54,734 nt of DNA from positions 12,093,282 to 12,148,015 of the forward strand of contig NC_057749.1 of the NCBI RefSeq assembly GCF_004010195.1, given 5' to 3'. The notes below the pieces were generated by a model, which worked only from the letters and a program-made list of their open reading frames with translations, did no database searches and had not been told where the DNA came from. This document shows, one piece after another, positions 1 through 54,734 of the stretch. The stretch's first letter is position 1. Every line of letters starts with the position of its first letter. Source of the DNA: Chiloscyllium plagiosum (lineage: Eukaryota). Made by a program: the position numbers and the translations under genes.

Positions 1-922
1 TCTATAGACAGACAGACACTCACACATACAGTGTACACTGCCACAGACACCCTCTCACAGACTTATACCCCTTTACACTCACACACTCATAACCACCTCC
101 CCCTGTCCCACGCACACACCCACATGCACATATACATATTTAAGTTTGTGGGGTGAATTTGTATTTTAAGAACTAAATTTTACTTTGCTGAAAAACCGCA
201 TGAATCCATGTAAGATTCTATACATTTTTTGGATGAGAATCAGTCTGACAATTGGTGGCACAGACAAGCTCACACAGGGAAACTCACACCTTTAATACAT
301 TATCTGGGCCGACATGACACCAATTGTTAAAGTTCACTTGAAAATGTAACTTCTAAAAAAGACATTTTGCAATTTACATATTAAAGAACTGAAACCGACA
401 TGATCATTCTAAAAGATGAGAGACTTAACAAACAACCCAGGTCTTTTTCAATATATAATTTCAGTTACATCACACTATAAACTTTTGCGGCACAGTGGCT
501 CAGTGGTTAGCACTGCTGCCTTGCAGCGCCAGGGACACCGGTTCGATTCCAGCCTCGGGCGACTGTTTGCGTGGAGTTTGCATGTTTACCCTGTGCCTGC
601 GTGGGTTTCCTCCAGGTGCTCCAGTTTCCTCCCACAGTCCAAAGATGTGTTGGTCAGGTGAATTGGCCATGCTAAATTGTCCATAGTGATAAGTGCATTA
701 GTAGGCAGTAGGTGCGTGGGTTACTCTGAGGGTTGGTGTAGACTTGTTGGGCCAAAGGGCCTGTTTCCGCACTATAGGAAACTAGTCTAATCTAAAAAAA
801 CCTCCGAGTCTTATAGTCTTATTCTCCACAGCCACCTGATGGAGGAGCAGTGCTCTGAAAGCTAGTGCTTCCAAATAAACTTGTTGGACTATAACCTGGT
901 GCTGTGAGATTTTTAACTTTGT
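1..922 (+). mobile_element. 3' non-coding part of a probable Penelope-like repeat, split by a SINE
   Basis: CA-rich low-complexity start. Ends with a hammerhead-like motif CAC-CTGATGG-A-GGAGC-AGT-GCTCT-GAAAGCTA-GTG (833-867) followed by AATAAA. Confidence 0.5.
488..800 (+). mobile_element. HE1-type tRNA-derived V-SINE
   Basis: Pol III A box TGGCTCAGTGG (~497) and B box GGTTCGATTCC (~540); V-domain-like gtggagtttgcatgtt...cctcccacagtccaaagatgtg; CR1/HER1-like tail gggccaaagggcctgtttcc...tctaatctaa. Confidence 0.85.
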
Positions 923-924
923 CG

Positions 925-2404
925 ATAGGAGTTCTTGAAGAATTGTGACTCTTCATAACAGCAGCTTCTTCTGAGCAAGGATCTCCCATGCAATAACATC
1001 GGTGTTGGATTTCCCAAGAGAAGCCTTCAAAGAGACATTGAAAAGCTTTTGTTCTTCTCCAATTTGAGCGTGTCCCTTGAGCTGAGCAAAGATGATTTGC
1101 TTTGGCAGTCGGAACTCAAGCATCATAAGTACACGGCCAACTCAAAAGAGTTGGTTTTGGATGATCACAGCCTCGATCCTGGTACTGTTAGCTATTTCAA
1201 GGACAATCATGTTAGTATGCTTATCCTCTCAGCTGATGCAGAGAACCCATTTCAAACAGCTTTGGTGGTATTTCTCAAAAGATCTTGAGCTGGAATTTTT
1301 ATGTAACCAAAGTCTCGGGGCCATACAGAAGAGTCAAAGGATGACTGCCTGGAAAAAGGATCCTGGTATCAGCACAGATGTCACAGTCAAAGACTCTCAT
1401 TCTTGGGAGACTGAAGGCAGTGCTCACAGGTTGGATGTGATGTTGAATCTCAGCATCAATGTGAGCCTCAACCAAAAAGTAGCTTCCCAGGTAGGGGAAT
1501 TGCTCCATGTTTGGCAGGATTTCTCCATTCATCTTAAATAGAGGGACGGACTGGAAGTTGACCTGGGCTGGATTATTTAGGATTTGACTTCTTTGAGTTC
1601 AGACAGAAGCCAGTTCTCCAGTGTGTTGCTGCATAGGCATTAAGCAAGGCTTGAAGATTCTCTTCCAAGAGAACAGAGATGACATTGTTATCTACATACA
1701 GAAGTTTCACAAGCGAGGCCATGTCATTTTCCTCTTAGATTTCAGCCGGTTCAGTCCAAGATCATCTCTAATGGGGAGTTGGAGGATTTCATCAAATACG
1801 TTCTCGCCGACTATTGCAATTTGGTTTAAGAGTTCTTTGAAATATTGTCTCCATTGCAGGCTGACATTTTCTCAGTCTGTCTCTCAAAAGGATGCCAAGC
1901 TTCGTCTATATTGGTTTGAGGCCAAGGGTGTTGAGTCTGTACATCACCTTGGTGGCGCTGAGGAAACACCAGGTGTCATGCTCGTCAGCAAGGACTTGCA
2001 GCTCCTTAGTTTTGTCAGTTTACCATTGGTTCTTGATTTGCCTAGTCCTTCTTTGTAACTCCGCCTTTGCAGCTGATGAATTCTCCTCTTTGCCTTGATG
2101 TTACTTTTTGCCTTCTTATTGTTGATGAGGTCTTAGATGACATGGTCATTGTCAATGAACCAGTCTGTGTGTTTCCTGGTCTTGTAGCTCATGGTTTTTT
2201 CACAACATGAGAAGATCTTCAGCTCTTTCCAGATTTGCTCCACTCCATTAAAATGAATGCTTTGGAGATTTGGTGAAAATATTTTGAAGTTTGCTAATTT
2301 GCTCGACTTTTGAAGCAGCTGAATGTTGCGCTTTTTCTGAACTGTTTCTTAGGCTTCAGCTGCTTCTCTTTTTCTGGATTAAAACCTTTAAAAGATATCT
2401 GGCC
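925..2404 (-). mobile_element. Decayed RTE-clade LINE
   Basis: Minus-strand peptides DWFIDND..I.DLINNK, LQWRQYFKELLN and NGEILPNMEQFPYLGSY..AHIDAEIQHHIQ resemble RTE ORF segments; many stops and deletions. Confidence 0.75.
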
Positions 2405-5400
2405 GGGGAGATTCAAGATGGCAGCGACCCAACAAGTCTGAGTCTGTAGTGCTCTGCCTAAGACTTGGGCAAAGTGGGGCACCTGCCTTCACCTCACCCT
2501 TTAAATCATTTAAGATAGCTTTTACTCAGCGTAGTCAGTCATTTTACATGGATAGTTTGGTATTGTTTCTAAAATGACTAAGGGCAAAAACTCTCGCAGC
2601 TCGCAACAGGCAGGGACCCCTCCCCAACCCCCTCTCGCAGCAGCAGTGACTTCCGCGGCCGCCTCGGGGGACTTACCTGCGGAGGCGACCCTGCTTTCTG
2701 GGATCACCAAACTTCAAGAGAAGATAGACGCTTTTATTGAGGAGTCCCAGTCCAGGTGGGAGTCAATCTCAGTCATGCTGCAGAAGCACGACTGAGAAAT
2801 CGAAAAACTTGAACAACGCATTGGAGGGTTGGAGCGATGGGTCACGGCCTCGGAGACTGCTGCCGAGTCGCCCGTAGGTCAGGCCCGGGCTCTGATGCGG
2901 TGAACCCAGACCCTGGAGGAGCGCATTAATGACCTCGATAATCGGGGCCAATGGAAAAATATTTGGTTGCTGGGCCTTCCCGAACGGGAAGAGGAAGGCC
3001 AGCTTGTAGACTTTTTGGAGCGATGGCTCCCACAATTATTGAAGTTGGAGTTGGCACCGGGCCGGGTGCAGATGGAGTGGGCCCACTGGGTTGCTATATG
3101 CAGGCCCAGGTCAGACCAGCGCCCCCGCCCGGTTCTAATCCAACTCCAATATTATAGAGAAAAACAAATTCTCCTGGAAGCCTCCAAGTCCTGGGGAAGG
3201 ATCCCCAGGCCATGATGCACAAAGGTTCCAGAATAATGTTATTCCAGGGCTTCTCACCAGCCACGGTCTGCAAGAGGAGGTCATTCGATGAGGTGAAGAA
3301 GCGTCTGAGAGACCTAAATATCCAATACTCCATGCACTATCCAGCAGCGCTGCGCTTCAGCCATGAAGGAATCATTTACAACTTTGGGTTGTCGGAAAAA
3401 GCAAAAGAATTCTTGGACTCTCTTAAATAGATTGCGGGACTCGAACCGTATGGATAACGACTTTATTTTGACCCCCCCCTTTGTTTACCCCGCTTTTTAT
3501 TTCTTTCAACCTTCTTCCACTTATCTTTCCCTGGGGGTGGGGGTGTGGGGGCTTGTTCCTTACTTTTCCTTTTTATAGTTCGCCTGGCTTACTCGATTTG
3601 TGGGAGAGGAGGGTTTGTTTTGTCTTGCCCTTTTCTTAAGAACGGGGGTTTTCCTCTTTTCTCGTTTTACTTAGTTGCCTAATACTCGCCGGGATTGTAA
3701 TTTTGTAATTTTATATATTCCTATTTTGTACTGTGTTTGCTAAACGCACCCAGGTGTTGGTGTGGGGGGGCGGGGTGGGTTACTCACTTATAACTCTGGT
3801 TTCATAAAATACTTGAATTTGTATATTCCATTCTATAATGCCTGGGCCAAGGGCAGGCCCCTAGTTAGGAGAGGTTATGGTGGGGTTATCGATAGGTAGT
3901 TATGCCCTCTGGGAGCAAGGGGGAAAAGTGTCCTTTCAAATATGTTTGCGTTGTTTTTTTTAAACTTAGGAATAGCTTTTAATTGTGTTGGTTTAAATGT
4001 TTTAAAGAATTTTTGTATTTGTGAATTCCCTATGGTCTTTATTCAAGGTTTTCTGAGTGGGGTTCTTCCTCTTGGGGGGTCTCACGCTTGCCTGGACGAT
4101 TATGGCTAGCCATTCGCTTAGGTGGTGCACTTGGAATGTCAAGGGGAGTAATTCACCAATCAAAAGGAAAAATATATTATCAAGTCTCAAAAAAGAAAGG
4201 GTCGCTATAGCTCTCTTACAGAAGACACATCTACTTGACAAAGAACATTTAAAGCTACAACAGGGTGGATTTGATCAGGCTTTTTCTCATCTTTCAGTTC
4301 AAAAGGTAGGGGAGTAGCCATTCTTATTTAGAAGAATCTTCCTTTCCAAATGTTAAGCCAGATAAAAGATGAGCCTGGACGGTATATAGTGATCAAAGCT
4401 CTGATACATGGAGAGGAATATGGAATTTTGAATCTTCACTTCCCCCCCCCCCCCCGGCACATCCCTTTAAATTCCCTAAGTTGACAGCTTTTGGAGTCTG
4501 CCATACAGTTAAAATCTCCTCATATAATTGTATTATGGACCCAGAGACAGATAGGATACCTTAGAGCACTACGGGTATATCTCAGAGATCTGGACAACTG
4601 GTGGATCTGAATAAGGAGATGTATGGAGGTGCCTAAGACTTAGGCGCTGGTCTGACCCGGGCCTGCATATAGGACTAGTAGATGTATGGAGGTGCCTTCA
4701 CCCCCAGGGTAGAGACTTTACTTTCTACTCTAACCCACATAAATGCCATACCAGAATTGATATTTTTTGCCCCCTTGACCCTTTTGAATTCCATATAAAT
4801 TTGTAAAATAGGTAATATAGCTATTTCTGATCATGTCGTAGTATATATGGAAGTCAAGATTAGGGATGGTGGGATAGGCCCCCCTGACATTGGCATAAGA
4901 ATTCCTTTTTACTGAAGTATAGCAAATTTATAAAGTATTTTTTGCAAGAATTCAAAACCTTCTGGGAAATTAATTCCGATACAGCCAGTAACCCATCGAT
5001 GATGTGGGAGACCAATAAGACATATGTGCGAGGCTTGGTCAACTCATTCTGCAATATGGAAAAGACAAAAGGGAGAGCAACAGCGCCTGCTCAAGGCTCG
5101 CTTAAAGGCAGCTGAGACAGCGTATCTTAACAGGCCTTCCATTACTAAGCTACAAAGGGTCACAGCCCTTAGGGCAGCCTTGAATACCGCGCTTACCCAA
5201 ACAAACAGCAAAGAGGGAAATATTATTCGCAAAGCAGAGATTATTTGAATATGGCGACAAGCCTGGCAGATACCTAGCATATCTTACTAGAAAGAAAAAG
5301 GCTCCTCAAGCCATTGCGTCCATTAGAGAAAGTGCTGGTACTTTGACTTGTGATCGTAAAAACATCAATACAGCCTTTAGAAAGTTCTATTTTCAACTGT

Positions 5401-6060
5401 ATAAATCACAGGACTGTGAGGGTAGAACTGAGAAGATGGAATCCTTCTTTAAACATTTGGCCCTCCCGGGCTTAACCTCAGAGCAGGTGTCAATCTTTAA
5501 TGCCCCCCTGACAACCCAGGAAGTACTCGACGCGGTTAGGCAGCTTCAGAGTGGCAAAGCGCCTGGACCAGACGGATTCTAGATTGAGTTCTATAAAGAA
5601 TTTATAGGGGAACTGGCCGGGCCATTCACAAATATGTATAATTATTCACATAGTCATGGCTGCCTCCTGCCTTCGTTGAGAGAAGCAAACATCTCTCTTA
5701 TTCTTAAAAAGGAAAAGGCCCCAGAAGATTGCTTATCATATAGACCCATATCCTGACTAAATGTGGATTTCAAAATTCTTTCTAAAATGTTAGCATTAAG
5801 ATTGGAGACAGTCTTACCACATATCATAAAAGAGGACCAGACGGGGTTTATAAAGGGCCGCAGGTCAACTAATAATATTAGAAGGGTCTTAAATATGATA
5901 CAAGCTTGTCAATAGGGAACAATACCAGGTTTAGCCATCTCCTTGGACGCAGAAAAGGCATTTGATCGGGTAGAATGGTCATATCTTTTGTATATATTGG
6001 AAAAGTTTGGCATACTTAGGTATTTTAATCACCCCAGTATTTGGTCAGCTGTATAAAGCT

Positions 6061-6490
6061 AACTTTATACAAGGACTGCACAAAACACTACATAGGACAA
6101 ACAGGAAGACAGCTAACGATCTGTATCCATGAACACCAACTAGCCATGAAAGACACGACCAGCTATCCTTAGTAGCCACACACACAGATAACAAGCAACA
6201 TGAGTTCGACTGGGACAACACTACTATTATAGGACAAGCCAAACAGAGAACAGCCAGGGAATTCCTAAAGGCTTGGCACTCATCCACAGATTCTATCAAC
6301 AAACACATCGACCTGGACCCAATATACCAGCCACTGCAGCGGAAGCGGCAGAGACAAACCACTATAAATGCCGGAGGAAACAACACAGAAGCGCTTCACA
6401 GGAGGCTCCCAAGCACTGAGGATGTCACCTAAACAGGGGATGAAACGTCTGCAACACAAATTCCCAGCTTGGCGAACAGAACCACAACAA
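6061..6490 (+). mobile_element. Penelope-like element 3' fragment (GIY-YIG end plus terminal repeat) inside L1 ORF2
   Basis: KDCTKHYIGQTGRQL...EFDWDNTTIIGQAK..REFL.AWHS; same family as 18907-20034. Confidence 0.88.
6413..6452 (+). ncRNA. Minimal type-I hammerhead ribozyme motif (PLE-associated)
   Basis: GCA-CTGAGGA-T-GTCACCT-AAAC-AGGGGAT-GAAACGTC-TGC; stem I GCA/UGC, predicted GUC cleavage triplet. Confidence 0.7.
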
Positions 6491-7295
6491 GGAAAAATAT
6501 TTTAGTGAATTGGGTAGCTGAAGGCCCTCCAGGACTTTCAAACTGGCACAAGTTAGTCATGGAATATATCCCCCTTGACTTCCTCACAAATATGGTGCAC
6601 CAAAAATCGGAATTATTCTATAAAACACGGCAGCCCTTTTTGAACTACATCGACACAGATATTTCGGCATATTGTCCAGGGCTTTTGACTGGCTGTGGTA
6701 ATGGTTCTGGCTGGTTCAGGGACCCTCAGGAGGAGGAATCCCGTATAAATACGGGTTTTATGATGACTTGATGTAAATCTATTTTGAGCATGTATCTAGT
6801 TATTTAATTATTTCGTTGTTTATCGCTAGCAATGTATGATATTCTATTTTATGTTTTGGTTGTTTGTAGGATAGATTAGTAGTTAGTTGGGCTTTTCTTT
6901 CTTATTTGGTTATTATTTATTCTTTCTTATTTATTTATTTAATGTTACATTGATGTTTATACTTGTTGGTATTACTTTAAAATTTTGTAAAAAATCTTAA
7001 AAATTTTCTTTTTTCAAAAAAAACCTATATTAAAAAAAATCTGGCCAAACAACGTCTTTGCAAAGTACACAGCTTTACTGCTTCAACATCTACAGAGAAA
7101 TAAATGAGAAATTTGAATACAGAGGCCAATTACTTCATTGCTCTTGCTCTTCGAACCGAAGCAAATTGTTCCATGAAATGGTTGGTGGCTGTGTTAGAAA
7201 AGTGCAAGTCATATTTGAAATTTATAAAGTCTACTAGTAGATGGCAACAGATGCTACATTATTCTACATTGATGGACAGACTGTAACTGGATTCA

Positions 7296-7428
7296 TTGAG
7301 GAGAAAGTGAGGTCTGCAGATGCTGGAGATCAGAGATGGAAATGTGTTGCTGGAAAAACGCAGCAGGTCAGGCAGCATCTAGGGAACAGGAGAATCGACG
7401 TTTCGGGCATTAGCCCTTCTTCAGGAAT
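7296..7428 (-). mobile_element. Short hammerhead-bearing PLE-derived insertion
   Basis: TSD CTGGATTCA at 7287-7295 and 7429-7437; about 4 differences from the copy at 19172-19295. Confidence 0.85.
7393..7428 (-). ncRNA. Minimal hammerhead ribozyme motif, intact core
   Basis: Minus strand: ATTC-CTGAAGA-A-GGGC-TAAT-GCCC-GAAACGTC-GATT. Confidence 0.72.
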
Positions 7429-8374
7429 CTGGATTCAGAAAGTCCTGCCCTGGTGAAGGTTTTCAGCATTTTAACTTTTTATGACTCAAACTGGAGCTTG
7501 ACAGAAATTTTCATTAAAACATGTTCGATCTTCTACATTTAAAAACAACAGAATAAATCGATAGATATTGTAAATGTTTTGTTTTTACATGAACAACACT
7601 ACAAAATAGCAATTTATCCACATCAAAAGCCAGGTTTAAAGTGGCTGTTTGCCACTTTTGTTCCTTCTCAATGGTTGGGTCTCTTCTTTACTAATTGGCT
7701 ATTTTCCCCTTTCATTATGCCAATTATTATACTTAAAGCTTCTTACCTCAATTTCAGATCATGAAAAGAATATAATCAACCTGTGTCAAAAAGAATTTGC
7801 CCATTACAATGTAACAGAACTGTTTGCTTTTGCAATACATCTGCCATGACAGTCCTTTATTTAAGCTTAAAGCCAAAGGAAGATAATTGACAATAGCTTT
7901 GCTTTAAATGTTGCAACTTTGAGGTGAGTGGATCGTATATCACTTGGAAAGAGTGGAACAAACCTGCATCATGATATTTAAACACCTCTGGGGTGCTTAA
8001 ACTTGATATAAGAGTTTCTGCTGCATTCTGGTCCTGCAATCTTCATATTTGTCCCCTCCCTTGCCCAACCCAGGCTCCTCTGCACTACTGCCTGGGTTTA
8101 TAATGCCAAGACACCAACACTATCCTGCTCAACACTTCTCTCCTCTGCGCTGTCATTGTGAGCCAAGGCTCTGGAGATGAGCATCAAGAAACAAAGAGCA
8201 ACTTTGAATGGCCATCCAGAGAAAACATCAATTCTAACAACCCCAGATTGGCACTTCTGCACCATTCAGACCTGTACTTTCAGAAACCCTGAAACTGCTG
8301 GCTTCTAATTCAATCTGACCCTGATGTCCAGCCTCTTATGGCATCTGGCTCTTGAGCAGTTACACATGTTCAGA

Positions 8375-11300
8375 AGAGAGAACCAGTGAGTGAGAGTCAG
8401 GGAGTAGTGTGGCACTAGTAAAAACACAGCACATCAAGCAGCATCCAAGGAGCAAGAGAGTCAATGTTTCGGGCGGAGAAAATAGGGCCTGTCCTTTGGC
8501 CCTTGATGCTGCGCCGATCTGTGAAACCAATCTAAAGCTCATCTAAACTACACTATTCCATTATCATTCATATTTATCCAGTGACCATTTAAATGCCCTT
8601 AAAGTTGGCGTGTCCACTACTGTTGCAGGCAGAGCATTCCAAGCTCTTACTACTCTGAGTAAAGAACCTACCTCTGGTATCTATCCAATATCTGTCACCC
8701 CTCAATTTATAGCTACGTGCCATTGTGCTAGCCATTACCGTCCAAGGAAAAAGGCTCTCACTGTCCACCCTATCTAATCCTCTGATCATCTTATACGTCT
8801 CTATTAAATCATCTCTTAACCTTCTTCTAACGAAAGCAACTTCAAGTCCCTCTGCCTTTCCTCAAAACTCCTCCCCCTACATACCAGGCATTATCCTGTT
8901 AAATCTCCTCTGCACCCTTTTCAACGCTTCCACATTCTTCCTATAATGCAGCGACCAAAACTGTATGCAATGCTCAAGTGCGGCCGCACCTGCACTGCAA
9001 CATGACTTCATGGCTATGAAACTCAGTCCCTCTACTAATAAAAGTTAACACACCATATGCTTTCTAAACAATCCTATCAACCTGGTGGCACCTTTCGGGG
9101 ATCTATGCACATGGACAGAGATATCGCTGCTCATCCACACTATCAAGAATTTTACCATTAGCCCAGTACTCTGCATTCCTTCCAAAGTGAATCACCTCAC
9201 ACTTTTCCGCATTAAACTCCATTTGCCACCTCTCAGTTCAACTCTGCAGCTTATCTATGTCCCTCTATAACCTGCAACATCCTTCCGCACTGTCCACAAC
9301 TGCACTCATCCAGGTCACTTATAAAAATGACAAACAGCAGTCACCCCAAAACAGATCCTTGCGGTACACCACTGGTAACTGAACTCCAGGATGAACATTT
9401 CCCATCAACCACCACCCTCTGCCTTCTTTCAGCTCACCAATTTCTGATCCAAACCACTAAATCACCTTTAATCCCATGCCTCTGTATTTTCTACAATAGC
9501 CTACGACGGGGAACCTTATCAAACGCTTTATTGAAATCCATACATACATTAACTGCTTTACCCTCATCCACCTGTTTGGTCACCTTCTCAAAGAACTCAG
9601 TAAAGTTAGTGAGGCACCTTTTTGTGACCTACCTTTCATAAAAACATGTTGATTATCCCCAAACCAAATTATTCACTTCGAGAGGAGTATAAATCCTCTC
9701 CCTTATAATCCTTTCCAAAACTTTGCCCACAACAGAAGCAAGGCTTCTGGTCTTTCATTACCAGGGTTGTCTCTATTCCCCTCCTGAACAAGGGGTCAAC
9801 ATTTGCTATCCTCCAATCTTCTGGCACTATTCCAGTGGACAATGATTACATAAAGATCAAAGCCAAAGGCTCTGCAATCTCCTCCCTGGCTTTCCAGAGA
9901 ATCCAAGGATAAATCCCACCCGGCCCAGGGGACTTATCTATTTTCACACTTTCCAGAATTGTTAATACCTCCTCCTTATGAACTTTAATCCCATCTAGTC
10001 AAATAGCGTGCATCTCAGTATTCTCCTCAACAACATTGTCTTTTTCCTTTGTGAATACTGACGAAAAATATTCATTTAGCACCTCTCTTATCTCTTCGTA
10101 CACCATGCACAATTTTCCACTACTGTCCTTGACCAGCCCTAATCTTACTCTAGTCATTCTTTTATTCTTGACATAACTAAAGAAAGCTTTAGGGTTTTCC
10201 TTTATCCTACCTGCCAATGACTTCTCATGTCCCCTCCTGGCTCTTGTTAGCTCTCCCTTTAGGTTCTTCCTAGTTAACTTGTAGCTCTCAAGCACCCTAA
10301 CTGAGCTTTCACGTCTCATCTTTACACATGCCTCCTTCTTCCTTTTGACAAAAGATTCAACTTCTTTAGTAAACTACGGCTCCCTCGCTCGACCACTTAC
10401 TCCCTGCCTGACAGGTACATACTTATCAAGGACAAGCAGTAGCTGTTCCTTGAACAAGTTCCACATTTCAATTGTGCCCATCCCCAGTAGTTTCCTTCCC
10501 CATCCTATGCATCCTAAATCTTGCCTAATCGCATCATACTTTCCTTTCCCCCAGCTATAACTCTTGCCCTGTGGTACATACCTATCCCTTTCCATTGCTA
10601 AAAGTAAACCTACTCAAATTGTAGTCACGATCACCAAAGTGCTTACCTACCTCCAAATCTAACACCTGACCTGGTTCATTACCCAGTACCAAATCCAATG
10701 TGGCCTCGCCCCTTGTCTACATACTGTGTCAGGAAACCATCCTGTACACATTAAAAAACTGACCCATCTAAATTACTTAAACTATAGTGTTTCCAGTCAA
10801 TATTTACAAAGTTAAAGTCCCCCTAAACAAATACCCTGTTACTTTCGCTCCTTTCCAGAATCATCTTTACAATCCTTCTGTCTATATATCTGGAAGTTTT
10901 CAAAGGCTATAGAAAACACCCAAAACGGTGATCTCTCCTTTCCTGTTTCTAACCTCAGCTCGTACTACCTCAGTAGACGAGACCTCATCAAACATCCTTT
11001 CTGCCATCGTAATACTGACCTTGATGAGCAATGCCACACCTCCCCCTCTTTTTACCACTTTCCCTGATCTTACTGAAACATCGAAATCCCAGAACCTGCA
11101 ACAACCATTCCTGTCCCTGCTATATCCAGGTCATAACACATAAGCCCTTCATCAGCAATGTGAAGGCAGAAGGAGGCTGAGAGATAAATAAGGGGGTGGG
11201 AACGCCCCATCTTTGCCTCAGGACCCTAGAACCACACGGTATCAATACTGACTTCACCAGTTTCCAATCTCCCAACCCCTCCCCTGCCTTATTCCGAACC

Positions 11301-11545
11301 AAATCCTACAGCTCATCACCACCCTCTTGACCTGACCTCCCTGTCCATCTTCCTTCCCACCTGCCCATTCCACCCTTCCCACTGACCTATCACAATCAGC
11401 TCCCGTCCTTGCGCCCCCCACCCCACATTCTGGATGCTCAAAACATCGACCCTCCTGCTCCTTGGATGCTGCCTGATCTGCTGTGCTCTTTCCAGTGCCA
11501 CATTTTCAACTCTGACTCTCCAGCATCTGCAGTCCTCACATTTTC
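8375..11545. mobile_element. Fold-back PLE-derived repeat (8375-8474 plus 11139-11545) split by the CR1
   Basis: Left half ends gtttcgggc and right half resumes ataagcccttcatcag; the inverted terminus ccttggatgctgcctga...ctccagcatctgcag is at 11460-11545. Confidence 0.7.
8476..11135 (-). mobile_element. CR1 (HER1-like) LINE, ORF2 APE-RT remnant with 3' tail
   Basis: Minus-strand peptides IKENPKAFFSYVKNK, KSPGPGG and IRGLDRVDSESLFP; conserved tail gggccaaaggac at ~8490. Confidence 0.9.
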
Positions 11546-12525
11546 ATATTCAGGGAGTAGGTGGATCGGCAAAAGAAGGGTTAAGGATGAGGGCAGTCTA
11601 CTTCAAAATGGCAGTAATCAGGTCACACACTGGTGAGAAACTGCATTTTATCTCATGATGTTAAACAAGATTACAGATCCTATGAACTTACCGAAGATAA
11701 TGTAAAACAATGTTAAAAGGGGCAACCTAAAACAGGTACTTACGGCAATATATAATTTAGATATCTATGCAAAGAAATAATCCTATTCTACAGCTTGTGC
11801 CCAGACAACTGAAACAATATAACCAGAAAAGGAAATGTAGAAGCAACTGATCGATCAAGAACAAATGCAACTCGAGTTGTTCCAGAGAATAGGACAGTAT
11901 AGAAAAAAAGAAAATAAATAGGAACACTGGAAAACAGTGGACAAATCGAAGGTATTACAAATGTACAAGATTTCCATCAATATCTGGACAAAGATAACCA
12001 TCTCTTCTCATTCACATACTGCCATTTCCAATATTTCCTGTTTTAGTAAAAAAAAAAGTGACACACTGAGATGGCTCTGCAAAGTATGACTATTATTTCG
12101 TAATCATTTCAGCACTTTGTTCTTTCAGTTCATGTCACTTGTCACTTGAAACATTTTAGTACCCAGTACAGATTTATAATGCCCTTCCATTATTATCTGT
12201 ACTTAAAACACATTCTCCACAAATATAAGATAAGTTTTCATCTTTCCTCTGAATGCAAAACTCTTGCTGCAGTTGTAACTCAATCATCTCTTAGAGGTAA
12301 GAGTGCTACCACTCAGTTAAACTAAACTGCAACAATATTGAATCACATCAGTTGGCTAGAATTTTTACCTACTCATTTTTATAAGGACATTAATTGGTAG
12401 CATTGAGTAATTGAGTATCATCTTGTTCAGTCCAAGGTGGTGTTCAACAAACAGCTTCCTTGAAATTTTAATGTTATTTTTAAAGTGAAAAGTTTGTTTG
12501 AATATCTTTTAACTTGTACATATCA

Positions 12526-12780
<255 letters not shown>

Positions 12781-12974
12781 TCAACTGTTACAGCAGAGCC
12801 ATTTCAGAACTAAAGATTGACTTTAATGCTTCAGAAGGGCTTTACTTCACAGCCGTCTGATGGAGGATTCTACTTCAAATCCTAACTATTCTTATTTAGG
12901 TACTGACTGGACTGCTATGGATATAGAGCATTTTCTGTGATATCAGATTGTTGTTAGCTGAAACACTGACCACG

Positions 12975-13175
12975 TCGACAAGTAGGACGCTGTAAGAACA
13001 CAGCAAGAACACAGCAAGCCAGGCAGCAACAGGAGGTAGAGAAGTCCGACTTTTCAGAAATGAAGATGGATTATATCATTGGCGTTGGAGTTCTCTACCT
13101 CCTGATTGCGGTGTTCTTCCAGCCTCCTGCTTGTCTATTTTGGATTCCAGCATCTGCAGGTTTTTTTTGTCTCTA
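12975..13175. repeat. Short fold-back repeat related to PLE termini
   Basis: Inverted arms (aggaggtagagaagtcc / ggagttctctacctcctg; aagaacac / gtgttctt), ending ttccagcatctgcag. Confidence 0.5.
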
Positions 13176-13683
13176 ATGAAGTACTGACGACAGCATTTAT
13201 GGCATTCTGCACTGCAGCTCATTTGTATTTTGAAGAAACATCACAAAGTGCTAATAGTAAACAACTATATTCATTTTGGTGAAGAATTCTCTAACTTGTT
13301 GCTCAAGTTTAACTGGACCTTTAACAGTTTTAAATTATCAGTAATTTTTGGAACTACCTTGAAAAAAGCATCACTAGCATTGGTATTACTGGCTTTTACC
13401 CAGTTCCAATGAGATTAAAATATCAAAGTTTAAACTCTACGGAAAACAGCAAAGTAATTTGAAAACAGCAAATCTGCTATAAGCAAACGTCATTGTTTCA
13501 GGACTAGAGGAACAAGAGAAGGAACAACAGAATGATAAAAATATGGACATCTTACAATAATGAATTGGAATACATTTGACTCAAGCATTTGTCTGGTTTA
13601 ACAAAACGTGTTGCTCAACAGCTGTCAACGAACATAAACTGAGTGACATCTTTTACTTTTACAAACAATGGACTAAATTGTAA

Positions 13684-13837
13684 TAAAAACAGGAATTGCT
13701 GGAGAAACTCAGCAGGTCTGGCAGGATCTGTGGTGAGAAAGCAAAGTCAACATTTCAGGTCCAGTGAGTCTTTAAAAGTTCTGAACAAGGATCATTTCTC
13801 ACCACAGATGCTGCCAGATTTGCTCCGTTTCTTCAGC
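13684..13837. repeat. Short fold-back repeat related to PLE termini
   Basis: gctggagaaactcagcaggtctggcagg...ctgtggtgagaaa pairs with tttctcaccacagatgctgccagatttgctc; related to 41590-41640. Confidence 0.6.
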
Positions 13838-14109
13838 TAAAGTATATAAACTCCACCTCTCCCTCCAACACAAACCGACTGTAAATATAACACAACATGG
13901 CAGGCAATATGACCTCTAATTTTACTCTTGCTGCATAGCAATATCTGGGCTCCAACTTCACCTTTATTTGTATATGGCTGAAGAAGTGGGAGGCAGATCT
14001 TGCACTTCTCCATATTAGTGTGCTGTGGCTCAGGATGAAAACACAATCAATTCACACATCAGCTGCTGTGAAACTTTAAAATACAAAGTGGAGAGTTTTT
14101 CCTCTGACA

Positions 14110-15547
14110 CCATTACAAAGGGATCTTGATCAAATGGGTCAATGAGCTGAAAAATGACAGATGGAGTTCAATTTGGATAAGTACAAGGTATTGCATTTCG
14201 GTACAATAAACACAGGCAGGACTTATACAATTAACGGTTGGGACTTGGATGGTGTTGCAGAACAGAGAAGGACTTGGGTTCAGGTACACAATTCTTTGAA
14301 GTTTGCATCACATATAGACAGCGTGGATAAAAAGGTATTTAGCACGTTTGTCTTCATTGCTCAGTCCTTTGAGTACAGGGGTTGGGAAGACATGTTGCGG
14401 TTGCACAGGACATTGGTGAGGTCTCTTCTGGAGTACTGTGCGCAGTTCTGGTTGGCCAGTTGGAAGGATTTTATTAAGCTGGACAGGATTCACAACAGAT
14501 CTACAAAGGATGCTGCCAGATATGGCTTGAGTTATAAAGAAAAGCTGAATAGACTGAGACTGGAACGTAGAAGGTTGAGAGGTAACCTTAACGAAATTTA
14601 TAAAATCATAAGGGGTAAAGATAGGATTAATAGGTGGCGTTTTTTCCCCCCGAGGATAGGAAATTTCAAGACTAGGGGCACATTTTTAAGGTGAGAGGAG
14701 AGAGATTTAAGACAGACATGAGGGACTTTTTTTTAAACAAAGAGGATGGTTCGTATATGGAATGAATTTCCTGAGAAAGTGGTGGATGTCGGCACAGTTA
14801 CAATGTTTAAAAGACACTGAGGTAAGTACATGAATGAGAAATGTAGGAAGGATGTAGGAGCAGGAAGGTGGGACTCGCTTAGCTTGAGATATGTTTGGCA
14901 TGGTTGGACTGAAAGAGAAAGCGAGGACTGCAGGTGCTGGAGATCAGAGTTGAAAAGTGTGGTGCTGGAAAAGCACAGTAGGTGCAACAGCATCCAAGAA
15001 GTAGGAGAATCGACAGTTTGGACATAAGCCCTTCATTAGGAATGTGTGCGGTGGGGGGAGAAGGAAGAGAGAAGGGCGCTGAGACATAAATGGGGGTGGG
15101 GGGGGCGGAGGTAGCTGGGTGGAGGGTTGAGCGGACAGGTTAGACAGTTCAGACAGTTCAAGAGGGTGGTGCTGAGTTGGAGCGTTGGATCTGGGATGAG
15201 GTATGAGGAGGGGAGATGAGGAAACTGGTGAAATCGACGTTAATGCCGGGTGGTTAGAGGGTCCCAAAGCGGAAGAGGAGATGTTCTTATATGTCCTTGG
15301 CAGAGTGGGAAGGGGAATTGAAGTGGTCGGCCACAGGGCGGTGGGTTGCTTGGTCCGTGTGTCCCAGAGATGTTCCCTGAAACATTCCACAAGTTGGTGT
15401 CCTATCTCCCCAATATGGAAACCATCAAGAGTAACAGACGCAGGAAAATCTCTGCGGATGTTGAAGGATCCTTTGTGGCCTTGGATGGAGGTGAGGGGGA
15501 TTAAACGTTGGACTGAAGGGTCTGTTTCTGTGCTGTATGACTCTAAG
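14110..15547 (+). mobile_element. CR1 3' fragment, tail interrupted by a PLE piece
   Basis: MEFNLDKYKVLHFG...LVRSLLEYCAQFW...LERRRLRGNL; tail resumes at 15507. Confidence 0.88.
14914..15506 (-). mobile_element. PLE 3' fragment (GIY-YIG remnant, degenerate hammerhead)
   Basis: TSD GTTGGACTGAA at 14903-14913 and 15507-15517; minus-strand HIGEIGHQLVECFREHL. Confidence 0.8.
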
Positions 15548-15564
15548 TGCTTAACTTTTATCTC

Positions 15565-16205
15565 AGAGTCATAAGAGATGTACAGCACGGAAACAGACCC
15601 TTCGGTCCAAACCATCCATGCCGACCAGATATCCCAATCCAATCTCGTCCTACCTGCCAGCACCCGGCCCATATCCCTCCAAACTCTTCCCATTCATATA
15701 CCCATCCAAATGCCTCTTAAATGTTGCAATTGTACCAGCATCCACCACTTCCTCTGGCAGCTCATTCCATACACGTACCATCCTCTGCGCCAAAACGTTG
15801 GCCCTTAGGTCTCTTTTATATCTTTCCCCTCTCACCCTAAACCTATGCCCTCTAGTTCTGGACTCCCCGACCCCAGCGAAAAGACTTTGTCTATTTATCC
15901 TATCCATACCCCTCATAATTTTGTACTGTGACTCCACTTTCAAGGAGCTGTAAACCTGCATTCCAAGGTCTCTTTGTTCAGCAACACTCCCTACGACCTT
16001 ACCATGAAGTGTATAAGCCCTGCTAAGACTTGCTTTTCCAAAATGCAGCACCTCGCATTTATCTGAATTAAACTCCATTTGCCACTTCTCAGCCCACTGG
16101 CCCAGATCCTGTTGTAATCTGAGGTAACCCTCTTCGCTGTCCACTACACCTCCAATTTTGGTGTCATCTGCAAACTTACCAACTGTACCTCTTATGCTCG
16201 CATCC
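15565..16205 (-). mobile_element. CR1 3' fragment with internal deletion
   Basis: KFADDTKIGG...WQMEFNSDKCEVLHFG...RTRGHRFRVRG; tail ...ctgtacatctcttatgactct. Confidence 0.9.
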
Positions 16206-18906
16206 TGGGACTTCGATGTTGTGGCCATTTTGGAGACATGGATAGAGCAGGGACAGGAATGGTTGTTGCAGGTTCCAGGATTTAGAAGTTTCAGTAAGAA
16301 CAGAAGATGGTAGAGTGGGGGGGTGGCATTCTTGGTCAAGGACAGTATTACAGTTGCAGAAAGGATGTTTGGGGACTCGTCAATTGAGGTAGTATGGGCT
16401 GAGGTTACAAACACGAAAGGAGAGGTCACCCTGTTGAGAGTTTTCTATAGGCCTCCGAATAGTTCCAGAGATGCAGAGGAAAGGATAGCAAAGATGATTC
16501 TTAATAGGGGTGAGAGAGACAGGGTAGTTGTCATGGGGGACTTCAACTTTCCAAATATTGACTGGGAACACTATAGATGGGTCAGTTTTTATCCAATGTG
16601 TGCTGGAAGGCTTCCTGACACAGTATGTAGACAGGCCAAGAAGGGGCAAAGCCACATTAGATTTGGTACTGGATAATGAGCCCGGCCAGGTGTTAGACTT
16701 GGAAGTAGGTGAGCACTTTGGTGATAGCGACCACAATTCTGTTATGTTTAGTTTAGTGATAGAAAGGGATAGGTGTATACCACTGGGCAAGAGGTACAGC
16801 TGGGGGAAAGGCAATTACAATGCGATTAGGCAAGATTTAGGAAGCATAGGATGGGGAAGGAAACTGCAGGGGATGGGCACATTAGAAATGTGGACCTTAT
16901 TCAAGGAAAAGCTCCTGTGTGTCCTAGATAAGTATGTACCTGTCAGGCAGGGAGGAAGGTGTAGAGCACGGGAGCAATGGTTTATGAAGGAAGTGGAATC
17001 TCTGGTCAAGAGGAAGAAGGCGGCTTTTGTTAGGGGGAGATGTGAAGGCTCAGTTAGGACGCTTGAGGGTTACAAGGTGGCCAGGAAAGACCTAAAGAGA
17101 GAGCTCAGAAGAGTCAGGAGGAGACATGAGAAGTTGTTGGCGGATAGGATCCGGGTAAACCCTAAGGCTTTCTATAGGTATTTAAGGAATAAAAGAATGA
17201 CGAGAGTAAGATTAGGGCCAATCAAGGATAGTAGTGGGAAGTTGTGTGTGGAGTCAGAGGAGACAGGGGAAGCACTAAATGATTATTTTTCGACAGCATT
17301 CACTCTAGAAAACGACAATGTTGTCGAGGAGAATCCTGAGATACAGGCTACTAGACTAGGTGGGATTGAGGTTCACAAGGAAGAGGTATTAGAAATACTG
17401 CAGAGTGTGAAAATAGGTAAGTCCCCGGGCCGGATGGGATTTATCCTGGGATCCTCTGGGAAGTCAGGGAGGAGATTGCCCAGTCTTTGGCATTGACCTT
17501 TAAATCATCATTGTCTACAGGAATGGTGCCAGAAGACTGGAAGATAGCAAATGTGGTTCCCCTGTTCAAGAAGGGGAGTAGAGACAACCCAGGTAATTAT
17601 AAACCAGTGAGCCTTACTTCAGTTGTTGGTAAAGTGTTGGAAAAGGTTATAAGAGATAGGATTTATAATCATCCAGAAAAGAATAATCTGATTAGTGACA
17701 GCACGGTTTTGTGAAGGGTAGGTCATGCCTCACAAACCTTACTGAGTTCTTTGAGAAGGTGACCAAACAGGTAGATGAGAGTAAATCGGTTGATGTGGTG
17801 TATACGGATTTCAGCAAGGCGTTCGAGAAGGTTCCCCACAGTAGCCTATTGTACAAAATGCGGAAGAATGGGATTGTGGGAGATAAAGCAGTTTGGATCA
17901 GTAATTGGCTTGCTGAAAGAAGACAGAGGGTGGCAGTTGATGGGAAAATGTTCATCCTGGAGTCCAGTTACCAGTGGTGTACCGCAAGGGTCAGTGTTGG
18001 GTCCACTGCTGTTCGTCATTTTTATAACGACCTGGATGATGGCGTAGAAGGGTGGGTTAGTAAATATGCAGACGACACTAAGGTTGGTGGAGTTGTGGAT
18101 AGTGACGAAGGTTACAGAGAGACATAGATAAACTGCACAGCTGGGCTGAGAGGTGGCAAATGGAATTTAATGCAGACGAGTGTGAGGTGATTCACTTTGG
18201 TCAGAGTAACCGAAATGCAAAGTACTGGGCTAATGGTAAGATACTTGGTAGTGTAAATGAGCAGAGATCTTGGTGTCCAAGTACACAGATCCTTGAAAGT
18301 TGCCACCCACGTTGACAGAGTTGTTAAGAAGGCATACAGTGTTTTAGCTTTTATTAATAGAGGGATCGAGTTCCGGAACCATGAGGTTATGCTATAGTTG
18401 TACAAAACTCTGGGGCAGCCACACTTGTGGAGTATTGTGTACAGTTCTGGTCACCGCATTATAAGAAGGATGTGGAAGCTTTAGAAAGGGTGCAAAGCAG
18501 ATTTACTAGGATGTTGCCTGGTACGAGGAAAGGCTGAGGGACTTGCAGCTGTTTTCATTAGAGAGAAGGTTGAGAGATGACTTAATAGAGACATACAAGA
18601 TAATCAGAGGGTTAGATAAGGTGGACAGGGAGAGCCTTTTTGCAGCGATGGTGACGGCAAGCACGAGGGAGCATAGCTTTAAATTGAGGGGTGATAGATT
18701 TAGGACAGATGTCAGAGGTAGTTTCTTTACTCGGAGTAGTAAGGGTATGGAATGCTTTGCCTGCAACGGTAGTAGATTCACCAACTTTAAGTACATTTAA
18801 GTCGTCATTGGACAAGCACATGAACGTACATGGAATAGTGTAGGTTAGATGGGCTTCAGATTGGTATGACAGGTCAGCACAACATTGAGGGCCGAAGGGC
18901 CTGTAC

Positions 18907-20034
18907 CGTTGTGGTCCTGTTCGCCGAGCTGGGAATTTGTGTTACAGACATTTCGTCCCCTGTCTAGGTGACATCCTCAGTGCTTGGGAGCCTCCTGTGA
19001 TCTTTCCTCCGGCATTTGTAGTGGTTTGAATCTGCCGCTTCCGGTTGTCAGTTCCAGCTGTCTGCTGCAGTGGTCGGTATATTGGGTCCAGGTCGATGTG
19101 CTTATTGATTGAATCTGTGGATGAGTCCCATGTCTCTAGGAATTCCCTGGCTGTCCTGTTTGGCTTGTCCTGAAGAAGGGCTTATGCCCGAAACGTCGAT
19201 TCTCCTGTTCCCTGGATGCTGCCTGACCTGCTGCGCTTTTCCAGCAACACATTTCCAGCTCTGATCTCCAGCATCTGCAGACCTCACTTTCTCCTCTTGT
19301 CCTATAATAGTAGTGTTGTCCCAGTCAAATTCATGTTGCTTGTCATCTGAGTGTGTGGCTACTAAGGATAGCTGGTCGTGTCGTTTCATGGCTAGTTGGT
19401 GTTCATGGATGCGGATCGTTAGCTGTCTTCCTGTTTGTCCTATGTAGTGTTTTGTGCAGTCCTTGCATGGGATTTCGTACACTACGTTGGTTTTGTTCAT
19501 GCTGGGTATCGGGTCCTTCGTTCTGGTGAGTTGTTGTCTGAGAGTGGCTGTTGGTTTGTGTGCTGTTATGAGTCCTCGTGGTCGCAATAGTCTGGCTCAG
19601 TTCGGAAATGCTCCATGAACACAAACTAGCCACGAAACGACACGACCAGCTATCCTTAGTAGCCACACACGCAGATGACAAGCAACATGAATTCGACTGG
19701 GACAACACTACTATTATAGGACAAGCCAAACAGAGAACAGCCAGGGAATTCCTAGAGGCATGGCACTCATCCACAGATTCAATCAATAAGCACATTGACC
19801 TGGACCCAATATACCGACCACTGCAGCGGACAGCTGGAACTGACAACCGGAAGCTGCAGATTCAAACCACTATAAATGCCGGAGGGAAGATCACAGATAC
19901 GCTTCACAGGAGGCTCCCAAGCACTGAGGATGTCACCAAGACAGAGGACGAAACGTCTGCAACATAAATTCCCAACTCGGCGAACAGAACCACAACAACG
20001 AGCACCCGAGCTACAAATCTTCTCACAAACTTGG
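18907..20034. mobile_element. Penelope-like element with inverted (fold-back) arms
   Basis: Minus arm encodes GIY-YIG TNVVYEIPCKDCTKHYIGQTGRQLTIRIHEH; plus arm (~19612-20034) repeats the 3' part in inverse; TSD AGGGCCTGTAC at 18896-18906 and 20035-20045; hammerhead motifs at 18944-18983 (-) and 19921-19960 (+). Confidence 0.92.
19172..19295 (+). mobile_element. Short hammerhead-bearing insertion nested in the Penelope arm
   Basis: Duplication CTTGTCCT at 19164-19171 and 19296-19303; motif GTC-CTGAAGA-A-GGGC-TTAT-GCCC-GAAACGTC-GAT at 19167-19200. Confidence 0.85.
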
Positions 20035-20228
20035 AGGGCCTGTACTGTGCTGTAATGTTCTGCATTCTATGTAAATTTATCTGGTGCGTTACCATGTGTC
20101 AATTCTAAGGTTCCATAAGAATGGACATGACAGGTCACTCTAATTTCATTATGTTGTTTCACCTAGTGGAATACTGAAACATAGAAAAATTTACCTTGAA
20201 AGATTAAAACAAAAGAAAAGGCAGACTA

Positions 20229-20399
<171 letters not shown>

Positions 20400-21269
20400 T
20401 CACAGTATCTTACAAATTCACAAGGTAAACCTTTCCTTTAAATCAAACTTTATCGTTCTTGTTCTAGTCAAGATGAAGGATACATGGAAGACGACTTTTA
20501 ATTGCAGTATTCAATGTCAGCATCAAGCAGACCCAAATCAGGGAAAGCAAGGTGAGATGCAAACTAAATTTTTTTCCTCTTAGGTCATGAAGCGTCTCAG
20601 TATTAGCCTCATGTCTTTTTATTCTAATTCCAGACCAACAACAGGTATCCTTGTTAATTTGGAGTTATATCAGGGACAGTTTTGTGCTACGAGTCCACAT
20701 CTTGAAGGAACTGGGCTCAGATTGTTTAAAAACATTTCACATAGGACTCTCACAGCTAGAACAGAGATGACTTTTCATTTAAACAATTTGGGCCGACATT
20801 TAATCCATTGAACCCCCAACCAAATTCTCAGACAAACATTTATTCTTTATGATTTATGGGTGCTAACATTTTCCTGTAAGCACTCTACCAACAGACACTT
20901 TTCAAGTTACTAAAGTTACCTCTGAATCTACAAATGGATACAGCTGGTAACATAAAACTTCTAGCATGAAATATACCTAATGAAAGAAACCTGTACATCT
21001 CAGACTTATGAATTGCAAAATGATACACATCTTTAAGTGAAGGTAATGCATTTGAGAATGACTCATGTTTGAAGAATTGACATAAGAGTATTTTGTCATC
21101 AGCTGAAATGCTTTCCATCCTGATGCTTGGATACTGCATTAATGACACAATTTTATTATGAGTCTTCCGTCATTTTAGGTTTTTCTCTCTCAGCACTGTG
21201 CACTGTTTTGCAGGTGTTAATGCTGCAGTAAGATGAGAAAGCATGGTCCAAGATAAATTGACCAGACGA

Positions 21270-23185
21270 ATCCAGAGTATTGGGATTGGGAAGCTTAGAA
21301 AAACCAACAGAGGGCAATGAAAAAAGAAATGAGGAGGGAGAAGATTAAATAGGAGGGTAAGCTAGCCAGTAATATAAAGGAAGACTGTAAGAGTTTCTTT
21401 CGATATGTAAAGAGCAAAGGAAAGGGAAAAGTGGACACTGAGCCGCTGGAAAATGACACTGGAGTGTTAGTAGTGGGAAACAAGGAAATGACTGAGGAAC
21501 TGAATAATTACTTTCCATCAGTCTTCACAGTGGAAGACATGAGTAATATCCCAAAGATTCAAGAGAGAGTGAGAGGGCAGCACTGATTATGGTGACCAAC
21601 ACCAAGGAGAATGTGCCAGAAAAACTGAACAGTCTGAAGGTGGATAAATCAACTGGATCATTTGGGCTAAGGGAGAAAGCTGAAGAGATAGTGGAGGCGT
21701 TAGCAGTGATCTTTCTGGAATCGTGACAAACAGGAAGGGTCCCAAAGGACTGGAAAAATGCTAATGTAACACCCCTATTTAAAAAGAGAGTAAGGCAAAA
21801 GATGGAAATTTACAGACCAATTAGCCTAAACTTGATCGTGGGTAAGTTCCTGGAATCCATTGTGAATGATGAGCTTGCTGAATACTTGGAAGTATACGGT
21901 AAAATAGGGCAAAGTCGGCATGGTTTCATCAGGGGGTGGTTATGCCTGACCAATCTGTTAAAATTCTTTAAGGAAGTAATGAGCAGGTTAGACCAATGGA
22001 GAGCCAATGGATGTTATCTACCTGGATTTCAAGAAGGTCTTTGACAAGGTGCTGCACAGGAGGCTGAGTAAGATAAAGGCCCAAGTTGTCAGGGGCAAGG
22101 TGATGGTGTGGATAGACACCTGGCTGTCTGGCAGAAAGCAGACAGTGGGGATAAAAGGGTCCTTCACAGGATGGCAGCTAGTGACAACTGGTGTTCTGCA
22201 AGGCTAAGTGTTGGGATCACAATGTTTCACTTTGTACATTAACGATCTAGATGAAGAAACTGAGGGCATTCTAGCTAAGTGTGCAGACAATACAAAGATG
22301 GGTAGAGGGGCAGGTAGCATTGAAGAGGCGGGGAGGCTGCAGAAGAATTTGGAGAGGTTAGGAGAGTAGGCAAAGAAGTGGCAGATGGAATACAACATTG
22401 GAAAGTGTGGGGTCATGCACTTTTGTAGGAAGAATAGAGGCTTGGACTATTTTCTAAATGGGGAGAAAATTCAGAATTCTGAAGTTCAAAGAGACTTGGG
22501 AGTTCTCGTCCAGGATTCTCTCAAAGTAAACTTGCAGGTTGAGTCAGTAGTTAGGAAGGCAAATGCAATGATGGCATTTATTTTGAGGGTACTTGAATAT
22601 AAAAACAGGAATATACTTCTGTGGCTCTGCAAGGCTCTGGTCAGACCACATTTAGAGTATTGTGTGCAGTTTTGGGCTCCAGATCTCATGGCCCTGGAGC
22701 ATGTTTAGAGGAGGTTCACAAGAATGGTCCCAGGAATGAAAAGCTTAACTTACAAGGAATGTTTGAGCACTCTGGGATTATACTCAAAGGAGTCCAGAAG
22801 GATGAGGGGGGACCTGATTGAAGCTTCCAGAATACTGAATAGCCTGGACAGAGTGGATGCTGGGAAGATTTTCCATTGGTAGGAGAGATGAGGACCCGAG
22901 GGCACAGTTTTAGAGTAAAGGGAAGACCTTTTAGAATAGAGGTGAGGAGAAACCTCTTCAGCCAGAAAGTGGTGAATCTATGGAATTCATTGCCACAGTA
23001 GAGGCCAGGTCACTGAGTATATTTAAGACTGAGATAGGTAGGTTTTTAATTATCATGGGGATTGATGGTTATGGGGAGAAAGTGGGAGAATAGGGTTGAG
23101 AAACTGATCAGCCATAATTGAATGGTGGACCAGACTGTGTGGGCTGAATGGCCTAATTATTGCTCCTACGTCTTATGATCTTATT
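21270..23185 (+). mobile_element. CR1 LINE RT region (second subfamily), decayed
   Basis: YRPISL, DVIYLDFKKVFDKV, MEYNIGKCGVMHF, LVRPHLEYCVQFW; tail gggctgaatggcct...cttatgatctta. Confidence 0.9.
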
Positions 23186-23714
23186 TTCAACTCCTTTCCC
23201 AAGGGTGCAACCTGAACTCCACTCTCATACCTTCACCATGATTGTTTATGGTCAATTTGAAATAAACTGTTCAAAGTTTGAGAAGTAAACCAACATTGCA
23301 CTATCCCGAGCTCATGATCCTTATATGAAAGTAACAGCAGAATGTATTCTGTTGCCCATTAATGCCAGCAGGGAAACATTTTCGCAAGTGCTCCAGTGAT
23401 TTTACTCCTCCAAATACATGCTGAAAGTAGGTTTCCTCCTCCAAAAGCAGTAGCATTCAGACAATAAGAGGATGAAGAGCCTCTTCAGCAGTTTACATTC
23501 TTATTTTATAGAACAGTACTACAAAATTAAATGAGATTATGTGCACAATTTCTACTCATGACATATTCTGTCCATTGTCACAGCTACCTTTAATTCGTCT
23601 GCTTACTAAGAAATCTCACAGACAATGAAATACTGAAATAATTACCTAAACTTCATGCATGAACCAACCAAAATAAGACCCCTCAAGTAAGCAAGCTAAA
23701 CCTTTCAACTCAGA

Positions 23715-24650
23715 GGGAGAACTAGCTATTTGGATACTGGCTCAAAAGGTAGAAGACAGAGTGGTGATGGAGGGTTGCTTGTCAGACTGGAGGCCTGTGA
23801 CCAGTGGTGTGCCACAAGGATCGGTGCTGGGCCCTCTGCTTTTCGTCATTTATATAAATGATCTGGATGTGAACATTGGTTATTAAGTTTGCAGATGACA
23901 CCAAAATTGGAAGTATAACGGACAGCGAAGGTTAACTCAGAGGAAGAAGGGATCTTGTCAGATGGGAGGAATTGGGAGGGGTGTTGCATTTTGGAAAAGC
24001 AAATCAGGGCAGGACTTATACATTTAATGGTAAGGGTCTGAGGAGTGTTGCTGAACAAACAAATCTTGGAGCACACATTCATAGTGCCTTGAAGGTGGAG
24101 TTGAAGATAGATAGGATAATGAAGTCAGAATTTGGTATGCTTTCCTTTATTGGTCAGTGCATTGAATACAGGAGTTGGGAGGTCAAATTGCAGCTGTACA
24201 GGACATTGGTTAACCTACTTTTAGAATACTGTGGGCAATTTTGGTCTCCCTGCTATAGGAAGGGTGTTGTGAAACTTGAAAGGATTCAGAAAAGATTGCT
24301 TGGATTGGACATTTTGAATTATAGGAAAAGGTTGGATAGGTTGGGGCTATTTTCCCTGGAGGGTCGGAGGCGGAGGGGTGATCTTATACACGTTTATAAA
24401 ATCATAAGGGGCATAGATAGGATGAATAGACAGGGTCCTTTCCCTGGCATGGGGGAGTTCAAAACTGAAGGGCATAGGTTTAAGCTGAGAGGGTGGTATG
24501 TGTATAGAATGAGCTGCCAGAGGAAGTGATGGAGACTGACACAATTACAACATTTAAAGACACCTGGAAAGGTATATGAATAGGAAGGGTTTGGAGGGAT
24601 AGGGTCAAATGCTGGCAAATGGGACTAGATTTATTTAGGTATCAGGATCA
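23715..24650 (+). mobile_element. CR1 LINE 3' fragment
   Basis: [38 protein letters not shown]. Confidence 0.88.
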
Positions 24651-24654
24651 GTTA

Positions 24655-26070
24655 GTTATTCCAAATCATCCAAGGCAATAATAAAACATTCAACAAATAT
24701 TCTGGGACTTCTTTCACCAGTAGCTGGAATTCCAGACAGTGAAGGGCTGTACATGGATGATATCACCATTTTCTGCTTGGATCTGCTGTCAGCGTGTAGG
24801 CTCATAAGCATCTCTGACCAGTTTGAACTGGCAGCCAAGTTAAATTGAGCTAACAATGAGGCCATGTCCTTTGGGAATGAGGCTGACTGATCCTTTATAC
24901 CCTTCACCATTAGGATAAATTATCTAAAGGTGCTGGGCAAATAGGTTGGAGGGGCTGGGGTGTGCACCAAAATGTGGGGGCAGTGTATGATGAAGATGAG
25001 GCAGAAACTGGGCAGCTGGAAGCATTGCTCCATATCCATTGCGGGTAAAATCCTGGTCATCAGGTAGGAGGTATTCTTGGTATTATAATAGGTCTAGCCT
25101 ATTACCTAGGTTTGCACTGCTGTAGTCATCCAAGCCATTTTCCATTTCATCTGGAGGTCAAAGATGGACCGAATCCAAAGGGATACCATATATAATGCTC
25201 ATGAAGAGCAGGGAAGAAGAATGTACACAACACCACCTTCATCCTGATGGCCACTTTCATGGCGACTGCATCAAGCTGTGTGTACACCCTCAGTAGGCAA
25301 GCATCAAGTGTCACTACGTACTGAGCTTCTACCAGTCCCTAGTGTCACGAAGGATGGTCCTGACCTCGTTGCCATGGAATACTCCAAGTACTTGGATCAT
25401 TCCATTTTATCTGTCATTTATGGAGAAATTTGCAAAGATAAACACCTTTGACCACGAGTCCATTAGGAAGTAGCGAGCACGCACCATCCTTGAGACCCTG
25501 CAGGAAAAGGAGTGCGTGGATCCTGTCAGGTGGTTCCCTGAGCAAACCGTCAAAGTCATTTGGCAGAATGCCTCATTGCCAGAATTTTTCAACAAGCAAT
25601 AAGACACCACTTGGCTGGTGGTGAGAAGGTCACGACTTGTCAGATCCTTTGTGTACACCCGGACTCTCTGTGCCACCTCATGTTGCCCTCAAAGCACCTA
25701 AGTAGTTTCTTTTTTTGGGGGGGGGTTAATGAGACTGTCACACAAGTCCTTCTGAAATGTGTCTATGCTGAGGAAGTCTAAAGAGAGGTGCTGTAGTTTT
25801 GTCAAGGTTCATCTTTGATGCAAGATTCTGTGCTCTAAACGTGGTGAAAGACACTCTTCATTCTGCCCAAATGTGTTGACCTTCCAATGCAAAAAGTTGA
25901 CACCAATCAAATGTTGCAGACTGGCACATTCCAAGATCTAGGACTACATGCTGAAGGACACACTAAGCTTAAGGCAGCCACCACAGTCGAAGGTCTTTCT
26001 ACCAACATAAAACGAGGGTCCATTCAGTTATCAGACACTCTTGAGAGCCTCAAATACATGTAAAGAGTTT
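24655..26070 (+). mobile_element. Decayed Tx1/L1-group LINE 3' half
   Basis: LYMDDITI RT motif (~24748), YLKVLG, FHFIWRSKMDRI and a degenerate C-terminal ETV..VLLKC zinc-knuckle region. Confidence 0.7.
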
Positions 26071-26249
26071 CTTACTTAATTAAAAATTGCCTTTGGTTTT
26101 GTTGTGACTATAGAGAAATTATACACAACTATCGATCAATTTTGTTGTAGCTTGTCTTTGAGGGGTGTTACAACGTGACCTATATAATGCTAGAGACTTA
26201 ACTACACTATCTACCCACTGAACTTTGGTTAAATCATGGTCAAATTTTC

Positions 26250-26590
26250 ATAGAATGCCTACAGTGTGAAAGCAGGCCATTCAGCCCAAATCCACACCGA
26301 CTCACTGAATATCATTCCATCTAGCCTCACCCCCCCCTTCCCCCCGCATCTTACCCCGTAACCCTGCATTTCTCATAGCTAATCCACTTAACCTACACAT
26401 CCATGGACACTGTGGGCAATTTAGCATGGCCAATTCACATAACCTGCACGTCTTTGGACTGTGGGAGGAAACCCATGCAGATACGGGGAGAGTGTGCAAG
26501 CTCCAGACAGACAGTTGCCCAGGGGGAATGAAATCAGGGTCCCTGGTGCTGTGAGACAGTAGTGCTTACCACTGAGCTACCATGCCACCC
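26250..26590 (-). mobile_element. HE1-type V-SINE
   Basis: Reverse complement resembles 488-800 (ggtagctcagtggtaagcac head, cctcccacagtccaaagacg, gggctgaatggcctg tail). Confidence 0.85.
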
Positions 26591-26594
26591 CCCT

Positions 26595-27470
26595 TTCTCC
26601 AGTACATTGATGACATGATTGGCGCTGCTTTGCTCTGTTGCTCAAAATTGGAAAAATTCATCAATTTCACTTCCAATTTCCATGCTATACTCAGCTTCAG
26701 AGCCCTCTATGACTCTTCCCTCCCCTTCCTCGACATTTGTTTCCATTTCTGGGGATAGACTGATCCCCGACACAGACTACAAGCACACCAACTTCCACAG
26801 TTACCTTGACTGTATATCATCACACCATACTTCCTGTAAGGACTCCATCTCATTCTCCCAGTTTCTCAGTCTCCATTGCATCTGTTCTGCTGATGCCACT
26901 CTCCATGGGGGGGCCCCTAAAAATACCCGCCATTTTCCTCAGTTGAGGATTCCTCACTAAGTGGTGGACATGAACCTGAGCTGTGTTCAACCCACCTGCT
27001 CTCACTCCTTCCTTTCTCTCCCACAACAACAATAGGGTTCCGCTGGCCCTGACTTAGCACCCCAGTAGCCTTCACATCCAAAGGATTGTAAGTCGCCATT
27101 TTCGTCACCTCCAAAGGGATACTATGATCAGAAATATTTTCCCCTCTCTTCCTTTGTCAGCATTCTACAGGAACCGTTCCTTCTGGGACACTCTACCAGA
27201 CTCCTCCTCCACTCCCAACATGTCCTTGCACTTCCACAGCACCTGCAATCGCAAAAGACATAATATCTGCCTGTTTCTCCATCCAGGGCCCTAGACATAG
27301 CTTCCAAATGAAGCAGCGATTGACCTCTACTTCATTCAAACTAGTCTCTGGGTAATTACTGTTCACAATGTGGGTTTCTCTATACTGGGGAGGTAAAATA
27401 CAGGCTGAGTAACTGCTTTACACTCTGTCCACAAAAATGACCCCGAGCTTCCAACTGCCTGCAACTTATT
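26595..27470 (+). mobile_element. Decayed Penelope-like RT/GIY-YIG fragment
   Basis: YIDD; YKHTNFHSYLD..SSH..SCKDSISFSQFL; CSQCGFLYTGE. Confidence 0.78.
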
Positions 27471-27569
27471 ATTCAGCTTTTCTTCTGTCCTGGCCTTCTA
27501 TCCATAATCTCCCTGTTTATCAACTCCTTTCATAACTGCTTCTTGGCTCCATCTCCACCTATCCTGTAA

Positions 27570-28256
27570 CAGGTAGATTTTAATTTAAGCAAGTGTGAGG
27601 TTATCCATTTCGTACCAAAGGAGGATAGATCACGGTACTTCTTAAAAGACACACAGTTAAATACTGTGGATCTCCAATAAGATTTGGGGATTAAGGTGCA
27701 TAGCTCTTTAAAATGTCATAAACAGATGCAGAAAATTGTTAAGAAGGCGAATGGAATGTTGGCCGTCGAATCTATGGAGCTGGAGATTAGGGGTGCAGAC
27801 ATTAAGCTGCAGTTATACAAAACCCTAGTTATATCCTACTTGGAGCACTGTGAACAGATCTGGGCACCACACCTTAGGAAGGTTGTTTTAGACTTGGAGG
27901 GGGTTCAGCACAGGTTTACAAGGATGATAATCGGACTTCAGGGGTTAAGTTATGAGGAGAGATTAGGTAAGTTAGGCCCAGAATTTAAAAGTTTAAAAGG
28001 CGATCTAAGAGGGTATGAACAGGGAAAGACAGGGCAGATAAACTTTTTCCTGGTTGAAGATTCTAGAACCAGGGGCATAGCCTAAGAATGAGGACCAGGC
28101 CATTCAGAAGAGAAGTTTTTTTTAAATCAGACAAGGGTATCAAGGGTTACGAGCCCAAAGTAGGAATATGAAATTAGACCACAGATCAGGTATGATCCTA
28201 CTGAATGGTGGAGCAAAATTGAGGGCCGGAATGGCCTACTCCTGCTCCTATGTTCC
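27570..28256 (+). mobile_element. CR1 3' fragment
   Basis: CEVIHF, KKANGMLA, LQLYKTLV..LEHCEQIWAP; tail gggccggaatggcct...cctatgttcct. Confidence 0.85.
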
Positions 28257-28639
28257 TCAGATGACTGGCCTGTATTTACTGGGCTTATCCTTACACCCTT
28301 CTTTGAACAGATATGTAATATTTAGAATTCTTCAGTTCTCCGGTAAATTTAATGGGAATATATGATTAAAAAAACTAAAACAGATCCCTCCCATGCCTAG
28401 GATCAGCCTGCTGAACTTTCTCGGGACTGGTACCAATGTCAATATATCTTTCCTTAAATAAGTGAACCAAAACTGTTCACAGTATTCCAGCTGTGGTCTA
28501 ATGAAAGCCTCAGCTCCATCAGCTTTCTCACTCAGACATCTCTAGCGATTTTATCTTCCACCTTCTGACTTACAGGTACTACTAGAATGATTTTTCAGTT
28601 TTCTATAGAGAAGACTAATGTTATTTCATTTGTCACTTA

Positions 28640-29265
28640 GAGTCATAGAGATGTACAGCACGGAAACAGACTCTTTGGTCCAACTCATCTATGCCGACCT
28701 GATATCCCAACCCAATCTAGTCCCATATGCCAGCACCTGGCCCATATCTTTCCACACCCTTCTTATTCATATATCCATCCAAATGTCTTTTAAATGTTGC
28801 AATTGTACTGGCCTCCATCACTTCCTCTGGCAGCTCATTCCATACACGTACCACCCTCTGTGTGAAAATGTTGCCCCTTAGGTCTGTTTTATATCTTTCC
28901 GCCTTTGTCTATTTATCCTATCCACGCCCTTCATGATCGTACAAACCTCTTTAAGGTCACCCGTCAGCCTCCAACCCTCCAGGAAAAACAGCCCCAGTCT
29001 ATTCAACCTCTCCCAAAGCTCAAGTCCTCCAACCCTGGCAAAATCCTTGTAAATCTTTTCTGAACACTTTCAAGTTTCACAACATCTTTCCAATAGGAAG
29101 GAGACCAGAACTGCACACAATATTCGAACAGTGGCCTAACCAATGTCCTGTACAGTTGCAACAAGACCTCCCAACTCCTGTACTCAATACTCTGAATTAT
29201 GAAGGAAAGCATTCCAAACGCCTTCTTCATTATCCTATCTACCTGCGACTCCACTTTCAAGGAGC
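28640..29265 (-). mobile_element. CR1 3' fragment
   Basis: KVESQVDRI..LYRTLVRPLFEYCVQFWSP; tail ctctatgactct. Confidence 0.88.
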
Positions 29266-29719
29266 TTAACTTTATTATTCAATAATAATTCCCCATTTTC
29301 CCTTTCTAGCGGCGCAACAGTCACATTATTTCCTTTGCAAATGTAGAAATTTGCCAGTTACAGGACCCTGATTACAATTCTTTGCTTTCCTACTTCATCT
29401 ATTAGTACCAATGAGCAGCCCAGCCTTAAAGAGACTGTTGGAAGGTGCTCAAAAAAAACCCCTAAACTTCTGCTAGGTCTATCAACGTCTGCCTGCTTGT
29501 TGGCCAGAAATGTCCCCTCCAATCACATACCCATCTGTGGGCTTAGCTTGACACCTGACCAAATTCCTGCCCTCCTATTACCTGTGGCGAGCAATACAGC
29601 CTCTACTTGGTTTCAATGGCTTGCAAGATGTTCATGCCAGCAGTCAGGTGAAAAGGTAAAATTGCTCCCATTTAACTTTTAACAAGAATTTAACATTTAT
29701 TCATAATCAACACATATGT

Positions 29720-30110
29720 TAACCATGATTCAGAGGACTTAATGTTGCCTCAAAATATTTGGATTCAAGTCCCCATTCAAAAGGCTTAAGCCCACCATCC
29801 AGGCTAAAACTCCAATGCTGCACTTTTAGACATGCCACCTTTCAGATGAAATATTAAAATAAGGCACTGTTATCTTTAATTAGACATAAAAGATCCTATG
29901 GCAGTATTAGAAGTTCTCATGTGCTGCTACAAGTTTGTTCCTCAATGTCATCAGTAGAAATGTGAGAGTTTGCTGCACAGAGCTTTGATGTTGTGCTTAC
30001 TTATATTACCACTGTTATTATACTTCAAAAGGATTTCATTTCTCATGATGTGGTTTAGAATGTCCGAAAGTTATGAGAAGTGCAAGATAAATGCAAGTTT
30101 GTTTTTCTTT
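29720..30110 (+). mobile_element. Old Deu-domain SINE (SacSINE/AmnSINE-like)
   Basis: B-box-like ggattcaagtcc; gccacctttcagatgaaatattaaa...gacataaaagatcctatggcagtatt resembles the remembered Deu core; L2-like tail tacttcaaaag...ataaatgcaagttt. Confidence 0.6.
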
Positions 30111-31789
30111 CAAAACTTAACATGGGGAAACTGAAGTAACTCAATTTTACTCTTAACACCAGTATAAGTACTAGACTTTTTGATCATACTGAGCTCAGGA
30201 TAGGATTAACCTAGGTTTATGATTCAATGCGTATTTCCTATGAAATAAACCATTTACTACTTTTTGAATTGAAAGAGATTTTTTTCATAAAACTAAATGG
30301 TCACTTCACAGGTTAGAATCAATAGAAATGCCAAAACAGAACATATGTATGCCATTCTGTTCAACATTTTAGAAAATATCATACTGCACCGAATAACAGA
30401 AGCAGGAGCCCCCCTATTCTACTTCCAAACTGTGCTGTTGATTTAACTGGTCTCAGCTATGGCCACGGGAAAGGACACAGATGAGAGGAGGAAATTAGTG
30501 AGATCTCCCTCACCTTGGAAATTGCATTTGTCAAAATATCTAGTAAGGATAAAACAGGTTTAGTCTTCTATGGTCAAATATCCCACCTAGCCTGAATTTT
30601 AAAATGGGCATTACGGAAGGTACTGGAGGATGGCTGGCACCTGTGGAACTGTTGGCCAAGGTGAGTCAGCATCTTTGACGGGGAGAAATAGAGAAAGAAA
30701 GAAAACAGAAACAATTGGGTGAAGAAAACAGAACACAATAGGTAATTAACTGGATCGCTAACTAACAATGATGTATATATATATATACAATCTGCTTTTG
30801 CAAATAAAAAAAACTGATATTCATATCTTGAAGCCCCAAAAATTCACTTGAGACAGTTAAGTGTAGAACTAAATGTGATGTGTATTGCAACAGAGTAAGA
30901 TTAAAGTGAAACAAAAATGGATGATGCAAAGACACCTACCCTAAACTATACAATGGTGAGCCACTATTGTCCACACCATGTTACACTACAATGAAACTCA
31001 GAATGCACTAACCACAGCTAACAAAGCATACCTTTTCTTTTTCCTGTTTATTTTGCATCTATTTTGATATACTGTTCTGCTTTACCAGTAAACAATCAGA
31101 AGGGGACAAACACTTTCCCTAGTTGAACAGCCTGATCCTCACCATCTCAGCTTATACATGAAAAAGATAATTCAGGGAAAGTACAGAGGAAGACTGATCC
31201 CTGTGCAATTATAACCCAGCAGGAATCAGTGAGGAAAGATAAATAAATAAATAATGCTTGCATCCATAGCAACATTATGGATAATTACTCAATTCCAGTT
31301 TACAGTTCTAATCTATTGCTTGATGTTATTGGTGGCTATTAGCTTTTCAACAGCTGGTTAATATATAACATCCAGTCGGTGTGTCAGGACTATGCAAATA
31401 TAATGATGCCGCATTGTATTCTAACATCTCAATCTAGCAAACAATGTGGGAAAAGATTTATTACTACAACTACAATAGATAAATGAAGGTAAAATACTGA
31501 GAAAAGGGGAGCATCAAACTGTCCAATTAAATGTAGCTGCAGTGTTCCTTAGAGTTTACTTTGGCTCTTTTAGAATTAGTAAGAATCATTTTACTAACCC
31601 TCAAATATCGTGCAATTATATCATAACACAAAACCATTTGAAACAAACTTTTATGATAATGTTAATTAAATCTTGGGACAGACTGGCTGAGGAAGGAAAA
31701 GCCTTATTTGCAAATGAAAATATACCATTCAAGTTTTTCTTGATAAATTATAATATTAATTTAATAATATACAAAGTCAGTTATCATAG

Positions 31790-31990
31790 TCCAAGACAAC
31801 CACAGGACTGCTTCCTCATTTGAGAAAGATGACTGGCGGTGAGCTTAACCAGAGGGTCACCATGCTGCAGGTAAAGAGGGAACTCGAGAAGAAGGGGCCT
31901 TTATGGTGACCTCGGCTCATACAGGAATAGAATCTGCACTGACGGCGCCACTCTGCATCACAAACAAACACCCAACCAACTGAGCTGATT
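31790..31990 (-). mobile_element. Degenerate tRNA-derived SINE
   Basis: Minus strand begins agctcagttggttgg (A-box-like), with a decayed B-box-like agattctattcc. Confidence 0.45.
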
Positions 31991-32139
31991 GGCTCTCACT
32001 GATAACTATTTAATCAACATAATCAGTGTCCCAATATGCAGTGGAATCTAAAATGTATACGTTCAAGTCTATGTTTCTAACAGAATGAACTATTTTTGAC
32101 AGGCATAGTGTGGAAGTAGAATAAACAAGGAATTGTTCA

Positions 32140-32545
32140 GAAAACAACCTTTACATAGAATGAAAGATTTATTATCGACCTTTCAAGTCCTCAGGACCTC
32201 AACTTCTTGAGTCATTTAGGTATTGTTGAAATCTAGTCAGTGTTACCATGTAGAGAAATACAGCAGCTAATTTGAACATAATCAACACCCAAAACTAGTA
32301 ACTAAATGGTCAGAAAATATGTTTTTATTATGTAGCTTTGGGAAAATTAATCAGCATTAACATTAAGGGTAACCTCTTGTATTTCTTAATAGTACCGTGG
32401 GATCCTGAAGTCAATTGGTTCAAAATCCCATTTAAAAGATGGGATCACTAGACGTGATGAGGTTATGTGCAGTCGCCGCTGCACAGTGTTTTGAAGTCAT
32501 GATCTTGAGAATCAGGGAATTGTGTTCCCACTGAGCCAAGGTGAC
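32140..32545 (-). mobile_element. Old Deu-domain-like SINE
   Basis: Minus head ccttggctcagtgggaacac; ccatcttttaaatggga and gatcccacggtactatt resemble the core at 29840-29910. Confidence 0.5.
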
Positions 32546-34525
32546 TTATTATATTAATCATGTCAATTCATTTTCTTATGTTTTACGCACTTTCCCTCTT
32601 TTGCCCAACATTATAGTATGCTCCTCTATAAATTATTAGTATTCAGCATTTTTTTACAATGTGCATTGCTGTTAATGTACAACACATTGGAACAATGGCC
32701 CTTTGAGCTCTCTCTGCCATTCAATAAGATTATGGCTGATCTGATTTTAATCTCAAATCTACATTGCTGCATATCCCTGATAATCTTTCATCACCTTAGT
32801 CATAAGAATTTTTCTGCTGTGCAAGATTCTGCATCTACTGTCTTTTGAATCAATCCTCAGAAAAATATTTCATCTCTGATTTAAATGGGTACCCCTTTCT
32901 TTATTTTTAAGCTGTAGTTAGGTTGGCCAGGTGGACCTTATCGAGAACGAGTTTCCTCTCTGGGGCTGCTAACCTGGGCAATCAGGGAATGCTGGCTGAG
33001 GGATATAAATAGGAGTCTGACTTGCTCTGAGCTAGCTAGTCAGAGTCGATATGCTTACTGTGCATGTACAAATAAAGTGGTGATGGGATACCAATCTCTG
33101 TGGAGGTATTTCAAGTTACTAACCTAAAATTTACTGCATTAGCTGGAATGTTAAACAAAGTTAAATGAAAATGAGAAGGAGAAAACATATGATGCTTGGT
33201 GATGTCCTAATGATTAGGAGGTCACTGGTTTTAAACTGTTTCAATGTTTTGTTAAAAACATGTTAAGAGCCAGTGCTGCAACTCAGCAGTAATGGACTGA
33301 AGTGTTACAATAACTCTGGAAAAGCTGAAGTTTGTTTAAAACAGATATAGCAAATTAAATGTGATAATGTGGACTACTTATCAGCTGAATAAATAATACC
33401 GAAGATAGGATAAAGACTGCAAATACTCGGCTTCTCTGTTTGGAAAGAGTGAAAAATAAGCTTGTCTCAAAAATTAACTAGCTTGGGAAGGAGGAGTTCA
33501 ACCAATGGCTAGAAGTTGAGATGGCATAGTCTGATCACCTGCTCTGGCCAGATCTTCGGAAAAGTCCACATAAAAGGGTTCACTTGTGATTATAAGCATT
33601 GTATGGGTGATTGTTGTGGTATCTTCTGTAGTACCTTTTTAGGTATATTCCATTATTAGAACTGCCTGGTGTTGTTGATATCCACAGTAAACTGATGCAC
33701 CGGATAAAAATGAGAATAGAAGTCGACAAAACTATGACCTCTAGTTCTAGATTCTCCCTCAAGAGGAAATATAATTTTTGACATCCACCCAGTCAAGTCC
33801 CCTCAGGATCTTAGGTGATTCAATTAAGTCACTTCTAAACTTCAGAGGACATGGGCCTAGACCGATTAGCCTTTTTCATTTCAGGCTAAATCTTCTCTGA
33901 ACTGCTTCAAAAGCACTGACATGAGTACAGTGACCAGTCGTATACCCAGTACTCCAGGTGCAGTGTTATCGATGTCTTGTACAATTTAAGTACTTGAAAC
34001 ACACTTTAATTTGAGATTATAATTAATGCAAATCATTTAAGTTTAAAACTATTCAATGTAAACTTTGTTCATCGTGCTCTTTGCATTATGGTTTGAAAAT
34101 TACTCCTTTTCACTCATCAATGTAAGTGAAGTTAATGAAATAACCAATCCCACCAGTGGAGAAGCCTGGGGTCTATTATAAATATTCTAAAGGTTTTGCT
34201 AAGTGACAGATTTGGTTACAAACAGGCCTAACAGCACCAAATCTAATCCTGACATTCAATTTGATGCTCCACTCTAAGTTGCAGCTTGAGCTTGTGTGTT
34301 TGGTCATTAATTTCATTCTATTTATATAATTCATCAATAATTGGTTACCATTGAACAACATAAATTAAGATCCCAAAAGAGTGATTTATAGTATGGAAAT
34401 ATTTTTTTTTTAAACTAAGTAAAAAAAACCTTAAGATTGGAAGCATACTGAATATAAATAATTGGAACGTTACAATTGCAGACATGGAGTATGAACAGTC
34501 AAAGTCACCAAAGCAACCAACTTAC

Positions 34526-34638
34526 CCACCACTGCTGCCTGTATTCTTACTGTAATGTGTGCGAGGCTCACTGGAAGCAAGCTTAAGAAGCTCATTCCAC
34601 TCACGCTCCCATTCCTCTTCAGTGTAAACCAAACCAGA
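34526..34638 (-). CDS. OTUD7A: OTUD7A coding exon
   Basis: ggcaaactag|TCTGGTTTGG...AGTGGTGG|gtaagt; 113 nt; [37 protein letters not shown](G). The ORF track shows a different frame here. Confidence 0.95.
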
Positions 34639-35044
34639 CTAGTTTGCCAAGTAAGAAATAGACATATCACTTAAATATGAAGCCACATTTTAAATGTGCT
34701 TACATAACTGAATAAACAAACTATTAAGAAAACAAGGATTTAATAGCAATGTCACATCCTGTACTGACACGTGTACTCTGAATTCACCCAAATTACATAA
34801 GAGTCAATTTAGAAGCATGACAAGCAATAAGCATAAGATTGTGCCTGTACAGCACATGCAGTTGCTTAAAAAAATATTATCTTTTACTTTATTGAAGACA
34901 GACTTCGCTCCGTGTTGGGAAACTCTGTAAAAGGTCTTGAATTTTATTACTATCCTGGACAATTAAACAACCAGATCAGCCAGAAGCAGAATTGCACCTG
35001 CCCCATTCCAAGAAAGCCCACAAAGTCACAACCTTTGCGGCATA

Positions 35045-36465
35045 AGGTCTCTTCCTGGACCTCTCCATCTCCATTTCCAGCAACTGACTCAACATGGACA
35101 TATCCTTCAAACCCACTGACTCCCCCAGCTACCTGGACTACACTTCCTCCAACCCAAACTCCTGTAAAAAAACGCTATCCCTTACTCCCAATTCCTCCAC
35201 CTCCACCGCATCTGCTCCCAGGAGGACCAATTCCACCATAGAACATCCCAGATGGCCTCCTTCAAGGACTGCAAATTCCCCTTCCACGTGGTCAACGATG
35301 CCCTCCAGCATATCTCCTCCACTTCCCATACCTCCACCCATCACCTTCAACCCCACCAACCTCCACCATTTCCACCATCAACAAGCAGACTCCACCACCA
35401 GAGATATATTTCCCTCCCCACTCCTATCTGCGTTCTGCAAAGTAATTTCCACTGTGACTCCCTTGTTAGGTCCAGGCCCCCACCAGCCCACCCTCCACTC
35501 CAGGCACTTTCTCTTCTCACCGCAGGAGGTGTAAAACCTGTGTCCACACCTTCCCCCTCACCTCCACCCAAGGCCCCAAAGCATCCTTCCACATCTGGCA
35601 GAGATTTTCCTGCACCTCCAAAACCTAATCTACTATCAAGAGTGTGGTCCTGGAAACGCACAGCACGTCAGGCAGCATCTGAGGATCAGGAAAATTGACG
35701 TTTCGGGCAAAAGCCCTTCATCAGGAATTCCTGAAGGGCTTTTGCCCAAAACGTCGATTTTCCTGCTTCCTCAGATGCTGCCTGACCTGTTGTGCTTTTT
35801 CAGCACCACACTCTTGACTCTAAACTCCAGCATCTGCAGTACTCACTTTTGCCATCTACTGTGTCTGTTGCTCTTGATGTGGTGTCCTCTACACTGGGGA
35901 GACAGGACGCCAACTCACAGAACATTTCAGAGACCATCTCTGGGACACACGTACTAAACAACCCCATTGCCCTGTGGCCCAACACTTCAATTTCCCCTCC
36001 TACTCCAAGGACATGCAAGTCCGAGGCCTCTTCCACCACCAGATCCTAGCCACCTGGATGCCTGGAGGAAGAGCGTTTCATTTTCCACGTTGGGGACCCT
36101 CCAACCACATGGAATCAATGTTGATTTCACCAGTTTCCTCATCTCCCCTGCCCGCACCTTATCCCAGATCCAACTCTCCAACTCGCCACTGCCATCTTGA
36201 AGTGTGCTCCCTGTCCAGCTTCCTTCCCACCTATCTGCTCCACCCTCCACTCTGACCTATCACCATCACCACACCACATACCCCACCTTCATCTACCGAT
36301 CACATTCCCAGCTACCTTCTCCCCAGCCCCTCCCATTTATCTCTCAGCCCCCTTGGGCCTCCCTCACATCCCTGAAGAGCTTATGCTTGAAATGTTGACT
36401 CCCCTGCTCCTTGGATGCTGCCTGACCGGCTGTGCTTTTCCAGCACCACACGTTTTGACTCTGGC
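35045..36465 (+). mobile_element. Penelope-like element, RT thumb plus GIY-YIG plus 3' terminus, decayed
   Basis: FKPTDSPSYLDYTSSNP.SCK; LIYCVCCS*CGVLYTGETGR after removing the insert; LGTLQPHGINVDF; degenerate hammerhead at ~36368-36400. Confidence 0.85.
35635..35853. mobile_element. Palindromic hammerhead-bearing insertion nested in PLE
   Basis: ~90-bp inverted arms meeting at GAATTC (35725-35730); TSD ATCTACT at 35628-35634 and 35854-35860; minus-strand core CTGATGA-A-GGGC-TTTT-GCCC-GAAACGTC. Confidence 0.85.
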
Positions 36466-37204
36466 CTAAGTTTAATTTTGCTACTGTCAGTGCTTTGTCC
36501 TAGAACTTCTATTATGGTGATACAGTTGAAACATATAAATGGACACAGCAACAAAAGCAACATTATACAGGGTATATGTAGTTTTAGAGTCAGCTGTGTA
36601 AGTCTACAAATATTTTTCAGTAATTCTACATAATAGAATCAACAAAAAAAAAGTCCAAGCCTACTTAAAAAAAATGACAATACCACAAATTTGCCTCACT
36701 TTAGTGACAATCCCACTGAACTGTCAAGTTCAGAAAACCTTCTAACAAATTCTGAATTTTAGTTGACAAATGTAACTGAGGGCCTTGACAGGAAATGGCT
36801 GTGTTTCAGCAACATTGACATAAACTAACCACATTTTGTTCATCACAAAATCAAGCCATCAGGTTTTTGAATTTCAAAGAAAGTTGAAATTTAGTCGGTA
36901 ATGCAAGTCCTGTTCACACATCAAGAGTCGATTATATACAAAGAAACAAGCTTAAAACATGGATCAAAGTGGTGTATAAATAAGAATCAACTTCAATGTG
37001 AACAGGAATATAAAGTCCATCTATTTTACACAATGAACATTCCTGTTAGATATTCAAAAAAATTATTGCTCAATTAAAATGAAACCATTTTGAATAGAAA
37101 GTTCTCACAAGTCCCTCAGATTGTCCTAAATCAATTAAGAATGTGGTCAGAACTTCTGAAATTAAGGCAGCAACAAGCCCAATTGTACCTTTTGTTTAAA
37201 ACAG

Positions 37205-37600
37205 GGAGAGATATTTACATTTATAAAGTGCTTTATATGACCACAATACCCAAAACCACATCACAACTAATTAAGTACTTCTGAGTCTAGTCAATGCAGC
37301 AATTTGTATATAGTAAGATTCTATAACGAGCATTGTAATAACAATAAAATAACCCATTTTTGAGATTAAAATTGAGTGCTTATAAAGACTGGCAAGGACA
37401 CTGGGGATAATCCCACAGCTCTTCAAAACATATCGATATCTCTTACGCAAGAGGATAGCTAAGGCCTCAGTTGAGCAACTCATCAGAGATAGTACAAAAC
37501 ACAGTAGCAAAGAAATTCCTACAAAGTGCACATGATGGTCAATCCTAGATAAAGACTTGAACCTATAACTTTGTGATTCAGAAGCAAGATTGCTGCTAAG
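37205..37600 (-). mobile_element. Old Deu-domain-like SINE
   Basis: Minus strand: ctctgatgagttgctcaactgaggcct core, with tail agaagtacttaattagttgtga...aagcactttataaatg. Confidence 0.5.
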
Positions 37601-37639
37601 GGTGAAGTGACAAAAGTGTGCATTTAAAAATTGACAATA

Positions 37640-38332
37640 ACTCATGCACCAGGCAATGACCGTCTCCAATAAGAGATAATCTAACTACCACCCCTTGGCA
37701 TTCCCATCGCTCAATCCCCCACAATCCTGGGAGTCATCATCGACCAGAAACGGAACTGGACTAGCCGTATTAAAGAAAATATGAGGTCAGAGGTTCGGAA
37801 TCTGAGAGTAAAAACTCCTGACTCCCCCAAACCTGTCCATCGTCCAGAAGGCACAAGTCAGGAGTGTGATGGAATACTCCCTACTTGCCTGGATGAGTTC
37901 AGCTCCAACAACACAAGATAATTACCACCATCCAGGACAAAGCAGCCACGTTCACATTCATTCCTTCCACCACTGACTAAGACTCAGTAGCAGTAGTGCA
38001 TATTACCTACAAATGCACTTCAAAAATTCACCCAAAGCTCCTTCCAAACCAACAGCAATTACCATCTCAAGACACAACGGCAGCAGATACATGGGAACAC
38101 TACGACGTTAGAGTTCCTCTCCAAACCACTCACCATCTTGACTTGAAAATATTTCACCATTCCTTCACTGTCACTAAGTCAAATCTTGGAACTCTCCCCC
38201 TAAAGGTGTACATACACCAAATGGACGGCAGCAATTCAAGAAGGCAATTCTACCTTCTCAAGGGCAACTAGAGCAAGGCTTCAAATGCTAGCTCAGCTAC
38301 CAATGCCCACATCCCCTGAATGAATAAATAAA
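37640..38332 (+). mobile_element. L2/CR1-group LINE 3' fragment
   Basis: ILGVIIDQKRNWTS, KAQVRSVMEYSLLAW; tail cccacatcccctgaatgaataaataaaa. Confidence 0.7.
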
Positions 38333-39254
38333 ACACAGTTATGTAGTTTAGTATTGAAATGAAACTGTCTGATTTTAGTCAGTTTCTGAAGCCCTTCAAA
38401 AGTCAATTCTAGCATGTAAGCAGTATTATCAGTTAGGTATGAGTCTTGAACATAATTATAGGAGGAGCTGTGCCATTGAGGAGAACATGAGTTTGAACTT
38501 CAACATAGATAAATGGGAGGTACCACATTTTGTAGCAAAAGTAGAAAGGCAGGTTTAACAACGGGTTTAAAAATAAAAGCTAAGCAGTAATGCTCTGGTT
38601 TGAAGGAACAGAATGGAGAAGGTATTTTAAAGTTGTTATGACATGGGGTCAACCCCTCAATTTAAACCAGCAACGCAGAAAAGATTCACCCCATGCTGTA
38701 ATCTGATAAAATTCGAGAGATAACCCAAAAGTCTAATAAAAATTAACAACATTTTTTAAAGTCTAACAGTGAATAACTAACTAACAACTCCTCTCTCTCT
38801 CTCTCTAAATCTATCTTTTACCTTTCCCTCTGCAATACTAGTTCGATACAAAATCCTGATTACCATTTACAAAAAAATATAACCACGTTTCAAAACCAGT
38901 CAGCTTTGCAGATTTTCTCTCCAGGTCAGCCTCGATATTCTGCTGCCCAGGCTTCCTCCATCGACAGGTATCTCTCAGAAAGCTCTTAAACTAGCAGTCT
39001 ACATCTGTTGGTCATTTGGCAGCTCTCCCTTCTGGCTAACTGTTCAAAATGTCTGATATTTATATCCCAAAACATAAGATCATTTCGTTGGTTTTAATAT
39101 TATCAAACTGGATTGGAGTTTTGAATCTTGGGGCATAATTTCAACACATTGGCCGAATCTGAATTTGTTTTTTTGTCTCATAGCAACCCAGCTACTCCTA
39201 GCTCTTCGACCAAATGTTACACTGTTTTACATCTCTTGCAGTGACAAGAGAACC

Positions 39255-39965
39255 ACATTTCTTGGTGTACACCTGGTGGAGTCTCACCTGGACCCTCAAC
39301 ACCAGCTCCATAGCCAAGAAAGCCCAGCAGCGTCTCTACTTTCTGTGTAGGCTCAGGAAAGTCCATCTCCCACCCCTCATTCTCACCACATTCTACACGG
39401 GGTTCATTGAGAGTATCCTGAGCTGCTGCATCACTGCTTGGTTTGGGAATTGCACAGTCTTAGATCGCAAGACCCTACAACGGATAGTGAAGACAGCTGA
39501 GAGGTTCATCGGGGTCTCTCTGCCCTCCATTACAGACAGATCACACGCTGCATCCAAAAGGCTCAGAGCATTGTGGAAGACCCCACACATCCCTCACTCA
39601 AACTCTTTTCCCTCCTGCCATCTGGCAGAAGATACCAACGCATTCAGTCTCTCATGGCCAGACTGTGCAACAGTTTCTTCCCCCAAGCCATCAGGCTCCT
39701 TAACACAATAAGATCAGACACTTTCCCATCTGAAAATTTTTGTATGACTGAATTGCTGCTAGAAAAAAATCTATTATTTATCATTCTTCTATTACACTCT
39801 AACTTGTGTTTTGCACTTGTTATGCATTTTATGATATATACAATGTGTAGTTTCTGCTGTCCATGTAGCACCCTCGGTTCTGGAGGAATGCTGTCTCATT
39901 TCTACTGTATCATTTGTATATGGTAGAAATGACAAATAAAAACTTCTCTCTCTCTCTCTCTCTCC
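39255..39965 (+). mobile_element. Rex1/Babar LINE 3' fragment
   Basis: FLGVHL, WTLNTSSIAKKAQQRLYFL.RLRK, IESILSCCITAWFGNC, LQRIVKTAE, HPSLKLFSLLPSGRRY; ends AATAAAA then (CT)n. Confidence 0.85.
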
Positions 39966-41100
39966 CCAATGCCAGCACACCTTTCCTTAGATACAGGGCC
40001 CAAAAACTGCTCAAAATATTCCAAATATGGTCTGACCTGAGCCTTATACAGCCTGAGCAGTACATCGCCTCTCTTGGATTCCAGCTCTCTTGAAACGAAT
40101 ATGAACATTGCATTTGACTTCTTCACTAGCAAATGAACCCGCATGTCAACCTTAACAGAATCCTGAACCAGGACTCCCAAGTTCCTTTGTGCTTCAGAGA
40201 GTCATAGAGATGTACAGCATAGAAACAGACCCTTCAATCCAACTTGTCCATGGCAACCAGATATCCTAAATTAATCTAGAGCCATTTGCCAACATTTGGC
40301 CCATAGCCCTCTATACCCTTCCTATTCATATACCCATCCAGACTGTTAAATGTTATAATTGTACCTGCCTTAACCATTTCCTCTGACAGCTCATTCTGTA
40401 CATGCACCACCTTCTGCTTGAAAAAGTTGCTCCTCTGGTCCCTTTTAAGTCTTTCCCCTCTCACCTTAAACCTATGCCCTCCAGTTATGAACTTCCCCAC
40501 CCTGGGGAAAAGACCTTAACTGTTCATCCTATCCATGCCCCTCATCATTTTATAAACCTCTGTTAAGGTCACCCCTCAGTCTCTGAAGCTCCAGGTAAAA
40601 TAGCTCCAGCCTACTCAGCCTCTCTCTATAGCTCAACCATGGCAACATCCTTGTAAATTTTTTCTGAACCCTGTCAAGTTTCTCAACATCTTTCCTATAA
40701 CAGGGAGACCAGAACTGAATGCAGTATTCCAAAAGTGGCCTAACCAATGTCCTGCACAGCTGCAACATGACCTCCCAATTCCGATACAGAATACAATGAC
40801 CAATAAAGGCAAGTGTGCCAAATGCCTTCTTCACTATCCTGTCAACTTGTGACTCCACTTTCAAAGGACTGCAAACCTGCACTCCAAGATCGCTTAGTTC
40901 AGCAACACTCCTCAGGATCTTACCATTTCCAAAGCCTTTCCTCTTTGGAAAAAAGTCTCTGCCTTTATTCTTCCTCACATTTTTCCACATTATATTCCAA
41001 CTGCCACTTCTTTGCTCATTCGCTTATCATGTCCAAGTCCTTCTGAAACCTCTCCACCTCCTCAAAACTGTCCATCCACCTAGCTTTGTGTCATCAGTGC
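39966..41100 (-). mobile_element. Two nested CR1 fragments (inner copy ~40197-40925)
   Basis: Outer GVLVQDS.KV subfamily interrupted by a copy with tail ctctatgactct and LVRPLLEYCIQFWSP. Confidence 0.82.
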
Positions 41101-41650
41101 AAAATGAGGTGCTGTGCTTCCAGGTTATGCTAAGCTTCACTGGAGCACTGTAGCAAACCTGAGACTGATCTGGACCAAGGAACAAGGTGGTGTGTTGAAA
41201 TGCCATTGTAAGAACAGCACCTCATTTTCTGTTTGGGGACCTTCCAGCTTTCTGGACTCAATATCAAGTTAAATAACTTTAGGATTTGAGCTCTCCCATG
41301 TCCTTACCCCACCCCGACACTCCGGGCCTTGTTACCTGCTATTACATGCAACCCATTGTCAGCCAATAACAGTCCCCAGTAATAGCTATTCACACTCTTA
41401 GCCATATTGTTATCCACTCCTTTGTCTGTTCAACTGATTTTCTCTCTCTTTGGGCTCTATACCCATGTGTCATTGACACCTTAACACTACCCCCCCTCCC
41501 CCAAACCTACCTTCTACATATAAACTGACATATTCCTAGCTACCATAAGTTCTGAGGTAGGGAGACTTGACCCGAAATGTTAATTCTGATTGCTTTCCAC
41601 AGATGCTGCCAGACCTGCTGAGCTTTTCCAGCAATTGCTGATTTTATGCT
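41100..41650 (+). mobile_element. PLE terminal remnant with degenerate hammerhead
   Basis: LGTFQLSGLNIK-like end; CTGAGGT-AGGGAG-ACTT-GACCC-GAAATGTT at ~41552-41585. Confidence 0.55.
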
Positions 41651-42145
41651 TTCTCTTTAGTGATGCCCACAACACTGACCTCAGACCCCTGACTCTCGAA
41701 GTTCTGGGATGCTGCTGGTGTCTTTCACTGTGTAAACTGAGGTAAAATACCTACTGAATTACTCTGCCATTTCTTTGTTCCCTATTACTACTTCACCAGC
41801 CTCATTTTCCTGCAGTCCAAGGTCTCGCTTTTACCTTGCAGGTAACTAAAAAATCTGTTGCAATCTTCTTACATATTACTAGCTAGCTTACTCCCATAGA
41901 TGATCATCTCCCCTTTCACTGCTTTTAAAAGCTTCGCAATCCTCTGGCTTTGCATTAATCTTCACCACATTGCATGTTGTTTTTTTTTACTTTAATGCTG
42001 CCTCCGACTTCTTTCATAAGCCATGGTTGCCTTAGTATGCTGCTTCTTCCTTGGGGTGAAGTTCTGCTGTGCCTAAATTACCCCCAGAAGCTCCTATCAT
42101 TGCTACTCCACCATCCTCCCTGCTTGGCTCCCTGTCTAATCAACT

Positions 42146-42341
42146 AGGTAAATGCTGCAGATGCTGGAAACCAGATTCTGGATTAGTGGTGCTGGAAAAG
42201 CACAGCAGTTCAGGCAGCATCTGAGGAGCAGGAAAATCGACGTTTCGGGCAAAAGCCCTTCATCAGGAATACAGGCAGAGTGCCTGAAGGGTGGAGAGAT
42301 AAATGAGAGGAGGGTGGAGGTGGGGAAAAAGTAGCATAGAG
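42146..42341 (-). mobile_element. Short hammerhead-bearing PLE-derived insertion
   Basis: TSD TAATCAACT at 42137-42145 and 42342-42350. Confidence 0.85.
42235..42270 (-). ncRNA. Minimal hammerhead ribozyme motif, intact core
   Basis: Minus strand: ATTC-CTGATGA-A-GGGC-TTTT-GCCC-GAAACGTC-GATT. Confidence 0.75.
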
Positions 42342-43064
42342 TAATCAACTCTGGCCAGTTCCTCCCTCCTGACTTTGTAGTTACCTTAATTGTAATACCA
42401 TTACCATCTGATTCAGTCTTCTCCCTCTCACACAGCAGGGTGAATTCTATCACATTATGGTCACTGCCCCTAGGAATTCTTTCACCTTAAACTCCCTAAT
42501 CCAGTCTGCCTCATTATATATCACCAAATCCAGAGTTGCCTGTACTCTAGTGGGCTTTACCACAAAGTATTCCAAAAAAAACTCAGATATTTCACAAAAA
42601 CTTTTTCTTGAGATCTGCTACTAACTTGACTCTCCCAGTCCACCTGCATATTGAGGTGCCCCATGATGATTGTATTAGTGCCTTTCTTACACGTCTTTTC
42701 TATTTCCTGATTTATTTTCTTCTCCACATCCTCACCACTGTTAGGAGGCCTGCACACAACTCCCATCATGGTCTTTTCTCCTTTGAAGTTCTTCAAGTTT
42801 ACCCACACAGATTCCATTCCTTCCAAATCAATAGCTCTTGTTATTAATTTAATTTCATTCTTACAAACAAGGCAACAGTGCCCCATCTGCTTGTCTATTC
42901 AATAAGACATATATCCTTGGTTATTTAGTTCCCAACCCTGATTGCCCTGTAGCCATATCTCTGACAACAACATCGTACCTGCCAATTTGTGTTACAAGCT
43001 CATCTACCTTGTTTCGTATACTGTGTGCAATGAAATATTTTTTGTCATTTACATAAATGATTTG

Positions 43065-43239
43065 CAAGGCTTGTGAAGGTTTGTAGCTCAGGTTGAGGTT
43101 TAGGGTGTAGGTTTGCTCGCTGAGCTGTAGGTTTGATATCCAGACGTTTCACTTGGAGGTCGCCACTGATGATGTTACCTAGCCAGGTAATGAAACGTCT
43201 GGATATCAAACCTACAGCTCAGTGAGCAAACCTACACCC
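43065..43239. mobile_element. 175-bp fold-back mini-element with hammerhead
   Basis: TSD CATAAATGATTTG at 43052-43064 and 43240-43252; ~48-bp inverted repeat (~43104-43151 / 43191-43239). Confidence 0.88.
43163..43202 (+). ncRNA. Minimal hammerhead ribozyme motif, intact core and stems
   Basis: CCA-CTGATGA-T-GTTACCT-AGCC-AGGTAAT-GAAACGTC-TGG; stem I CCA/UGG, 7-bp stem II with one G-U pair. Confidence 0.8.
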
Positions 43240-45032
43240 CATAAATGATTTGGATGTGAGCATAACAGGTACAGTTAGTAAGTGAAACTTGAAAGGGTTC
43301 AGAAAAGATTTACAAGGATGTTGCCAGGGTTGGAGGATCTGAGCTACAGAGAGAGGCTGAACAGGCTGGGGCTGTTTTCCCTGGAGCGTCGGAGGCTGAG
43401 GGGTGACCTTATAGAGGTTTACAAAATTATGAGGGGCATGGATAGGATAAATAGGCAAAGTCTTTTCCCTGGGGTCGGGGAGTCCAGAACTAGAGGGCAT
43501 AGGTTTAGGGTGAGGGGGGAAAGATATAAAAGAGACTTAAGGGGCAACTTTTTGATGCAGAGGGTGGTATGTGTATAGAATGAGCTGCCAGAGGAAGTGG
43601 TGGATGCTGGTACAATTGCAACATTTAAGAGGCATTTGGATGGGTATATGAATAGAAAGATTTTGGAGGGATATGGGCCGGGTGCTGGCAGGTGGGACTA
43701 GATTGGGTTGGGATATCTGGTCGGCGTGGACGGGTTGGACCGAAGGGTCTGTTTCCATGCTGTACATCTCTATGACTCTAAGTACAACAGCCTCAGTCCT
43801 GCATGGACTGCCCCCCCATTATCATTGTTGTCTGTTCATCTGATTTACCTGAACTCAGATTCCTGACCCTTTCTATTCTGTGTTACTACTTTTTGTGAAA
43901 CTTGAACCTTTGCTTAGCCCTTCCCCCTTTAACTTTTTGCATAATTTTCCAAGCAAATGAAGCCTCCACACACTATTTAGTATCAAGTCTCATCCACAGC
44001 TCTACTCATGCAACTGGCCAGAACTTTGGTTCCAGCATAATTCAGGTGGAGCCTATCCCATCGCAACAGCTGCTCCCTTCCCCAGGACAAGTGCCAACAT
44101 CCCACGAATTTGAGTCCATTTCTCACACACTAATCTTTGAGCTATGTTTACTTCTTTAGTTTTGTTGGCCCTGTGCCAATTTGTGACTCACACAGTAATC
44201 CAGAGATTACCATCTTTTTGGTTTAGGTTTTAAATTTAGCCCCGAGTTACTCATATTCCCTCAGCAGACTCTCTTTCCTCATATATCGTTGGTATCTATA
44301 TGGATTATGAAAACTGGATATTTCCCCTCCCACTCCAAACTCCTCTACAGACGGATAGATATCCTGAACCCTGACACCAGGCAGGCAACACAGCCTATTG
44401 GGTCTCTTGGCTACAGAGAACAGTATCTATTCCCTTGACTATACAATTCCCGATTACAACTTCATTTCTCTTGTCTCTCCATACTATGATGCTGTGGTCA
44501 ATTTGCTCATCCTCCATACAGCCAGAATCTCATCCATACAGAGAGCAAAAATCTCAAATCTGTCAGACAGATCTGGGACTGAGGCTCTAGATCTTTCTAC
44601 TTGCCCCACTCATAGTTACATCATTCTGTCCATGACCACTGATGAAATTTAAGCTCATTAATCTAAGGGGTGCAAATGCCACCTGAAACATAGCTTCAAG
44701 GTAATTCTCCCCTTTTTATTGCATCGTAGTGTTTGAAGTTCAGACTCCAGCTCAACAGCCAGAGATCCTCAAACAACCAACACTTGCTACAGATATAGTC
44801 ACTACAAACCACAATGGGTTCCAACAGCTCCCATGTCATGCAATTATAAAACATTACCCTGCCTGACATTCCTGTTTTAAAATTACTTGATTCTTGATCT
44901 GATTTTTAAAAGTTTCATACTGGTCTTTCAGTTTGCAGCCTACAAATTTTGCCCTCATTTCCCTTCAATCTGGAAGTAACCTGTATAGATAGTCAAATTA
45001 GGAACTATCACCAACTGATGAACTTGTAGTTT

Positions 45033-46800
45033 ATAGAGTCAAAGATGTACAACATGGAAACAGATGCTTCGGTCCAACTTGCCCATGCCGACCAGATATC
45101 CCAACCCAATTGAGCCCCATCTGCCAGCACCTGGCCCATATCCTTCCAAACCCTTCCTATTCATATACCCATCCAGATGCCTTTTAAATGTTGCAATTGT
45201 ACTAGCCTCCACACCACTTCCTCGGTCAGCTCATTCCATACATGTATCACCCTCTGCATGAAAAAGTTGCCCCTTACGTTGCTTTTATATCTTTCCCTTC
45301 TCACCCTAAACCTATGCCCTGTAGTTCAGGAGTCTCCCACCTCAGGGAAAAGACTTTGATCAGGTCCTGGGGATTTATGCACCTTTACACATTTTAAGAC
45401 ATCCAGCACCTCCTCCTCTGTAATCTGGACATTTTTCAAGGTATCACCATCTATTTTCCCACATTCTGTATCTTCCATATTCTTCTTTACAGTAAACACT
45501 GATGCAAAATACTCATGTAGTACCTCCCACACCTCCTGTGGTTCCACACATAGGTGGCCTTGTTGATCTTTGAGGAGACCTATTCTCTCCTTTGTCACCC
45601 TCTTGTCCTTAATGTATTTGTAAAAACCCTTCGGATTCTCTTTAACTCTATTTGCCAAAGCTACTTCATGTTCCTTTTTGGCACTCCTGATTTCCCTCTT
45701 AAGTAAACTCCTACTGCCTTTATACTCTTCTAATGATTCAATCGATTTCTATTGTCTATACCTGACATATGCTGCCTTCTTTTTCTTAACCAAAACGTCA
45801 ATTTCTCTAGTCATGCAGCGTTCCCTACACCTACCAGCCTTTCTTTTCACCTTAACAGGAATATACTGTCTCTGGACTCTCTCTCATTTCTGAAGATTTC
45901 CTGTTTTCCAGCCATCCCTTTACCTGCGAACATCTACCCCCAATCAACTTATGAAAGTTCTTGCCTAATACCGTCAAAATTGGCCTTTCTCTAATTTAGA
46001 ACTTCAACTTTTAGATCTGATCTATCTTTTTCCATCACTATTTTAAAACTAATAGAATTATGGTCACTGGCCCCAAAGTGCTCCCTCACTGACACCTCAG
46101 TCACCTGCCCTGCCTTATTTCCCAAGAGTAGGTCAAGTTTTGCACCTTCTCTGGTAGGTACATCCACATACTGAATCAGAAAATTGTCTTGTACACACTT
46201 AACAAATTCCTCTCCATCTAAACCCTTAACACTATCGCAGTCCCAATCTGTGTTTGGAAAGTTGAAATCCCCCATGATTAACACCTTATTATTCTTACAG
46301 ATAACTGAGAGCTCCTTCTGAATTTATTTCCCAATTTCCCGTTGACTATTGGAGGGGTGGTCTATAGCACAATCCCAGTAAGGTGATCTTCGTTTTCTTA
46401 TTTCTCAGATCCATTCAAATAACTTCCCTGGACGTATTCCCAGGAATATTCTCCCTAAGTACAGCTGGAATGCTCTCCCTTATTAAAAATGCCACTCCCC
46501 CGCCTCTCCTGCCCCCTTTCTATCTTTCTGATAGTATTTGTATCCTGGAAGATTAAACTGCCAGTCCTGTCCATCCCTGAGCCATCTCTGTAATTGCTAT
46601 GATATCCCAGTCCTATGTTCCTCGCCATGCCTGTCTCGGTTAGGCTTCTTGCATTGAATTAAATGTAGTTTAATTTATCAATCCTACCTCGTTCTCTGCT
46701 TTGTTCCTGTCTGCCCCAACTGTTTGACTTGCTCCTTTTCTCAATCGTACTCGTCTCAAACTGATCTCTATCCTCACTATCAAGCTGTGATGTCACTCTT
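45033..46800 (-). mobile_element. CR1 with APE, tether and 3' end; RT core deleted
   Basis: IMGDFNFPNTDW, HFGASDHN, KENPKGFYKY; KSPGPD joined directly to QSLFP at ~45357. Confidence 0.88.
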
Positions 46801-47589
46801 TTGTGCTGGACCCCTGACTGTGGGTTTTGATTTATCCTGTTTAAAAATAAACCTACAAACTCAGAGCCAAAAACAAATGCAAGCAAAGAGCACCCCTTCC
46901 TCTGTGCAATGAATTCCCTCAGAGTCCAAGTTCTGCCAACTATACCCTCACTGAGTCCCACTCTAGATGGAATCTCTCCTTCTGGACTGTGTGAAGCTTC
47001 CTGATCATGCCCCTTCAGCAAGACCTTTCTTAAACAAAGCTGAACTAAGATGCTCACAGTAGTTAATCTTCAACTTATTATAATAGTAACTTTAACAAAA
47101 TAAAATGTTCCATGGTGTTTCTACAGGAATGTAATAAAATAATACATGACATTGAACCAAAAAGGAGCTATTAGTTCAGATGATCAAAAGTTTAGTCAAA
47201 AGATAGGTTTGAAAGAAATGCAGTACAGAGGCAGTGAGACATAGGAATGAATTCCACAGTTTAGCGCCTAGGCAACTAAGAGCACACTCACCAGTGAGGT
47301 AGAATGATGACAGTTCAAATAACTTACAGGATTGTGGAGCAATAAAAGCAAGAGGGAAGGGCAAAGATATTGAGAAATTTGAAACCAAGAATGAGATCTT
47401 TAAAATCAAAACCTGGAGGATATACATGATTTGATGCAAGTTAGGACATTGATACAGGATTACATCAAACTTATGGATGTAGAATGCAGGATATCTGCAA
47501 AGAATGTACACAAAGTATGAAGGTAACATGCATGAATGAAGATTTCAGAAACAGATGAGCAAAGGTGGAAAAAGGCAGTCTTGGAGAAG

Positions 47590-47885
47590 GCACAAATACA
47601 AGGTCAGAAGTCATCAGTCAAATATGATATTCAGGATTTACAACTTATCGAAAAGACAGGAGGTGGGCAGAGAGGGCGGAGTTGCCTTGATAGTTAAGAA
47701 TGAAATTAAATCTTTGGCACTGAATGACAGAGGGTCATATGATGTGGAGTCTGTGTGGGTGGAGGCAAAAAAAAAATGGGAGTCATGTACAGACCTCCCA
47801 GCAGTGGTCATGACCAGGGACGCAAGATGTACCAGGAAGTAGATAGGGCATGTCAGAAAGGCAAAGTCACGGTGATCATGGGGGA
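47590..47885 (+). mobile_element. CR1 APE fragment
   Basis: EGGVALIVKNEI, ESVWVE, GVMYRPPSS, VIMG. Confidence 0.8.
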
Positions 47886-48368
47886 AAGCAGTGATTCAAA
47901 GAAAGCAACTCATTTTTCAGCTCATTTGAAGAAAGCTTCAAAAGCAGTAAATTCTATCCGAATAAGCAGTGCCTCATTCCCAGGAGCAAATATAAACAAA
48001 AAAAAAAGACATTAATCACAATTTTCATAAAACGTTTATTGAAGCTACCCGCAAGCTTAAAAATTAAATTCAATTTCAAACCCAAAGATCCGAAAATGAA
48101 TCTGTCATGAACATGTAAACTGCTGAAGTATGTGAACTGGAGCTATCTGAGATTGCTTAGTCTTTAATGTAATAATATACTGCACAGAAAGACATTTGAG
48201 ACCAAAAATATGATACTGCAGTGAAGAAAGTAGAATGTCTTACTCTATTGTAAGCAAGACTCATTCAACTGCAAGTAATTTTCAAATGCCCTGTTTTACT
48301 TTGTACCTTATGGCTGCACTGTTGATTAAAATTACAATGCCAGTAACAGGTCCATTTTGTATACCAAC

Positions 48369-48496
48369 CTCCTTATTTTGCTGTGTCTGTTGCCATCTCC
48401 ACCGTCGCTTCAATGCATCTCTTTCGGTGCTGCTTTTCATCATAGTATAAAGAGCTTTACGAAGAATCAGGTCTCTATCATGGAAACCCCACATAC
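48369..48496 (-). CDS. OTUD7A: OTUD7A coding exon
   Basis: tgtttgtgtttgag|GTATGTGG...AATAAGGAG|gttggt; 128 nt; (G)[42 protein letters not shown]; in phase with both neighbouring exons. Confidence 0.95.
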
Positions 48497-48604
48497 CTCA
48501 AACACAAACAGAATTCGGAACAATCTCACAGTTGTAGCAATATGTTATAATTCTGTCCGGCATGTCACTTAATTGACAAAGATGGAAACAGGTCTCAGGT
48601 TGTT

Positions 48605-48822
48605 TCAGTGAGAGCAAGAGAGAGCGATAGAGAGTGAAAGCGAGTCAGAGCGAGGGGAAAGAGAGAAAGGGGGAAGTGGAGGGAAAGAGACAGAGAGAGC
48701 GAGATGAAACAGAAGGGGGAGAAGAGAAAGAGGGAGAAAAGAGGAAGGGAGGGGTGCGAGAGAGAGAACAGAAGGGGGAAGACAGAGAAAGGGAGAAGGA
48801 GGTAAGAGTGAGTGAAAGAGAG
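48605..48822. repeat. GA-rich polypurine low-complexity tract
   Basis: Almost purely G/A on the plus strand; followed by a CR1 3' fragment (~48823-49160). Confidence 0.85.
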
Positions 48823-49560
48823 ATTGGATTGGTTTGGACTGTATTTGCTGAAGTACTGAAGAACAAGGGAGAATAACGTAGAAACTTCCAAAATTCTAAC
48901 TGGTCTAGACAAGATAAATGCAGAGAAGATGTTCCCAATGAGAGGCGAGTCTAAAACCAGAGGTCACAGTCTAAGGATATGGGGTAGGCCATTGATGATT
49001 GGATTGAGGAGAAATTTCTTCGCCCATTGAGTTGTATACCTGTGAAATTCTCTGCCACAGAAAAGCAGCTGAAGTCAAGAACATTGAATGTTTTCAAGAA
49101 AGAGTTCGGTACAATTCTTGGAATTAAAGACATAAAAGGGAATGCAGTGAAAATGGGAAAACAGAGGAAACTCGATTATCCGCGTACCAATTATCTGAAA
49201 ATTCGATTATCCGAAGGAGATCTTGAGGTCCTGATGGAGACATTTTTCCGGGGGAAAGATTCCGGGGCAGGGGACTCAAGAGTGCAGGGGGAGGGGAGTG
49301 AGGGGGCGCAAGAGGGCTGGGAGTGGCGAGAGTGCAGGGAGGGGCAACAGTGCAGCACGTGAGACGGAGGCAAGCAAGACGGGGGCGAACGAGACGGGCC
49401 AAGCGAGATGACGGGGTGTGGGGCACGCAAGAGGGACGTGGGCAAGGAGAGAGAGAAATAGAGTTGCTTCCAGTTTGTTTTTATCGGAAGAAATCTTGAA
49501 ATCTTGTCATGCAATTCCTTGAAGTTAGCACTTGGAATTTGAATTTCTGTACCTAAGTTA

Positions 49561-49791
<231 letters not shown>

Positions 49792-50045
49792 TCACTGGTT
49801 ATCTGTTGAAGTTTACAGAGTTTCAGGGTGCACAATATTAAACTACTTATTTTTATTTGGTGGCATAAATTACCATTTATCGCTTAATTTTGGCAGCTTA
49901 TCTTCGCACCTTTATGGCAGTAACATTGAAGGGAGTGATAGAAAAGACACATCTTAAGGTCATATTGCAATTAAACAGTCGAGATACAAACGAAACTAGG
50001 TGAATGCCCAATGTCAATGCCATTTTTTCAGATGTGGAATTTATC

Positions 50046-50322
50046 TGGTTTACACTAATTCCTCGAAGCACCAGGGAACCAGATTCCAGCCTTGGGTGAC
50101 TGGGTGTGGAGTTTGTATGTTCTCCCAGTGTCTGTGTGGGTTTTCGCTGGCTACTCCGTGTTCCTCCCACAGTCCAAAGATGTGCAGGTTAGATGAATTG
50201 GCCATGTTAATGCAGGATTATGGGGATAGGGTGGGGGCTTGGGTCTGAATGGAATTAGCTTCAGAGGGTTGGTGCAGACTTGATGGGCTGAATGGTCTCT
50301 TTCCACACTGTAGGAATTCCAG
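50046..50322 (+). mobile_element. HE1-type V-SINE with decayed head
   Basis: gtggagtttgtatgttctccc...cctcccacagtccaaagatgtg...gggctgaatggtct. Confidence 0.8.
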
Positions 50323-50735
50323 AGGTTTGGACAAAAAAATAACATGCAATTTAATTACAGTTTCTCCTGGAAACATGTTTATTTTAATATGGATCTACCT
50401 AGTCTTCACGTACAAGCCTAAAAGCTGAACATCAGTAAACTATATTGACTGTAATCAAAATTGATGTTTGACTGACATCACCAGAGAGGTTAATCGTGCC
50501 CTTAGTCAACACCCATACAGACAATTTCCTGCAAAGGTCTGTGTTTAGCAGAAATCACAGTGGAGTGTAAGAACTCTTGTCTAATTCCAAGCTAGCCCAT
50601 GTGCATTTCAATGAGGTGGTGAACTGTTGGATCTCACTACCATTCCAGCAAGGATGAGCTAACTAACAACACCATGGGGAGACCTTGGGGCATTCTGGTC
50701 TTTATGGCTTAGAAGGTTGGCCCCTTTACCAAGCA

Positions 50736-50904
50736 AGGCAAAGCAAGGACTGCAGATGCTGGAGGTCAGAGTCAAGAGTGTGGTGCTGGAAAAGCACAGG
50801 TCAGGCAGCATCCAAGAAGCAGGAGAGTAGACATTTCAGGCAAAAACCTTTCGTTCAGGAATGCTGCCTGACCTGCTTTGCTTTCCCAGCACCACACTCT
50901 CACT
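50736..50904. mobile_element. Short fold-back PLE-derived insertion
   Basis: TSD CCTTTACCAAGCA at 50723-50735 and 50905-50917; inverted arms; degenerate hammerhead remnant at ~50830-50862. Confidence 0.82.
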
Positions 50905-51679
50905 CCTTTACCAAGCAGTCCATGAAGGAAGCCATCCAATCAAGACACATTACATGAATAAAAATACTCGCATTCCATATGAAAGTGTGGCACAGCATCA
51001 TAGTGATTACAAAAGTGGTTACACAGCAACTCCTGCCAGAACTGAAGCACTAATGAAATTTAGTGCAAATGTTCATTATATCCATTCTGGCTGTACATGT
51101 CCAGTTTCTCATTTTAATTATATGCTGCAAATATTGTGTAAGGTCATACTGTGTGTCATGGCAGCTAGGAAATAAATTTCCTTCTTGAACTACTTCTCAA
51201 GTTCATTACATTAATTTTACGTTGCATTCACAAATCTGTATCGAAATATTTAAGCGGCAATCAAGATGGTAAATGCATTATACAAGCTACAAAAGATATT
51301 TTACCATGTCTTTTTCCCATTCTGGTCAGTTCTTGTTAATATTCTGAAAAGATTGATCTGTCATCACTAATCTTCTAAGTTCTACGAATTGTCTATTAAA
51401 GCAGCTCAAATTAATCCTTGGAAACTAGGTAAATTCTGATAGAATACCTGTGCACAAAGTCACTATATAGTCCCCGTAATTCCTAACATGGAATATGGTG
51501 TGGTGCCAGAATCACTGTCACTATCCTAGATGTAATCTAACTGGAGGTCCTTGTTGTTGTAACAAAACCTCCACCTCTTTGCTTTTTTCAGTACTCAAGG
51601 TGAAAAAAAAGCATCCATTGTAACCACGAATACATCAATCACCATTTGCCTGCCCCAGTCCAGTATTAGCATCAGCTGG

Positions 51680-53018
51680 AATTGTGACATCATGTAAAGT
51701 TTTGGAAAGAATTCTGAGGGATAGGATTTATGACTATTTGGCAAAGCATAGTGTCATTAAAGGCAGTCAGCATGGCTTTGTGAGGGGCATGTCATGCCTC
51801 ACAAATCTTATTGAGTTCTTTGAGGTGGTGTCAAGACAGGTCAATGATGGTCGAGCAGTGGATGTGGTGTATATGGACTTCAGCAAGGCAGTTGATAAGG
51901 TTCTCATTCATAAAGTCAGGAAGTATGGGATACAGGGAGATTTGGCTATCTGGATTCAGAATTGGCTGGCTGACAGAAGGCAGAGAGTAGCTGTAGATGG
52001 AAGGTATTCTGTCTGGAGGTCAGTGTTAATTGGGGTCCCGCAGGGCTCTGTTCTTTGGCCTCTGCTCTTTGTAGTTTTTATAAATGACTTGGATGAGTAG
52101 GTTGAGGGGTGGGTTAGTAAATTTGCAGATGACACAAAGGTTGGAGGTTCATTGATAGGATCGATGGCTACTGCAGGCTTCAGCGTGATATAGACAGGAT
52201 GCAAAGCTGGGCTGAGAAATGGCAGATGGAGTTCAACCTGGATAAATGCGAAGTGATGCATTTTGGAAGGTTGAACTCGAATGCTGAATATAGGATTAAA
52301 GACAGGATTCTTGACAGTGTGGCTGAACAGAGGGATCTGGGTGTGCAAGTTCATAGATCCCTCAAAGTTGTCACCCAAGTGGATTGGGTTATTAAGAAAG
52401 CATATGGTGTTTTGGGCTTTCATTAACAGGGGGATTGAGTTTAAGAACATAGAGGTTTTGCTGCAGCTCTACAAGAGAGACCACATTTGGAATATTGTGT
52501 CCAGTTCTGGTTGCCCTACTATGGAAAAGATAGAGGTTTTGGAGAGGGTGCAAAGAAGGTTTACCAGGATGCTGCCTGGATTGGAGGGCCTGTCTTATGA
52601 AGAAAGGTTGACTAAGCTCAGACTTTTCTCTCTGGAGAGAAGGAGAAAGAGAGGTGACCTGATCGAGGTGTACAAAACAATGAGTGGAATAGATAGAGTC
52701 AATAGCCAGAGACTTTTCCCCAGGGTAGGATTAACTGGTACGAGGAGTCATAGTTTGAAGATATTGGGAGGAAGGTATAAAGGAGACGTCAGAGGTAGGA
52801 TCTTTACGCAGAGAGTTGTGAATGTATAGAATGCATTGCCAGTTGTGGTGGTGGAAACAGAGTCATTGGGGACACTTAAGCGACTGGTAGGCATGCACAT
52901 GGATAGCAGTGAGTTGAAGGGTGCATAGGTTAAGTTACAATATTTTACATTAGGATTAAACCTCAGCACAACATCGTGGGCCAAAAGGCCTGTTCTGTGC
53001 TGTACTTTTCTATGTTCT
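51680..53018 (+). mobile_element. CR1 RT plus 3' tail
   Basis: [39 protein letters not shown]; tail gggccaaaaggcctg...ctatgttct. Confidence 0.92.
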
Positions 53019-53727
53019 GTTTTCTTTCAGCAAGCCAATTATTGATCCAAACTGCTATGTCTCCCACAATCCCATTCCTCTGCATTTTATATAATAGCCT
53101 ACTGTGGGGAACCTTATTGAACGCCCTGCTGAAACCCATATACATCACATCAACCGGTTTACTCTCATCTACCTATTTGGTCATTTTGTCAAAAAACTCA
53201 ATAAGATTCGTTAGGCACGACCTACCCTTCACAAAACCGTGCTGACTGTCCCTGATCAGATTATTCTTTTCTAGATGATTATAAATCCTCTCTCTTATAA
53301 CCTTTTCCAACACTTTACCAATTACTGAAGTGAGACTCACTGGTCTGTAATTACCAGGGTTGTCTCTACTACCCTTTTTGAACAAGGGAACCACATTTGC
53401 TATCCTCCAGTCCTCAGGCACGATTCCTGGAGACAATGATGATTTGAAGATCAATGCCAAAGGCTCAGCAATCTCTTCCCTTGCTTCCCAAAGGATGCTA
53501 GGATAGATCCCATCCGGCCCAGGGGACTTATCTATTTTCACAGTCTGCAGTATTTCTAATACCTCTTCCTTGTGAATCTCAATCTCTTCTAGTCCAGATG
53601 CAAGTATCTCTGCATCTTCCTCGCCAACATTTTAATTTTCTATAGTGAACACTGTCGAAAAATATTTATATAGTGCTTCCCCATCTCCTCTGATTCCACA
53701 CACAACTTCCCACTATTATCCTTGATT
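53019..53727 (-). mobile_element. CR1 internal fragment, same subfamily as 16206-18906
   Basis: KSPGPDGIYP...NYRPVSLTS...QHGFVKGRSCLTNL. Confidence 0.9.
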
Positions 53728-54605
53728 TAAGCTTTTCAGTAAAAGCTTAAGGACGCAAAGAAAACTGAAACAATTATTTTCTAAAAGCAAACAAACAATC
53801 TTAAAAGTAATCATGATTTAGTAAATAGATTGTCATATCACAATAGCCTTGGAGAACCCACCACCATAATGTACTAGATTTTCTTGCTAAAAATGACTGT
53901 CAATTGTGCAGTTATTAGATAAACATAAGAAATCAATTAACTAATTGTAAACTGTAAACTAATCCACAAAAACAATATTTCAATGAGCAAGTTATTAATC
54001 AATGGAAGAGGCTCTCAAGGGTGGCAGCACTGAGTCATTCAATATAAAGCAGATCATTTTCTTTTTAAAAAATTGAATTTCAGGATATGATAAAGGTAAT
54101 AAATTAAGTTATCATTCTAAATGGGAATAGTTTTATTTATGCAGCTGAGGACCTTCGTGAAAGTCTAAAGAGGTTACCTCAAAATCCAATGTATTTTGTG
54201 ATAGTTTTTGTAAGCCATTATTTTGTGCAGCATAACTGGGTACATTAAATTTCTGGTTAGTATAGCTTATACTTTAAGTTAGGTTTCTTGACCCTGAAAT
54301 ATTTGGGAGGTCTAGTTTAATGCACAGAAAGGTAGTTGTACAATTAAAGACAATTACTTCAAGATCTTAGAGCTTCATAGATTTTTTTTTGGCCAGGGTG
54401 GGAGTTCTTACAGTAAACCTTTTAGCAAAACATTCACACAACCCCTAGCTTGCTTTTAGATTATTATGGCTCTTGGAGCCAGCGTGTATACAATCCTACA
54501 CTTGTATCTTTGAAATTATTTCTTTTATATGTTTTGTTCAAAGTAACCATAGTTAATCACTGCTGTAAGAAATAGAGGGAACCAGATTATAAAGTTTAAA
54601 GTTCT

Positions 54606-54734
54606 ACAGGGACAGGATTGGCTGTTGCAGGTTCCAGGGTTTAAATGTTTTAGTAGGGTCAGAGGTGGGGGTAAAAGAGGGGGAGGTGTGGCATTGCTTG
54701 TCAAAGATAGTATTACAACGGTGGAAAGGACGAT
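54606..54734 (+). mobile_element. CR1 APE fragment running off the window end
   Basis: LQVPGFKCF...KRGGGVALLVKDSIT. Confidence 0.8.

Follow-up and report, generated by a model that had tools for sequence, protein, structure and literature searches.

Minimal type-I hammerhead motifs of probable Penelope-like element origin in a 54,734-nt window of the Chiloscyllium plagiosum genome

A short hammerhead-like pattern recurs with different stems across the window (the whole stretch of DNA that was analysed, 54,734 nt), which raises the question of whether these motifs are ribozymes or chance look-alikes, and what kind of repeat has dispersed them.

Hammerhead motifs in the window

A search with the pattern CTGANGA-N(6-30)-GAAA-SS-T-H, counting exact matches, gave seven minimal type-I hammerhead motifs (6416+, 7397-, 19170+, 19924+, 35697-, 42239- and 43166+) versus 0.17 expected by chance, and 0/100 shuffled windows reached seven matches. 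This bears out the recurrence claimed in an earlier note on this sequence, the coordinates of which were all correct to within approximately 3 nt. Besides the seven exact matches, the window contains two near-intact copies and about ten decayed ones; blastn with real copies as queries confirmed the decayed copies that had been placed near 15010, 36370, 41552 and 50830, and detected further fragments at 8409-8474, 11139-11195, 11434-11550, 13696-13759 and 35732-35849. A U3-A8 core variant, and AT/TA palindromes in place of ACGT/AGCT, both had 0 matches in the window. The features are as follows, with the strand in brackets.

803-922 (+), lineage D terminal unit; core 836-864; A9 to G, stem II C-to-T; short-tail form
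6340-6493 (+), lineage B terminal unit; core 6416-6449; stem I GCA/TGC; G10.1.U11.1
7298-7426 (-), lineage A2 short unit, 129 nt; intact core 7397-7424; long-tail form; TGAATCCAG duplication at flanks
8409-8474 (-), lineage A fragment; starts within hammerhead 3' half
11139-11195 (-), lineage A fragment; only 3'UTR part upstream of hammerhead (query positions 21-81)
11434-11550 (+), lineage A copy, decayed; by blastn
13696-13759 (-), lineage A fragment; belongs to fold-back 13711-13824
14915-15498 (-), lineage A element, 5'-truncated; A-type endonuclease remnant at about 15340-15498; decayed hammerhead and tail 14915-15041
18908-19043 (-), lineage B terminal unit; core 18947-18980; palindrome broken
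19105-19596 (-), lineage B GIY-YIG endonuclease ORF remnant; interrupted by A2 insertion 19166-19300
19166-19300 (+), lineage A2 short unit nested in B element; intact core 19170-19197; 97% identity to 7298-7426
19612-20001 (+), lineage B element, inverted arm; core 19924-19957
35470-35849 (both strands), lineage A head-to-head pair; (-) arm 35643-35726, intact core 35697-35724; (+) arm 35732-35849, decayed core
35470-35625 (+), A-type endonuclease remnant beside this pair
35878-36464 (+), lineage A element, 5'-truncated; endonuclease remnant 35878-36252; decayed hammerhead and tail 36323-36464
41549-41634 (+), lineage A copy, decayed; by blastn
42140-42330 (-), lineage A1 copy with 3'UTR; intact core 42239-42266; long tail
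43076-43245 (both strands), lineage C head-to-head pair; (+) arm 43150-43245, core 43166-43199; inverted arm 43076-43151
50740-50896 (both strands), lineage A copy, decayed; copy 50740-50871 (-), short inverted partner 50861-50896 (+)

The catalytic core C3 U4 G5 A6 N7 G8 A9 ... G12 A13 A14 is present in the seven exact copies, with an A15.1-U16.1 pair, a palindromic 15.2-16.2, an H17 triplet and no loop 3. Lineages A, B, C and E contain GAAACGTC with GUC as cleavage triplet, and lineage D contains GAAAGCTA with CUA. The extra nucleotide after A9 that had been described earlier was found in all copies, where a single unpaired base separates A9 from 10.1, this being A in lineages A and D and U in B/C/E. 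In the copy at 833+ the reported A9 mutation is a change to G, and stem II has a further, previously unmentioned C-to-T change on its 3' strand. The copy listed at 18944- does have a core (18947-18980), but a C-to-T change has disrupted the ACGT palindrome, and the copy reads GAAATGTC.

Scanning with the Rfam hammerhead models, which had been proposed as a check, matched no copy in the window, either at the gathering thresholds or with E relaxed to 10. Because of its zero-length helix III, the motif would probably score poorly against hammerhead models. Weak Rfam matches to mir-641, mir-722, mir-2007 and mir-1287 were rejected as fold-backs from head-to-head arms of Penelope-like elements (PLEs).

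Lineages, stem covariation and genome-wide abundance

Three unrelated lineages were distinguished by stem II: A (GGGC/GCCC), B/C/E (GTYACCT) and D (GGAGC/GCTCC). Four unrelated stem sets had been proposed, and several stem sets are indeed present, but the GTCACCT and GTTACCT sets align with 67-71% identity over 73-106 nt and both lie downstream of the same type of endonuclease ORF, and we therefore count three independent lineages rather than four. Exact cores in the 3.56-Gb genome numbered 87,506 for lineage A, 12,420 for B/C/E and 18,502 for D, at least 118,428 in total, with 0 matches for the reversed-pattern controls genome-wide. The lineage D count consists of 18,482 cores with a 3-nt loop and only 20 with a 4-nt loop, giving 3 nt as the loop of the family. 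Within lineage A, U7 (which places an AUG inside CUGAUGA) occurs in 21,180 of the 87,506 cores, and the 3'UTR word CCTCATTC precedes 19,049 A2-type cores, which thus continue upstream.

Helices I and II covary in a set of 31 B/C/E copies (22 distinct rows); for stem I, the earlier note had claimed covariation. Stem cells were paired in 90% of cases versus 33-44% with the partner slid, and the covariation score was 0.324 versus 0.188 in shuffles, with 0/500 shuffles reaching 0.324. One pair of stem I was found as GC 9, CG 7, UA 4 and UG 2 times, and one stem II pair as CG 11, UG 6 and UA 4 times; the outer helix I pair varies between GC, CG and UA. At least three contiguous helix I pairs were present in 31/32 B/C/E copies versus 0/32 when slid, and in 6/44 copies of lineage A, where helix I is weak. 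This helix is very short: B/C/E have 3 bp, and in lineage A a U.U mismatch separates the first 2 bp from one further pair. Helix II cells were paired in 86% of cases in B/C/E, with a G.U at 10.1-11.1 in lineage C in place of G-C and an A.G mismatch within the helix in lineage B, while the closing G10.1-C11.1 is G-C in lineages A and D. When monomers and homodimers were folded by free energy, the helix III register of the hammerhead did not emerge.

The elements carrying the motifs

The motifs are very probably minimal hammerheads (min-HHRs) in the terminal repeats (pLTRs) of endonuclease-positive PLEs, of which at least three lineages have been amplified. Adjoining GIY-YIG ORFs and insertion signatures, together with the stem covariation, support the PLE origin put forward in the earlier note. 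The motifs are located 100-250 nt downstream of GIY-YIG endonuclease ORFs, and two of the four lineage A ORFs tested matched Pfam GIY-YIG with 24.7 and 24.9 bits (cut-off 22.6). Upstream ORFs of B/C/E, including 19105-19596(-) in the window, carry the motif TNVVYKIPCKDC.KHYIGQTGR, and a profile built from seven lineage A endonuclease fragments detected, upstream of the hammerheads of B/C/E, the core of GIY-YIG in L066, L067, L075, L076, L077 and window 19105-19596(-), with E-values from 1e-11 to 1e-4. The lineage A locus L043 has an RT motif run followed by a GIY-YIG domain, in RT-then-endonuclease order; its ORF, a degenerate copy, did not reach the RVT_1 cut-off of 29.6 bits, with a score of 24.1, and contains RYIDD, FLD and YKPT-type motifs, which we take to be those of a PLE-type RT. 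The nearest Atlas clusters to this ORF are RT proteins, mostly from rotifers, which serves as a lead only. The RT was readable only from this one degenerate copy, since the intact ORF bodies are N in the loci examined. Lineage D lies beside a degenerate PLE RT-linker ORF remnant in the single locus examined, and one locus (L052) has the order 3'UTR and hammerhead start, ORF, and then 3'UTR, hammerhead and tail, corresponding to pLTR-ORF-pLTR.

Searching the entire genome with Pfam GIY-YIG returned a single weak match and was uninformative, and the 16 long ORFs of the window gave only LINE-type RVT_1 and ALKBH8_N matches. The RVT_1 match at 15650-16444(-) was first assigned to the adjoining lineage A copy as its RT, but 15574-15925 belongs to a repeat that recurs without a hammerhead at 28635-28903, 40198-40561, 43413-43783 and 45033-45394, and the assignment was therefore dropped. 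Long 'open frames' adjoining the endonuclease match were likewise discarded as runs of N. LINE fragments are abundant in the window, and a lineage A copy in locus L016 is closely preceded by one LINE RT fragment, as might be found if the motifs were chance look-alikes in an ordinary SINE or LINE tail amplified by LINE machinery. That reading is hardly credible and is already contradicted by the occurrence of the same core with different complementary stems in three unrelated repeat lineages, by the adjoining ORF encoding a GIY-YIG rather than a LINE endonuclease, and by the copies having no poly-A or LINE-type 3' end, with the two-site 3' end and inverted partners of PLEs instead.

Insertion signatures were scored in 30 lineage A loci. 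The 3' ends fell mainly into two groups, +62 to +72 nt (17/30 loci) and +97 to +100 nt (10/30), with the remaining three at +5, +36 and +121; the two main ends are about 34 nt apart, matching the PLE "tail". At the other side, 11/30 loci started within 18 nt of the hammerhead, 8/30 had a head-to-head inverted partner, and 11/30 extended further, to the 3'UTR or ORF. Six short lineage A copies have duplications of 7-15 bp at their flanks. Lineage D has the same two 3' ends and inverted partners. Inverted 5'-truncated partners in the window were found at 35643-35849, 43076-43245, 18908-20001 and 50740-50896, the genome listings contain many minus/plus pairs, and opposite-strand joints were seen in reads. 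The copy at 42140-42330 has loose ends in reads and contigs at 42185/42186 and 42155. Taken as a common layout, an element would run from the RT through the GIY-YIG endonuclease ORF and a short 3'UTR to the hammerhead, followed by about 60 nt and, optionally, a tail of some 34 nt. Copies in the genome would mostly be dead-on-arrival tail-end copies, 5'-truncated, very often at the hammerhead 5' edge, or joined head-to-head with an inverted truncated copy.

The short units (A2 approximately 100-135 nt, D approximately 90-125 nt) may be simply truncated tail-end PLE copies. We consider it unlikely that they form a separate non-autonomous class, either as non-LTR retrozymes spreading via tandem arrays and circular RNA or as SINE-like PLE parasites. 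Such a class would account for the 11/30 loci beginning, and the 8/30 inverting, so close to the hammerhead, for copies with the loop CTGT (CCTG in the full motif) or TAAT being only short or inverted in our sample, and for approximately 76% of lineage A cores being without the AUG, and a 2026 preprint derives animal retrozymes from PLE pLTRs (bioRxiv 10.64898/2026.07.22.740005). Against it, the only array found by Tandem Repeats Finder in the window has an 18-nt unit unrelated to the hammerhead units, and no head-to-tail tandem array of these units was found there, neighbouring copies being inverted or far apart; furthermore, 19,049 A2-type cores are preceded by the 3'UTR word, the A2 copies in L021 and L022 have endonuclease ORF remnants upstream, and PLEs normally show heavy 5' truncation together with inverted partners (PMC8557442). 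The start of most short copies, or their switch to an inverted copy, lies only a few bases from the hammerhead 5' edge, and a possible, though not probable, explanation is that this sharp boundary marks an RNA start at the ribozyme 5' edge, driven for instance by a promoter of the downstream pLTR. As PLE RT would start internally at fixed sites about 60-100 nt downstream, read-out transcripts could be copied into hammerhead-headed units of approximately 85-135 nt. In that case the short units, roughly 100,000 in number, would represent not random truncations but a self-sustaining, SINE-like by-product of PLEs or a parasite on them.

Known hammerheads, predicted cleavage and significance

Hammerheads in the tail ends of PLEs are an arrangement already described in other animals, and Lunse, Weinberg and Breaker reportedly also treated min-HHRs of metazoan PLEs. 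An extra base between A9 and G10.1 is reported to have been found in viroid hammerheads (De la Pena and Flores 2001, cited in PMC4209133), and the copies described here similarly have one extra nucleotide between A9 and the first helix II pair, whereas the viroid motifs are type-III hammerheads of plant viroid RNA with a full helix III. The min-HHRs in metazoan PLE pLTRs described by Cervera and de la Pena in 2014 (PMC4209133) combine a 7-8 bp helix II with a short helix I, leave a base unpaired after position 9, are palindromic at 15.2-16.2 and occur in opposite-strand pairs 100-700 bp apart, with approximately 4,000 copies in coelacanth and 9,000 in Xenopus. Our motifs share with these the type-I topology with a CUGANGA...GAAA core, a palindromic 15.2-16.2 and no helix III loop, the single unpaired base after A9, a helix II of 4-8 bp and a short helix I, and the pLTR site downstream of a probable RT-GIY-YIG ORF, with most copies solitary and some in opposite-strand pairs 100-700 bp apart. 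They differ from the published motifs in belonging to different sequence families, in being far more numerous (at least 118,428 exact cores) and in a helix I at the short end of the range, with 2-3 contiguous pairs.

pLTRs, inverted 5'-truncated copies and a tail of 30-40 bp are known from PLEs (PMC8557442, PMC11167929). The Anolis carolinensis Poseidon element PAc (PMC11167929) also has a hammerhead at the pLTR-ORF junction, and two 3' ends 30-40 bp apart that were ascribed to two internal RT start sites, and the AUG in CUGAUGA precedes the cleavage site by 26 bp in PAc and by about 25 nt in A1; protein-assisted cleavage data are available for PAc, whereas the families here are known from sequence. 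Unlike in Poseidon, the lineage A endonuclease is preceded by C-x4-C-x2-C, the linker of the Neptune and Nematis clades (PMC8557442), which tentatively places lineage A closer to these clades. Animal non-LTR retrozymes (PMC7229834, bioRxiv 10.64898/2026.07.22.740005) resemble the present copies in having type-I hammerheads that need a second copy, in being small non-coding units and in their kinship to PLE pLTRs, but they form head-to-tail tandem arrays giving circular RNAs, whereas the copies here are dispersed, single or inverted, and have target duplications. A literature search confined to article text returned nothing specific on these families or on min-HHRs of cartilaginous fish; the 2026 preprint sampled one chondrichthyan (bioRxiv 10.64898/2026.07.22.740005).

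Self-cleavage by the window copies is predicted by analogy with these systems. Helix III would consist of the palindrome ACGU or AGCU alone, and a single motif is not expected to fold by itself because this helix has no loop. Pairing of two motifs via the palindrome, whether they share a precursor or lie on separate RNAs, could give a dimeric ribozyme. Its predicted cut is after GUC in lineages A, B, C and E and after CUA in lineage D, probably aided by the protein of the element. In one poly-A single-cell run, a library type that cannot settle self-cleavage, 1,590 reads covered the copy at 42100-42400, and no pile-up of read beginnings or ends was seen anywhere on it, including the predicted cleavage site. 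Read depth was continuous across this site, the two strands were about equally covered, and 98% of the reads extended into unrelated sequence, a picture closer to read-through transcription of dispersed copies than to processed RNA of the element.

The motif might alternatively be retained for a non-cleavage role, such as a protein-binding or reverse-transcription signal, or as a passenger, with no copy being a working ribozyme in vivo; we hold this to be possible, but the less probable reading. The very short helix I and the lack of RNA ends at the predicted site in the single run are in line with it, as are the poor in vitro cleavage of published PLE min-HHRs (PMC4209133), the unaffected in vitro insertion of the Anolis element with hammerhead mutants and the absence of RNA-seq reads ending at its cleavage site (both as given in PMC11167929), and the successful proliferation of hammerhead-less PLE clades, the authors of that study raising the idea that hammerheads simply parasitise PLEs (PMC8557442). 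Conversely, the core, NUH triplet and palindrome are identical across three lineages with unrelated flanks and stems, helices I and II covary, and the Anolis hammerhead cleaves when its protein is added, with partial rescue by the C3G/G8C double mutant (PMC11167929), which speaks against this reading.

The families described here are further PLE min-HHR lineages, and their features, the extra nucleotide after A9 included, match those given by Cervera and de la Pena in 2014 (PMC4209133). The motifs are unusually abundant in this genome yet ordinary for the PLE class, and the current picture of PLEs is unchanged. The catalogue of minimal hammerheads gains three PLE lineages, which comprise several subfamilies and come from a large genome of shark type, with a copy number at least 10 times the highest figures that the founding paper cites (PMC4209133). 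As Rfam-based annotation finds none of the approximately 118,000 exact motifs, this class calls for descriptor searches. Recent, near-identical copies are numerous, and together with the pair changes that occur naturally (GC, CG and UA in helix I; CG, UG and UA in helix II) they would be well suited to testing whether PLE hammerheads cleave as dimers or depend on the protein of the element.

Hammerhead motifs and their lineages

A pattern search of the window (CTGANGA, 6–30 bases, GAAA, an SS dinucleotide, T and H) gave seven matches against 0.17 expected, a number that 0 of 100 shuffles reached, and the recurring hammerhead pattern reported in the earlier note is thus real. Two near-intact copies were read besides the seven exact ones, and the A9 mutation proposed for one of them was confirmed.

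Hammerhead motifs in the window
6416, 19170, 19924 and 43166, plus strand: exact motifs (pattern search)
7397, 35697 and 42239, minus strand: exact motifs (pattern search)
18947–18980, minus strand: near-intact copy with broken palindrome, reading GAAATGTC (sequence reading)
836–864, plus strand: near-intact copy in which A9 is G and stem II is also altered (sequence reading)

With real copies as queries, blastn recovered all four decayed copies named previously and five further fragments, giving a window inventory to which lineage A contributes 13 pieces, B three units, D one unit and C a single pair. Rfam returned no matches in the window at gathering scores, and the proposed scan for hammerhead models found none even at E up to 10, where the 13 matches were all weak. 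Those to mir-641, mir-722, mir-2007 and mir-1287 (50775–50900, 35691–35760 and 13711–13824) were rejected as miRNA genes, being head-to-head hairpins of Penelope-like element (PLE) arms.

The stem sets had been proposed to form four unrelated families. Lineages A, B/C/E and D indeed showed no similarity to each other outside the hammerhead core (blastn, word size 7, E < 1e-3), but set B (GTCACCT) and set C (GTTACCT) are related, with 67–71% identity across 73–106 nt, and E, met in the genome sample, is a third relative; on sequence similarity, the independent lineages number three. In a census of the 3.56-Gb assembly, counting exact-core matches only, there were 87,506 lineage A cores, 21,180 of these with U at position 7 (A1) and about 76% A2-type, 12,420 for B/C/E together, and 18,482 for D with a 3-nt loop and only 20 with a 4-nt loop, while reversed-pattern controls for every lineage gave 0 matches genome-wide. 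Because just 4 of the 13 lineage A pieces in the window retain an exact core, actual copy number is several times above these counts. A run labelled as organism B (X2) contained 8,796 contig pieces matching the lineage A unit (window 42155–42270) at ≥90% identity, 853 of them at ≥99%, and judged by these matches the family is common to at least one other species label.

Helix pairing and RNA evidence

The covariation analysis proposed earlier was done on 31 aligned B/C/E copies (22 distinct rows related by descent, 10 pairs tested), where standard pairs filled 90% of cells versus 33–44% with the 3′ partner slid, and the covariation score was 0.324 versus 0.188 shuffled (0 of 500 shuffles reaching 0.324), with most of the helix II 5′ strand preset by the search pattern and the 3′ strand and both flanks free. 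The outer helix I pair was GC in 9, CG in 7, UA in 4 and UG in 2, and one helix II pair was CG in 11, UG in 6 and UA in 4. Helix II of lineage B contains an A·G mismatch, and lineage C has a G·U at 10.1–11.1. Lineage A helix I has only two contiguous pairs, followed by U·U and A-U, with 147 of 264 cells paired versus 28–68 when slid; four helix I pairs are present in a subfamily whose predicted cleavage site is followed by GAAT. Free-energy folding did not recover the predicted hammerhead register.

Helix III is a bare ACGU (or AGCU) palindrome lacking a loop, so that a lone motif would be unable to close it, and two copies could pair via the palindrome as a dimer, the model described for PLE hammerheads by Cervera and de la Peña (PMC4209133), who also describe low activity in vitro. 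Hammerhead cleavage of an Anolis element is described as protein-assisted and dispensable for insertion in vitro (PMC11167929). In one poly-A single-cell run, the 1,590 reads on a lineage A1 copy covered both strands about equally, with continuous depth at the predicted cleavage site, read starts and ends not accumulating at any position, and 98% of reads continuing into unrelated sequence, which looks like read-through of scattered copies.

Coding regions and insertion signatures

The earlier note had attributed the motifs to PLEs, and this is upheld by GIY-YIG ORFs upstream of A and B/C/E hammerheads together with PLE insertion signatures. At L016 (L numbers are loci elsewhere in the assembly), the sequence upstream of the lineage A core is an ORF end; with its last 60 residues as query, a genome search scored 150 matches among 88,488 first-look candidates. 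Among four lineage A ORFs tested with Pfam (cut-off 22.6 bits), GIY-YIG scored above cut-off in L043 and L053 (24.7 and 24.9 bits), reached 20.2 bits in L048 and was not matched in L036. The domain has the sequence pattern IIYCI.C.RC.LLYIGETGR...EH and follows a C-x4-C-x2-C stretch. RVT_1 was matched in 2 of 24 ORFs tested, one in L032 (identical with locus L016), which is a LINE-type RT, and the other a weak match in L043 (24.1 bits, cut-off 29.6) 0.8–1.1 kb upstream in another frame. The latter ORF contains RYIDD, FLD and YKPT-type motifs, which we take to be those of a PLE-type RT. Long runs of N occupy the expected place of the PLE ORF body, immediately before the readable endonuclease end, in L001, L004, L005, L010, L021, L025, L029 and L052–L056.

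With a profile made from seven endonuclease fragments of lineage A, a GIY-YIG core was located on the 5′ side of B/C/E hammerheads in L066, L067, L075, L076 and L077, and at window 19105–19596(-), 130 nt upstream of the hammerhead at 18947–18980. These ORFs read TNVVYKIPCKDC.KHYIGQTGR..IHEH, and their translations have no C-x4-C-x2-C stretch ahead of the core. For lineage D, one locus (L087) has, about 340 nt before the hammerhead, a degenerate RT-linker ORF that resembles the lineage A type and is flanked on its own 5′ side by an inverted D arm. In some A1 copies (L032, L033, L036) the frame of the AUG in CUGAUGA is open through hammerhead and tail, and in copies of this set with a short 3′ UTR the endonuclease frame reads through the hammerhead. 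LINE fragments (RVT_1, ALKBH8_N-type C-terminal region) are also abundant in the window (39202–39711(+), 51624–52100(+), 53173–53631(-), 15650–16444(-)), with several related copies on both strands and repeats at 14560–14810, 24296–24557, 43321–43628 and 52572–52879.

Among 30 lineage A loci, homology reaches no further than about 170 nt on the 5′ side of the core and 100 nt on its 3′ side, with short 3′ ends at +62 to +72 nt in 17, long ends at +97 to +100 nt in 10, and the other three at +5, +36 and +121; lineage D has the same two classes. By its length, the ~34 nt between the classes matches the optional 30–40 bp PLE tail, described with two internal RT start sites in the Anolis element (PMC11167929, PMC8557442). 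At the 5′ side, 11/30 loci start ≤18 nt from the core, 8/30 have a head-to-head inverted copy beginning there, and 11/30 extend into 3′ UTR or ORF. Target duplications of 7–15 bp surround short copies in L003, L011, L012, L026, L030 and window 7298–7426. One locus, L052, shows a PLE terminal repeat (pLTR) arrangement, with 3′ UTR and hammerhead start, ORF, and then 3′ UTR, hammerhead and tail, and the upstream hammerhead of this A1 pLTR harbours an inserted lineage D unit. Similarly, a 129-nt A2 unit at 19166–19300 lies within the B element and interrupts its endonuclease coding region, and such nested insertions give a relative order of activity.

In reads and contigs on 42100–42400, breaks into unrelated sequence fell mainly at 42185/42186, which is the short 3′ end, at 42155, the long one, and at 42268–42271, the 5′ edge of the hammerhead; opposite-strand joints were at 42264–42275. 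Short-copy 5′ ends and inverted-pair junctions cluster at the hammerhead's 5′ edge, 0–12 nt upstream of CUGA, and not at the predicted cleavage site (window 7426, 19168, 35726–35732 and 43150; L003, L009, L011, L013, L026, L029 and L030), which suggests that this edge is often where the template RNA stops.

Relation to known elements

All features listed in the earlier note are already in the 2014 description of minimal type-I hammerheads (PMC4209133), which gives a helix I that is short, a helix II of up to 7–8 bp, position 9 followed by an unpaired base, a palindromic 15.2–16.2, and solitary copies as well as opposite-strand pairs 100–700 bp apart, with quoted motif counts of about 4,000 for coelacanth and 9,000 for Xenopus. 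PLEs are reported to have expanded in a shark genome (bioRxiv 10.1101/443036), and a 2026 preprint on retrozymes sampled one chondrichthyan (bioRxiv 10.64898/2026.07.22.740005). Our literature search turned up no publication describing these specific families. The original observation is real and its interpretation correct: the motifs make up new families in an already well-described group, the PLE hammerheads, and are notable mainly for their copy number and their invisibility to Rfam.
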